From contig CANRAT010000003.1 in NCBI GenBank assembly GCA_947628685.1, forward strand, positions 1 to 36,348: a stretch of 36,348 bases of DNA, in the 5' to 3' direction. The translations under genes and the position numbers were made by a program. This DNA comes from an uncultured Bacilli bacterium (lineage in GTDB: Bacteria; Bacillota_I; Bacilli_A; RF39; UBA660). How positions within the stretch are numbered: position 1 is the first letter of the stretch; every line of letters begins with the position of its first letter. Positions 1-36,348 of the stretch are shown here, one piece after another. Under the pieces are notes generated by a model, which did no database searches, was not told the origin of the DNA, and was given only the letters and a program-made list of their open reading frames with translations.

Positions 1-1
1 T

Positions 2-1300
2 ACACCAATACCAGATTTAATGAATGATACATTAACTCCAGTAGTGTATGATAATGATAAAAAGTCATGGGTAATAGCAGATAAATATTCAAAGTGGTAT
101 GATTATGATAAAGAGGAGTGGGCAAATGCAGTAATACTAAAAGAAGAAGCAAGAGATAAAAAAGTAGGAGAAATAGTAACAGTACCAGATACACCTGAAG
201 AAATAGATTCAACAGATGTACTAGCGATGTTTGTATTTATACCAAGATATGAATATACAATAGGAAATACATATGGAGTAAGACTAGAAGGAGGGAGTAA
301 GCCTAGTCAAGCAACACCAGGAGCAATAGATATAAGATTTGTAAGTGAAAGAGAAGAAAAGAAGAATGGTAGTGCGAAATATACAGGAGATACACCAAAT
401 AATTGGTATACCCATCCAGCATTTACATTTGGAGATGATGAACTATCAGGAATATGGGTAGGGAAGTTTGAAACGAGTGTTACCAGTACAGGTTTAACTT
501 GTAAAGATGAAAATTGTGAAAGAGCAGATAGTATAAAAATTTTGCCAAATATAAATTCATATGGTATACAAACTATATCTCCGCAATTCTTTTTAGTAAG
601 GTCAATGTCTAGGGTAGGTAATCCATTTGGAATAAATTCAAATATAATAGATACACATATGGCGAAGAATAGTGAATGGGGAGCAGTTGCATATCTATCA
701 CAAAGTAAATATGGAAAGTATGGTAATGCTGATTATCAAGGAACAGAAAAAGAAGTATATCGAAATAATTGTTCAAGTTATATAACAGGAATAGGAGCAG
801 ATATTATAAATTCAGAAAGTTCTGATGATACTTGTACAAATCCAAAGAATAAATATAATGGAGAAAGTGGAGTAAAAGCAAGTACAACAGGAAATATTAC
901 AGGAATATATGATATGAGTGGTGGCTATCGTGAATACGTGATGGGATATTTAATAACAGCAATAGAAGGAACAGATTTACCATGGGGCTCAACATCAAAT
1001 GGTAATTCTGCTAATTTTACAAATGAAAATAAACCAGATGAAAAATATTTTGATGGATATACTAATTCAGATATAGCAATGGCTTGTAATGGTGAAGAAT
1101 GTAAAGGACATGCTTTATCAGAAACATATAGGTGGTATGGCGATGCTGGTTCACCTGTAGATTGTGACGAGGTTGCCCCTTGGGTGACACGTGGAGCTTA
1201 TGTTTTTCCAACGACTAATGGGGTTTTTGCATATGCTCATCATTACGGAGGTGGTTACGCATATGCATCTAATCGTGTAGTTATTACCCAAGCATCATAA
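2..1300 (+). CDS. C-type-lectin/FGE-sulfatase-like fold surface protein, probably 5'-truncated by the window edge
   Basis: The frame is open from base 2 (first ATG at 20). Motifs HPAF..G, GIWVGKFE, NSEWGAVAYL, STTGNITGIYDMSGG..EY and a C-terminal W..RG...G.F....G......R resemble CLec/FGE-fold proteins. Confidence 0.55.
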   Translation, partial: TPIPDLMNDTLTPVVYDNDKKSWVIADKYSKWYDYDKEEWANAVILKEEARDKKVGEIVTVPDTPEEIDSTDVLAMFVFIPRYEYTIGNTYGVRLEGGSKPSQATPGAIDIRFVSEREEKKNGSAKYTGDTPNNWYTHPAFTFGDDELSGIWVGKFETSVTSTGLTCKDENCERADSIKILPNINSYGIQTISPQFFLVRSMSRVGNPFGINSNIIDTHMAKNSEWGAVAYLSQSKYGKYGNADYQGTEKEVYRNNCSSYITGIGADIINSESSDDTCTNPKNKYNGESGVKASTTGNITGIYDMSGGYREYVMGYLITAIEGTDLPWGSTSNGNSANFTNENKPDEKYFDGYTNSDIAMACNGEECKGHALSETYRWYGDAGSPVDCDEVAPWVTRGAYVFPTTNGVFAYAHHYGGGYAYASNRVVITQAS

Positions 1301-1306
1301 AGTAAA

Positions 1307-1343
1307 AATAGTAATCTTTTTAAAAATTACTATTCTTTATTTT
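1307..1343 (+). terminator. Intrinsic terminator
   Basis: AATAGTAAT (1307-1315) / ATTACTATT (1326-1334) inverted repeat followed by a T-rich tract, just after the stop codon. Confidence 0.6.
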
Positions 1344-1369
1344 GCTTTATTTTGTACGAATATATATTA

Positions 1370-1398
1370 TTTACATTTTAATTCATTTAAGATATAAT
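1370..1398 (+). promoter_or_regulatory. Sigma-A-like promoter of thiI
   Basis: TTTACA-17 bp-TATAAT, followed by a GGTGA RBS and ATG at 1414. Confidence 0.55.
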
Positions 1399-1413
1399 GT
1401 TTGTGGTGATTTT

Positions 1414-2583
1414 ATGGATGATTTAATACTTATTAAATATGGAGAGTTAACAACTAAAAAACAAAATAGAAAAACTTTTATTAAATTACTTGCAGATAAT
1501 ATTAAAAAAATATTAGATGGCGAAGAATTTAATATTAAATTTGATAGAGTTAGAATGTATATTGAGTGTAATAATGTAGATAGTGTAGTAAATAAACTTA
1601 AAAAAGTATTTGGTATACATGGAATAGTAATATGTCATAAAGTAAATACTAATATAGAAGATATAAAATTAAAAGTATTAGAACTATTAAAAAAAGAGAC
1701 ATTTAATACATTTAAAATTAATACCAAAAGAGCAGACAAAACATTTAACATACCTAGTATGGAAGTTAATAATATAATAGGCGGTTATGTACTTAAAAAC
1801 TTAAATACAAAAGTAGATGTAAAAAGTCCTGATATATTAGTAACTATTGAAATAAGAGTTGAAGGAACATTCATTTATACAAATGAAATTAAAGGTTTAG
1901 GTGGATATCCTGTAGGTATTCAAGGTAAGGGAATGCTTATGTTAAGTGGAGGAATAGATAGTCCAGTTGCAGGATATTTATCAATTAAAAGAGGAGTTGA
2001 CCTTGAATGCTTATATTTTGAGTCACCACCTCACACAAGTATAGAAGCAAAAAATAAAGTATTAACGCTTGCTAGAATAATTAATGAATATTCAGGGAAT
2101 ATTAAAGTTAATGTAATACCATTTACAAAACTTCAAGAAGCTATATATATAAATGTCCCAGATAATTATGTAATAACAATAATGAGACGTATGATGTATA
2201 GAGTATCAGAGCGTTTAGCAAAAAAACATAAATGTAAAGTAATAATAAATGGAGAGTCAATTGGTCAAGTTGCAAGTCAAACATTAACTAGTATGGCTGC
2301 TATTAATAGTGTAACCAATTTCCCAGTAATTAGACCTGTTGCTTGTATGGATAAATTAGAAATAATAGATATAGCAAAAAAACTAAATACGTATGATATT
2401 AGTATATTACCATATGAAGATTGTTGTACTATATTTTTACCAGAACATCCAGTAATTAATCCTGATATAGATAAATGTATTAAATATGAAAGTACATTTG
2501 ACTATGAAGCATTAATAAACGAATGTATAGATAATGTAGAAGTTATAACTAATTTAAAAGAAGATAAAAGTGATTTGCTTTAA
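1414..2583 (+). CDS. thiI: tRNA 4-thiouridine(8) synthase ThiI
   Basis: N-terminal IKYGEL..K, THUMP domain, PP-loop LSGGIDSPVA, GESIGQVASQT, PYEDCC. Start moved from 1342 (TTG) to ATG 1414 behind the RBS. Confidence 0.96.
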   Translation: MDDLILIKYGELTTKKQNRKTFIKLLADNIKKILDGEEFNIKFDRVRMYIECNNVDSVVNKLKKVFGIHGIVICHKVNTNIEDIKLKVLELLKKETFNTFKINTKRADKTFNIPSMEVNNIIGGYVLKNLNTKVDVKSPDILVTIEIRVEGTFIYTNEIKGLGGYPVGIQGKGMLMLSGGIDSPVAGYLSIKRGVDLECLYFESPPHTSIEAKNKVLTLARIINEYSGNIKVNVIPFTKLQEAIYINVPDNYVITIMRRMMYRVSERLAKKHKCKVIINGESIGQVASQTLTSMAAINSVTNFPVIRPVACMDKLEIIDIAKKLNTYDISILPYEDCCTIFLPEHPVINPDIDKCIKYESTFDYEALINECIDNVEVITNLKEDKSDLL

Positions 2584-2608
2584 TAGAAAAAATTACCAAA
2601 TAAATTTT

Positions 2609-2637
2609 GTATAAAATTCACCTTTGTACACAAATTA
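2609..2637 (+). promoter_or_regulatory. Possible sigma-G (forespore) promoter
   Basis: GTATA-17 bp-CAAATTA directly upstream of a SASP gene; resembles the sigma-G consensus. The AT-rich background lowers specificity. Confidence 0.4.
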
Positions 2638-2659
2638 AAAATGTACAGGAGGTGAAATC

Positions 2660-2869
2660 ATGAATAACAGTAAATCAACAAGTAAATTCGTTGTACCTGG
2701 AGCTAAACAAGCTATCGACAAAATGAAATATGAAATAGCTAGTGAACTAGGAGTTAACTTAGGTCCAGATGCTACTTCAAGAGCTAATGGTTCAGTTGGT
2801 GGAGAAATCACTAAGAGATTAGTTCAAATGGGTGAACAACATTTAGGTGGAAACACTTATTCTAAATAA
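2660..2869 (+). CDS. Alpha/beta-type small acid-soluble spore protein
   Basis: [21 protein letters not shown]...[17 protein letters not shown], the canonical SASP signature; AGGAGG RBS. Confidence 0.96.
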
Positions 2870-2876
2870 GAAAATG

Positions 2877-2908
2877 GATAGCACACAAAAATGCTATCTT
2901 TTATTTTA
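2877..2908 (+). terminator. Intrinsic terminator
   Basis: GATAGCA / TGCTATC stem followed by TTTTATTTT. Confidence 0.7.
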
Positions 2909-2992
2909 ATCTTTTATTTTAATCAATTCTACTATTAGTCGGTTTAAAAAAAACTTATCTTTTGTTATAATTGTTTTAAAGGTAGTGATAAT

Positions 2993-3895
2993 ATGAATTA
3001 CGATGATATTGGTAAATTTATTGCAAATTTAAGAAAAGAGAAAAATTTAACTCAAAAAGATTTAGCCTTAAAAATTGGAGTAACAGATAAGGCTGTATCA
3101 AAGTGGGAAAGAGGAAAAGGATGTCCCGATGTATCTATATTAGATGAATTATCAAGTGTACTTGGTGTATCAATCTTAGAAATACTAAAAGGAAAAAGAA
3201 TAGATGAAAAGACATTAAACGAAGTAAATGACTATGTATTAGATACGATAAACTACTCTAAAGATGAAATCAATAATAAATATAAAAATTTAATTTTAAA
3301 TATTATATCTACATTAATAATAGTTATCATAGGATTTATATTTATATTAAATTTATATCATATAAATTATCTAAATAAGAAAGAAAGTTATAAATTAGAT
3401 AGTACTGAAATTAGTAAAATTGATTCTAATTTAGAGAAAATATATAATAACATTAATATAATAGAAAATTCAAAAACTATTTTTACTAAACAAGAAAATG
3501 AAGAGCTTTTAAATATTTTAAAAAGTAATTATGATAGATTAAAAGAACATCCTTTGTTTAAATATAAAGAAGGAGCATCATTTTCAATTAATGATTTATA
3601 TGTAATTGGAGAAACTAGTTTTAACTCTAATTTAATAGATGGATATAAAATACTTAAGTTTTATGATGAAAGTAAAATAAATAATATGTATAATTATTCA
3701 ATATTTGATTTTCCAACACGAGTACTTTTATTTAATACATTAAATAAAGGATATAATTCATATAAATATTCTATTAATACTAAAGATTATATCGCATTTT
3801 ATAGTACTTTAGATGCTTATTTAGGAATAATGTTAAAAGCAACGGATAACTTATTAATATTTTCAAATGATGTAATAGAAGTAGGTGTAAAATGA
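2993..3895 (+). CDS. Membrane-anchored XRE-family HTH regulator
   Basis: N-terminal IGKFIANLRKEKNLTQKDLA...VTDKAVSKWERG..PD (HTH_3), one hydrophobic helix at about aa 100-120, then a predicted extracellular region. Confidence 0.85.
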   Translation: MNYDDIGKFIANLRKEKNLTQKDLALKIGVTDKAVSKWERGKGCPDVSILDELSSVLGVSILEILKGKRIDEKTLNEVNDYVLDTINYSKDEINNKYKNLILNIISTLIIVIIGFIFILNLYHINYLNKKESYKLDSTEISKIDSNLEKIYNNINIIENSKTIFTKQENEELLNILKSNYDRLKEHPLFKYKEGASFSINDLYVIGETSFNSNLIDGYKILKFYDESKINNMYNYSIFDFPTRVLLFNTLNKGYNSYKYSINTKDYIAFYSTLDAYLGIMLKATDNLLIFSNDVIEVGVK

Positions 3896-4572
3896 AAAAA
3901 TTAAATATTTTAAGATTTATATCTCTTATATTAACAATGGTATTATCACTATTATTTATTAAAAGATATGGTATTTTTACAAAAAATATATTTATTTACA
4001 TATCTTTAATAATTTTACTAATAATAAGTATAGGAGACATTAAATTAAAGTTAAAAACATCACTTAAATATAATCTTCTTTTCATAAGTATAATGTTACT
4101 CACAAGTTTTTTACTTGCAAGATCTCTTTTTGATACTAGTTTAATATCAAATTCAAAAACTCATTTAGAAATTTTAAATAATTTAGTAATAACTAATAAT
4201 ATATCAGATTCATATAAATATATAAGTTTATACTATTTTGAGCAAAATATTTATTTATTATTATTTCTTTATTTCCTTATAATTTTATATCATAGAATAG
4301 AGAATAATAAACTTATAAAAGAAAGATCCAAATATAGTTTAAGTTCTATCCTTTGTTTAATATTAAATATTTTATTTTCTATAAGAACTTTAGATTTAAT
4401 ATATGAAATATTTAATATAAATCATTTCCCTTTATTATTCTTTGTAATTAACGTCATTTTATTAATAGTAGAAATTGTTAGTTTGGTAAAAAATAATGGT
4501 TTAAAAAGAGAATGGCCAATATATTTAAGTTTTGTATTTAATTTATTTGCTTTTATTTCTATATTTACTTAA
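3892..4572 (+). CDS. Multi-pass membrane protein, unknown function
   Basis: About 7 hydrophobic segments; ATGA overlap with the upstream XRE gene. Confidence 0.7.
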   Translation: MKKLNILRFISLILTMVLSLLFIKRYGIFTKNIFIYISLIILLIISIGDIKLKLKTSLKYNLLFISIMLLTSFLLARSLFDTSLISNSKTHLEILNNLVITNNISDSYKYISLYYFEQNIYLLLFLYFLIILYHRIENNKLIKERSKYSLSSILCLILNILFSIRTLDLIYEIFNINHFPLLFFVINVILLIVEIVSLVKNNGLKREWPIYLSFVFNLFAFISIFT

Positions 4573-4634
4573 TTGGAAAAAAGTCTCATTATACAAAATC
4601 ATTATTTGAAAATAATAATAATGAGGTGAGATTC

Positions 4635-4838
4635 ATGAATAATAAACTAGTAGTTCCAGGATCAAAACAAGCCTTAGAAAACTTAAAATATGAAATAGCA
4701 AGTGAACTTGGCATAAAACTTGGCGCAGATACTACAAGTAGATTAAATGGTACTGTAGGCGGACTTATGACTAAAAAATTAGTTGAACTAGGTAAACAAT
4801 ATTATAATGATGTAGAAGATCATAAAAGTAATAGATAA
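4635..4838 (+). CDS. Second alpha/beta-type small acid-soluble spore protein
   Basis: [21 protein letters not shown]...TTSRLNGTVGGLMTKKLV; GAGGTG RBS before ATG 4635. Confidence 0.93.
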   Translation: MNNKLVVPGSKQALENLKYEIASELGIKLGADTTSRLNGTVGGLMTKKLVELGKQYYNDVEDHKSNR

Positions 4839-4880
4839 GCAAATTTAGCAAATAAATTTGCTTATTTGTTATATTTTTTT
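4835..4880 (+). terminator. Intrinsic terminator
   Basis: Perfect 13-bp stem ATAAGCAAATTTA / TAAATTTGCTTAT with a 5-nt loop and a T-rich tail. Confidence 0.75.
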
Positions 4881-4934
4881 AAAATTCATAGACAAAATTA
4901 GTTTAAATCATATATAATATATAAAGGTGATATT

Positions 4935-6239
4935 ATGTTTGAAAGTTTAGGAGATAGGTTACAAAACGCAGTAAATAAAATAAGAGGTTATGGTAAAATT
5001 ACTGAAGATAATATTAGTGATGTAACAAGAGAGATACGTCTTGCGTTACTTGAGGCAGATGTTAATTATAAAGTAGTAAAAGAGTTTATTGCGAGTGTTA
5101 AGGAAAAAGCACTCGGTGAGGAAGTCACAAAAAGTCTAAAACCTAGTGAACAATTTGTAAAAATTCTAAAAGATGAGTTAGTAGACCTTTTAGGTGGAGA
5201 AAAAGAGGATTTATATGTAAGTGGAAATCCAAGTATACTTATGCTTGTAGGACTTCAAGGAAGTGGTAAGACTACAACTATTGGTAAACTTGCTTTATTA
5301 CTTAGAAAAAAATATAAGAAAAATCCTTTACTTGTTGCATGTGATGTGTATCGTCCTGCTGCTATCGATCAGTTAAAGACTATAGGTAAGGAACTTAACA
5401 TAGAAGTATATGAAGAAGGTAAAGAAAATCCTGTTACTATTGCTAAAAATGCAATTAAATATGCTAAAGAAAATAACTTTAACTATGTACTTATAGATAC
5501 TGCAGGAAGACTTCATATAGATAAAGAATTAATGGATGAATTAAAAAATATATCAAATGAAGTAAATCCTAATGAAACACTTTTAGTATTAGATAGTATG
5601 GTTGGACAAGATGCAGTTAATGTAATAGAAGGATTTAATAACGATCTTAAACTTACAGGTGCGATACTTACTAAACTTGATGGAGATACAAGAGGTGGTG
5701 CGGCACTTTCTATTAGACATTTAACTCATGTTCCAATTAAATTTGTAGGTGTAAGTGAAAAGATGGATGGACTCGATGAATTTTATCCGGATAGAATGGC
5801 TACTCGTATACTTGGTATGGGCGACATTATGACGATGATAGAGAAAGCAGAAGAAGTAATAGATGAAGATGAAGCAAGAAAAACTGCTAAAAAAATGGAG
5901 CAAGGTAAATTTGATTTAGAAGATTTCTTATCTACTTTTAAACAAATAAAAAAATTGGGACCACTAGAGAGTTTAATTAAAATGATACCAGGTGTACCAA
6001 AAGAGTTAAAGAGTGTTAAAATAGACTCTAAAGATATGGCACATATAGAGGCTATAATTCTTTCAATGACACCATATGAAAGAAGACATCCAGAAATTTT
6101 AAAAGCATCTAGAAAAATTAGAATTGCTAAAGGTTCAGCAAGAAGCGTAGAAGAAGTAAATAGATTGCTTAATCAATTCGAACAAATGAAAAAAATGATG
6201 AAAATGATGAAAAACGGAAATATGAAAATGCCATTTTAA
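4935..6239 (+). CDS. ffh: Signal recognition particle protein Ffh
   Basis: MFESLGDRL, GLQGSGKTT, DTAGR, TKLDGD.RGGAALS, Met-rich M domain with AIILSMT..ER and RIAKGS. Confidence 0.98.
   Translation: MFESLGDRLQNAVNKIRGYGKITEDNISDVTREIRLALLEADVNYKVVKEFIASVKEKALGEEVTKSLKPSEQFVKILKDELVDLLGGEKEDLYVSGNPSILMLVGLQGSGKTTTIGKLALLLRKKYKKNPLLVACDVYRPAAIDQLKTIGKELNIEVYEEGKENPVTIAKNAIKYAKENNFNYVLIDTAGRLHIDKELMDELKNISNEVNPNETLLVLDSMVGQDAVNVIEGFNNDLKLTGAILTKLDGDTRGGAALSIRHLTHVPIKFVGVSEKMDGLDEFYPDRMATRILGMGDIMTMIEKAEEVIDEDEARKTAKKMEQGKFDLEDFLSTFKQIKKLGPLESLIKMIPGVPKELKSVKIDSKDMAHIEAIILSMTPYERRHPEILKASRKIRIAKGSARSVEEVNRLLNQFEQMKKMMKMMKNGNMKMPF
5947..6238 (+). repeat. 292-bp direct repeat, copy 1 (ffh 3' end)
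   Basis: No mismatch seen on base-by-base reading against 17152-17443. Confidence 0.95.
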
Positions 6240-6255
6240 TATTCCATTTTAGACT
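6238..6255 (+). repeat. 18-bp imperfect direct repeat / palindrome half-site, copy 1
   Basis: AATATTCCATTTTAGACT versus AATATTCCAATTTAGACT at 16837-16854 (17/18 match). Confidence 0.7.
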
Positions 6256-6316
6256 TTAATATAAAAATAAACCTCTTTAATTGTATAATTTTTATATAGA
6301 ATAAAGAGGTTGTTTT

Positions 6317-9300
6317 ATGAGAGTTTCTTTAATAAAAAACGGTAAAATATATAATACAAATCTTCCACTTGAAATAAATGGAAGTTTTTGGGTTGAAGAT
6401 AAAGATAAAAACAATATAAAAAGAAACCTTATAAATATTGAAGCAAATAATTCTAAATGGGTTTTAAAAAGTAATTTTGAAACTAAAATAATATATAACG
6501 GCAATAATGTTGAAGAAGTAGTTCTTGAAAATTATAATTTTTATGAATTACAAGTAAAAGGAGAACAATATAATTACATTTTATATACATCACCTGTATA
6601 TGATGATAATTCTTGTGAATATGAAGTTTCAAACAACTGTCAAATATATATAGGTAATGGTGTTAATAACACAATTAACTATAATAACAGATATATACAA
6701 GATAAACAGTGTTTAATACAATCAACTAATGGAATATGGAGTATAAATAACTTAAATAATAACGGAGTAGTTTTTGTAAATGGTATTGCAGTAAGTAAAT
6801 CTAATCTTAATATAGGCGATGTTGTATTTATAATGGGATTAAAGATAATTATATGTGGTAATTTCATAATAATGAATAACGTTAAAGGAATAGTAAATTA
6901 TAATACACAAGTATTAAGAAAAAGAGAACCTTTAAATTTACCTGTTGAACCACAAGAAGAAAAAGAAGAAGATACAAGTTTAAAAGTATATGAAAAACAA
7001 GAGTATTTCTTTAGAATGCCTAGATTTAGAACAAGTGTTGAAGAAGATACAGTAGAAATAGATCCACCTCCAGAACAAGAAAAACCTGATGAAATGCCAC
7101 TTGCTTATACTATAGGTCCTATGCTTACAATGGGATTAACATCAATGGTATCTGGTATAACTTCAATAAATAATGTAATGGAAGGAACACAAACATTAAA
7201 GTCTTCACTTCCTTCACTTGTAACTTGTGGTGCAATGTTACTTAGTATGATATTTTGGCCTCTTTTACAAAAACAATATTCAAAAAATCAAAGAAAGAAG
7301 AAAGAAAAACTAAGAATAAAAAAATATAATGAATATATAGAAGAAAGAAGAGGATATATAAGAGGTATAGTTTCTCGTCAAAGACAATCTTTAATAGAAA
7401 ATAATATACCACTTTCTGATTGTAAACAAATTATATTGAATAGAAAAAGAAATCTTTGGGAACGTAAGATAGAGCACGATGATTTTCTTAATTTAAGACT
7501 TGGTATAGGAAATGTAGAACCTTTTGTAAAAGTAAAATATCCAGAGGAACATTTTTCTTTAACTCAAAACAATTTAAGAGAAGTTTTAGATAAATTAGGT
7601 GCAGAAACAAAGATAATGACTGATGTACCTGTAACAGTTAATTTAACTAAAAAATATATCTCAGCAATAGTAGGTAAAAAAGAAATAACTAAATCATTCA
7701 TAGATGGATTACTACTTCAACTTATGACATTTTATAGTTATGAAGATTTAAAAATAGTAATAATGACTTCTAAAGAAAATGAATATAAATGGAAATTTTT
7801 AAAAACATCTCCATATTTGAGTGATGATGATAAAACTATTAGATTTTTCTCAACAGATGTAGATGAGGCAAATCAAATATCAATATATCTAGATAATTAT
7901 TTACAAAATAGAAAATATCAAGATGGAGATACCTCTAAATTAAAAACTGAAGACTATAAATCATATAAACTATATTTTCTTATAATAACAGACGATTATC
8001 AGTCTTTAAGAAATATTGAAATAATAAAAGATGTATTATCACAAAAAATTAATCTTGGATTTAGTATGTTAATAGTACAGGAAAGACTTTTGGGACTTCC
8101 TAATGAATGTACGACATTTATAAATGTAGAAGCAAATGATTCTATAATATTTGAAAATGAACTTACAAGTGATAAACAACAAGTATTTAAAGCAGATTTT
8201 ATTGGAGATTTAAATATAGAAAGTGTAAGTAAAGTTGTTTCAAACATACCAATAGAAATGGCAAAAGATAGATATTCATTACCTGAAAAATTAGGATTTT
8301 TAGAGATGTATAATGTAGGTAAAATAGAACAGTTAAATCCACTTAACAGGTGGAAAAATAACAATCCTATAACTAGTCTATCTGCTCCCGTTGGAGTAGA
8401 TACTAATGGTGAATTATTTAAACTCGATTTACACGAGAAATTTCACGGTCCACACGGACTTATCGCAGGTATGACAGGAAGTGGTAAATCAGAATTTATA
8501 ATAACTTATATACTTTCAATGGCAGTTAATTACCACCCAGATGAAGTAGCATTTGTCCTAATCGATTATAAAGGTGGAGGACTTGCTGGTGCATTTGAAA
8601 ATAAAGAAACAGGTGTAAAAATTCCACATCTTGCTGGAACTATAACAAACCTTGATGTAAACGATATGAAAAGAAGTTTAGCATCAATAGAAAGTGAATT
8701 AAAAAGAAGACAAAAAATATTTAATGATGCAAGACAAAAATTAAATGAAAGTACAATAGATATATATAAATATCAAAAATTAAGAAGAGAAGGAAAAGTA
8801 GAAGAACCAATTCCTCACTTGTTTATTATAAGCGATGAATTTGCTGAATTAAAAACACAGCAACCAGAATTTATGGAAAAATTAATATCAACTGCTCGTA
8901 TAGGACGTTCTTTGGGTGTGCATTTAATTTTGGCAACTCAAAAACCTAGTGGAGTAGTAGACGATCAAATATGGTCCAACACTAAATTTAGAGTATGCTT
9001 GAAAGTTCAAGATAAGCAAGATAGTGTTGATATGATAAAATGTCCAGATGCTGCTTCACTTCATAATGTTGGTAGATTTTACCTCCAAGTTGGGTATAAT
9101 GAATTTTTCGCTTTAGGACAATCTGCTTATGCAGGAGTACCATATCAAAAAACAGACAAAATAAAAAGAAAAATAGATACTAATATAAGTTTTATTAATA
9201 ATGTAGGATATATAATTAAAAATGTTGATAAAGAAGAAGTAAACATTAATGCAAAAGCAAATGGAGAAGAGTTATCTAATATAGTTAATTATTTATATAA

Positions 9301-10951
9301 TTTAGGTAAAGAACAAAATGTATTTGCTAAAGATTTATGGTTAGATAAAATACCAGATAAAATATATGTAGACGAATTAGAGCAAAAGTATAATTATACA
9401 AGTGAAAAATGTATTATTAATCCTGTAATAGGAGAGTATGACGATCCTAATACACAGTCTAAACATTTACTCACATTACCATTATCTATAGAAGGTAACA
9501 CTATAATATATGGAGCAGCAGGAATGGGTAAAGATGACTTGATCCAAACTGTTATATATTCAACTATAACAAAACATACTCCAGAAGAAGTAAACTTCTA
9601 TATATTAGATTTTGGCGCAGAAACACTTAAACTATTTGAAAACGCACCACATATAGGAGATGTATTACTTTCTCTTGAGGCAGAAAAAATAAATAATTTA
9701 ATTAAAATGTTAAAACAAGAAATAGATACACGTAAAAAATTATTTTCAGAATATGGAGGAAGTTATTCGTCTTATATTAAAAATAGTGGTAAAATTATAC
9801 CTAACATAATAGTAATAGTAAATTTATATGAAGCATTTGATGAAATGTATTCTGAACTTCAAGATGATTTTAATAGTTTAACAAGAGAAGGTCATAAATA
9901 CGGAATAACATTTATATTAACAACAAATGGAGTTAATTTTATTAGATATAAATTAAAACAAAACTTTAAACAAAATTTAGTACTACAACTTAATGATGAA
10001 AATGATTATTCCGATATATTAGGAAATACACATGGATTATTCCCATCAAAAATAAAAGGAAGAGGACTTGTTAAGTTTGATGAAATATATGAATTTCAAT
10101 CTGCTAGTTTTAAAACTGATGAAAGTAGTGCTGAATATATTAAAAATTTATGTATAGAACTTGATAAAAAGTATGAAGTTAAAGCAAAGAAAGTTCCAAT
10201 TTTACCTAATACAGTTAATTTAGATATAGTAAAAGATTATATAAAAGGGTTAGATAGTATACCTGTTGGAATAGAAAAAAATAGCCTAGAGGTATCTACA
10301 TTTAATCTTAGAGTAAAACCTGTTACTATTATATCTTCAACTGAGACAACTGCTTTTGAATCATTCGTTCCTGAATTTATTAAAGTTTGTTCTTTTAATC
10401 GAAATATATCTATTAACATAATAGATGCAGAAAAATTATTTGAAAATGAAAAATTTACTGCAAATTACTATAAAGATAATTTTGATGATATATTTAATAA
10501 ACTATATTCATATACAGAAAGATTAAATCAAGTATATGTCTCAAATAACTATAGTACTGATGCAATTAAAAACTTTCAAGATTTACTTATTGTAATAATA
10601 GGTTTAACACACTTTAAAAATAAATTATCATCTGAATTACAAGAAAAGTTAGAAAACTTTATGATTATGATTAAGGATTTAAGAAAGATTAGTATAGTTA
10701 TTGTAGATACAATAGATAATATTAAGAGTTTTGAATATGAAAATTGGTATAAAACAGTAGTAGCTAATAACCATGCGATTTGGATAGGTGATGGAATAGG
10801 GGACCAATATACGATTAAATTATCTAAAACTCCAAAATATATTAAAGATGAAATTGGAAATAAATTTGGATATTCAGTTAAGAAGGGTAATCCAATACTC
10901 ATAAAAGTACTTAGTGATTCACCACAAGAGGAGGTTGAAGGTGACGAATAA
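6317..10951 (+). CDS. essC: Type VII secretion ATPase EssC, paralog 1
   Basis: N-terminal FHA-like region (IYIGNG..., VFVNG...LNIGDVV), two TM helices, WER...DDFL.LRLG, HGPHGLIAGMTGSGKSE, IDYKGGG, DEFAELK, RIGRSLGVHLILATQKP. Second ATPase has GAAGMGKD; the third domain is degenerate. Confidence 0.95.
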   Translation: MRVSLIKNGKIYNTNLPLEINGSFWVEDKDKNNIKRNLINIEANNSKWVLKSNFETKIIYNGNNVEEVVLENYNFYELQVKGEQYNYILYTSPVYDDNSCEYEVSNNCQIYIGNGVNNTINYNNRYIQDKQCLIQSTNGIWSINNLNNNGVVFVNGIAVSKSNLNIGDVVFIMGLKIIICGNFIIMNNVKGIVNYNTQVLRKREPLNLPVEPQEEKEEDTSLKVYEKQEYFFRMPRFRTSVEEDTVEIDPPPEQEKPDEMPLAYTIGPMLTMGLTSMVSGITSINNVMEGTQTLKSSLPSLVTCGAMLLSMIFWPLLQKQYSKNQRKKKEKLRIKKYNEYIEERRGYIRGIVSRQRQSLIENNIPLSDCKQIILNRKRNLWERKIEHDDFLNLRLGIGNVEPFVKVKYPEEHFSLTQNNLREVLDKLGAETKIMTDVPVTVNLTKKYISAIVGKKEITKSFIDGLLLQLMTFYSYEDLKIVIMTSKENEYKWKFLKTSPYLSDDDKTIRFFSTDVDEANQISIYLDNYLQNRKYQDGDTSKLKTEDYKSYKLYFLIITDDYQSLRNIEIIKDVLSQKINLGFSMLIVQERLLGLPNECTTFINVEANDSIIFENELTSDKQQVFKADFIGDLNIESVSKVVSNIPIEMAKDRYSLPEKLGFLEMYNVGKIEQLNPLNRWKNNNPITSLSAPVGVDTNGELFKLDLHEKFHGPHGLIAGMTGSGKSEFIITYILSMAVNYHPDEVAFVLIDYKGGGLAGAFENKETGVKIPHLAGTITNLDVNDMKRSLASIESELKRRQKIFNDARQKLNESTIDIYKYQKLRREGKVEEPIPHLFIISDEFAELKTQQPEFMEKLISTARIGRSLGVHLILATQKPSGVVDDQIWSNTKFRVCLKVQDKQDSVDMIKCPDAASLHNVGRFYLQVGYNEFFALGQSAYAGVPYQKTDKIKRKIDTNISFINNVGYIIKNVDKEEVNINAKANGEELSNIVNYLYNLGKEQNVFAKDLWLDKIPDKIYVDELEQKYNYTSEKCIINPVIGEYDDPNTQSKHLLTLPLSIEGNTIIYGAAGMGKDDLIQTVIYSTITKHTPEEVNFYILDFGAETLKLFENAPHIGDVLLSLEAEKINNLIKMLKQEIDTRKKLFSEYGGSYSSYIKNSGKIIPNIIVIVNLYEAFDEMYSELQDDFNSLTREGHKYGITFILTTNGVNFIRYKLKQNFKQNLVLQLNDENDYSDILGNTHGLFPSKIKGRGLVKFDEIYEFQSASFKTDESSAEYIKNLCIELDKKYEVKAKKVPILPNTVNLDIVKDYIKGLDSIPVGIEKNSLEVSTFNLRVKPVTIISSTETTAFESFVPEFIKVCSFNRNISINIIDAEKLFENEKFTANYYKDNFDDIFNKLYSYTERLNQVYVSNNYSTDAIKNFQDLLIVIIGLTHFKNKLSSELQEKLENFMIMIKDLRKISIVIVDTIDNIKSFEYENWYKTVVANNHAIWIGDGIGDQYTIKLSKTPKYIKDEIGNKFGYSVKKGNPILIKVLSDSPQEEVEGDE

Positions 10952-11192
10952 AATATTAGTTATTGTTGTTGTTCCTATGATAGAAGAGGAATATAATATA
11001 TATATTCCGGTTTCTAAAAGTATAAATGTTACAATAGAATTACTTGTAAAAACAATTAATGAACTATCAGAAGGACATTATCAAATAAAAAATAATGCTA
11101 AATTAATTTCAAGTAATGGTGAGGTATTTCCAAGAAATTATACTGTAAAAGCAAGTGGAATTAAAAATGGAGATAAAATAATTCTAATATAA
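10941..11192 (+). CDS. esaB: EsaB/YukD-like ubiquitin-fold T7SS protein
   Basis: About 83 aa with a beta-grasp pattern ending SGIKNGDKIILI; GTG start overlapping the end of essC; homologous to 17551-17805. Confidence 0.75.
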   Translation: MTNKILVIVVVPMIEEEYNIYIPVSKSINVTIELLVKTINELSEGHYQIKNNAKLISSNGEVFPRNYTVKASGIKNGDKIILI

Positions 11193-11213
11193 AAGAGCAA
11201 AAGCTCTTTTTTT
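11191..11213 (+). terminator. Intrinsic terminator
   Basis: AAAAGAGC-AAAA-GCTCTTTT followed by a T run. Confidence 0.75.
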
Positions 11214-11311
11214 CTTTAATCTATTCTAGGTTATAGATAATTAAATTATGACATTTAAATGTACAATTAAATTATACAATATATAGGGTATTGTTTAGAG
11301 GGAGGTAAGTT

Positions 11312-11584
11312 ATGGCACAAATAAGTATTGAACCAAGTAAAGCGATTCAATATGGAGAACAAATAATTCAAAACGCATCTACATACAATAATGAAATTAA
11401 AAGAATTTATAGTATAGTAGGTGACTTAAGAACAAGTTGGACAGGAACAGCTGCTCAAAAATTTACAGATAATATTGAATCATTTAAAGCGGATTATGAA
11501 AAATTTGGACAATTGATAAATCAATTTGGTGAATTATTAGTTGCTATTGGTAAAGATTATCAAAAATTAGAGGAAAATTTATAG
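11312..11584 (+). CDS. WXG100 family T7SS substrate (EsxA-like)
   Basis: 90 aa; MAQISIEP start, central W-T-G, C-terminal YQKLE (YxxxE); GGGAGG RBS. Confidence 0.92.
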   Translation: MAQISIEPSKAIQYGEQIIQNASTYNNEIKRIYSIVGDLRTSWTGTAAQKFTDNIESFKADYEKFGQLINQFGELLVAIGKDYQKLEENL

Positions 11585-11601
11585 TAAGGGAGGAATAATA
11601 A

Positions 11602-11892
11602 ATGGCAATGACATTCTCATCACAAGGATGTAGACAAGCTGCGGCTGATTTAAATAAATCAGCAAGTACACTAGATATTATATTAAATAGTGAACTTACA
11701 GGAATAATAAGTAAAGTAAAAGATGCATATAACAGTGAAACGGCAGAAGAATTGTATGCAGCATTTGATAGGATGAAATCAAGATTTCCTGATTTTATAT
11801 CTTCAGTAACAGATTGCTCAAAGTATTTAACAGATACAGTTGCGCCTGCATATGAAAAACTTGAATCAACTGCTTCAAGTAAAATAGGATAA
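11602..11892 (+). CDS. WXG100-like partner protein (degenerate WXG)
   Basis: 96-aa helical hairpin with YNS at the WXG position and C-terminal YEKLE (YxxxE); GGGAGG RBS; 17 bp behind the WXG100 gene. Confidence 0.75.
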   Translation: MAMTFSSQGCRQAAADLNKSASTLDIILNSELTGIISKVKDAYNSETAEELYAAFDRMKSRFPDFISSVTDCSKYLTDTVAPAYEKLESTASSKIG

Positions 11893-11900
11893 ATATAAAC

Positions 11901-11961
11901 TGTCTTAAGAAATTAAGACATTTATAAATAAGAGTTAATAATATTAACTTTTATTTATAAA
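11901..11961 (+). terminator. Double hairpin between the WXG100 genes and the effector genes
   Basis: TGTCTTAA-GAAA-TTAAGACA (11901-11920), then a near-perfect palindrome with 20-bp arms (11921-11961). Confidence 0.55.
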
Positions 11962-11975
11962 TAGAGGTGAATACT

Positions 11976-12344
11976 ATGTTAAGCAATAAAAATAAAATAG
12001 ATGAATTAACAAAAATGAAAAATGATTACAAAAAAAAATTAGATAGTTATAACAAATCACTAAATTATGCGAATAAATTATTAAGCATATTAAAAAGCAG
12101 TAATCAACAATTATTAAATACAAATGATGGATTACATGCATATTTTAACATAAATGGGAAAACACTAGACGGTGGAAAAGTAAAAGAGTTAAAAGATAGA
12201 GTGACAAATATAATAAATAAAATGGAAAATACAATAATACCAGGTATAAAAAGCAACATAGATACATTAAATAAAAAAATAAAAGATACAGAAAAGCAAA
12301 TAACTGATTTAAAAAGAGGAAATAGAAATATAGAGGTAAATTAG
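11976..12344 (+). CDS. Small helical T7SS effector helper (DUF5082/Lap-like by size and position)
   Basis: About 122 aa, coiled coil-turn (NGKTLDG)-coiled coil, directly upstream of the toxin; GAGGTG RBS. The family name is an inference. Confidence 0.55.
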   Translation: MLSNKNKIDELTKMKNDYKKKLDSYNKSLNYANKLLSILKSSNQQLLNTNDGLHAYFNINGKTLDGGKVKELKDRVTNIINKMENTIIPGIKSNIDTLNKKIKDTEKQITDLKRGNRNIEVN

Positions 12345-12355
12345 TAGGAGGAAAT

Positions 12356-15300
12356 ATGGCTGAGCTAGTACTAAATGTAAGTAAAGTAAATTCATATGTA
12401 ATACCAAACATAAGAAAAATAGAAGAATTAATGCAAGAAGCATATAGTACTAGTAATACATTAAAGAGTGCTTTACCAAGTACATTTAATTATAGAAGTA
12501 ATGTAAGTGATATAGTAAGTGAAATATATGATATAAAAAAAGAAGTAAGTAAAGTAAATACTTTAATAAATGAAAAAATAACTCAGGCAGAAAGAATAGA
12601 GAATACTGGTGATAATAAGATATCAGGTATAACATCATTAATACACGAATTAAATGCAGAATCATATGTAAAAAATAATAAATCTTTTGAAAACAGACTT
12701 AATAGTAGAACAACATTTAACATGATGGAAGATAAAATCCCAATTTATAAATCTACGGTAACTATAAATCAAACAAAAGCAAGTGAACAAATACAAACAG
12801 ATTCAGAGAATGTTATTGAACAAAAAGAAAATAGTGTTGAAGTAAGTGAAGTAGAGGAACAATCTACATTAGATTGGGTTGGAGAAAAGATAGATGGGGC
12901 AATAGATTTTGCAGGAGAAATATTAGAAGCTACAGGCTCTTTTATATGTGATTTAGGAAGTACAATATGGGATGGAGTAACTTCAGTATTTGATTGGGTT
13001 ACAGACGGTGATAATTGGAAAGAATTATTAGAATCATTAGGAGCGTCTATAGCGAATGCAGTAATATCTTTTTCAAAAGGAGTAGTAGATTTAGTAGAAG
13101 CTATAGGAGATACTTGTGTAATAATAGGTACAGGTGTTGCAACAGTAGGAACGGCATTATATGATGTAGGATATGGAATAGCAACAGGAGATTGGGATTT
13201 TAATGCAACAAAAGGATTATGGGAAGGTGCAAAAACGGTAGTATCATATGATTGGAGTAATAAAATATATGATTCGTTGTATGATACAAAAGCAGGTAAA
13301 TGGCTTGATGAACATGCTTATGCACCATTTAAATCAGATGGAATAGCATGTCAAGTAATTGAGGGTGTAGGTTATGTTGCGGGTGTTGTTACTCTTTCAG
13401 TAGTTACTTTTGGAGCTGCAGGAGTTACATTTGGAGCGACATCTACAGTAGGAGGACTTTCGGTAAACGCTGGAGCAGTAGGAGTAACTGCCTTTGCTAC
13501 AGGATTATCAAAACATACTTCCGAAGAATGGAATAAAAACAGTATATCATTAAATTATGGTGGACAAGATATAGAAATACCAATTGATTATGAAAAATAT
13601 TTAGAAATAGAAAATCTAAAAGAAAATGAAACTACTACAGTTACTCAACAATATCAAGCAGATGATGGAAGTGTGCAAGAAATAATGTTTACAATTACTT
13701 CTAAAGGTAACAAAGAGTATGATATAATAGATAATATAGGTAATGTTGCAAGTTTAAATAGTTTAAATGAATCTAGTACCACTAAAGGACTTTTGAAAGG
13801 CGTAGGTGGGGGAATAGCAGATGGATTTAAATATTATACAGCTATTTCTACTCTTGGTAATTTTCAGTCACTAGCAGGAATGATTAAGCATTTAGGATCT
13901 GGGAATTATGGAAAAGGTGTAGTATCATTATTTAAAAATTTTGGATTCAAACAAGCCTTTAAACCATTAGTTAAAAATGCAGCTAAAGCTACATTTAAGG
14001 ATATAGGATTTTATATAGATTCAGGTACATTTATATCAGGTGAGATAAAATCTGGAATTCAAACAGGAGAATGGAATTTAAAAAATATTGGTGCTGGAAT
14101 ATTTAGTGCATATACAAATAACTTTTTAGGAAATTTAGGTGGTGAATATTTCGGTAGTGGGTTAGGCTCTGCAATGAATAATATTGAAAAATCAAGAGTT
14201 GAGTTAGATACTAGTCCATATTCTTTTAATGAAAATGATCTAAATTATAAGCATTCAAATGTGGTTAAAGCTGCATCTAACAGAGTTGAATCTAATATAA
14301 ATAGGTATAGATATACAGATACTAATTTAGTTGATGGATTAAATGATAGTATAAAAGAGAATGGACTTTATCATTTCTCTTCAAATGTGGATGATATTAT
14401 AGATAGTGGCTATGTTAGATCTAGTGGTTATTTTAGTTCTTATGGTGAAAGAAAAAGTTTCTTTTTCAATGGCGTTCCTGAAGTTGGAGCATATGCTTCT
14501 AATTTAGATGGTATACCTCTTAAAACAGAAGCAGTTAAAATTTTTCCAAGCGATGACATAATTAATAGTTCAAAATTAAAAGTTAGAAATTATGATGATT
14601 TTGCTGTTACATATAGTGGCGATTTAAGATTCGATTCAAATAATGCAGCAAAGCAGTACTTCGTTTTGCGTAAGGTTGATGATAAATTGGTTTATGCTAA
14701 TGTTAACAAAGCATTCTATGATAATTATCAAAATACTGCAGAAGGTTTGGCTGTAGCTGAATTTATAAGTAAAAAGAAAAACGTTGATTTAATCAAACAA
14801 GATTATTATTATAATTTGTCAATGAAGAGTACTAATGCACAAATAACTTATTCCAAAGTTAAAAATAGTATAATAGAATCTGATAAAGGCAGTATAGATA
14901 TACCATCAAGTATTAATCATACTATAAATTTAAATGATATCAAAGATTATAAAAAATTTAGTGATTCAACTGAACTAATAAAGAAAAAACTTTGTTCAGT
15001 ATATGAACTTGATTATGATAGCAATGTAGCAGACAGAATGATGGTTAATGGAATTATGGAAATAATTGATGATAATAAATTTACAGATGAAAATGTTAAA
15101 TATATATTTGAGCATCTTGATAAATTAAAAGAGCATAATAAGTATTTGAGTTTTGCTACATATGATGGTACTTCAAGATATTTTGGTGGAGTTGACCAAT
15201 TGCAGATGGGTTTATCTGATTTAGATTCTAGTTGTAGAATGGTATTATCACATGAATTAGGACATACATCATACCAATGTGTGTTACCAGGAAAGACTAA

Positions 15301-15988
15301 ATTTGAAGGACCAGACCTTTCTTTAGAAAGTATTAATGCCTTAGAAATAGCAAGACAAAATTTAAGAAATAATGATTTGACTGTAAAAAAGCTTCTAGAT
15401 GATTCTTTGCAAATAGATAAACAAAACTTTAAAAAGACAGTTGATTGGTATGAGGGATTAAGGGAAAATGAAACTGCAAAAATGTCTAGCATTGTAGATT
15501 CTTTGTATTCAAGTGATTCAATTGAAAATTTAAAAGAACTTGCTGAGTCTGCAAGTAAAATGAATGCAGTAAAAGAAATACTAAGCGAAGCTGGAATGTC
15601 TGATATTTCTATAGAAGATTTAATTTCAAACAAAGAACTTGTAAAACAAATTGCAATTTCACAGAATAATATTAATAACCAATTAGCTCATTACAATAAA
15701 TTAAATTCAGATTATGATTTAGAGGGGGATTGGAGAAAATTATCTTCAATGATTGATAGTATTTCTCTATCTGAGTATCGAGGTTCATTTGGTCATAGTA
15801 AAGAATATTGGACTATGCGTTCTGATAGCAATAAACTTTCATATGATGAATTATTAGCCGATTATATATCAGTATCAGCTAACGGTAGAACAGACTTACT
15901 CGATAAATTACAAAGCCTTTGTGGTAATGAAATCTTTGATGATTTAAAAAAGAAGGTAAAAGAAATGGCAGACAAAATGGGAGGTTAA
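12356..15988 (+). CDS. T7SS polymorphic toxin: helical N-terminus, Gly-rich hydrophobic region, ART-like domain and C-terminal HExxH metallopeptidase
   Basis: 1210 aa in T7SS context; GLYHFS..DDIIDSGYVRSS near 14360; HELGH at 15251-15265; FGHSKEYW and DELLAD near the C-terminus; followed at 2 bp by a small gene. Confidence 0.7.
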   Translation: MAELVLNVSKVNSYVIPNIRKIEELMQEAYSTSNTLKSALPSTFNYRSNVSDIVSEIYDIKKEVSKVNTLINEKITQAERIENTGDNKISGITSLIHELNAESYVKNNKSFENRLNSRTTFNMMEDKIPIYKSTVTINQTKASEQIQTDSENVIEQKENSVEVSEVEEQSTLDWVGEKIDGAIDFAGEILEATGSFICDLGSTIWDGVTSVFDWVTDGDNWKELLESLGASIANAVISFSKGVVDLVEAIGDTCVIIGTGVATVGTALYDVGYGIATGDWDFNATKGLWEGAKTVVSYDWSNKIYDSLYDTKAGKWLDEHAYAPFKSDGIACQVIEGVGYVAGVVTLSVVTFGAAGVTFGATSTVGGLSVNAGAVGVTAFATGLSKHTSEEWNKNSISLNYGGQDIEIPIDYEKYLEIENLKENETTTVTQQYQADDGSVQEIMFTITSKGNKEYDIIDNIGNVASLNSLNESSTTKGLLKGVGGGIADGFKYYTAISTLGNFQSLAGMIKHLGSGNYGKGVVSLFKNFGFKQAFKPLVKNAAKATFKDIGFYIDSGTFISGEIKSGIQTGEWNLKNIGAGIFSAYTNNFLGNLGGEYFGSGLGSAMNNIEKSRVELDTSPYSFNENDLNYKHSNVVKAASNRVESNINRYRYTDTNLVDGLNDSIKENGLYHFSSNVDDIIDSGYVRSSGYFSSYGERKSFFFNGVPEVGAYASNLDGIPLKTEAVKIFPSDDIINSSKLKVRNYDDFAVTYSGDLRFDSNNAAKQYFVLRKVDDKLVYANVNKAFYDNYQNTAEGLAVAEFISKKKNVDLIKQDYYYNLSMKSTNAQITYSKVKNSIIESDKGSIDIPSSINHTINLNDIKDYKKFSDSTELIKKKLCSVYELDYDSNVADRMMVNGIMEIIDDNKFTDENVKYIFEHLDKLKEHNKYLSFATYDGTSRYFGGVDQLQMGLSDLDSSCRMVLSHELGHTSYQCVLPGKTKFEGPDLSLESINALEIARQNLRNNDLTVKKLLDDSLQIDKQNFKKTVDWYEGLRENETAKMSSIVDSLYSSDSIENLKELAESASKMNAVKEILSEAGMSDISIEDLISNKELVKQIAISQNNINNQLAHYNKLNSDYDLEGDWRKLSSMIDSISLSEYRGSFGHSKEYWTMRSDSNKLSYDELLADYISVSANGRTDLLDKLQSLCGNEIFDDLKKKVKEMADKMGG

Positions 15989-15990
15989 AG

Positions 15991-16209
15991 ATGAATGAAA
16001 ATCAAAAATATATTGCTTATTGTTTATTACAAAATGAATATTTAAAAAGACAAGGTATATTACAAAATGAAAGTTTAGAGAATATAACACATTTTTTCCC
16101 AGAAGATTGGTTTTTATATAAATTGGATGCAAGGATTAATTTTATTAAAAAAGCATTGAAAGAAAACAAAAAATTGGAAGATATCTTAATTGGAGCTAAA
16201 CATTATTAA
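15991..16209 (+). CDS. Candidate immunity protein
   Basis: 72 aa, 2 bp after the toxin stop, with its GGAGG RBS inside the toxin end. Function inferred from position only. Confidence 0.55.
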   Translation: MNENQKYIAYCLLQNEYLKRQGILQNESLENITHFFPEDWFLYKLDARINFIKKALKENKKLEDILIGAKHY

Positions 16210-16242
16210 ATTTTGAATAACACTAGAAGGAGGAAAGAAAAA

Positions 16243-16563
16243 ATGAATAATGCGCATGAAAAATATTTACCAATAGGAACAGTTGTAATGTTAAAGGGTG
16301 GAAGCAAAAGATTAATGATAACAGGCTTTTGCTCTATGCCAACTGATGATAAAAATAAAATGTTTGATTATTCGGGATGTATGTATCCTGAGGGTGTACT
16401 ATCTAGCGATCAAACAGCATTATTTAACCATGATCAAATAGATAAAATCTATTATATGGGATATGTTGATGATGAAGAGAAAAAATTTAAGTCAACATTA
16501 AATGCATTAATAAGTCAAATGAATAAAAAAACTTCTAATTCACAAGACAGTAACGAAAATTAA
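16243..16563 (+). CDS. DUF4176 family T7SS-associated protein
   Basis: YLPIGTVVMLKGG.KRLMITG...DYSGC.YPEG...LFNH.QI..I...GY.DDEE; AGGAGG RBS. Confidence 0.92.
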   Translation: MNNAHEKYLPIGTVVMLKGGSKRLMITGFCSMPTDDKNKMFDYSGCMYPEGVLSSDQTALFNHDQIDKIYYMGYVDDEEKKFKSTLNALISQMNKKTSNSQDSNEN

Positions 16564-16586
16564 AAAAGAGATCAATTATCTCTTTT
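16564..16586. terminator. Probable bidirectional terminator
   Basis: AAAAGAGAT-CAATT-ATCTCTTTT between the convergent DUF4176 and XRE genes. Confidence 0.65.
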
Positions 16587-16808
16587 AATTTTGCTTCTTT
16601 TATAAGTTATTTTCTTTTCATTAGTAAGCCCTAATATATAATCAACACTTGTATCATAAAATATTGCAAGTTTAATAAGTATGTTTGTTGGGATATCATT
16701 TGTTTCAGTTTCATATTTAGAATAACCTGTTTGAGACATATTAAGCTCATTTGCTATATCTTTTTGTAATAAATCATTATCCTCTCTTAAATCTCTTAGT
16801 CTATTCAT
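16572..16808 (-). CDS. XRE-family HTH transcriptional regulator
   Basis: MNRLRDLREDNDLLQKDIA..L.MSQTGYSKYE...DIP...LIKLA.FY..SVDYILGLT; GGTGAG RBS on the minus strand. Confidence 0.93.
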   Translation of the reverse strand: MNRLRDLREDNDLLQKDIANELNMSQTGYSKYETETNDIPTNILIKLAIFYDTSVDYILGLTNEKKITYKRSKIKRDN

Positions 16809-16837
16809 CTAACTCACCAATGCTATCTTACTAAAAA

Positions 16838-16876
16838 ATATTCCAATTTAGACTATTATAATCTAAATTGGAATAT
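16838..16876. promoter_or_regulatory. Perfect 15-bp inverted repeat upstream of xre (operator or hairpin)
   Basis: ATATTCCAATTTAGA-ctattataa-TCTAAATTGGAATAT. Confidence 0.65.
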
Positions 16877-16985
16877 ATATGTCCTTTTGCAGCACATTTT
16901 TTCTGAAATTTAAAAAATTTAAAAATTTTTATTGACATAAGTATAAATGCTTGCTGTTATATATATGTTTATTTGAGGTGGTACT

Positions 16986-17150
16986 ATGGATATAGATGAA
17001 ATGCTAAAAAAGAATTGGTAATGGATTCATATACTAAAGACAAAAAATTATTTTAGAAATGTTTATTTAAGTGATGTAAGTAAATCTGGAAAATATCTTT
17101 CTTTTTCCAAATCTTTTGTTCAATCTGAAAGAAGTCATGAATACTGCAGT
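16986..17150 (+). pseudogene. Frameshifted 5' fragment of the SWIM-SNF2 helicase gene
   Basis: Clearly homologous to 29983-~30149 and preceded by the same promoter/RBS region. A 1-nt loss in an A-run gives TAA at 17019-17021; the fragment ends at the fusion to the ffh copy. Confidence 0.92.
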
Positions 17151-17151
17151 C

Positions 17152-17444
17152 TAAAAAAATTGGGACCACTAGAGAGTTTAATTAAAATGATACCAGGTGT
17201 ACCAAAAGAGTTAAAGAGTGTTAAAATAGACTCTAAAGATATGGCACATATAGAGGCTATAATTCTTTCAATGACACCATATGAAAGAAGACATCCAGAA
17301 ATTTTAAAAGCATCTAGAAAAATTAGAATTGCTAAAGGTTCAGCAAGAAGCGTAGAAGAAGTAAATAGATTGCTTAATCAATTCGAACAAATGAAAAAAA
17401 TGATGAAAATGATGAAAAACGGAAATATGAAAATGCCATTTTAG
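17152..17444 (+). pseudogene. ffh: Duplicated 3' end of ffh (M-domain fragment); 292-bp direct repeat, copy 2
   Basis: Identical to 5947-6238; only the last stop-codon base differs (TAG versus TAA). No RBS before the TTG at 17160. Confidence 0.95.
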
Positions 17445-17447
17445 AAC

Positions 17448-17488
17448 ACAAAAAAACTATTGTAAAAAAAGTAGTTTTTTTGTATAAT
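17448..17488 (+). promoter_or_regulatory. Terminator-like hairpin overlapping the sigma-A promoter of cassette 2
   Basis: ACAAAAAAACTAT / GTAGTTTTTTTGT stem (17448-17483); TTGTAA (17460)-17 bp-TATAAT (17483). Confidence 0.55.
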
Positions 17489-17550
17489 ATATTTGTATAG
17501 AATAGAAGATATATTTAAAAAAACTATTTTTATGATAGGAAAGTGGTTAT

Positions 17551-17805
17551 ATGAAAGAAAATAAAATAAATGTAGAATTAATAGTTCCATGCATAGGCCA
17601 AAAGTATAATTTGTTTATACCTGTAAATAAAACTGTAGGAGAAATAATAAAAATTCTAAATAATATTATAAATGATATGACCGGTTGTTTTCCTTCAAAT
17701 AATAAACTATGTATAATGAATGTTTTTGAAAATGTGATATATGATAGTAAAACTGAAATATTAAATTCTGGTATTAAGAATGGCTCTGTTTTAGCTTTAA
17801 TATAG
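17551..17805 (+). CDS. esaB: EsaB/YukD-like ubiquitin-fold T7SS protein, paralog 2
   Basis: 84 aa; NKINVELIVP..GQKYNLFIPVNK...SGIKNGSVLALI aligns by eye with 10941-11192. Confidence 0.75.
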   Translation: MKENKINVELIVPCIGQKYNLFIPVNKTVGEIIKILNNIINDMTGCFPSNNKLCIMNVFENVIYDSKTEILNSGIKNGSVLALI

Positions 17806-17817
17806 TTGGTGATAAAA

Positions 17818-20800
17818 ATGAAAGTTATTGTAGAAAGTGAAAAAAATTTAAATATAACATCTTTGCCAGAAAGTGTTACAGGAAATTACTGGATATTAGA
17901 TAATAATTCTAAAAATTTATTAAATGTAATAGGCGAAAATGGCAAATGGGTATTAAAAAGTAATGCTGATATAAAAATAAGCGCTAATATATTAAAAGAT
18001 GATTTGGATAATATAAATTTTATAGATTCAGCTGTATTAGATGTTAATAGAATTTATTATGCAGCTAATTCAGTAACTAAGGAAAAATATATATTATATA
18101 CATTACCTAGTTATGAAAATTTTGAAAATTTACTTATAGATTATACTAAGACGAATAATATTGTAATTGGAATAGATAGCAGTTGTGATATAACGGTTAA
18201 AAATATATTATTTGAATCAAAACAATTAAGTTTCGAATATGTAAACCAAAATGGTGGAGTTTTAGTAAAAAATTTATCTAATAGAGTCAAACTATTTATT
18301 AATAATAAATTTTGTAATCAGTCATATTTAAATAGAGGTGATATTCTATTTGTTGGAGGTTTATTTATATATTTTTTTGGCACTTTAATACTTGTCAGTA
18401 ATAATAAAAATGATTTAGTTTTTAATTCTTCTAAATTAACTAAAAGAATGATGTATGAAAACCCTGATATAGATTATTCTAGTTTAATAGATAGGGAAGT
18501 ATCTTTCTTTGATAAAAGTAAATATTTTCAAAGACCACCTAGATTTAAAAGACAAATAGAAAAGAAAATATTTAACATAGATGCTCCAACGCAAAAAGAA
18601 AAACAAGATGATATGCCATTGATTTTTACTGTCGCTCCTATGCTTACTATGGGTATGATGAGTATGGTATCAGGGGCAACTGCACTCCAAAAAGTTTTGA
18701 GTGGAGAAAGTACAATAAAAGAGCAATTTCCATCCTTACTTATGTGTGGGTGCATGCTCGTTTCAATGATTTTATTCCCTTTATTTCAAAAATTTTATAC
18801 TAAACGTAAAAAAATTCAAAAAGAAAAACAAAGAAGAAAAAAGTATAAAAATTATATTGATGAAAAACGTGAAGAAATAAAAAAAGAAATAAATTATCAG
18901 AAATCAGTATTAGTTGAAAATAATTTGCCTATTGAAAATGTTAGAGATGTTATTTTAAATAAATCAAGGACACTGTGGGAAAGAAAAATAGAACACAATG
19001 ATTTTTTGGAATTAAGACTAGGCATAGGGACTAGAAAGCCTGATATAGAAATTAAATATCCGGAGGAACACTTTACACTAGATGAAGATGATTTAAAAGA
19101 TTTAATAGCAGATTTAATTAAAGAAAATAATGATTTAAAGGATGTCCCTATTACATTAAATTTTAAAGATCATAACAAAGTGGGACTTATAGTAGAAAAA
19201 AATATAACAAGAAGTTTTCTTGATAATTTAATGCTACAAATTATGGCTTTTCATGGGTATGACATGTTAAGATTAGTTATTTTAACTAATGGAGAAAATA
19301 AATCTTATTGGGAAAAATATAAAAGTATTCCTTTTTTATGGAATAATGATAAAAGTGTAAGATATTATGCATCAAATAAGGATGATGTTAACAAAATAAC
19401 TAGCATATTAATGGAAGAATATAACTATAGAAAAGAAACAAATAGTGAAAATAAAGAAATATCAAAATTTATTCCATATTATTTAGTTGTAACTGATGAT
19501 ATAGTATCTGTAAAAAATAATGTTTTTATTAGTGAAATCTTAAAAAGTGAAATTAACTTGGGATATAGTATAATTATGGTAGATAATAAATTAAACAATA
19601 TTCCTAATGAATGTAGCATGTTTATCAATGTTGCTCAAAATTCTAGTGCGATATTTACAAATGAAATGACTGAAGGTAATCAAATAATTTTTAGACCAGA
19701 TTTTGTAAACTTTTCACTAAGAAACTGTATTATTAATATAAGCAATATTCCTATGGATATAAATGGCGGTAAATTTGTATTACCTAAAAAATATGGATTT
19801 TTAGAGATGTTTGATGTTGGTAATGTCAATCAGTTAAATATTATTAATAGATGGAAAAATAATGATATAACTAATTCTTTGGAAGCACCAGTTGGAATAG
19901 ATGAGCAAGGAGAATTATTTAAATTGGATTTACACGAAAAAACTCATGGCCCACACGGACTTGTTGCAGGTATGACTGGTAGCGGTAAATCTGAATGGAT
20001 AATTACATATATTCTTTCTATGGCAATAAATTATAGTCCTGAAGAAGTGCAATTTGTTTTAATTGATTACAAAGGTGGAGGACTTGCTTTAACATTCGAT
20101 AATAGAGAAACTGGAGTTAAACTTCCACATGTTGTAGGTACTCTCACTAATTTAGATATAGTTGAGATGAATAGAAGTCTAGCAAGTATAAATAGCGAAC
20201 TTAAAAGAAGACAAAATATGTTTAAAGAGGCTCGTGAAAAATTAAATGAAAGTAGTATGGATATATATAAATATCAATCATTATATAGAGCAGGAAAGTT
20301 AGAAGAGCCTATGAGTCATTTATTTATAATAAGTGATGAGTTTGCTGAGTTAAAAAGTCAGCAGCCAGAGTTTATGGATGAACTTATTTCAGCTGCTCGT
20401 ATAGGACGTTCACTTGGAGTACATTTAATTCTTGCAACACAAAAACCTAGTGGAGTAGTTGATGATCAAATATGGTCTAACTCTAAATTTAGAGTTTGCT
20501 TAAAAGTTCAAGATAAAAGTGATTCAAACGATATGTTAAAGCGCCCTGAAGCAGCAATGCTTAAAGAAACAGGTAGATTTTATTTACAAGTAGGTTATAA
20601 TGAATTTTTCGCACTAGGACAATCGGCTTATGCAGGAATGCCGTATTATGAAAGTGATAAAAAAATTACAGTAGTTGATTCAACAGTAGATTTTATAGAT
20701 GAAATTGGTAGAGTTATTAAAAAGGGTGATTTAGAGAAAAATAATACACAGTTTGTTCATAAAGGCGAAGAACTTCCAAATATTTTAAATTATATAATTG

Positions 20801-22425
20801 ATGCAGCTAAAACTCAGAATTTAAAAATCAAACCACTTTGGCTTAGTAGTATTCCAGGAACGATATATGTTGATAAATTAAAAGAAAAATATAATTATCA
20901 AAAAGAAGATTATGTTTTAAATCCTATTGTTGGTGAATACGATGACCCACATAAACAGCAACAAAATTTATTAACAGTACCACTTAGTAAAGATGGCAAC
21001 TTCTTATTATATGGGGCAAGTGGTAGTGGAAAAGAGTTATTCTTGACAACTTTATTATATTCACTAATAACTACTTATACTCCAGATGAGGTCGGAATAT
21101 ATATATTAGATTTTGGAACAGAGGTATTAAATAATTTTACTGAAAGTTCACATGTAGGGGATGTAGTACATTCTGGTGAAGATGAAAAAATAGATAATTT
21201 GTTTAAGTATATAAAAACTGAAATAGATTTAAGAAGAAAGAAATTTTTACAATATAATGGTAGTTATGAAGATTTTATTGCAAATTCAGATAAAAAAATA
21301 CCAAATATAGTTGTAGCTATTAACTCATTTGATGTCTTTGAAGAATTATATAACAACCAAGCAGAAAAATTATACGAATTAACAAGAGAGTGTAATAAAT
21401 TTGGAATATATTTTGTACTTACTGTAAGTTCTATTAATGGAGTAAAAAGCAAATTATTGCAAACATTTAAAACAATATATTCTTTGCAACTTAACAATGA
21501 ATTTGATTATAGAAGCATTTTTGGAAATACTAACGGTGTTACTCCTTCAAAACTATATGGTAGAGGATTATTTAAGAAAGATAGGGTATTAGAATTTCAA
21601 ACTGCATTTGCTTTTGAAAGAGATGAACTTTATAAAAAAATACTTGAAATGTCAATTAAATCATTTATGAAATATAAGACAAAAATGAAACAAATACCTG
21701 TATTACCTAAAGAGGTTGAGTTTGGACATATTAACAAAGGAGAACTTGGATTTAATTTTATACCTGTTGGTCTAGTAAAGAAAGATTTAGGAATTGCTAG
21801 TATAAAACTAAAAGATGAACTTAGTTATTTAATAAGTTTTAGAGATTTTGATGAAAATGTTACATTTATCGATAAATTCTTACGTATATTAGATAGCGGT
21901 AATATGGATACAATAGTTTTTGATGCTAAATATATTTATGAAACAAACGATTTTAAAAAGATAAGATATTTAAATACAGGATATACAGGTATGTTAGAGA
22001 CATTGAATAAGTTTGTTAATGAAGTAGATGATGTTTTAAAAAATAATAAAAACAATATGAGGGCAATCAAGAATATTGGTGAAGTATTATGTGTCGTTAT
22101 AGGATTTGATAAATTTATAAGTTCATTATCTAAAGAAGATAAAGATATATTTATTAATATATTAACAAAAGCAAAAGATAATTTAAAAATTCATTTTATA
22201 TTTATAGATATTCCAGCAGGATTTAAACCTTATGAATTCGAATCTTGGTATAAATCAACGATAGATGTATCTACTGGGCTTTATATAGGTGATGGATTTG
22301 CGGAACAATATTTAATTAAACCTACAAAAGTTCTTCAAGACTATTATGCAGTTATAGGAAATAACTTTGGATATATAGTTGAAAAAGGACAAGTTAAGTT
22401 TATTAAGATAATTGAAAAAATGTAA
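17818..22425 (+). CDS. essC: Type VII secretion ATPase EssC, paralog 2
   Basis: Same architecture as paralog 1: FHA-like N-terminus, 2 TM helices, HGPHGLVAGMTGSGKSE, DEFAELK, RSLGVHLILATQKP, second ATPase GASGSGKE, degenerate third domain. Start set at ATG 17818 after GGTGA. Confidence 0.95.
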   Translation: MKVIVESEKNLNITSLPESVTGNYWILDNNSKNLLNVIGENGKWVLKSNADIKISANILKDDLDNINFIDSAVLDVNRIYYAANSVTKEKYILYTLPSYENFENLLIDYTKTNNIVIGIDSSCDITVKNILFESKQLSFEYVNQNGGVLVKNLSNRVKLFINNKFCNQSYLNRGDILFVGGLFIYFFGTLILVSNNKNDLVFNSSKLTKRMMYENPDIDYSSLIDREVSFFDKSKYFQRPPRFKRQIEKKIFNIDAPTQKEKQDDMPLIFTVAPMLTMGMMSMVSGATALQKVLSGESTIKEQFPSLLMCGCMLVSMILFPLFQKFYTKRKKIQKEKQRRKKYKNYIDEKREEIKKEINYQKSVLVENNLPIENVRDVILNKSRTLWERKIEHNDFLELRLGIGTRKPDIEIKYPEEHFTLDEDDLKDLIADLIKENNDLKDVPITLNFKDHNKVGLIVEKNITRSFLDNLMLQIMAFHGYDMLRLVILTNGENKSYWEKYKSIPFLWNNDKSVRYYASNKDDVNKITSILMEEYNYRKETNSENKEISKFIPYYLVVTDDIVSVKNNVFISEILKSEINLGYSIIMVDNKLNNIPNECSMFINVAQNSSAIFTNEMTEGNQIIFRPDFVNFSLRNCIINISNIPMDINGGKFVLPKKYGFLEMFDVGNVNQLNIINRWKNNDITNSLEAPVGIDEQGELFKLDLHEKTHGPHGLVAGMTGSGKSEWIITYILSMAINYSPEEVQFVLIDYKGGGLALTFDNRETGVKLPHVVGTLTNLDIVEMNRSLASINSELKRRQNMFKEAREKLNESSMDIYKYQSLYRAGKLEEPMSHLFIISDEFAELKSQQPEFMDELISAARIGRSLGVHLILATQKPSGVVDDQIWSNSKFRVCLKVQDKSDSNDMLKRPEAAMLKETGRFYLQVGYNEFFALGQSAYAGMPYYESDKKITVVDSTVDFIDEIGRVIKKGDLEKNNTQFVHKGEELPNILNYIIDAAKTQNLKIKPLWLSSIPGTIYVDKLKEKYNYQKEDYVLNPIVGEYDDPHKQQQNLLTVPLSKDGNFLLYGASGSGKELFLTTLLYSLITTYTPDEVGIYILDFGTEVLNNFTESSHVGDVVHSGEDEKIDNLFKYIKTEIDLRRKKFLQYNGSYEDFIANSDKKIPNIVVAINSFDVFEELYNNQAEKLYELTRECNKFGIYFVLTVSSINGVKSKLLQTFKTIYSLQLNNEFDYRSIFGNTNGVTPSKLYGRGLFKKDRVLEFQTAFAFERDELYKKILEMSIKSFMKYKTKMKQIPVLPKEVEFGHINKGELGFNFIPVGLVKKDLGIASIKLKDELSYLISFRDFDENVTFIDKFLRILDSGNMDTIVFDAKYIYETNDFKKIRYLNTGYTGMLETLNKFVNEVDDVLKNNKNNMRAIKNIGEVLCVVIGFDKFISSLSKEDKDIFINILTKAKDNLKIHFIFIDIPAGFKPYEFESWYKSTIDVSTGLYIGDGFAEQYLIKPTKVLQDYYAVIGNNFGYIVEKGQVKFIKIIEKM

Positions 22426-22450
22426 AGTGAAAGTAACCTTTCATTTTTTC
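22424..22450 (+). terminator. Intrinsic terminator after essC2
   Basis: AAAGTGAAAG-TAAC-CTTTCATTTT followed by T residues. Confidence 0.65.
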
Positions 22451-22458
22451 ATTTTTAA

Positions 22459-22487
22459 TTGACTTTTAAATATTAGATTGATAAAAT
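22459..22487 (+). promoter_or_regulatory. Sigma-A promoter of the methyltransferase-like gene
   Basis: TTGACT-17 bp-TAAAAT with a TGn extension. Confidence 0.6.
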
Positions 22488-22502
22488 TAAAATGGTGATC
22501 CT

Positions 22503-23255
22503 ATGATAGAGTTAATAAGTAATAAAATAGTATTGGATGGCAATTATGAAATTAGAGAATATTATACAGATAATGGGATTGTAAGAACATTTTGCTCTGA
22601 TGGACAGATTCAGTCAGCAGAATATATTGATAAAGAAAAAAGAGATTTTTTAGTATTAAATTATCTTACTTTTTTTAATATACCATTTGACTTAAACCCT
22701 AACGGAAAAGATTGTTTAATGTTAGGTGGAGGAACATTAACATATCCAAGTTATTTTTTAAGAAATTTTTTTGATAAAAAAATAGATGTTGTTGAAATAG
22801 ATAAATATTGTATAGATATTGCACAAAAATACTTTTTTATTGCTGAAACTTTAAAAAAATATGATTTAAATAGAGAAAGGATTAATATAATTATTGAAGA
22901 TGCGGTTAATTATGTTGAAATTTGTAATAAAAAATATGATTACATTTTAATAGATTTATTTAAAGGTAAAAATCCACTAAAAGGTATATACAAAAAAGAT
23001 AGTTTACTTAACATAAAAAATTTGTTAAATAAAGGAGGAATCATAGTAGCAAATTACATAATGTTTAAAGAGAATAGTTATAAAGAAGATATAGAAAATT
23101 TAATTAATTTATCTAAATATTACAAAATAATTACCGATAAAGAAAATTATGATTTTCAAAATAAATTTGGGAATGTGTTTGTAATATTATCTGATAATGA
23201 AATAGTAATTCAAAATAAATATAATTATATTGAATTAGATAAGGATGTGATTTAA
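22503..23255 (+). CDS. Spermidine-synthase-like class I SAM-binding protein
   Basis: CLMLGGG (motif I), IDVVEID, IIIEDA..YV, KYDYILIDLF, LNKGGIIVAN. Confidence 0.8.
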   Translation: MIELISNKIVLDGNYEIREYYTDNGIVRTFCSDGQIQSAEYIDKEKRDFLVLNYLTFFNIPFDLNPNGKDCLMLGGGTLTYPSYFLRNFFDKKIDVVEIDKYCIDIAQKYFFIAETLKKYDLNRERINIIIEDAVNYVEICNKKYDYILIDLFKGKNPLKGIYKKDSLLNIKNLLNKGGIIVANYIMFKENSYKEDIENLINLSKYYKIITDKENYDFQNKFGNVFVILSDNEIVIQNKYNYIELDKDVI

Positions 23256-23301
23256 CATATATTAATAGACAACTTTTAAATGTAGAAACATTTAAAAACT
23301 G

Positions 23302-23331
23302 TTGACAATTAAATGATTTATATGTTATTAT
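23302..23331 (+). promoter_or_regulatory. Sigma-A promoter of the cassette 2 substrate operon
   Basis: TTGACA-18 bp-TATTAT with TGn; preceded by a 10-bp inverted repeat at 23274-23297. Confidence 0.55.
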
Positions 23332-23393
23332 TGAGTAGGATACGATAATAAGTATCTATAATGGATGTCATATTGTAAGGGAAGGTGGTTTTT

Positions 23394-24011
23394 GTGGCAA
23401 TACATTGTGTAAATCCAAATACAGTTGGAACTCAAGCAGAAGAAATGTTTAATATAACAAATACAACTGGTAGAGATTTAATTAATAGTTTTAGCACAAC
23501 TATAGAAAATTTAAAAAGTCATTGGAAAGGTTCAGATGCAGTGGCAAATTTAACAGATTTATCTAAAGTTTATACTGCAGTAACAGATTTAGTAAAAAAT
23601 CTACAAAATATTATTGTTAGTGTTAATAATAATGAAGTAGTTCCAATGCAAAAACATATTGTAGCTAGTGGAGGATCTTGTACAATAGGAAACGAACTTG
23701 CTGTAACTTTAAATGGAGTTGAATCAGTTATATCTGTACCAACGGAGGCAGTAGAGAGTTGGACTGATCCAGCAATTATTGCTGATGCACAGACATTTAC
23801 TAATTTTCCAACAACATTTGAAAATTTTGTAAATGCATTGAATGAAGCGAAAAATAATTTATTGAATAATTGGTTAGATGGAGCAAACAGGGCAGATGTA
23901 GTAACAACATTTGAAAATTTCAATAACAATGTTCCAGATTATAAAAGTCAAATAACAAAAGTTAGAGATAATTTAAATATAGTTGCTGAAAATAAAAAAC
24001 AATTATTATAG
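23394..24011 (+). CDS. Tandem (double) WXG100-like protein
   Basis: About 205 aa, two roughly 95-aa helical hairpins with SHWKG and NWLDG turns. GTG 23394 is the likely start after GAAGGTGG. Confidence 0.7.
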   Translation: MAIHCVNPNTVGTQAEEMFNITNTTGRDLINSFSTTIENLKSHWKGSDAVANLTDLSKVYTAVTDLVKNLQNIIVSVNNNEVVPMQKHIVASGGSCTIGNELAVTLNGVESVISVPTEAVESWTDPAIIADAQTFTNFPTTFENFVNALNEAKNNLLNNWLDGANRADVVTTFENFNNNVPDYKSQITKVRDNLNIVAENKKQLL

Positions 24012-24020
24012 GATTTATTT

Positions 24021-24052
24021 GAGACAAGATGATTTAAATATCGTCTTGTTTT
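24021..24052 (+). terminator. Hairpin between the WXG gene and the effector genes
   Basis: GAGACAAGATGAT / ATCGTCTTGTTTT stem with G-U pairs. Confidence 0.55.
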
Positions 24053-24078
24053 AGGATTTAGTGTAGGAGGTGCATCAA

Positions 24079-24477
24079 ATGTCATTAATTGTAGCAACTT
24101 TAGTTGTTGGTGGAGCTTTAACCGCTATTGGAATAGGAGGAGGCATTTGGTACGCCAGTACGGAAGATGATAGAGCAAGAGAACGAATTAAGCAATTAGA
24201 AGCTGAAAATGAATCGCTTAATTTTGCAGTAGATTATGTAAGTAACATAAATAACAAACTTAATAGTGCAAAAGATTATTTAAATCAAGCAAAAAAAGAT
24301 TTTCAAAACGGTGGTCATGTTTTAGATGGAGTTCCTTTAGCGGATACGGAATTTACATCTTGTATTAATAAAATAAATGGAGCAATAACGAATGCTACAA
24401 ATCTTATAAATGATTTTAACGCTACGATTGATCAGAATAAAAAAGAAATAAGTAAGGAACAAGAAAAGTTAAAATAA
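24079..24477 (+). CDS. Small helical T7SS effector helper with an N-terminal Gly-rich hydrophobic segment
   Basis: AGGAGG RBS; LIVATLVVGGALTAIGIGGGIW, then coiled coil-turn (GGHVLDG)-coiled coil, similar to 11976-12344. Confidence 0.55.
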   Translation: MSLIVATLVVGGALTAIGIGGGIWYASTEDDRARERIKQLEAENESLNFAVDYVSNINNKLNSAKDYLNQAKKDFQNGGHVLDGVPLADTEFTSCINKINGAITNATNLINDFNATIDQNKKEISKEQEKLK

Positions 24478-24507
24478 TTAAAGTTTTAGCAAAAAGGAGT
24501 GAATTGT

Positions 24508-27420
24508 ATGTTTAAAAGTGAAGCAAAATTATTTTTAAGTGCAAATAACAATGTTAATTCTGCTAAAACTTTAATAAATGAATGTAAAAGATTAATTGTT
24601 GATTTTGATTTGACTGGAGATTCAAATAGTAATGATTTAAAAAATAATATTAATAACTGCAATATAGATTCTCTAGTAGATAAAATTGAAGAAACAAAAG
24701 AAAGTTTAATGAAATTAGACCAAACTTTTGCAAGTGAATATATGACTTTATTGCAAGAATATCTTCAATCACAAACAATAGATACATCAAGCATGACAGA
24801 AGAAGAACAAATGAAATATAGTATACAAATGAATGCTTATGCCAGGGATTATAATCAAAATCTTTTATATATGTTAGAAAGATATGAAGAATCAGGAATG
24901 TTAACGGATGAGATGAAACAGCAACTAGAATATCAAAGAGAACTAGTTGCTCAATACGATATAAAAGATAAAATGGCTGTTTTAGATTCTACAAGTGAGG
25001 AATATATTGATTTATTTAAAAAGAATGCAGAAAGTGATAGAAAATTAATTAATTTAGATCCGAGTTTAACTGAAGAGCAAAAAGTATCGTATTTAAATGC
25101 ATACGAGACGAATTATAATCAGCAATTACAAGCTTTACAAGAAGCAATAGATTATAAATTAAAAAATGATAAATTAGAGAAAGAATTACAGGATTTATAT
25201 AAAGCAAAAGAAGATAATAATGGATTTTTTCACCCATTTGTTGAGAGTGAAATAGAAGAAGCTATTTTAGATAAGAAAATAGAGATAGGTAAGTTTAATC
25301 CAAAGAGTCCATATGCAGCAACAGAGGATGATATAGATTATAAAAATATGAATGGATGGGATAGATTTTGGACAAATACAGGGACATTTTTAACATCAAC
25401 ATTTACAGGCTTATACGACATATCAGAAGGAATTGAAGACGGATTTATTACTTTAGGTAGTGCAGTAGGCATAGTAGATAAAGATTGGGCTACGGAATTT
25501 GTAAGTAAAGATTTATCAGGGGAATTATATCAAGGAATAGTTCTTAATAAAGGAATGAATACAACTTCTGCTTATGGAACTTGGCACGAAGTAGGCGAAG
25601 TATTTGGTGGTTTTGTAGGTAAAGTAGGTATGTCCTTTGCGTGTCCTTGGGTAAATACAGTTATGAGTGGATTAAGCGCAACGGGGCATCAAGCAGAGAT
25701 ATCGTTTAATAATGGTGATGATTATTGGATGGCAGTAGGTAAAAGTTTTATTTCTGGAATTGGAGGAGCAGCAGAAGGATTTGCATACAGTAAGATGAAA
25801 ATGGCATTTCGAGAAATGCGTGGCAAGGGAACTATTAAACAGTTATGGAAACAAGTAATTACAAATGGTGAAACTTTGTCTAAAGAAGGATTAAAACAAG
25901 TAGGTAAAACATTTGGACATTCTTTAATTTCAGCAGCTATAGATCCAGATAGTTTAATTGAATCTGGATGCGTGGTAGCAAATGATTTTATGAATTTTTT
26001 AGCAACTGAAGAATTTAATTTAGAAGAAACTTTGAAAAAAGTAGGCAAAGCATATTTGTATAATTTAGGCATAAAATTTGCAAGTGATTTAGCATTTGGT
26101 TATGAGCCGTTTGGTAAAAAAGTAGATGAACTTGTCAATTCTAATGTAGCAGAACAACATTTTAAAAATAAAAATGCTGACATTTTGTTACAAAATAGCA
26201 ATTTATCAAATATAGATTATGTGGTCGAAATAACAAGCAAAATGGATGAATATAATCAACTATTAGACAATGCATCAGATGATGTAAAATATGCTTTAGA
26301 AGAAGCAAAAAGTGGCCATGCTATTGGTTTTAGTAGTCAGGCAGATGTTGATGTTTATACTAAACTTTCTAAATTACAAAAGGAAATTGGAGATTTACAG
26401 AAACATATTAATTTAAATATAAATACTAATGTTGGTAAGATCGATTCAGCACAACGAGCAAAAATAAAGGGAACTAATATAGATGTTGTATATGCCTATG
26501 ATGAATGTTTAAAACCATATGAAGGTAGAATCTATGAAACATATGGAATGACAAATTTACCAAAAGAGCAAGTCATAGATAACTTGGAAACAATAAAAAA
26601 ATATGACGGTCGTACTATTGGTGATAAACTTGATACTATAAGGAAAAATGAAGGACAATATTCTATTAAATCAGTTACTGCTGAATCAACTGCAATGCAA
26701 ACAATTATTGAAATAAGGCAAAGTTCTGTTCAATCTAAAGTTAGTAAAAGTCATAATAAAATTAGTGTGGTTCAAAAACAAGTGGATGACATGCTTGAAT
26801 TGACAAATTCATCACAATATAAACAATTTAAAACTCCAAAAGAAGCTAGAAAATATTTTAAAAGTGATCTAGAATATTGGGATTCTGCTCAAAAAAGTAT
26901 ATCACTGGATGATCCTAAACATCTTGGCTATGAAGGGATGCGCAAGTATACTGATTCAAAATATATATATATGAATCCATATATGCGAAATATAGGCCCA
27001 CTAAATTCAAAATCTGAAGCATTAATAGGTAATTTAGCAAATACATTAGATGAATTTAAGCTACAAGATGATATAGTTTTTTATAGAGGCGTTGACGAAT
27101 TAAATTGGTTACTTAAAGAAAATAATTTACCTATTGGTTCGGAAAATTTAAAATTATTATCTGGTGGAACTGTTATTGTAAGTGATAATGCATTTATGAG
27201 TGTCACTCCAGTAATGGGCGAAGGATTTACATACAAGAAAATTGTTGAAGTTATAAAAGCGCCAGCTGGAACAAAAGGTTTATTTGTCGATACATTTTCA
27301 TCATGTCCAGATGAGGTTGAATTTCTTATTCAAGCAGGTGAAGGTAATAGAAAAGTTTTGCAGGCAGTTGAAGAAATTGGCGATCAAATATTTGTTTACA
27401 GTGTGATTGTACCTAAATAG
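24508..27420 (+). CDS. T7SS polymorphic toxin with a C-terminal VIP2/C2-like ADP-ribosyltransferase
   Basis: LTG turn near the N-terminus, Gly-rich middle, and C-terminal YT...Y..MN..MR, VFYRG (catalytic R at 27085), AFMSVT, APAGTKGLFV, DEVEFLI (ExE at 27313-27321). Confidence 0.88.
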   Translation: MFKSEAKLFLSANNNVNSAKTLINECKRLIVDFDLTGDSNSNDLKNNINNCNIDSLVDKIEETKESLMKLDQTFASEYMTLLQEYLQSQTIDTSSMTEEEQMKYSIQMNAYARDYNQNLLYMLERYEESGMLTDEMKQQLEYQRELVAQYDIKDKMAVLDSTSEEYIDLFKKNAESDRKLINLDPSLTEEQKVSYLNAYETNYNQQLQALQEAIDYKLKNDKLEKELQDLYKAKEDNNGFFHPFVESEIEEAILDKKIEIGKFNPKSPYAATEDDIDYKNMNGWDRFWTNTGTFLTSTFTGLYDISEGIEDGFITLGSAVGIVDKDWATEFVSKDLSGELYQGIVLNKGMNTTSAYGTWHEVGEVFGGFVGKVGMSFACPWVNTVMSGLSATGHQAEISFNNGDDYWMAVGKSFISGIGGAAEGFAYSKMKMAFREMRGKGTIKQLWKQVITNGETLSKEGLKQVGKTFGHSLISAAIDPDSLIESGCVVANDFMNFLATEEFNLEETLKKVGKAYLYNLGIKFASDLAFGYEPFGKKVDELVNSNVAEQHFKNKNADILLQNSNLSNIDYVVEITSKMDEYNQLLDNASDDVKYALEEAKSGHAIGFSSQADVDVYTKLSKLQKEIGDLQKHINLNINTNVGKIDSAQRAKIKGTNIDVVYAYDECLKPYEGRIYETYGMTNLPKEQVIDNLETIKKYDGRTIGDKLDTIRKNEGQYSIKSVTAESTAMQTIIEIRQSSVQSKVSKSHNKISVVQKQVDDMLELTNSSQYKQFKTPKEARKYFKSDLEYWDSAQKSISLDDPKHLGYEGMRKYTDSKYIYMNPYMRNIGPLNSKSEALIGNLANTLDEFKLQDDIVFYRGVDELNWLLKENNLPIGSENLKLLSGGTVIVSDNAFMSVTPVMGEGFTYKKIVEVIKAPAGTKGLFVDTFSSCPDEVEFLIQAGEGNRKVLQAVEEIGDQIFVYSVIVPK

Positions 27421-27631
27421 AAAGGAGATGTTATGTATAGAAAATAGTAACAATAAATATAATACTGATTTTGGCATAACAAAAATTATGGATGCTACTG
27501 GAAAAGTATTAACTAGAGAAGAACTTATAAAATTAATGAAAATGAAAGAAGAAAATCTTAAAAAGCAAAAAGAATATATAAAAAACAATTTTGATGATGA
27601 AATGTTTGAAAATATTCCCAGGCAAAGATAA
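27407..27631 (+). CDS. Small protein after the toxin, candidate immunity (start uncertain)
   Basis: 74-aa frame overlapping the toxin end. The best RBS (AAGGAG) points to an out-of-frame ATG at 27433. Confidence 0.4.
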   Translation: MYLNRKEMLCIENSNNKYNTDFGITKIMDATGKVLTREELIKLMKMKEENLKKQKEYIKNNFDDEMFENIPRQR

Positions 27632-27702
27632 TAATGAGTAATTATGTCAGATGTTTTGGTACTGAATTTATAATTAAATCTTTTATATTTGGAGGATATG
27701 AT

Positions 27703-28830
27703 ATGACAAATAAAAAAATAATATCAAAATATAAGTCAGAAAAAAGCGAAGAAAAAAATTTATCTTTTAAAGATTTAATTTACTGTTTGAAAAATGAAAA
27801 AACTAATTTATTGAATCAATCACAATATAATGGAAATAAAAGTGAAACTAAAGATTTTAATAACATATTAAATTCCATAGTCGGTTTTACAGTGGGAGAT
27901 GCTTTAGGAGTCCCTGTCGAATTTAAATCAAGACAAAAATTAGAAATCAATCCATTGAAGGAAATGATCGGCTATGGTTTTCATAAAGTACCCGAAGGAA
28001 CTTGGAGCGATGATTCATCAATGATGTTAGCTACTATGGATTCAATAATAGAAAAAAAGGATATAGATTACAATGATATTATGAAAAAGTTTTGTGATTG
28101 GTATGCTGATTCAAAATACACTGCAACAGGGATTACTTTTGATATTGGTATTTCAACAAGTAAGGCATTGCAAAAATTTTATAACGGATTATCTGCTCTT
28201 GAATGTGGAGGTAATGGAGAATATGATAATGGTAATGGTTCTTTAATGCGACTTTTACCTATTGTTTTATATTCATTTTATAATAATTTGAATGAAGAAC
28301 AAGAAATAGAGTTAATAAGCAACAGTTCATCATTAACCCACAATCATGAAATAAGTAAATTGGGGTGTAAAATATATACTGATTTTGTAAAATCATTGTT
28401 GAAAGGTCAAACAAAAGCACAGGCTTTTAATGATATACTTAGCAAAGATTATAGTGAACATTATTCTAATGGAAGCATTAATTATTATAAAAGATTACTG
28501 AATATCAAATTTCCAGAATTAAGTAGTAGTGAAATTAATTCTTCTGGATTTATTGTAGATACGTTAGAAGCAAGTATTTGGTGTTTACTTACAACAAGTT
28601 CGTATGAAAATGCGGTTGTTAAAGCGATAAATTTGGGTAATGATACTGACACGATAGGAGCAATAACTGGTTCAATGGCAGGTATTTTATATGGTTATGA
28701 AAGTATTCCCGAAAGATGGATATCAAAATTAAAAAATAAAGAATATTTGTTTAGTTTAATCAACAAATTTGATGAAACTTTAATTAATTTGAAATATAAT
28801 GAAAACAGTGATGCCAAAAAGAACCTATGA
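27703..28830 (+). CDS. ADP-ribosylglycohydrolase (ARH/DraG family) with an N-terminal extension; candidate immunity
   Basis: VGDALGVPVEF, GTWSDDSSM, FDIGIST, NGNGSLMR, LTHNH, GNDTDTIGAITG; GGAGG RBS before ATG 27703. Confidence 0.93.
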   Translation: MTNKKIISKYKSEKSEEKNLSFKDLIYCLKNEKTNLLNQSQYNGNKSETKDFNNILNSIVGFTVGDALGVPVEFKSRQKLEINPLKEMIGYGFHKVPEGTWSDDSSMMLATMDSIIEKKDIDYNDIMKKFCDWYADSKYTATGITFDIGISTSKALQKFYNGLSALECGGNGEYDNGNGSLMRLLPIVLYSFYNNLNEEQEIELISNSSSLTHNHEISKLGCKIYTDFVKSLLKGQTKAQAFNDILSKDYSEHYSNGSINYYKRLLNIKFPELSSSEINSSGFIVDTLEASIWCLLTTSSYENAVVKAINLGNDTDTIGAITGSMAGILYGYESIPERWISKLKNKEYLFSLINKFDETLINLKYNENSDAKKNL

Positions 28831-29009
28831 GTGAATTTAAGATAGTAAAAGAACATAAAAAAATTTTGATATTAAAATAATTTATTTTGAAATAATATTT
28901 GTTAATTATGAAAAATCGTATATTAATAAAATCCTAAATATTAGTTATAAGAGTTCAATTGAATTTAGAAAAGATTTAATTAAAAATTTAAATAAAAAGG
29001 AGAAATTTT

Positions 29010-29372
29010 ATGAATGAAAAATTTAAAAAGTATTTACCATTAGGAAGTGTAGTATTAATGAAGGGTGGTAAAAAAAGGATTATGGTGACAGGGTATGCGG
29101 TTAAAGCACCAGAATCAGGAGATAGACTTTGGGATTATATAGGTTGCTTATGGCCTGAGGGTATGATAACACCTGATAAAAATCTGCTTTTTGACCACAA
29201 GGATATTCAACAAATATTTGCTATTGGATATTCTGATGATGAACAAAAAAGATTTATGAGTGTATTGGATAAAGCTACTCAATTAAGAGAAGATAGATTA
29301 AATCAAAATAATGTAGTTGTTGATAGTACAAATTCAAACAATAATGGTGATGATACAAATTCAAATGGTTAA
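29010..29372 (+). CDS. DUF4176 family T7SS-associated protein, paralog 2
   Basis: YLPLGSVVLMKGGKKRIMVTG...DYIGCLWPEG...LFDHKDI..I...GYSDDEQ; AAGGAG RBS. Confidence 0.92.
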   Translation: MNEKFKKYLPLGSVVLMKGGKKRIMVTGYAVKAPESGDRLWDYIGCLWPEGMITPDKNLLFDHKDIQQIFAIGYSDDEQKRFMSVLDKATQLREDRLNQNNVVVDSTNSNNNGDDTNSNG

Positions 29373-29383
29373 TAATTAAATTT

Positions 29384-29404
29384 AAAGCAATTATTTGCTT
29401 TTTT
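29384..29404 (+). terminator. Intrinsic terminator
   Basis: AAAGCAA-TTAT-TTGCTTT followed by a T run. Confidence 0.6.
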
Positions 29405-29411
29405 AATTTAT

Positions 29412-29700
29412 TAGGGAAGTGTTTTATAAAAATATAAAAAAGTAAACAAAATACGTTTACAGACATTTGTTTGAATGATATGATGAACATCATAAATGGC
29501 TAAAAGAATTAGATATTTGCTATTTAGAAATAGTTATTTAATTTAGATAATACATTTAAAAGATACGGAGATAAACCAAAATTTGAATCAAAAATAAAAG
29601 TAGAAAATCAGAAAAAATAAATAACATTATAAGTATTTATTAAGGTAAAATATATAACTCAATAAAAATATAATCATATTATCAAAATTAAAATAAGAGA
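29412..29700 (+). mobile_element. Heavily deleted IS200/IS605 tnpB remnant
   Basis: Collinear similarity to 35579-36016 (e.g. TGATATGATGAACAT, TTAGAAATAGT, CATTTAAAAGATAC, ATAAACCAAAATTT, AAAATAAAAGTAGAAAATCA, AAGGTAAAA) with no intact ORF. Confidence 0.8.
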
Positions 29701-29728
29701 TAATAACTTTTATTTTATAATTAATAGC

Positions 29729-29870
29729 TTTTCGTTAGAAAAATCTAATATATAATCAACACTTGTATTATAGAATATTGCAAGTTTATTAAAAATATTT
29801 GCTGGTATATCATTTGTTTTAGTTTCATATTTTGAATAAACTGTTTGAGACATATTAAGCTCATTTGCTA
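29729..29870 (-). pseudogene. XRE regulator remnant
   Basis: Homologous to 16615-16756; the equivalent of 16757-16870 (first codons, RBS and most of the palindrome) is deleted. Confidence 0.88.
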
Positions 29871-29928
29871 GAATATACGTGTTTTGTTACATTCGATTTA
29901 TAAAATTTAAAGAATTTTAAATTTCTTA

Positions 29929-29957
29929 TTGACATAAGTACAAATGTTTGCTATTAT
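29929..29957 (+). promoter_or_regulatory. Sigma-A promoter of the SNF2 gene
   Basis: TTGACA-17 bp-TATTAT with TGn; GAGGTGG RBS downstream. Confidence 0.7.
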
Positions 29958-29982
29958 ATATATGTTTATTTGAGGTGGTTTT

Positions 29983-32900
29983 ATGGATATAGATGAAATG
30001 TTAAAAAAAGAATTAGGAATGGATTCATATACTAAAGGTAAAAATTATTCTAGAAATGTTTATTTAAGTGATGTAAGTAAATCTGGAAAATATCTTTCTT
30101 TTTTCAAATTTTTTGTTCAATCTGAAAGAAACCATGAATACTATACAGTAAATATATTTTTAAATAATGGCGAAATTTTTAGGTATCACTGCACTTGTGA
30201 ACAATTTAATGCATATGATACTTGTAAACATGTTGCAGCATGCTTTATAAAATATAAAAGAGATATATTCCCTAAACCATTAGATGAGTATGATATTTCT
30301 AAAAATATATTAGATTATTTTAGTAAAGATAAGTCTACTAATAATATAAAAGAAAAACTTAATTTAGATGTTGAACTAGATTTTACTCATGGTAAAATAA
30401 TGGCGTATATTTCGATAGGATTAAATAAGACATATGTAATAAAAAGTGAAAGTAAACTTGCTTCATTCCTAAACGCATATAAAAAAGAACAATATAGATT
30501 TGGGGCTAATTTCTTGTATGACCCTAATATACATTACTTATCCATAGAAGATGAAAATATATTAAATTTTTTTACAGGATATGAAAAATCGAATTCTAAT
30601 ATTTATTATTACCACCGTTCTAACAATAATCCATTTGAGTTAAACTTAAGAGAATTTAGAGCTTTCTTAAAATTATTAGATGGTAAAGAATTTAAAATAA
30701 AAGATCATGGAATAATAAAACAAATAAAAGAAGATGTGCCAATAAATTTAAAATTAGATTATAATAATGACCACTATGAACTTTCATTTGATAATGAAAA
30801 TGAGTGCTATGTAATAGATGATGAATATAAATATATTGTTCATAATGAGACTTTTTATATAGTTCCTAAGGATATATCAGAAATTTTAAAATTAAAAAAT
30901 GAATCTAAAGTAGAAAAAATAGTATTTAAAAAAGAAAATACTGAAATGTTTAAAAAGGGTTTATTAAGTAGAATAAAAAATAATTTAAGTATAACTGAAA
31001 ATGTAAAAGATATAATTATTTCTGGTAAACCTACTATATCATATTATTTCGATTTTTCAAAAGATTGCATAACTTGTAAGATTAAATTTGATTATAAAGG
31101 GAATATAATAGATTACTTTGATAAACAAACAAATATTTTAAGAGATGAACAAGCAGAACAAAGTGCTTTGATTGAATTAGTTAATTATAAATTTAAAATA
31201 GGAAGTAATAATATTATTTTGGATAATCTAGAGGATATATGTAACTTTATAGAAAATGGAATACAAGAATTAAATCAAAAATATAGTGTATATACAACGA
31301 AAAAAGTAGATGATATCAAAATAATTAAAAAGAGTAATATAAATTCTAATTTTTCAATTGGTAAAGATGCAATAATGTCTTATAATTTTGACGTAGATAA
31401 TATAGATTTAAATGAACTTGGTAAAGTATTATCTGAGCTAAAACTTAAAAAGAAATATTATAAATTAAAAAATGGAAATATAATTGACTTATATGAAAAT
31501 AAAGAATTAAATGAACTTAATGAAATATTTGACGATTTAGATATAAATAGTAAAAAAATAGAAGAAGGCATTATAGAAATACCTAAATATAGAGCATTTT
31601 ATATAGATAGTTTAAAGAAAAATAAATATAAGTCAATAAATACTGATAATTCATTTAATAAATTTATTAAAAATTTTGAGGAATATAAAAAAGTTAAAAT
31701 AAATTTTGATGAAAAAGACGAAAAGATACTTAGAGATTATCAAAAAGAGGGAGTTAGATGGTTATACACACTTTATAAATGTGATTTAGGTGGAATATTA
31801 GCAGATGAAATGGGTCTAGGTAAAAGTTTACAGACTATATGTTTTATAAAGCAAATTTTAAAAGAGAAAAATGATGCTAAAATAATGATTGTATGTCCAA
31901 CTTCACTGGTATATAACTGGAAAAAGGAGTTTGATAAATTTGCGCCTGAACTAAAATATATAACTGTTGCAGAAAATAAAAAGAAAAGATTAGAAATAAT
32001 AAAAAATATAGATAAATATAACGTATTTATAACATCATATGGTTTAATTAGAAATGATAATGATGAGTATGAAAATGTAAACTTTGAGGTTTGTGTTATA
32101 GATGAAGCGCAAGCGATTAAAAACTATCAGGCAAATATGAGTAAAGAAGTAAAAAAAATTAAGTCTAGAACTAAGATAGCTCTAACTGGAACTCCTTTAG
32201 AAAATTCAGTATTAGAACTATGGAGTATATTTGATTTCATTATGCCTGGTTATTTAAATAATATATCAAAATTTAAAGAAAATTATGGTATTAGTGATAT
32301 TGATTTAAAATCTTTAGAAAGGTTAAAAAAATTAAATTATCAAATAAAACCTTTTATATTAAGAAGAAAGAAAAAGGATGTATCAAAAGAACTTCCAGAT
32401 AAGATAGAAAATAATATATATTTAGAATTACCTGATATTCAAAAGGCTCTTTATTTAAATGTAGTTAAAACAACCAAGGAAGAGATGGATGAATTAATTA
32501 AGACTGAAGGCTGGTCTAAAGCAAGATTTAAAATATTACAGTTACTAACAAAATTAAGACAAATATGTATAGATCCTAGTGTTTTATATGAAGATTATAA
32601 AGGTGAATCAATAAAATTAGAAAAATTACTTGAAATAGTAAAAGATTACATAAAAGAAGGACATAAAATATTAATATTTAGTAGTTTTAAAAGAATATTA
32701 GATAAAGTAAATAAAAAGTTTAATAAGGAAGGAATTAAAAGTTATACCATAAATGGAGATATTGATTCTAAAGATAGAATGAATTTAGTTGAAAGTTTTA
32801 ATACTGATGATACAAATTGTTTTTTAATCACACTGAAAGCTGGAGGTACAGGACTTAATTTAACAAGTGCAGATATAGTAATACATCTAGATATATGGTG

Positions 32901-33138
32901 GAATCCACAAGTTGAAAATCAAGCAACAGATAGAACACATAGAATAGGTCAAAAAAACAAAGTAACAGTTATTAGACTTATAACAAAAGGAACTATCGAA
33001 GAGAGAATAATAGAATTACAGGAAAAGAAGAAAATATTGAGTGACAATTTAATAGAAGGTAAAGCTGACTCTAATACCGTTTCAAATCTAACAGAAAAAG
33101 AGTTAAAAGAATTACTTTCATATGGGGAAAATGAATAA
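29983..33138 (+). CDS. SWIM-zinc-finger SNF2-family helicase/ATPase
   Basis: CTC...CKH (SWIM), LRDYQKEG, LADEMGLGKS, DEAQ, ALTGTPLEN, LKAGGTGLNL, WWNPQVENQATDRTHRIGQ. Confidence 0.96.
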   Translation: MDIDEMLKKELGMDSYTKGKNYSRNVYLSDVSKSGKYLSFFKFFVQSERNHEYYTVNIFLNNGEIFRYHCTCEQFNAYDTCKHVAACFIKYKRDIFPKPLDEYDISKNILDYFSKDKSTNNIKEKLNLDVELDFTHGKIMAYISIGLNKTYVIKSESKLASFLNAYKKEQYRFGANFLYDPNIHYLSIEDENILNFFTGYEKSNSNIYYYHRSNNNPFELNLREFRAFLKLLDGKEFKIKDHGIIKQIKEDVPINLKLDYNNDHYELSFDNENECYVIDDEYKYIVHNETFYIVPKDISEILKLKNESKVEKIVFKKENTEMFKKGLLSRIKNNLSITENVKDIIISGKPTISYYFDFSKDCITCKIKFDYKGNIIDYFDKQTNILRDEQAEQSALIELVNYKFKIGSNNIILDNLEDICNFIENGIQELNQKYSVYTTKKVDDIKIIKKSNINSNFSIGKDAIMSYNFDVDNIDLNELGKVLSELKLKKKYYKLKNGNIIDLYENKELNELNEIFDDLDINSKKIEEGIIEIPKYRAFYIDSLKKNKYKSINTDNSFNKFIKNFEEYKKVKINFDEKDEKILRDYQKEGVRWLYTLYKCDLGGILADEMGLGKSLQTICFIKQILKEKNDAKIMIVCPTSLVYNWKKEFDKFAPELKYITVAENKKKRLEIIKNIDKYNVFITSYGLIRNDNDEYENVNFEVCVIDEAQAIKNYQANMSKEVKKIKSRTKIALTGTPLENSVLELWSIFDFIMPGYLNNISKFKENYGISDIDLKSLERLKKLNYQIKPFILRRKKKDVSKELPDKIENNIYLELPDIQKALYLNVVKTTKEEMDELIKTEGWSKARFKILQLLTKLRQICIDPSVLYEDYKGESIKLEKLLEIVKDYIKEGHKILIFSSFKRILDKVNKKFNKEGIKSYTINGDIDSKDRMNLVESFNTDDTNCFLITLKAGGTGLNLTSADIVIHLDIWWNPQVENQATDRTHRIGQKNKVTVIRLITKGTIEERIIELQEKKKILSDNLIEGKADSNTVSNLTEKELKELLSYGENE

Positions 33139-33267
33139 TATGATGGTATACAATAATTTTGTGAAAAATTATTTAAATAGGAAATGTAAGAGATATACTT
33201 TATTGTATAAACGCAGTTTTCTTTGTAATAAAAATGTATTAAGTAAATAAAATTTAATGGTGATAAT

Positions 33268-33867
33268 ATGCCTATTATTGGAATAATTACAAGAGAATAT
33301 GTAAGTGAAGAAAAACATCCTATTAGTATAATTTATAAGGATATAGAAAAATCTATTATTAAAAATGGTGGTAATACTATTGGAATAACACTAAATAAAG
33401 ATTTTAAAAAAATAATAGATATATGTGATGGAATAATATTCCAAGGTGGTGATATATTTGAAGAATATGATTTAAAAGCACTAAAATATTTATATGATAT
33501 TAATAAACCTGTACTTGGAATATGTTTAGGTATGCAACTTATGGGAGTATTATTTAATGCAGAAATGTTGGATATACCAAATCATAAGAAAAATTTATCA
33601 TATGCACATGATATAAAAATTAAAAAAGAATCTAAACTTTATGAGATATATAAAAGTGATATTATAAAGGTTAATAGTAGACACAAATCAGTTATAAAAA
33701 ATCCTAATTTAAATATAAGTGCGATAAGTGGTGATGGATATATAGAGGCAATAGAAGATTCAAATAAAAAATTTTTTATAGGTGTTGAGTGGCATCCAGA
33801 ATCCATGATAGACTATGATGAAAACCAAAATAAACTGTTTAAATATTTTATAGATTGTTCTAAATAA
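33268..33867 (+). CDS. Class I glutamine amidotransferase, peptidase C26 / gamma-glutamyl-GABA hydrolase family
   Basis: DGIIFQGG, PVLGICLGMQ (catalytic Cys), VNSRH, GVEWHPE. Confidence 0.9.
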   Translation: MPIIGIITREYVSEEKHPISIIYKDIEKSIIKNGGNTIGITLNKDFKKIIDICDGIIFQGGDIFEEYDLKALKYLYDINKPVLGICLGMQLMGVLFNAEMLDIPNHKKNLSYAHDIKIKKESKLYEIYKSDIIKVNSRHKSVIKNPNLNISAISGDGYIEAIEDSNKKFFIGVEWHPESMIDYDENQNKLFKYFIDCSK

Positions 33868-33887
33868 TTTAAAGTTAAAATTTACTC

Positions 33888-33916
33888 TTGATTTATTCTC
33901 AAGTATATTTTATAAT
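33888..33916 (+). promoter_or_regulatory. Sigma-A promoter of rny
   Basis: TTGATT-17 bp-TATAAT. Confidence 0.65.
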
Positions 33917-33959
33917 AATTATAGAGTTTAAAGACTCAAGAAGAAAATGGAGGAGTAAT

Positions 33960-35513
33960 ATGCCAAATGTTATAGGCTCCATTTTGCTTGTCCTTGTTGG
34001 ACTTATTGTTGGAATAATCGTAATGTTTATATTTAATCTTGTTAGAAAAAATTCTGCTATAGATAAAGCTAATAAGATTTTAGAAAGTGCCAAAAGTGAA
34101 GGCGATAAAATAAAAAAAGATTATATTGCTGAAGCAAAAGAAGAAATGAACGCACTTAAAATAAAAAATGAAGAAGAAATAAGAGAAAAGAAATCAGAGA
34201 TAAAAGAGACTGAAAATAGACTTTTAACGCGTGAAGAAAGTATTGATAGAAGAGATGAAAATCTTCAAAAAAGAGAAAACTTATTAGACGAAAAAGAGAA
34301 AAATTTACAAGATAAACAAAAAGATATTCAAGAACAAGAAGCAAATGTGGAGAAAATTAAAGAAGAACAACTTGAAATGCTTGAGAAAATCAGTGGATAT
34401 TCAAAAGAAAAAGCTCGTGAATTAGTATTAAAAAACGTAGAAGATTCTATGACTAAAGAAATATCCGCATATATAAAAGAAAAAGAATCAGAAGCAAAAT
34501 TAGAAGTGGATAAAAAAGCAAAAACCATGCTTGTTGAAAGTATGCAAAAGTATGCAAGTGATGTAGTAGAAGAACAAACTGTTACGGTAGTTGACCTTCC
34601 TAGTGATGATATGAAAGGTAGAATTATAGGTAGAGAAGGTAGAAATATAAGAACTATTGAATCAGTAACAGGTGTAGATTTAATAATTGATGATACACCT
34701 GAGGCAATAGTTTTATCATCATTTGATCCATTAAGAAGAGAAATAGCTAGAATTACTATAGAAACTCTTATTAAAGATGGAAGAATTCATCCAGCACGTA
34801 TAGAAGAAATATATGATAAAACTTGCAAAGAGATGAAAGAAAAAATAGTAGAATATGGACAAAATGCCTTATTTGAACTAGGTATCACTAAAGTTGAACC
34901 TGAACTTATTGAGTTAATAGGTAAATTACAATTTAGAACTAGTTATGGGCAAAATGCACTTAAACATTCTATAGAAGTTGCAAATCTTGCAGGAATTATG
35001 GCAGGAGAACTTGGAGAAAATGAAATGCTTGCAAAAAGAGCAGGACTACTTCACGATATAGGTAAGGCTATAGATCACGAAATGGAAGGTAGCCATGTAG
35101 AAATAGGCGCAAACATTGCTAAAAAATATAAGGAAAATGATGTTGTTATTAATACAATTGAATCTCACCACGGAGATAAAGAAGCAACAAGTGTTATAGC
35201 AGAGCTAGTTGCTATTGCAGATACTTTATCAGCAACACGTCCAGGTGCTAGAAACGATTCACTTGAAAATTATGTTCAACGACTACACGATTTAGAAAAC
35301 ATAGCAAATGAGGAAAAAGGTGTTGATACTGCATTTGCAATGCAAGCGGGAAGAGAACTTAGAGTAATTGTTAAACCAGAAGAGATTAATGATTTAGAAA
35401 GTCATAAAGTTGCTCGTGATATTAAGAATCGTATAGAAGAAGAATTACAATATCCTGGAACAATAAAAGTAACAGTAATAAGAGAAACTAGAGCAGTTGA
35501 AGAGGCTAAATAG
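33960..35513 (+). CDS. rny: Ribonuclease Y
   Basis: N-terminal TM helix, coiled coil, KH domain ([14 protein letters not shown]), HD domain (GLLHDIGKA), [15 protein letters not shown]; GGAGGAG RBS before ATG 33960. Confidence 0.98.
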
Positions 35514-35668
35514 TTTCTTTCTTTTTTTTATATTTATGTCCAACTTTTAGTTATGTCTAACTATACATAATTATCTACTAGGAAAGTGCTTGGTAAAAAA
35601 TATAAAAAAATAATTAAAACTATTTGCAAACGTTTGTTTGCATGATATAATCATCTTATCGAGGTGAT

Positions 35669-36247
35669 ATGATGAACATTATAAAGGGTTTATATTTAGA
35701 TAAATATCCAAACTTTATAAATGTATATAAATGTTGTAATGAATTAAAAGATTTATTAAATGAATATGAATTGTTAAAAGAAGTAGATAGTTGTTTACTT
35801 AGAAATAGTATATTTAATTTAGAAAATGCATTTAAAAGATACAATGAAACTATAGGAAATAAACCAAAATTTAAATCAAAAAATAAAAGTAGAAAATCAT
35901 ATAAAACAAATAATATGATAAGTAGTTATAAAGGTAAAACATATAATTCAATAAAAATAGATTTAAATAAAAATATAATCATATTACCAAAACTAAAAGA
36001 AATAAAAATAAGAGGATATAGAAATTTAAGTGAAATAAAAGGAAATATAAAGAGTGCGACAATATATAAAGAAGCAAATAAATATTATGTAAGTATAACA
36101 GTAGAAGATATTATAGAAATACCTAAATTTATACCAACAAAAATAGTAGTAATAGATTTAGGAATAAAAGATTTAAGAATAAGAAAGTGGGAATGTCCAA
36201 ACTGTTTAAACTTAAATGAAAGAGATTTGAGTGCAAGTATAAAATAA
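35669..36247 (+). pseudogene. tnpB: Internally deleted IS200/IS605-family TnpB
   Basis: LKEVDS..L...L..AF.R, PKFKSK, IILPKL..IK, SATI...YYVSI, then RuvC-I IDLGIKDL joined directly to RKWECPNC...RDLSAS. Only 192 aa; the RuvC-II region and most of the N-terminal HTH are missing. Confidence 0.85.
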
Positions 36248-36327
36248 ACGCTTAAGGGTTTAAAGATATATATGAAGAATGGCTTAGAACTGCAAGTCAA
36301 GTAAAATTTTGACAAATTAAAAATGTA

Positions 36328-36348
36328 TTAGGGTAGCAACTATCCGAA
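36328..36348 (+). ncRNA. Possible start of the TnpB omega-RNA/right-end region, running off the window
   Basis: GGGTAG-CAA-CTATCC hairpin downstream of tnpB, where omega-RNA scaffolds are encoded. Truncated, so it cannot be confirmed. Confidence 0.3.

Follow-up and report, generated by a model that had tools for sequence, protein, structure and literature searches.

Two type VII-like cassettes stacked downstream of ffh and joined by an SNF2'::'ffh scar in an uncultured gut bacterium of the Bacilli

Between ffh and an SNF2-family helicase gene of an uncultured gut bacterium of the Bacilli, two different type VII-like cassettes stand in tandem, joined by a fusion of fragments of the two border genes. 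The order along the contig is ffh, cassette 1, xre, an SNF2 5' fragment fused to an ffh 3' fragment, cassette 2, an xre remnant and SNF2. This arrangement shows that a second cassette was added together with its borders and that the first was kept. Since the cassettes are old, separate lineages (46% identity between their EssC ATPases), the event was an addition rather than a replacement, as a preliminary description of this DNA had proposed. We tentatively favor the reading that the arrangement is a real chromosomal structure, in which one illegitimate join of the tandem-duplication type united two pre-existing alternative cassettes; the recombination route and the identity of the resident cassette are what we infer from it. 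The source is a metagenome bin of 94 contigs (92% complete, 6.4% estimated contamination), and the window is the whole stretch of 36,348 nucleotides that was analyzed.

The ffh-SNF2 site and its scar

The following features make up the borders of the two cassettes and the join between them.

4935..6239, + strand: ffh (SRP GTPase), intact, left border; Pfam SRP54 254.7 bits, also SRP_SPB and SRP54_N
5947..6238, + strand: repeat copy 1, the last 97 codons of ffh; 100% identical to 17152-17443
16572..16808, - strand: xre-type HTH regulator, intact, 78 aa; HTH_3 40.3 bits
16838..16876, no strand: palindrome with an 18-bp stem in the xre-SNF2 spacer, deleted in copy 2; possibly an operator
16986..17151, + strand: SNF2 5' fragment of the scar, codons 1 to ~54, dead; codon 12 is a TAA stop, and homopolymer indels of -1 and +1 are present
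17152..17444, + strand: ffh 3' fragment of the scar, consisting of repeat copy 2 and the last base of the stop codon; repeat search and blastn
17460..17488, + strand: promoter-like site before cassette 2, within the native spacer downstream of ffh; 10/12 consensus positions, such sites not being enriched over shuffles
29398..29706, + strand: decayed IS605-family tnpB relic, reduced to the left end of the element and the 5' portion of tnpB; PF07282, PF01385 and PF12323 are matched by complete copies on C14 and C19
29710..29870, - strand: xre remnant, 3' part only, dead; blastn alignment to the intact xre
29983..33138, + strand: SNF2-family helicase, intact, right border; SNF2-rel_dom 247.9 bits, SNF2_assoc 223.9 bits, Helicase_C

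A repeat search, together with blastn of the unit at 5947-17151 against 17152-30158, confirmed the proposed layout, ffh-[T7 cassette 1]-xre-SNF2'::'ffh-[T7 cassette 2]-xre remnant-SNF2. Both methods detected an exact direct repeat of 292 nt (5947-6238 and 17152-17443), whose identity ends at the ffh stop codon, and a single unit of 11,205 bp is delimited exactly by the perfect copies. Further blastn matches join the 3' part of xre (16595-16756 with 29710-29870, 87% identity) and the xre-SNF2 spacer with SNF2 codons 1-53 (16900-17145 with 29897-30142, 90.7% identity), and the remaining similarity between the units lies in the EssC core only (67% over 3.1 kb). The cassettes thus have the same left and right neighbors and diverged content, as had been described: repeats bracket both units, EssC identity is 46%, and the toxins are unrelated.

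Tandem-duplication join points form at short microhomologies, where a right end is joined to a left end in the pattern A-B-C'::'A-B-C. Here, the DNA is SNF2-like up to 17145 and ffh from 17152, the six intervening bases (17146-17151) fit neither gene, and the crossover bears a short A/T-rich microhomology. SNF2 codons 1 to ~54 are fused to ffh codons 338-434, with intact ffh upstream and intact SNF2 downstream, and once two homopolymer indels have cancelled out, the SNF2 reading frame passes into that of ffh without a shift. As at a tandem-duplication join point, the unit's right and left ends therefore meet where they have a few bases in common. Unlike at such a point, the cargo of the two units is non-homologous, with only 292 nt plus ~400 nt of similarity left, and this lack of homology stabilizes the structure.

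A conserved gene whose 3' end is directly repeated is a typical mark of an integrative element, and a tnpB relic does lie in the region. A site-specific mobile element that targets the ffh 3' end, with the 292-nt repeats as attachment sites, is nevertheless very improbable: neither a recombinase nor tnpA was found within the repeat-bounded unit (5947-17443), the tnpB relic lies outside it, next to the xre remnant of the other unit, and the unit's right end is a fragment of the chromosomal neighbor SNF2, which is not expected element cargo. The window also contains no tRNA or Rfam element. Pfam and NCBIfam searches detected no integrase in the window, in agreement with the earlier statement that integrase and transposase are lacking; for transposases the statement holds for intact genes only, given the decayed tnpB fragment at ~29398-29706.

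Two self-contained modules of separate lineages

Judged from its gene families, each cassette appears to be a self-contained minimal type VII module, with its own EssC, YukD-like protein, WXG100 protein, large polymorphic toxin, candidate immunity protein and DUF4176 protein. Cassette 1 is composed as follows.

6317..10951, + strand: EssC1 ATPase; TIGR03928 (T7_EssCb_Firm) 1031.7 bits, cut-off 778.4; FtsK_SpoIIIE
10914..11192, + strand: YukD/EsaB-like small protein, a weak match; PF08817 18.9 bits, below the cut-off of 27
11312-11584 and 11602-11892, + strand: two WXG100-type small proteins; PF06013 41.1 and 22.8 bits, the first also TIGR03930 45.3 bits, cut-off 44.85
11967..12344, + strand: 125-aa helical protein; weak coiled-coil-type matches only
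12356..15988, + strand: large candidate toxin 1, 1210 aa; no family match
15991..16209, + strand: 72-aa ORF; no family match
16213..16563, + strand: DUF4176 protein, last gene of cassette 1; PF13780 97.3 bits

Cassette 2 carries a different set.

17551..17805, + strand: small YukD-like protein, by homology to ORFs of relatives; no Pfam match
17806..22425, + strand: EssC2 ATPase; TIGR03928 995.2 bits, cut-off 778.4
22503..23255, + strand: spermidine-synthase-like methyltransferase-fold protein; PF01564 58.4 bits
23385-24011, + strand: 208-aa WXG100-type protein; PF06013 35.5 bits; TIGR03930 32.9 bits, below the cut-off of 44.85
24070-24477, + strand: 135-aa protein, read as membrane/coiled-coil; weak coiled-coil matches only
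24499..27420, + strand: candidate toxin 2, 973 aa, with a C-terminal ADP-ribosyltransferase domain; PF03496 51.7 bits, cut-off 23.4, in the C-terminal 306 aa
27634..28830, + strand: ADP-ribosylglycohydrolase; PF03747 246.7 bits
29010..29372, + strand: DUF4176 protein, last gene of cassette 2; PF13780 90.1 bits

Both cassettes encode the EssC-type FtsK/SpoIIIE ATPase of T7SSb (TIGR03928) and WXG100 proteins (PF06013 in both, TIGR03930 above its cut-off in cassette 1 only). No EssA, EssB or EsaA was detected in the 92%-complete genome, where PF10140 gave only 18.2 bits, elsewhere, and TIGR03926, TIGR03929 and PF10661 gave nothing; all four profiles found Bacillus subtilis in the control set. The absence of these three proteins makes the modules T7SS-core-like (A, B and C components) rather than canonical T7SSb. 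The YukD-like gene follows EssC in cassette 1 and precedes it in cassette 2. The ORF at 10914-11192 occupies the position of the small ORF after EssC in relatives, and in tblastn the protein from 17551-17805 matched the same ORFs as its cassette 1 counterpart in L015, L017 and L021. An LXG domain was found in the N-terminal 250 aa of neither toxin (Pfam, E up to 5), and the toxin context is LXG-like, with WXG-like helpers, DUF4176 and a variable C-terminus. If the modules do secrete and kill, whole-cassette stacking would keep each toxin with its own ATPase, since the cassettes are self-contained.

The N-terminal part of candidate toxin 1 (residues 1-858 or less) is common to the type-1 cassettes of relatives, and its variable C-terminal part contains an HExxH motif, read from the translation. 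The 125-aa protein is kept at the same position in type-1 cassettes and might, at a guess, be a toxin partner protein; the 72-aa ORF is, purely by position, a candidate immunity gene. Tre1-Tri1 is a type VI-delivered pair of an ADP-ribosyltransferase toxin and an ADP-ribosylhydrolase immunity protein. Cassette 2 likewise encodes a predicted ADP-ribosyltransferase toxin and an adjoining ADP-ribosylglycohydrolase, with matches to both families (PF03496 and PF03747). Candidate toxin 2 also matches the PDB entries 8za7_B (Lmo0066, E 3.7e-13) and 5urp (Toxin 2A, E 0.0024). The hydrolase is a candidate immunity protein for it, and its best NCBIfam match is the Tri1 ADP-ribosylarginine hydrolase NF041672. 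It is not an equivalog (187.4 bits, below the cut-off of 490), and, in contrast to Tre1-Tri1, the pair sits in a type VII-like cassette.

Aligned over their full length, EssC1 and EssC2 share 46% identity. Each has much closer orthologues in sister species: 80-87% for EssC1 (G021, G011, G015, L124 and L125) and 76.5-79% for EssC2 (G024 and G022), the type-2 cassette of G024 also encoding the spermidine-synthase-like protein. Two old cassette lineages were thus brought together, rather than a duplication having diverged in place. The latter, with divergence of both copies, has the tandem topology in its favor, and it is almost certainly wrong: gene order and content differ, the toxins are unrelated, and the borders differ by only 9-13%. 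We consider it refuted by the 46% identity between EssC1 and EssC2 as against 76-87% to orthologues in other species.

The site in sister species and the history of its borders

We compared the stretch after ffh in 23 sister genomes from a collection with one genome per species. No EssC was present in eight of them, one cassette in seven and two stacked cassettes in three; one stretch was cut off inside EssC and four offered too little sequence. In G002 and G006, ffh is followed directly by SNF2 and by RNase Y, respectively. Across sister species the site is therefore variable, as had been claimed, and both right-hand gene orders of the present site occur there, as type 1-DUF4176-xre-SNF2 (G020) and type 2-DUF4176-xre-SNF2 (G022). 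No single-cassette allele of the present species was found in this collection. The 11.2-kb unit was seen in no other genome examined, and an exact search of metagenome contigs with a 36-nt stretch spanning the junction returned no match. For EssC2, the nearest relatives from metagenomes have 70% identity.

None of four inter-cassette spacers tested (in the stacks of G011, G015, G024 and G022) contains an ffh, xre or SNF2 scar, so the scar route is not the general way in which this genus accumulates modules. The suggestion of an integrase-free accumulation of whole modules accordingly stands as far as the missing integrase is concerned and is unsupported as a genus-wide route. In another species, G012, EssC at another locus is preceded by the native spacer and by what is left of a decayed ffh 3' end (~109 nt, with 80% identity to the ffh of G012), suggesting that these cassettes likewise traveled with a piece of ffh.

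Both spacers between the ffh stop and the cassettes resemble ffh-downstream spacers of sister species, the one ahead of cassette 2 being conserved in relatives, and in five sister species an xre orthologue closes the cassette array on its right. The two copies of xre and the SNF2 5' end are mutual closest relatives (87-91%, against ~71% to G020 and G022), which places the borders in the same or a very close lineage. The second xre copy lacks its first 52 coding bases, and ~117 bases, the palindrome included, are missing altogether. Among 16 xre differences in 142 nt, 11 are derived in the dead remnant and three in the intact gene (two ambiguous). SNF2 shows 10 differences and two indels in 158 nt, seven derived in the dead fragment, two in the intact gene and one ambiguous; five of the seven are non-synonymous as read from the alignment. 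The dead copies thus carry ~6% derived changes (18 in 300 nt), and this complementary decay argues for a genuine, non-trivial history beyond assembler invention.

By contrast, no change was seen in the 292 nt of the ffh fragment, where ~17 would be expected at the dead-copy rate. Simple recent integration does not account for a pristine repeat beside decayed dead copies. Either the join is recent and the copies were dead already in the parent alleles, or the ffh fragment was homogenized, or the assembler collapsed small differences.

In the reading that we favor, SNF2 codon ~54 would have been joined to ffh codon ~338 at the short A/T microhomology, setting two alternative ffh-downstream cassettes side by side, each with its native left border (ffh 3' end and spacer) and right border (xre and SNF2 start). 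Most economically, this would have happened in one event while the second allele was in the cell. Homology could have anchored one side of the incoming DNA and an illegitimate join the other, and the product fits such homology-facilitated illegitimate recombination as far as sequence can tell; unequal illegitimate exchange would give the same product.

A possible but less probable history has two steps, namely a tandem duplication of ffh ... SNF2 by illegitimate sister-chromosome exchange, followed by a homologous cassette swap in one copy via the duplicated borders. The topology is exactly that of a tandem-duplication join point, within this lineage the two xre/SNF2-5' copies are sisters of each other, and a later swap with its left crossover in or beside the ffh fragment could have reset that fragment to identity. 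Two or three events would be needed where one is enough, however, and a perfect tandem duplication of 11-13 kb is unstable unless selected. In a variant of this history, a stacked array was duplicated and a different cassette was lost from each copy; possible starting stacks exist in the genus (G011, G015 and G024), but differential loss must then recreate two native-looking junctions. One-step and two-step routes yield an identical product and are indistinguishable here.

The Campbell-type circle first suggested is only one of several routes to this product, beside homology-facilitated illegitimate recombination, unequal illegitimate exchange, and site duplication with cassette swap. In that account, a scar-closed circle of ffh-cassette 1-xre-SNF2 enters and leaves ffh by RecA across the 292-nt repeat, possibly repeatedly. 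The perfect repeats around exactly one unit agree with it, and repeated recombination with functional ffh would maintain perfect identity beside a decayed scar. We nonetheless regard it as improbable, there being no sign of a circle or of anything carrying one between cells and no copy of the unit in the other genomes examined; forming the circle would itself require the same illegitimate join.

A short-read assembler can mis-route across an exact repeat of 292 nt, which is one point against our preferred reading. The scar might be real DNA and the contig mis-routed through the repeat; the true state might be, for example, a strain with ffh-cassette 2-SNF2 and another molecule or strain bearing cassette 1 and the scar, as a circle or a cassette 1 tandem array. 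The source is a bin of many contigs with some contamination, and the repeat exceeds typical short-read length. We used Logan contigs in place of reads, so that depths are contig depths and not copy numbers. In one public run, independent contigs contain the scar version (14890-17083) and the intact version (29066-30080) with no differences and at a depth of 6.5 each. The contig over the ffh repeat has a depth of 10.2, about twice that of either version, and the long pieces listed for the run have similar depths (4.5-6.5 in cassette 1, 6-7.1 in cassette 2). None of the 32 contig pieces listed, beside which a further 650 exist, bridges 17146-17152 or the repeat, and at 17232 the contig of one run has C in place of the window's T. 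Three additional runs, which belong to two other studies, also contain short, nearly identical pieces of both cassettes, so that the cassettes co-occur in 4/4 runs and three studies. Elsewhere in the bin, xre, SNF2 and the scar have no further copy at which an alternative array might end, and an 11.2-kb circle that lacks a replication gene would be implausible at chromosomal depth. Taken with these depths and co-occurrences, false linkage is unlikely.

Comparison with known systems and implications

In Staphylococcus aureus, Listeria and streptococci, strains with a T7SSb typically carry one essC with a variable 3' end, plus genes for EsaA, EssA and EssB. Their essC-linked variable modules (e.g., PMC10765036; PMC9900821) resemble the present cassettes in that alternative toxin, immunity and accessory sets occupy one site and co-vary with the EssC type, with DUF4176 and WXG100-like helper genes beside large toxins. 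Here, in contrast, the difference extends over the whole EssC, two cassettes stand in tandem, and the genome searches detected none of EssA, EssB and EsaA. The T7SS variants c to j, including T7SSf of Clostridia, are described as built on a core of a WXG100 protein, a YukD-like protein and an ATPase of the FtsK type that carries FHA-like domains at its N-terminus (PMC11217815). The cassettes appear to share this core, especially with T7SSf, as well as adjoining candidate substrates (LXG-like or Rhs in that account) and the occurrence of more than one system in some genomes, but they lack a PPM phosphatase, a kinase and a separate FHA protein. The co-occurring systems described there are separate loci of different subtypes, not stacked at one site (PMC11217815).

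Our finding is a variant of a known theme in which modules are added rather than replaced. Effector-immunity arrays of the Vibrio cholerae T6SS are proposed to grow by homology-facilitated illegitimate recombination, and C-terminal displacement and orphan arrays in Rhs loci are cited in the same work as a related idea (PMC5361080). As in the arrays described there, an incoming toxin module was added at a conserved site with no clean replacement and no integrase, remnants were left, and polymorphic toxin/immunity arrays were built. Unlike in that description, what was added is a complete secretion module that includes its own ATPase rather than an effector-immunity pair, the old toxin was not displaced, and the scar fuses fragments of both housekeeping-type border genes, making it the join point for the whole site (PMC5361080).

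It is conceivable, albeit doubtful, that the scar has made cassette 1 a portable insert that needs only RecA, and that repeated capture keeps the 292-nt fragment pristine while the unused SNF2 fragment decays. If so, the unit could loop out as an 11.2-kb circle via the perfect copies of the ffh 3' end and be copied by homologous recombination into any genome of the same species, after ffh and ahead of the resident cassette. This would amount to an integron-like but integrase-free stacking of whole secretion-plus-toxin modules at an essential gene.

The join and the two cassettes

A repeat search of the window and a blastn comparison of its two units, the first of which (5947-17151; 11,205 bp) is bracketed by an exact direct repeat, confirmed the layout set out in the preliminary description: two type VII secretion cassettes stand in tandem after ffh, and the start of SNF2 is fused to the end of ffh between them.

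Repeated sequences and tnpB copies in the window
5947-6238 and 17152-17443: last 97 codons of ffh, 292 nt, exact direct repeat; identity stops at the ffh stop codon
16595-16756 and 29710-29870: 3' part of xre, 87% identical (blastn)
16900-17145 and 29897-30142: xre-SNF2 spacer plus SNF2 codons 1-53, 90.7% identical (blastn)
~29398-29706: more decayed tnpB relic of the IS605-family element also found at 35669-36247; it lies after the last gene of cassette 2 and before the xre remnant
35669-36247: 192-aa ORF, internally deleted copy of the IS605-family tnpB, with ~410 nt missing

Elsewhere between the units, blastn found only the EssC cores to be alike (67% over 3.1 kb). The sequence is SNF2-like up to 17145 and belongs to ffh from 17152, with six bases between them that are assignable to neither origin, and the crossover site has a short A/T-rich microhomology. 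This is the join-point topology of a tandem duplication, with the unit's right end joined to its own left end. The first copy of xre is intact; the second is shorter by about 117 nt in total, a loss that takes in its 5' end and a palindrome with an 18-bp stem. In the SNF2 fragment of the scar there are two homopolymer indels, one -1 and one +1, and codon 12 is a stop.

Gene order in the cassettes
Cassette 1: EssC (EssC1), weak YukD-like ORF, two WXG100-type proteins, 125-aa helical protein, 1210-aa protein, 72-aa ORF, DUF4176 protein
Cassette 2: small YukD-like ORF, EssC (EssC2), spermidine-synthase-like protein, 208-aa WXG100-type protein, 135-aa protein, 973-aa toxin candidate, 74-aa ORF, ADP-ribosylglycohydrolase, DUF4176 protein

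Against the NCBI curated EssC model (cut-off 778.4 bits), EssC1 scored 1031.7 and EssC2 995.2 bits. The 1210-aa toxin candidate of cassette 1 has an HExxH motif near its C-terminus, and family-model and PDB searches found neither a family match nor a solved relative for it; its sole PDB match, a mitochondrial ribosomal protein (E 0.0067), was taken as chance. At its C-terminus, the 973-aa protein gave matches to PF03496, the ADP-ribosyltransferase exoenzyme family (51.7 bits), and to Lmo0066, whose structure is solved (E 3.7e-13). For the ADP-ribosylglycohydrolase, the best NCBIfam match was the Tri1 immunity hydrolase, below the cut-off of that model. A link between LXG toxins and DUF4176 proteins is described in the literature (PMC12482557). 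Judged by the families to which their proteins belong, the modules would be expected to secrete and kill.

A third EssC gene, also accompanied by a YukD-like ORF, lies at another locus on contig C37, and EssC followed by a YukD-like ORF was likewise the common pattern among 80 metagenome loci scanned. Despite these three EssC genes, four family models, each of which detected Bacillus subtilis in the control set, found no EssB, EsaA or EssA genome-wide. The type VII sets here appear to be reduced to the ATPase, a YukD-like protein and WXG100 proteins, and the cassettes therefore contain just the three components that nearly all T7SS variants have in common according to Garrett and Palmer (PMC11217815). 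Directly upstream of the C37 EssC is a gene with a prepilin-type N-terminal methylation motif (PF07963), which is a paralogue of the gene at window positions 20-1300. The latter has no Pfam match itself and belongs to a large family, with paralogues of 65-80% similarity on C37, C38, C40, C43, C23, C16, C19, C21, C64 and C68.

Assembly and decay of the scar

The window takes up all of contig C3 of a binned genome. This genome comprises 1.29 Mb in 94 contigs, with 26% G+C, an estimated completeness of 92% and contamination of 6.4%; the runs that hold the sequence of the window are labelled rabbit gut metagenome. Within the window, this genome of a Bacilli/Tenericutes lineage, only 1.3 Mb in size, also carries two genes for alpha/beta-type small acid-soluble spore proteins (2660-2869 and 4626-4838), which share 71% nucleotide identity.

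We compared Logan contigs of four public runs with window positions 10200-30199. In the best run, a 2194-nt contig matched 14890-17083 (the end of cassette 1, xre and the scar version of the SNF2 start) and a 1015-nt contig matched 29066-30080 (the end of cassette 2, the tnpB relic, the xre remnant and the intact version), both with 0 differences. Each has a depth of 6.5, and both end where the sequence is exactly common to the two versions. Depths of the remaining long pieces listed for this run were 4.5-6.3 for cassette 1 and 6-7.1 for cassette 2, and the contig over the ffh repeat had a depth of 10.2. These values, which are contig depths and not copy numbers, lend weak support to the presence of both cassettes and of two ffh ends in a single genome. 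In three further runs from two other studies, both cassettes were represented by short, near-identical pieces. Joints between contigs with sides of 20-29 letters at a likeness of 90 were unreliable and left out of account, and neither uncovered stretches nor the low word shares of runs X5-X7 were counted as evidence of absence or habitat. Because none of the 32 contig pieces listed, out of a set with 650 more, bridges the join or the 292-nt repeat, the linkage rests on the original assembly. An exact 36-nt pattern of the junction had 0 matches among public metagenome contigs, and the rest of the bin holds no second xre, SNF2 or scar able to close an alternative structure.

We polarised the differences between the two copies of xre and the SNF2 5' end using two sister-species genomes, G020 and G022, as outgroups. 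Eleven of the 16 substitutions in the xre part are derived in the dead remnant and three in the intact gene. For the SNF2 part, the dead fragment carries the derived state at seven of 10 substitutions and at both indels, and the intact gene at two; five of the seven derived changes in the fragment are non-synonymous, as read from the alignment by eye. Change in the dead copies is ~6% overall. This complementary decay argues strongly for a scar that exists in the organism and against an assembly product.

The 292-nt ffh fragment, although equally dead, shows 0 changes where ~17 would be expected at ~6%. The join may be recent, with SNF2 in the allele that held cassette 1 and xre in the one that held cassette 2 having died beforehand; other possible explanations are a recent conversion of the fragment by the intact gene, its refreshment by repeated homologous capture, and the collapse of a few real differences by the assembler. 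At 17232 (and 6027), both repeat copies of the window have T, whereas every covering contig of runs X1 and X5 reads C, and in run X5 the contigs come in two versions, distinguished at 17255, 17258 and 17264. These differences may lie between the repeat copies or between strains and be hidden by the assembly. Population data on the pristine ffh fragment beside the decayed scar could measure gene conversion or recombination-driven mobility of the cassettes.

The site downstream of ffh in the genus

Our collection covered 27 species of the genus, the present one included, and the stretch after ffh was taken for 23 of them and scored by tblastn. EssC followed ffh within the fetched stretch in 11: seven have a single cassette (G001, G004, G005, G013, G014, G018 and G021), three a stack of two (type 3 then type 1 in G011 and G015; type 3 then type 2 in G024), and in G008 the contig stops within EssC. 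Eight of the 23 have no EssC across 3-19 kb, with SNF2 directly after ffh in G002 and RNase Y in G006, and in four the contig end was too near for scoring. SNF2 was found in seven of the 27 genomes, and xre closes the cassette array on its right side in five species, whether SNF2 is present or not.

Both spacers that follow an ffh stop codon in the window are similar to the ffh-downstream spacers of relatives. G020 reads type 1 tail-DUF4176-xre-SNF2, and G022 reads type 2-DUF4176-xre-SNF2 with its EssC cut down to residues 5-332. Each cassette of the window is thus natively bordered on both sides, which bears out an inference of the preliminary description. The DUF4176 protein of the G022 type 2 cassette (locus L026, G022:C8, 6171-9214) shares 95% identity with its counterpart in the window, against just 76% for the SNF2 beside it; these identities hint at a recent between-species exchange of the right end of the cassette.

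EssC1 and EssC2 share 46% identity over their full length, and the toxins of the two cassettes are unrelated. Orthologues of EssC1 at 80-87% identity occur in G021, G011, G015 and two further MAG contigs (L124 and L125), and those of EssC2 at 76.5-79% in G024 and G022. Since these values exceed the 46% between EssC1 and EssC2, the union of the cassettes is far younger than their split, which excludes duplication in place followed by divergence.

Using blastn (word size 7) with the ffh, xre-SNF2 and scar sequences of the window, we found no ffh, xre or SNF2 sequence in the inter-cassette spacers of four sister-species stacks (L018, L021, L026 and L032). A scan of species-representative genomes with EssC1 returned 48 loci, with one more stack of type 3 plus type 1 (L127) and no additional ffh or SNF2 scar (blastn). 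Metagenome contigs were scanned with EssC2 for alleles of the same species; the best of the 80 loci had 70% identity, and tblastn at E <= 1e-6, which short fragments would escape, detected no ffh, SNF2, xre or second EssC in their flanks.

A decayed ffh 3' remnant was found in G012. It spans ~109 nt, is 80% identical to the ffh of that genome and contains stops, indels and a 24-nt internal tandem duplication. The remnant lies downstream of uvrC (L120, G012:C11, ~5100-5245) and after it come the native spacer found downstream of ffh and an EssC with ~40-43% identity to each of the three EssC proteins in the genome of the window; the intact ffh of G012 is on a different contig, and the next 10.4 kb hold no type VII genes. 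The G012 cassette was relocated together with its ffh border, and its remnant shows what an old ffh scar looks like. Together with the scar in the window, this makes at least two occasions in the genus on which a cassette travelled with part of ffh.

Routes to the stack and significance

Family-model, tRNA and Rfam searches of the window found no integrase, recombinase, tRNA or Rfam element, and an integrative element or a tRNA-linked island was rejected on these grounds. The unit bounded by the 292-nt repeats does not include the tnpB relic, for which we see no role in the join. Full copies of tnpB (387-390 aa; PF07282, PF01385 and PF12323) occur at C14:12967-14136 and C19:11319-12479 and are ~97% identical in their shared part; C14 has a 98-aa mini-version in addition. 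The contig probably breaks here because the window runs out within this repeat family.

In our favored reading, a single illegitimate join added a second allele of the site, borders included. The closest described process is homology-facilitated illegitimate recombination, by which effector-immunity arrays of the Vibrio cholerae T6SS have been proposed to grow, as have Rhs orphan arrays in work cited there (PMC5361080). Nearly as likely is a history in two steps, in which the site was duplicated and a cassette then swapped, with a product identical to that of the one-step join. The preliminary description had given as an example a third route, Campbell-type integration of a circle; its interpretation is supported in part, as with the native borders on both sides, and the circle is without direct support.

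At polymorphic toxin loci, turnover is thought to proceed mostly by clean allelic replacement via conserved borders, and the evidence for occasional addition of modules comes mainly from arrays of leftovers, among them Rhs orphans and T6SS immunity arrays. The theme of addition instead of replacement is already known. New here are the size of what was added, an entire secretion module; a scar that fuses two genes; and the stacking of minimal type VII cassettes after ffh in uncultured gut Bacilli. The locus gives a readable join for the addition of a complete secretion module, ATPase included. With whole cassettes kept, each toxin set stays with its own ATPase, and a cell keeping both modules has two toxins and two immunity candidates. 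The locus also suggests that minimal type VII modules have a hot spot downstream of ffh in a group of uncultured gut Bacilli with small genomes. If EssA, EssB and EsaA are truly absent, few type VII gene sets are simpler, and these would lend themselves well to finding what the core machine needs.

Follow-up and report, generated by a model that had tools for sequence, protein, structure and literature searches.

The window, the whole stretch of 36,348 nucleotides that we analysed, is one entire 36-kb contig of a 1.29-Mb metagenome-assembled genome (MAG; 92% complete, 6.4% contaminated, 94 contigs) of an uncultured gut bacterium of the Bacilli. It carries a tandem pair of type VII secretion system (T7SS) cassettes. 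Both encode a full-length EssC with FHA domains, a YukD/EsaB-like ubiquitin-fold protein, a WXG100 protein, a large toxin-like protein, and a DUF4176 protein (Table 1). The pair is flanked by housekeeping genes, ffh on the left and an SNF2 gene on the right, in agreement with the initial annotation, which had described both cassettes as bounded by identifiable genes and as encoding only EssC and a ubiquitin-like EsaB as machinery; we likewise found no match to YukC/EssB, EsaA, or EssA in either cassette. In the genus, ffh is the usual gene upstream of EssC, full-length (434 aa) in the window and nine other loci, and 11 of the 42 EssC loci surveyed contain an ORF of the ffh family. Cassette 1 is bracketed by the real ffh end and by an exact 292-bp copy of it. 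A third EssC and YukD-like pair, beyond the picture drawn by the initial annotation, lies on contig C37 of the same genome.

Table 1. Genes and other features of the two cassettes and their borders, with positions in the window
Feature	Position	Strand	Evidence
ffh (SRP54), housekeeping gene, left boundary of cassette 1	4935-6239	+	Pfam SRP54, SRP_SPB, SRP54_N
EssC1, 1544 aa	6317-10951	+	TIGR03928 1031.7 bits (cut-off 778.4); PF01580
YukD/EsaB-like ubiquitin-fold protein, 92 aa; start codon probably slightly downstream of 10914	10914-11192	+	PF08817 E 2.6e-3, below cut-off; member of family A1
WXG100 protein, EsxA-like	11312-11584	+	PF06013 41.1 bits; TIGR03930 45.3 bits (cut-off 44.85)
Second WXG100-like protein	11602-11892	+	PF06013 E 1.1e-4, 22.8 bits, below cut-off
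Helical 125-aa protein	11967-12344	+	No family; weak coiled-coil matches only
1210-aa putative T7SS substrate/polymorphic toxin	12356-15988	+	Position in the cassette
72-aa ORF 3' of the large protein	15991-16209	+	No family
DUF4176 protein, cassette 1	16213-16563	+	PF13780 97.3 bits
HTH_3 (Xre-type) regulator ending cassette 1	16572-16808	-	PF01381 40.3 bits
Exact 292-bp copy of the ffh 3' end (5947-6238)	17152-17443		Exact-match scan and alignments
YukD/EsaB-like ubiquitin-fold protein, 84 aa, upstream of EssC2	17551-17805	+	Beta-grasp model; BLAST family
EssC2	17806-22425	+	TIGR03928 995.2 bits
Spermidine-synthase-like (SpeE-like) methyltransferase-fold protein	22503-23255	+	PF01564 58.4 bits
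208-aa WXG100-type protein; WXG100-like halves at 23448-23633 and 23769-23990	23385-24011	+	PF06013 35.5 bits
135-aa protein, N-terminal TM helix and coiled coil	24070-24477	+	TM helix at residues 4-22
973-aa putative T7SS toxin, ADP-ribosyltransferase-type C terminus	24499-27420	+	PDB sequence matches
74-aa ORF between toxin and hydrolase	27407-27631	+	No family
ADP-ribosylglycohydrolase	27634-28830	+	PF03747 246.7 bits
DUF4176 protein ending cassette 2	29010-29372	+	PF13780 90.1 bits
SNF2 housekeeping gene, right boundary	29983-33138

In the broad sense, a T7SS comprises a membrane FtsK/SpoIIIE-type ATPase of the EccC/EssC kind, a WXG100 protein at the locus, and a small ubiquitin-fold protein of the EsaB/YukD type, and all three were found here. 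Parts TsxA, TsxB, and TsxC are described as (almost) universal in T7SSs (PMC11217815). Both EssC proteins pass TIGR03928, the equivalog model for T7SSb EssC. [quoted passage not shown] Its D1 Walker A (GMTGSGKS) and Walker B (LFIISDE) motifs are intact. The three EssC paralogues of the genome are intact ORFs of 1537-1544 aa with FHA-like domains (EssC1, EssC2, and EssC3) and conserved D1 Walker A and B motifs, and in the second ATPase domain Walker A ends in GKD or GKE, not GKS/GKT. EssC2 is 46% identical to EssC1 (BLASTP, 701/1534). The phosphothreonine motif of FHA2 (GR..SxxH..NG) is lost in the EssC proteins of this family and kept in relatives outside it (loci L079, L078, L097, and L063). 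The FHA domains of working T7SSb EssC are likewise described as lacking the motif (PMC11217815).

The ubiquitin-fold assignment of the YukD-like protein comes from its fold and from its pairing with EssC in 39 of 42 loci. Among the three copies in the genome, PF08817 gave a match for one (E 2.6e-3) and none for the other two; the 84-aa protein of cassette 2 has no Pfam match and belongs to one BLAST family with the 92-aa copy of cassette 1. A model derived from alignment A1, the 24-sequence YukD-like family, showed a beta-grasp fold (pLDDT 91, pTM 0.80), and Foldseek related it to the EccD5 Ubl domain (7np7_D2, E 3e-5) and to YukD (2bps_A, TM 0.74; 9qks_A, TM 0.73). We also modelled EssC2(1-700) together with YukD. 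The predicted complex scored 0.79 and the best of three controls 0.00, on a measure whose mark solved complexes attain in 58 of 80 cases and mismatched pairs in 2 of 110; the runs shared at least 72% of contacts, with a partner pLDDT of at least 84. The predicted interface involves FHA1/2, the linker, and the DUF, so that EssC2 and the YukD of cassette 2 are predicted to dock like the solved B. subtilis YukB-YukD unit (9qks), which the prediction may simply reproduce. In that structure, YukB is described as the central channel, its FHA domains and DUF gripping YukD, with YukC dimers as an outer crown; the YukB FHA domains contact YukC as well as YukD (PMC12637312).

Besides EssC1 and its YukD, cassette 1 encodes two WXG100-type proteins. 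The first, like the 208-aa protein of cassette 2, exceeds the PF06013 cut-off of 27.3 bits, and the second adjoins the first in six loci of the genus. The family of the 125-aa helical protein recurs 5' of large proteins in nine loci, a position that makes it a probable Lap-like partner of the large protein downstream. For that 1210-aa protein we found no Pfam or NCBIfam family, no PDB sequence match, and no convincing TM segment; atlas comparisons (0.75-0.80) gave leads, and leads only, toward WXG100 and LXG effector clusters. The 72-aa ORF that follows is, from its position, a possible immunity or partner protein. One paper reports in its title that an LXG toxin is stabilised by DUF4176 (PMC12482557).

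In cassette 2, the SpeE-like protein scored far under the cut-off of every NCBIfam SpeE model, and a similar gene also lies 3' of the EssC2 orthologue in another genome (G024). The 208-aa protein has two separate WXG100-like stretches. The 135-aa protein, with sub-threshold family matches only, is the one cassette protein besides EssC with a clear TM helix, and it is probably a partner of the toxin downstream. That 973-aa protein has no Pfam family; its residues 811-964 match Lmo0066 (8za7_B, E 1.7e-12) and Toxin 2A (5urp_A, E 0.01). The adjoining ADP-ribosylglycohydrolase is probably its immunity protein. In the Tre1/Tri1 type of T6SS, an ADP-ribosyltransferase toxin is paired with an ADP-ribosylhydrolase immunity protein. 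The order in cassette 2 is the same, an ADP-ribosyltransferase-related C terminus followed by an ADP-ribosylglycohydrolase; unlike Tre1/Tri1, this pair, with its putative activity, sits in a T7SS-type cassette. The large proteins of both cassettes lack an EsaA-type TM topology.

The initial annotation had proposed a stripped-down T7SS, or satellite EssC-effector modules served by a core encoded elsewhere, and named a search for essA, essB, and esaA in the rest of the genome as the check. The search, run here, did not refute the stripped-down reading. In the genome itself, EssB (TIGR03926), EsaA (TIGR03929), and EssA (PF10661) gave no match at E ≤ 10, and the sole YukC (PF10140) match, 18 bits across two unrelated ORFs, is no real one. 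Custom HMMs derived from 15 EssB, 9 EsaA, 13 EssA, and 14 EsaB sequences, all taken from canonical loci within this class, found no real match among 7814 six-frame ORFs of the genome; the best E was 0.03, with EssB at 0.05 at best, EsaA without a match, and EssA giving noise at E ≥ 0.03. Across the genus, neither YukC nor EsaA_N exceeded its cut-off in any of 27 genomes, and EssC did so in 21 of 24 congeners. In a family sample of 121 genomes, including some in 5-10 contigs and 94-98% complete, EssC was above cut-off in 41 and YukC in none. As a control, we applied the same HMMs to 15 EssC-positive genomes that belong to the class but not to the family, and they detected both YukC (above cut-off) and EsaA_N (E ≤ 1e-4) in 14, against 0/16 for YukC in EssC-positive genomes of the family and a single EsaA_N-like match (1/16), 21 kb away from EssC.

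The HMMs are no guide to EssA. In one canonical locus of the class, neither EssA nor EsaB is matched by Pfam or NCBIfam; small membrane proteins of the EssA type are invisible to these HMMs even in canonical loci, and their absence is argued from neighbourhoods only. The canonical loci of the class are tightly clustered in the order EsxA-EsaA-EssA-EsaB-EssB-EssC. This T7SSb order is absent from the family of the window, which has EssC-YukD-WXG or, in cassette 2, YukD-EssC. Our survey of 42 loci, also suggested earlier, found four recurring families: EssC with YukD in 39 loci, a pairing held across many genera, WXG100 in 24, and DUF4176 in 16. The 109 upstream neighbours of 46 EssC genes included no family present in more than three loci, and neither an EssA-like neighbour nor a recurrent small TM gene was seen beside EssC. 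The genomes of the family are highly reduced (~1-1.2 Mb), and those with EssC carry one to three diverged EssC paralogues of 4.6 kb each.

In a FastTree phylogeny of 64 EssC rows, computed on a fast alignment and with no labelled T7SSc-j references among the rows, 39 formed a family-type clade (SH-like support 85, unstarred), and the other clade (support 95, starred) held canonical T7SSb together with clostridial and Paenibacillus types. The HMM searches favour the idea of a stripped-down subtype, with the reduced set occurring lineage-wide; the system is not simply T7SSb minus genes, as its EssC forms a clade of its own. The likeness to T7SSb (Staphylococcus aureus Ess, B. subtilis Yuk/Yue) is nevertheless extensive: the EssC matches to TIGR03928 and YukB, the pair of FHA-like domains at the N terminus that lack the phosphothreonine motif, the free-standing YukD/EsaB-fold protein, WXG100, DUF4176, and large toxins with immunity genes, and a predicted EssC-YukD docking for which FHA, linker, and DUF are used just as they are in the solved core unit. 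Unlike T7SSb, the family lacks EssB/YukC and EsaA/YueB at the genome, genus, and family levels; its YukD mostly follows EssC, whereas canonical YukD/EsaB precedes EssB-EssC; and two to three diverged EssC paralogues, outside the canonical clade, occur per genome.

The simplest subtype described, T7SSg (Garrett, Higginson and Palmer 2024), has a pair of WXG100 proteins beside its ATPase C and ubiquitin-like B; its TsgC is described as free of FHA domains, and the system as having a DUF5050 beta-propeller protein (TsgL) and always lying next to Tad pilus genes (PMC11217815). Cassette 1 resembles it in its short part list and its two WXG100 genes after EssC-YukD, but the EssCs of the window bear FHA-like domains, and DUF5050 and Tad genes were not found in the cassettes. 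The T7SSf of Clostridia, from low-GC anaerobes, is described with an ATPase that bears FHA, a B protein resembling YukD, and a single WXG100 A, and with TsfF (a PPM phosphatase), TsfJ (DUF6382 joined to FHA), and TsfV (an AAA+ protein that includes a TadZ-like domain) as extras (PMC11217815). Its ATPase, B, and WXG100 are common to the cassettes of the window; the families of TsfF, TsfJ, and TsfV are absent from them, and in the whole genome DUF6382 is absent and FHA is found only within EssC, with no stand-alone FHA protein. T7SSc, d, e, and j are described as carrying a membrane Ser/Thr kinase, TsxD, at the locus, and d, e, and j as conserving the ATPase FHA phosphothreonine motif (PMC11217815). 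The cassettes contain no kinase gene, and the sole Pkinase gene of the genome is on contig C40.

The nearest EssC relatives outside the family come from kinase/phosphatase-linked (T7SSe/j-like) and Tad-linked loci of Clostridia and Paenibacillus. Their EssC is 35-41% identical along the full length, with the same YukD family directly 3' of EssC (YukD HMM in 42 of 48 related loci) and WXG100 pairs after it. They differ in keeping the FHA phosphothreonine motif and in their extras, such as Ser/Thr kinases (Paenibacillus xylaniclasticus, L079), a PP2C phosphatase with a TM kinase (L102), or Tad genes (L098), which are absent beside the EssC of the family studied here.

Together, these data make it probable that the cassettes represent a reduced T7SS subtype, spread lineage-wide in uncultured gut Bacilli, in which EssC, YukD, and WXG100 are the only conserved dedicated parts. 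EssB/YukC and EsaA/YueB are missing, as are those parts of subtypes c to j that involve a kinase, a phosphatase, an FHA protein, or Tad. The T7SS of the window is best read as an A/B/C core only, in self-contained EssC-plus-toxin cassettes. We infer that the cassettes secrete. An EssC oligomer would then serve as motor and as channel through the membrane, in line with current models of B. subtilis and ESX-5, with YukD clasped between the EssC FHA domains and DUF, where it would stabilise the assembly unit. The large polymorphic toxins would reach the C-terminal ATPase domains of EssC escorted by WXG100 and Lap-like helical proteins together with DUF4176. Each cassette has its own diverged EssC, YukD, and effector/immunity set, and cassette 2 would export an ADP-ribosyltransferase-type toxin, with the ADP-ribosylglycohydrolase as immunity.

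More tentatively, and with more doubt than confidence, EssC, a YukD-type protein, and WXG100 could be a complete working T7SS in a walled Firmicute. The EssC oligomer alone would be the membrane component and channel, as the initial annotation proposed, and EssB, EsaA, and EssA would be add-ons; the family would then hold a natural minimal T7SS in one to three independent copies per ~1.2-Mb genome, each with its own toxins. Such a three-part system is without experimental precedent because the S. aureus system is described as dependent on EssA, EssB, EssC, and EsaA (PMC4949537).

The alternative that survives best, although we consider it unlikely, is that EssC relies on at least one membrane partner that escaped recognition and whose gene lies elsewhere, a functional analogue of EssB, EsaA, or EssA with a sequence unrelated or too diverged to detect, so that the system is reduced in appearance only. 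EssC retains its two FHA-like domains, which in T7SSb also bind EssB (the B. subtilis counterparts contact YukC; PMC12637312), and a non-homologous partner elsewhere is therefore conceivable. Small parts can hide, as shown by the canonical EssA and EsaB without Pfam or NCBIfam matches; every genome examined is an incomplete MAG; and Garrett et al. caution that components of rare subtypes may stay unidentified (PMC11217815). The organism is walled, with five PBP transpeptidase genes, yet no EsaA-like protein was seen, which counts against the three-part reading. Against a hidden partner, nothing beyond the four families recurs around EssC, canonical loci of the same class are compact, and accessory genes adjoin essC in every subtype that Garrett et al. 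describe (PMC11217815). Moreover, highly reduced genomes of ~1.1 Mb still keep one to three EssC genes.

It is quite improbable that the cassettes have lost secretion and persist as decaying or repurposed remnants, with EssC kept, for example, for another translocation task. The degenerate FHA motif and the altered second Walker A would fit such a fate, but working T7SSb EssC proteins also lack the motif, the three paralogues are intact with conserved D1 Walker motifs, and the EssC-YukD pairing, accompanied by WXG100, DUF4176, and putative toxin/immunity pairs, persists across many genera and in ~1-Mb genomes. Least probable, and largely refuted, is that the cassettes are satellites, extra EssC-plus-effector modules using a canonical T7SSb core (EsaA, EssA, EssB) elsewhere in the genome: a cluster of ~5 kb could be missing because the genome is 92% complete in 94 contigs, and several EssC paralogues, each with effectors of its own, are reminiscent of staphylococcal essC-variant modules, but YukC is above cut-off in none of the genus and family genomes sampled where the control succeeds, which rules the idea out as far as HMMs can see, and each cassette has its own YukD and an EssC that is complete, N-terminal and membrane parts included.

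The reduced subtype favoured here bears on what constitutes a minimal T7SS and on which of its subunits is the channel, a matter not yet settled in Gram-positive systems. In S. aureus and B. subtilis, genetic work indicates that EssA, EssB, and EsaA are all required. Structural work places EssC/YukB with YukD at the center and YukC at the periphery (PMC12637312). The family offers a natural, lineage-wide system that retains only EssC, YukD, and WXG100 in genomes shed of almost everything dispensable, and its three- to five-gene cassettes are compact targets for reconstitution and cryo-EM. It would extend the RefSeq-built catalogue of subtypes c to j (Garrett et al. 2024) into uncultured gut lineages. 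The ADP-ribosyltransferase-type toxin and its hydrolase immunity gene suggest that contact-dependent toxin warfare matters even for gut commensals with tiny genomes, and the family may show the smallest working version of the T7SS toxin-export machine.

The initial annotation had described two EssC cassettes in the window, each with an EsaB/YukD-like protein, and had read them either as a minimal type VII secretion system (T7SS) or as satellite modules on a core encoded elsewhere. Both cassettes are real, and the observation extends beyond them, as the genome holds three and the type is found family-wide. All genes of interest in the window lie on the forward strand. EssC1 and EssC2 share 46% identity over their whole length, and a third protein, EssC3, is encoded on contig C37 (locus L014, 1-8431); each of the three retains intact Walker A and B motifs in D1. 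Two WXG100 genes and one DUF4176 gene on contig C88 may belong to the C37 cassette. In cassette 2, the 208-aa protein may be a covalently fused WXG100 pair, and a SpeE-like gene is also found 3' of the EssC2 orthologue in genome G024 (locus L027). The window makes up all of contig C3, and the assembly amounts to 1.29 Mb in 94 contigs, 92% complete and 6.4% contaminated, with ~26% GC. The presence of two alpha/beta-type SASP genes in a genome of this size points to a spore-forming organism whose genome has been heavily reduced.

Coordinates and gene content of the EssC cassettes, their flanks and a Tad-linked relative
Feature	Contig or locus	Position	Strand	Remarks
ThiI	C3			left of cassette 1
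SASP genes (two)	C3	2660-2869, 4626-4838	 	left of cassette 1
HTH-TM protein, 6-TM protein	C3			left of cassette 1
ffh	C3	4935-6239		left of cassette 1
292-bp repeat, first copy	C3	5947-6238		ffh 3' end
EssC1	C3	6317-10951	+	TIGR03928 1031.7 bits (cut-off 778.4)
YukD-like ORF	C3			92 aa, after EssC1
WXG100-type genes (two)	C3			cassette 1
Helical ORF	C3			125 aa
Protein without family	C3			1210 aa
Small ORF	C3			72 aa
DUF4176	C3			cassette 1
HTH gene	C3		-	end of cassette 1
292-bp repeat, second copy	C3	17152-17443		downstream of cassette 1
94-aa ORF	C3	17160-17444		copy of ffh C-terminus
YukD-like ORF	C3			84 aa, start of cassette 2, ahead of EssC2
EssC2	C3	17806-22425	+	TIGR03928 995.2 bits (cut-off 778.4)
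SpeE-like (spermidine-synthase-like) gene	C3	22503-23255		methyltransferase fold, directly 3' of EssC2
208-aa protein	C3	23385-24011		WXG100-like halves 23448-23633, 23769-23990
TM plus coiled-coil protein	C3			135 aa
973-aa protein	C3	24499-27420		cassette 2
Small ORF	C3			74 aa
ADP-ribosylglycohydrolase	C3	27634-28830		cassette 2
DUF4176	C3			end of cassette 2
SNF2, GATase, RNase Y	C3			right end of contig
EssC3	C37	2005-6618	-	1537 aa
YukD-like gene	C37			89 aa, with EssC3
Pilin-like (N_methyl) protein	C37			550 aa, beside EssC3
Large protein	C37			opposite side, cut by contig end
Tad pilus genes	L098	12841-17720		directly after EssC-YukD

We compared 42 EssC loci, namely the window, the C37 locus, 20 genus loci (including that of genome G026, which is canonical) and 20 family loci (including that of G384). 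The recurring genes were EssC (46 genes), the YukD-like family (43 genes in 39 loci), WXG100 (24 loci) and DUF4176 (16 loci), and the three loci without the YukD family were the canonical G026 locus, L039 and L055. The main rival to a minimal system is a hidden partner, non-homologous to the known components, which we regard as unlikely. When 109 upstream neighbours were compared all against all with a sensitive search, no family turned up in more than three loci. A neighbourhood conserved in some genera (f23, f24 and others) was considered as hiding an EssB analogue and rejected, since its sequences, judged by eye, look like ribosomal proteins, TruA, ECF ATPases, an HtrA-type protease and an Abi-like protein; the apparently conserved block in six genera is housekeeping synteny.

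The satellite alternative places essB, esaA and essA elsewhere in the genome, and our HMM searches found none of them there. TIGR03926 (EssB), TIGR03929 (EsaA N-terminus, EsaA_N) and PF10661 (EssA) had no match at E<=10. PF10140 (YukC) gave a single match of 18.2 bits (C1:35291-35497, locus L001), which was rejected because it extends over the stop codon that separates two unrelated ORFs, one with DUF5411 and the other SAF/FlgA-like. The model matched that same place with 15-23 bits in G003, G009, G014, G019, G020 and G021, three of which (G003, G009 and G019) lack EssC; the junction match is probably a reproducible composition artefact. We also built class-level HMMs from 15 EssB, 9 EsaA, 13 EssA and 14 EsaB sequences of the canonical reference loci (14 plus G026), in most of which the order is EsxA-EsaA-EssA-EsaB-EssB-EssC. 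Against 7814 six-frame ORFs of the genome their best E value was 0.03, and phmmer with the EsaA, EssA, EsaB and EssB of G026 returned only a 56-aa ORF (E 0.0045), taken as noise. As a calibration, neither EssA nor EsaB from the canonical locus in G026 had a Pfam or NCBIfam match; since the HMMs missed this EssA, the absence of EssA is not demonstrable by HMM. Neither the 1210-aa nor the 973-aa protein was accepted as EsaA-like, as the TM topology is missing.

The same pattern held in wider samples. EssC exceeded its cut-off in 21 of 24 congeners, and neither YukC nor EsaA_N was over cut-off in any of 27 genomes of the genus. In the family sample (121 genomes from 120 genera), EssC was over cut-off in 41 genomes and YukC in none. 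The class control comprised 300 scored genomes, with one unscored. Here, YukC over cut-off and EsaA_N at E<=1e-4 were each found in 14 of the 15 EssC-positive genomes from other families, the lone exception being G384 in both cases, versus 0 and 1, respectively, of the 16 from the window's family. The sole family EsaA_N match (G425) lies 21 kb from EssC, and a like match occurs in the EssC-negative G325. With no EssB or EsaA found by HMM in the genome itself and YukC over cut-off in none of the 121 family genomes, satellite modules that rely on a canonical core are all but refuted.

Sequence models recognise the small protein poorly: PF08817 matched the 92-aa YukD-like copy at E 2.6e-3 and had no match to the other two. 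The copies are all members of a single 24-sequence family in the genus, whose profile found no relative among PDB sequences. The AlphaFold model of this family (pLDDT 91, pTM 0.80) has a beta-grasp fold. Among its best Foldseek matches was the EccD5 ubiquitin-like domain (7np7_D2, E 3e-5), and TM scores of 0.73 and 0.74 were obtained with 9qks_A (YukD in the B. subtilis core unit) and 2bps_A (YukD), values that many ubiquitin-like proteins reach alike, so that the fold alone is not specific for YukD. Position beside EssC, in 39 of the 42 loci, completes the identification.

A cryo-EM analysis of the B. subtilis core, published in 2025, describes YukB as the central channel component, YukD as gripped "like a ball in a hand" between the FHA domains and the DUF of YukB, and YukC dimers as the outer crown (PMC12637312). 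This picture fits a reduced machine that has retained precisely YukD and an EssC complete with FHA domains. When residues 1-700 of EssC2 were modelled in complex with the cognate YukD, the score was 0.79 (best of three controls, 0.00; of 80 solved complexes 58 reached the mark, as did 2 of 110 mismatched pairs), which, as a like complex is already solved, indicates likeness and is not proof of binding. The runs agreed to at least 72% and the partner had a pLDDT of 84 or more, with predicted contacts in FHA1/2, the linker and the DUF. The genome encodes one Ser/Thr kinase, on a contig other than C3, and neither a stand-alone FHA protein nor DUF6382 was found in it. Five PBP genes indicate that the cell is walled.

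At the C-terminal end of the 973-aa protein, residues 811-964 form a domain that matched Lmo0066 (PDB 8za7_B) at E 1.7e-12; its match to Toxin 2A (5urp_A) was weak, at E 0.01. The ADP-ribosylglycohydrolase is the next-but-one gene, and judging from these similarities the two are likely an ADP-ribosylating toxin and its hydrolase immunity protein. For the 1210-aa protein, an Atlas search gave leads only (0.75-0.80), and LXG had no Pfam match in the genome.

An exact 292-bp direct repeat of the ffh 3' end brackets the entire EssC1 cassette (~10.9 kb), the expected footprint of a single-crossover insertion or recombination at ffh. We did not see this repeat in the other genus loci. ffh-family ORFs occur in 11 of the 42 loci, the window and 10 genus loci. 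We rejected ffh fragments as marks of repeated cassette insertion elsewhere, because the second ffh ORF in G021 is one gene split: in locus L031 (G021:C12), just upstream of an EssC1-type cassette, two ORFs cover residues 1-319 and 321-417 as the result of a frameshift or assembly error. In the Logan contigs (runs X1, X2, X5 and X7) the region is broken into pieces no longer than 2.2 kb; none of the pieces listed spans the second repeat copy and the joints listed have sides of fewer than 30 letters, and therefore the tandem junction is neither confirmed nor refuted from those runs. Tandem EssC cassettes were seen independently in three loci (L026, L027 and L028) from the genomes G011, G015 and G024, of which G024 carries L027; there, the cassette 2 orthologue stands behind a first cassette that differs.

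Scanning a species-representative genome collection with EssC1 yielded 48 loci, by submitter title mostly uncultured Bacilli MAGs with some Tenericutes, Mycoplasma, Erysipelotrichaceae, Clostridia and Clostridium. The 48 also include relatives at 35-41% identity in Lachnospiraceae, Acutalibacteraceae, Eubacterium and Pelotomaculum MAGs and in the cultured Paenibacillus xylaniclasticus NBRC 106381. The genus YukD HMM matched 42 of the 48 loci, and the class-level EssB, EsaA and EssA HMMs matched none. The FHA phosphothreonine motif (GR, SxxH, NG) is kept in EssC of the outside relatives and lost in the window's family, as in canonical T7SSb. Locus L063 (G384, another family of the class) has the order DUF4176-EssC-YukD-WXG-WXG in a genome without YukC or EsaA matches; therefore, reduced-looking loci also occur outside the family. 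Its EssC, which keeps the canonical motif, falls among the Paenibacillus and Lachnospiraceae types.

Other outside relatives are not minimal. The Paenibacillus locus has two added kinase-like proteins, an Acutalibacteraceae locus a PP2C phosphatase and a TM kinase, and L098 (Acetatifactor MAG) a set of Tad genes (RcpC/CpaB, a TadZ-like AAA protein, a T2SSE ATPase and two polytopic proteins), an arrangement that recalls T7SSg and T7SSh, for which Tad genes next to the T7SS have been reported. Additions of this sort are hallmarks of the kinase- and Tad-linked subtypes of Garrett et al. (PMC11217815).

Our FastTree tree, for which one genus row in three and one family row in two were sampled, held 68 rows, 64 of EssC and four strays (L052_12852, L113_855, L122_6221 and L031_2315), non-EssC proteins that passed the length filter with 1350 aa or more and form the long basal branches. 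The EssC rows split into two groups. All 39 family-type rows make up a clade with support 85, and a second clade (95*) unites the 13 canonical T7SSb rows with those of clostridial and Paenibacillus type. The three paralogous proteins EssC1, EssC2 and EssC3 belong to three different subclades, making them old duplicates (paralogues) or transfers within the family.

Garrett et al. define ten T7SS subtypes, a-j, to which TsxA, TsxB and TsxC are almost universally common; each carries components beyond these three, and even the simplest, T7SSg, possesses TsgL, a beta-propeller, along with adjacent Tad genes and an ATPase devoid of FHA domains (PMC11217815). The window system shows the universal core features but lacks the additional ones by which T7SSb, T7SSf, T7SSg and the kinase-linked types are defined, and we therefore file it as T7SS, not as T7SSb. 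Our literature search for a natural EssB-less, A/B/C-only system or a MAG survey found nothing beyond that article, whose TsxC accession tables may include a member of the clade. Taken together, a minimal, stripped-down T7SS subtype, as first proposed, is the best-supported reading of the cassettes, and we consider it fairly probable.

Follow-up and report, generated by a model that had tools for sequence, protein, structure and literature searches.

A putative ADP-ribosyltransferase toxin and its predicted ADP-ribosylhydrolase immunity protein in a type VII secretion context of an uncultured Bacilli bacterium

To our knowledge, enzymatic immunity that repairs the damage, as opposed to mere blocking of the toxin, is rare. 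The closest described system is the Lmo0066-Lmo0067 pair of Listeria monocytogenes, present in PDB entry 8ZA7, which was released on 2025-04-30 under the title 'ART-ARH type toxin effector-immunity protein pair'. A literature search for 8ZA7 found no paper on the entry. The gene lmo0066 is located in the Listeria type VII secretion (T7SS) region (available sections of PMC5417603). The consecutive numbers of Lmo0066 and Lmo0067 suggest, from the names alone, that no gene lies between toxin and ADP-ribosylhydrolase (ARH) in Listeria.

The Tre1-Tri1 pair of Serratia proteamaculans (PDB 6DRE/6DRH) likewise consists of an ADP-ribosyltransferase (ART) of the R-S-E type and a DraG-like ARH immunity protein. 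It is delivered by a type VI system, whereas the pair described here is in a T7SS context. Tri1 bears an N-terminal extension; it not only occludes its toxin but also undoes the modification (excerpts of PMC8120803 and PMC11606950). The Imm-ARG family is strictly linked to R-S-E toxin ARTs (Zhang et al., 2012; excerpt of PMC3482391). Like the ARH of this locus, Imm-ARG is a catalytically intact ADP-ribosylglycohydrolase encoded beside an R-S-E toxin ART, and it is predicted to reverse the modification. The description is by comparative genomics only, and accessory modules or extensions are not mentioned in the available portion of PMC3482391.

The C3 exoenzymes, VIP2, Certhrax and Plx2A, which are PF03496 ARTs, have the same fold and catalytic motif as the ART described here (identity 16-22%), but they are secreted toxins with eukaryotic protein targets and lack an ARH partner. 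DraG, of the DraT-DraG system of nitrogenase regulation, has the same ARH fold and metal site; that system differs in being regulatory, in the lack of secretion and in the use of another ART family.

Putative toxin and hydrolase genes in their type VII setting

The locus lies in a 36,348-nucleotide stretch of contig CANRAT010000003.1, the whole of which is termed the window. Its features are as follows.

17806..22425, + strand: EssC ATPase of the second T7SS cassette, 1539 aa (TIGR03928; Pfam FtsK_SpoIIIE)
23385..24011, + strand: WXG100-like protein, 208 aa, likely secretion partner (PF06013, E 1.2e-8)
24079..24477, + strand: putative helper protein, 132 aa, hydrophobic in an N-terminal segment and with a coiled coil; AGGAGG box before ATG 24079
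24508..27420, + strand: polymorphic toxin, 970 aa, with a helical N-terminal region, a Gly-rich middle and a C-terminal ART domain
26932..27333, + strand: ART domain core, PF03496, R860-S898-E936xE938 (by profile, motifs and fold)
27428..27631, + strand: 67-aa open reading frame (ORF) between toxin and ARH, candidate third component; 74 codons are open from 27407
27703..28830, + strand: ARH, 375 aa, predicted immunity protein (PF03747, E 5e-73)
27703..27864, + strand: lineage-specific extension at the ARH N-terminus, ~54 aa, missing from most homologues
27874..28716, + strand: ARH catalytic domain (Pfam match) with metal-site motifs GDALGVPVEF, WSDD, FDIG and DTDT
29010..29372, + strand: small DUF4176 protein, predicted toxin chaperone (PF13780, E 9.3e-26)

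The toxin ATG at 24508 has an AGGAG box on its 5′ side, and the 970-aa form is present in public collections. An R-S-ExE ART domain had been read in the toxin from the sequence alone, and the profile search bears this out. PF03496 (ADPrib_exo_Tox) matches nt 26932-27333 with an E value of 7.3e-14 and 52 bits against a cut-off of 23.4. The match was obtained with the C-terminal 246 aa alone (nt 26680-27417) as Pfam query; a scan of the entire 973-aa translation in one piece gave no match. The motifs are YMRN at residue 825, FYRG at 858, FMSVT at 896 and EVEF at 936. The catalytic residues R860 (nt 27085-27087), S898 (nt 27199-27201, in S898-V-T900) and E936/E938 (nt 27313-27321, E936-V-E938) follow one another in the order characteristic of the R-S-E clade. 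The Arg of FYRG is invariant in an alignment of 23 ART sequences, and the S, E and E residues are at least 90% conserved.

The Listeria pair is the best sequence and fold match for both partners. Lmo0066 carries the same R-S-ExE motif as the toxin, its YRG, MSTT and EAE aligning with R860, S898-V-T900 and E936-V-E938 of the window's protein, and matches the ART in sequence with an E value of 2.7e-13 and about 26% identity. The AlphaFold model of the domain has a pLDDT of 91.9, and Foldseek places 8za7_B first (E 2.6e-15), with Plx2A, C3, Certhrax and VIP2 next; TM values are 0.70-0.77 against 8za7_B, Plx2A, C3bot and VIP2. Tre1 is absent among the PDB sequence and Foldseek matches listed for this ART. 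The ExE motif, together with an Arg-type eraser as partner, suggests that arginine would be the acceptor of the NAD-dependent transfer.

The ARH gene is directly downstream of the toxin on the same strand. The toxin stop codon ends at 27420 and the ARH ATG is at 27703, so that the gap, put earlier at about 280 bp, measures 282 nt; it shows no terminator-like site. The ATG is preceded by a GGAGG box at 27691-27695. Public collections record the ARH in its 375-aa form, and in one strain variant as 398 aa with a start equivalent to ATG 27634. The PF03747 match reaches 246.7 bits against a cut-off of 26.2. The SDD and DTD metal motifs, also part of the sequence-only reading, are indeed intact: WSDDSS (aa 101-106) and DTDT (aa 314-317, 375-aa numbering) are invariant across 18 aligned ARH homologues. 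The metal-site residues E73, D103/D104, D147 and D314-T-D316-T317, are there and are invariant in the ARH alignment.

The ARH core is predicted with a pLDDT above 90. For the ARH, the PDB sequence search ranks Lmo0067 (8za7_A, E 3.4e-79, 40% identity) first, Tri1 (6dre_A, 1.3e-41) second and DraG third, and the Foldseek order is likewise 8za7_A, 6drh/6dre and then DraG. The score against the DraG model TIGR02662 is 151, below the cut-off of 337.

EssC scores 995 bits against NCBIfam TIGR03928 (T7_EssCb_Firm), whose equivalog cut-off is 778. The WXG100-like protein scores 35.5 bits (cut-off 27.3), and its gene has a promoter-like site on the 5′ side at 23302-23331, in which 11 of 12 positions match. 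T7SSb toxin chaperones have been shown to belong to the DUF4176 family, whose small members have their genes 3′ of immunity genes (excerpts of PMC12478183). The EssC, WXG100 and DUF4176 genes point to a type VII setting for the toxin-ARH pair, and the toxin is presumably exported by the T7SS. No LXG domain (PF04740) was found in toxin residues 1-234 at E values up to 10, and the N-terminal 234-331 aa gave no Pfam or NCBIfam match and no lead from PDB or Atlas. The genome is 92% complete; its best EssB score (PF10140) is 18 bits, below the cut-off, and EsaA (TIGR03929) has no match. The secretion apparatus thus appears atypical or incomplete, although at this completeness the absence of either gene is unproven. 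The 132-aa protein is weakly similar to a 125-aa ORF upstream of toxin 1 (BLASTP E 0.001).

A T7SS pair of Arg-specific ART and ARH, offered as a Gram-positive counterpart of Tre1-Tri1, had been proposed. The core of that proposal, enzymatic immunity, is supported, as the 8ZA7 chains match both partners and EssC, WXG100 and DUF4176 genes flank them. The counterpart is not new, since a pair from a Listeria T7SS locus has been solved and Imm-ARG was described in 2012. As the pair type is already known and solved in Listeria, the case is mostly ordinary.

Additional sequences between the toxin and the hydrolase core

About 54 additional N-terminal residues are found in the ARH, in keeping with the roughly 50 estimated earlier; the Pfam domain begins at residue 58 of 375. 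Of the 120 best homologues, 118 contain the ARH motif pattern, and 79 of these carry the first catalytic motif among their first 35 residues. The only relatives of the extension are strain variants with about 98% identity, and it is predicted at low confidence (pLDDT 30-54). A strain variant with nine ARH substitutions has three of them in the 54-aa extension, a fourth three residues beyond and five in the remaining core. Against the Tri1 equivalog NF041672 the ARH scores 187.3 bits, below the cut-off of 490; coverage is limited to query residues 32-355, and the family model does not match the extension. The alignment with the Listeria ARH begins at residue 26 of that chain, which thus has no long N-terminal extension.

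The 74-codon ORF noted between the two genes is real as an open frame (27407-27631), with a 67-aa product from ATG 27428 on record as a gene product on eight contigs. Shuffling the toxin-ARH gap 20,000 times gave an open run of at least 70 codons in 0.3% of cases. The ribosome-binding site is poor, since GGAG abuts the ATG. No homologue or family was found for the ORF in a 119-2000-residue search or in the feature atlas, and it is the sole member of its 90% cluster.

All eight ART-ARH loci examined (the window, G057, G148, G008, L020, L063, L085 and L092) have an extra module after the toxin stop codon and ahead of the ARH core, either as an ORF of at least 63 aa or as an N-terminal ARH extension of at least 50 aa. 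The window holds two such pieces, the 67-aa ORF and the extension. One module, type A, stands free in G057 (P0272) and is joined to the ARH in 11 of its 120 best homologues; another, Cys4, stands free in L063 and is joined to the ARH in L085 (BLASTP E 2e-7). The window's two pieces show no significant similarity to the modules of other loci. In cassette 1, a 72-aa ORF likewise lies directly 3′ of toxin 1. The 54-aa extension or the 67-aa ORF may have a role.

Occurrence in other genomes

The ART occurs in 3 of 200 other genomes of the same bacterial family, and the ARH is also present in all three. It is downstream of the ART on the same contig in two; in the third, ART and ARH are both at contig ends. 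Neither was found in a same-genus genome (G065). Between the same genomes, identity is 46-54% for the ARH core versus 28-34% for the ART. Among named genomes, this ART type is upstream in 4 of 80 ARH loci. Close ARH homologues are also found without it, beside SIR2, Macro or DUF1810 genes, and in three of three metagenome loci this ART type has no ARH. The ART subfamily is rare, with 197 clusters at E values up to 0.001 among 1.84 billion representatives.

Interpretation and significance

The most likely reading, with a probability of about 0.75, is that the 970-aa protein is a T7-secreted antibacterial ART toxin and the ARH its immunity protein. The toxin, with its C3/VIP2-like R-S-ExE domain, would leave the producer via type VII secretion and attach ADP-ribose to arginine of a cytoplasmic protein in rival cells. 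The DraG/Tri1-like ARH would protect the producer by taking off the modification and probably also by binding the toxin domain. The domains, catalytic motifs, gene order and T7SS neighbours are observed directly; the toxin-immunity relation is suggested by homology to the co-crystallised Listeria proteins (8ZA7) and to Tre1-Tri1. Several observations weigh against it: the missing LXG domain together with the EssB and EsaA results in the 92%-complete genome, the ARH score under the NCBIfam Tri1 cut-off, and the occurrence of the ARH without this ART and of this ART without an ARH. In addition, the nearest ART structures besides Lmo0066 are host-directed (C3, VIP2, Certhrax, iota and CDTa).

This last point would favour a toxin that acts on host (animal gut) cells in the manner of C3/VIP2-type exoenzymes, with the ARH only guarding the producer against leaky activity. 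Such a role is very unlikely, given that a T7SS cassette, a polymorphic C-terminus, a chaperone and an immunity gene make up an interbacterial-toxin architecture, and that a dedicated cytoplasmic eraser points to a target present in bacteria. The homology of DraG to the ARH could also suggest an endogenous regulatory writer and eraser, as in DraT and DraG, rather than a weapon. The ART, however, forms the C-terminus of a 970-aa secretion-cassette protein, and the distribution of the pair is patchy, in 3 of 200 genomes and missing from the same-genus genome; regulation is therefore an extremely remote prospect.

Two further rival readings concern the part played by the additional sequences. The ARH extension was originally proposed to be a Tri1-type occluding arm, which would place a helix in the active site of the toxin and leave the 67-aa ORF irrelevant. 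Tri1 is the second-best solved relative of the ARH and has an extension of like length (ARH query residue 72 aligns with Tri1 residue 66), and three of nine variant substitutions in the extension, although the numbers are small, are what a specificity element would show. The arm is nevertheless unlikely, as the Tri1 family model scores below its cut-off and leaves residues 1-31 uncovered, the extension is predicted with low confidence and has no relatives beyond its near-identical strain variants, and the closest solved relative, the Listeria ARH, lacks such an arm, as do most homologues.

A tentative alternative is that immunity has three parts, the 67-aa product and/or the 54-aa extension acting as a cognate, stoichiometric plug on the ART active site and the ARH core providing generic repair. 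This resembles Tri1, except that part of the plug would have a gene of its own. The module in eight of eight loci, the two module types that each occur free and fused, the low chance of the 67-aa frame being open and the 72-aa ORF directly after toxin 1 are in its favour. It is weakened by the lack of similarity between the window's pieces and the other modules, by the failure of both searches to find a homologue of the 67-aa ORF and by that ORF's poor ribosome-binding site. Moreover, the Listeria ARH co-crystallises with its toxin though it has no long extension, and additional ORFs are common in polymorphic toxin loci anyway.

It might even be, though the odds are low, that Gram-positive ART-ARH pairs are generally three-part, a hypervariable cognate plug binding the toxin and a conserved ARH core erasing generically. 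The plug would then, just as tentatively, be either a free-standing product (the 67-aa ORF, P0272 in G057, the Cys4 ORF of L063) or an N-terminal part of the ARH (the 54-aa extension, type A in 11 homologues, the L085 module). If plug and eraser have fused and separated repeatedly, Tri1-like extensions would represent one of the states of a modular design.

With this locus, the class established by Imm-ARG, Tre1-Tri1 and the Listeria 8ZA7 pair gains a divergent example. It comes from an uncultured gut Firmicute with a small genome, and its toxin is only ~26% identical to the solved Listeria toxin. Broad immunity conferred by the ARH, whose core is the better conserved of the two partners, would be plausible, and immunity that repairs damage could guard against non-cognate toxins. 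The module that recurs between toxin and eraser, free or fused depending on the genome, is the more useful lead. Should it supply the binding part of a bifunctional immunity, it would offer a simple system in which cognate protection can be parted from generic protection.

A predicted ART toxin with a probable enzymatic partner

The window is one entire contig, AT-rich with about 26% GC, from a 1.29 Mb genome that is 92% complete. It carries two secretion cassettes on the + strand, and the ART-ARH pair is found in the second.

Features of the second cassette
17551-17805, +, weak YukD-like open reading frame, first in the cassette
17806-22425, +, EssC (TIGR03928, 995 bits; cut-off 778)
22503-23255, +, spermidine-synthase-like methyltransferase (PF01564, E 8.7e-16)
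23385-24011, +, WXG100-like protein, 208 aa
24079-24477, +, coiled-coil protein, 132 aa
24508-27420, +, toxin, 970 aa, with ATG 24508 following an AGGAG box
27407-27631, +, open frame of 74 codons
27703-28830, +, ARH
29010-29372, +, small DUF4176 protein, last in the cassette

The presence of a methyltransferase gene between the EssC and WXG100-like genes is unusual for a T7SS cluster. The runs that contain the stretch 26800-29400 are labelled rabbit gut metagenome: X1-X4, from one sample that may be where the window originates, with shares of 0.84-0.99. X5, from a separate study, contains a share of 0.25 of this stretch.

Scanned alone, the toxin's C-terminal 246 residues match PF03496 (E 7.3e-14, 52 bits). 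A hmmscan search with the full-length toxin (24499-27420) yields no Pfam match at E ≤ 0.01; long toxins of low complexity are better scanned piecewise. The catalytic triad consists of R860, S898 and E936-x-E938, and the R-S-ExE pattern is conserved across an alignment of 23 relatives. The AlphaFold model of the domain is confident (pLDDT 91.9). The downstream protein matches PF03747 (E 5e-73) and displays intact SDD and DTDT motifs that are invariant in 18 homologues; its ATG at 27703 lies 282 nt from the toxin stop codon. The sequence-only reading, which described an R-S-ExE ART followed within about 280 bp by an ARH with SDD and DTD metal motifs, is thus borne out.

The best solved relatives of both proteins are the two chains of one Listeria entry, PDB 8ZA7, released 2025-04-30 under a title that names an ART-ARH type toxin effector-immunity protein pair. 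The ART is closest to chain B, Lmo0066 (sequence E 2.7e-13, Foldseek E 2.6e-15), followed by the folds of Plx2A, C3, Certhrax, VIP2, CDTa and iota Ia. The ARH is closest to chain A, Lmo0067 (E 3.4e-79, 40% identity), then to Tri1 (6DRE/6DRH) and then to DraG. The earlier proposal of a toxin with enzymatic immunity is well supported by homology. The gene lmo0066 is reported to be located in the Listeria T7SS region (PMC5417603). Imm-ARG, named by Zhang et al. (2012) as the sole enzymatic immunity protein then known, is described there as having a strict link to toxin ARTs of the R-S-E kind (PMC3482391). DUF4176 proteins are described as T7SSb toxin chaperones, small ones being sometimes encoded downstream of the immunity gene, and the gene order of the second cassette matches the arrangement reported in that source (PMC12478183). 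Because of the 8ZA7 relatives, Imm-ARG and the DUF4176 arrangement, the pair is assigned to a known kind and is a divergent addition to a class already known and structurally solved. In the literature searched, no paper presents Lmo0066/Lmo0067 as an ART-ARH pair or describes a T7SS ART together with ARH immunity.

Tandem cassettes and the secretion machinery

The two T7SS cassettes are in tandem, bounded by ffh and a SNF2 helicase gene, and their flanks are duplicated. Both contain EssC, WXG100-type genes, a large toxin, a small open reading frame and DUF4176. The terminal 292 nt of ffh are repeated at 100% identity (5947-6238 and 17152-17443), and the 5′ region of the SNF2 gene has a second copy at 87-90% identity (16607-17161 and 29721-30158). 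The EssC genes of the two cassettes (6317-10951 and 17806-22425) share only about 76% DNA identity. The arrangement looks like the insertion of a second allelic island through recombination in ffh. A 105-nt contig over 17077-17181 is found in all four runs of one sample, the possible source of the window. Beyond the junction at 17152 it extends only 30 nt, whereas 31 nt would count as bridging.

The first cassette encodes a toxin of 1210 aa (12356-15988) in which no toxin domain is recognisable in Pfam. It is followed by a 72-aa open reading frame (15991-16209) that has no similarity to the 74-aa frame of the second cassette, and then by the DUF4176 gene (16213-16563). The two toxins display only weak similarity, in a Gly-rich middle region (E 0.016).

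Three full-length EssC genes are present in the 1.29 Mb genome, all above the TIGR03928 cut-off (the third at G000:C37:2041-5931). Models of EssB and EsaA have no match above cut-off in this 92% complete genome, and no LXG domain is detected in the toxin with Pfam, NCBIfam, PDB or Atlas. T7SS variants with EssC, WXG100 and YukD-like proteins and without the T7SSb-specific components are described by Garrett et al. (2024; PMC11217815), and the secretion system of the present genome may be one of these non-b variants. We infer T7SS export of the toxin from gene neighbourhood only.

Distribution of the pair and of other ARH genes

The ART subfamily is rare: a search of 1.84 billion representatives gives 197 clusters at E ≤ 0.001. 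The single ART domain as query finds no relative in genome contigs, and an alignment of five ART sequences finds three distant loci in metagenomes, none of which has an ARH. Among 200 further genomes from the same bacterial family, 3 have the ART, and all three also have the ARH. In two (G057 and G148) the ARH is downstream of the ART on the same contig; in the third (G008) the toxin is at the end of one contig and the ARH at the start of another. Both genes are absent from G065, a genome of the same genus. Among the ART-carrying family genomes, identity is 46-54% for the ARH and 28-34% for the ART; the greater conservation of the ARH fits a pairing of a generic eraser with a toxin that diversifies.

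The ARH belongs to a large family, with at least 7981 members at E up to 1e-10 among 8000 scored candidates. At 76 of 80 named-genome loci the ARH has no such ART within 3.5 kb. Of the 200 family genomes, 21 carry an ARH homologue at E ≤ 1e-30, against 3 with the ART. This excess might suggest that orphan ARHs provide broad immunity. Of eight extra ARH loci inspected, however, three adjoin SIR2, Macro or DUF1810 genes, and two more are downstream of large proteins whose DUF3626 matches are weak and below cut-off. Because of these neighbours, the excess of ARH over ART is no evidence of orphan immunity, and the reading of orphan ARHs as broad immunity is rejected.

Several ARHs are found in other combinations. 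In two family genomes the ARHs at L015:398-1588 (-) and L017:1207-2442 have similar N-terminal extensions (BLASTP E 1e-10), which represent a fourth type. Each is downstream of a large protein with a weak, below-cut-off DUF3626 match at its C-terminus, and these loci may represent a further toxin family paired with an eraser. Seven close ARH homologues (P0021, P0023, P0027, P0064, P0089, P0108 and P0109) begin with a RelA/SpoT-like HD hydrolase domain, with PF13328 precomputed for five of them, and one protein (L014:1483-3246) has two tandem ARH domains. ARHs fused to other domains could be composite 'poly-immunity' enzymes.

The ARH N-terminus and a recurrent third module

The ATG at 27703 is preceded at 7 nt by a GGAGG box, and the resulting 375-aa ARH is recorded in public collections; one strain variant is recorded as 398 aa, from an upstream in-frame ATG. 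The catalytic domain begins after about 54-57 residues, in agreement with the roughly 50 extra residues initially noticed. The motif pattern is found in 118 of the 120 best ARH homologues, and in 79 of these 118 the first catalytic motif is at most 35 residues from the N-terminus. The extension of the window's ARH is common only to strain variants about 98% identical. In one such variant three of nine substitutions are inside the 54-residue extension and a fourth is three residues beyond, although these numbers are small. Its model shows helices of low confidence (pLDDT 30-54; ARH core > 90). With the NCBIfam Tri1 model, whose cut-off is 490 bits, the ARH reaches 187 bits, and its first 31 residues are unmatched. 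In Tri1, residues 27-33 are reported to form a helix reaching into the active site of Tre1 (PMC11606950). A Tri1-like role of the present extension is hypothetical. The alignment to the crystallised Listeria ARH chain (8ZA7) begins at its residue 26, and therefore complex formation in the family needs no long arm.

All eight ART-ARH loci inspected have an extra piece downstream of the toxin stop codon and ahead of the ARH core.

Extra pieces between toxin and ARH core
Window: 67/74-aa open reading frame and 54-aa extension
G057 (family genome): 66-aa open reading frame (P0272)
G148 (family genome): 279-aa open reading frame and a domain of ~200 aa fused to the ARH
G008 (family genome): open reading frame extending off both contig ends
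L020 (compared locus): 177-aa open reading frame, related to that of G008 (E 0.002)
L063 (compared locus): 70-aa Cys4 open reading frame
L085 (compared locus): Cys4 module as in L063, fused to the ARH (E 2e-7)
L092 (compared locus): open reading frames totalling about 2 kb

Chance is an unlikely reason for the open 74-codon frame of the window (0.3% of shuffles). Its 67-aa product is recorded on eight contigs; on the other hand, GGAG directly abuts the ATG, and the ATG with better spacing belongs to a four-codon mini-ORF. This product has no Pfam match and no usable Atlas match, and no fused relative was scored among 115 candidates. The mini-ORF (27433-27447, ATG TAT AGA AAA TAG) is out of frame with the 67-aa open reading frame; its ATG has optimal spacing from an AAAGGAG box just 3′ of the toxin stop codon. 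It may serve in coupling or re-initiation, or may have arisen by chance.

A module with F-x-F-x-DD followed by a K/E-rich helix (type A) occurs free as P0272, and 11 of the 120 best homologues carry it as a fusion at the N-terminus of the ARH. Homology of the window's open reading frame or extension to type A is unsupported: hmmsearch gives E 0.26 (rank 2 of 527 frames), hhalign gives probabilities of 1% and 0.2%, and neither piece has a match in all-against-all BLASTP. Nor does either resemble the remaining modules or any other sequence searched. The occurrence of modules fused in some genomes and separate in others argues that they cooperate with the ARH. If Tri1 is a guide, these modules may represent the binding half of the immunity function. 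This free-or-fused third module is the part of the locus worth bench testing.
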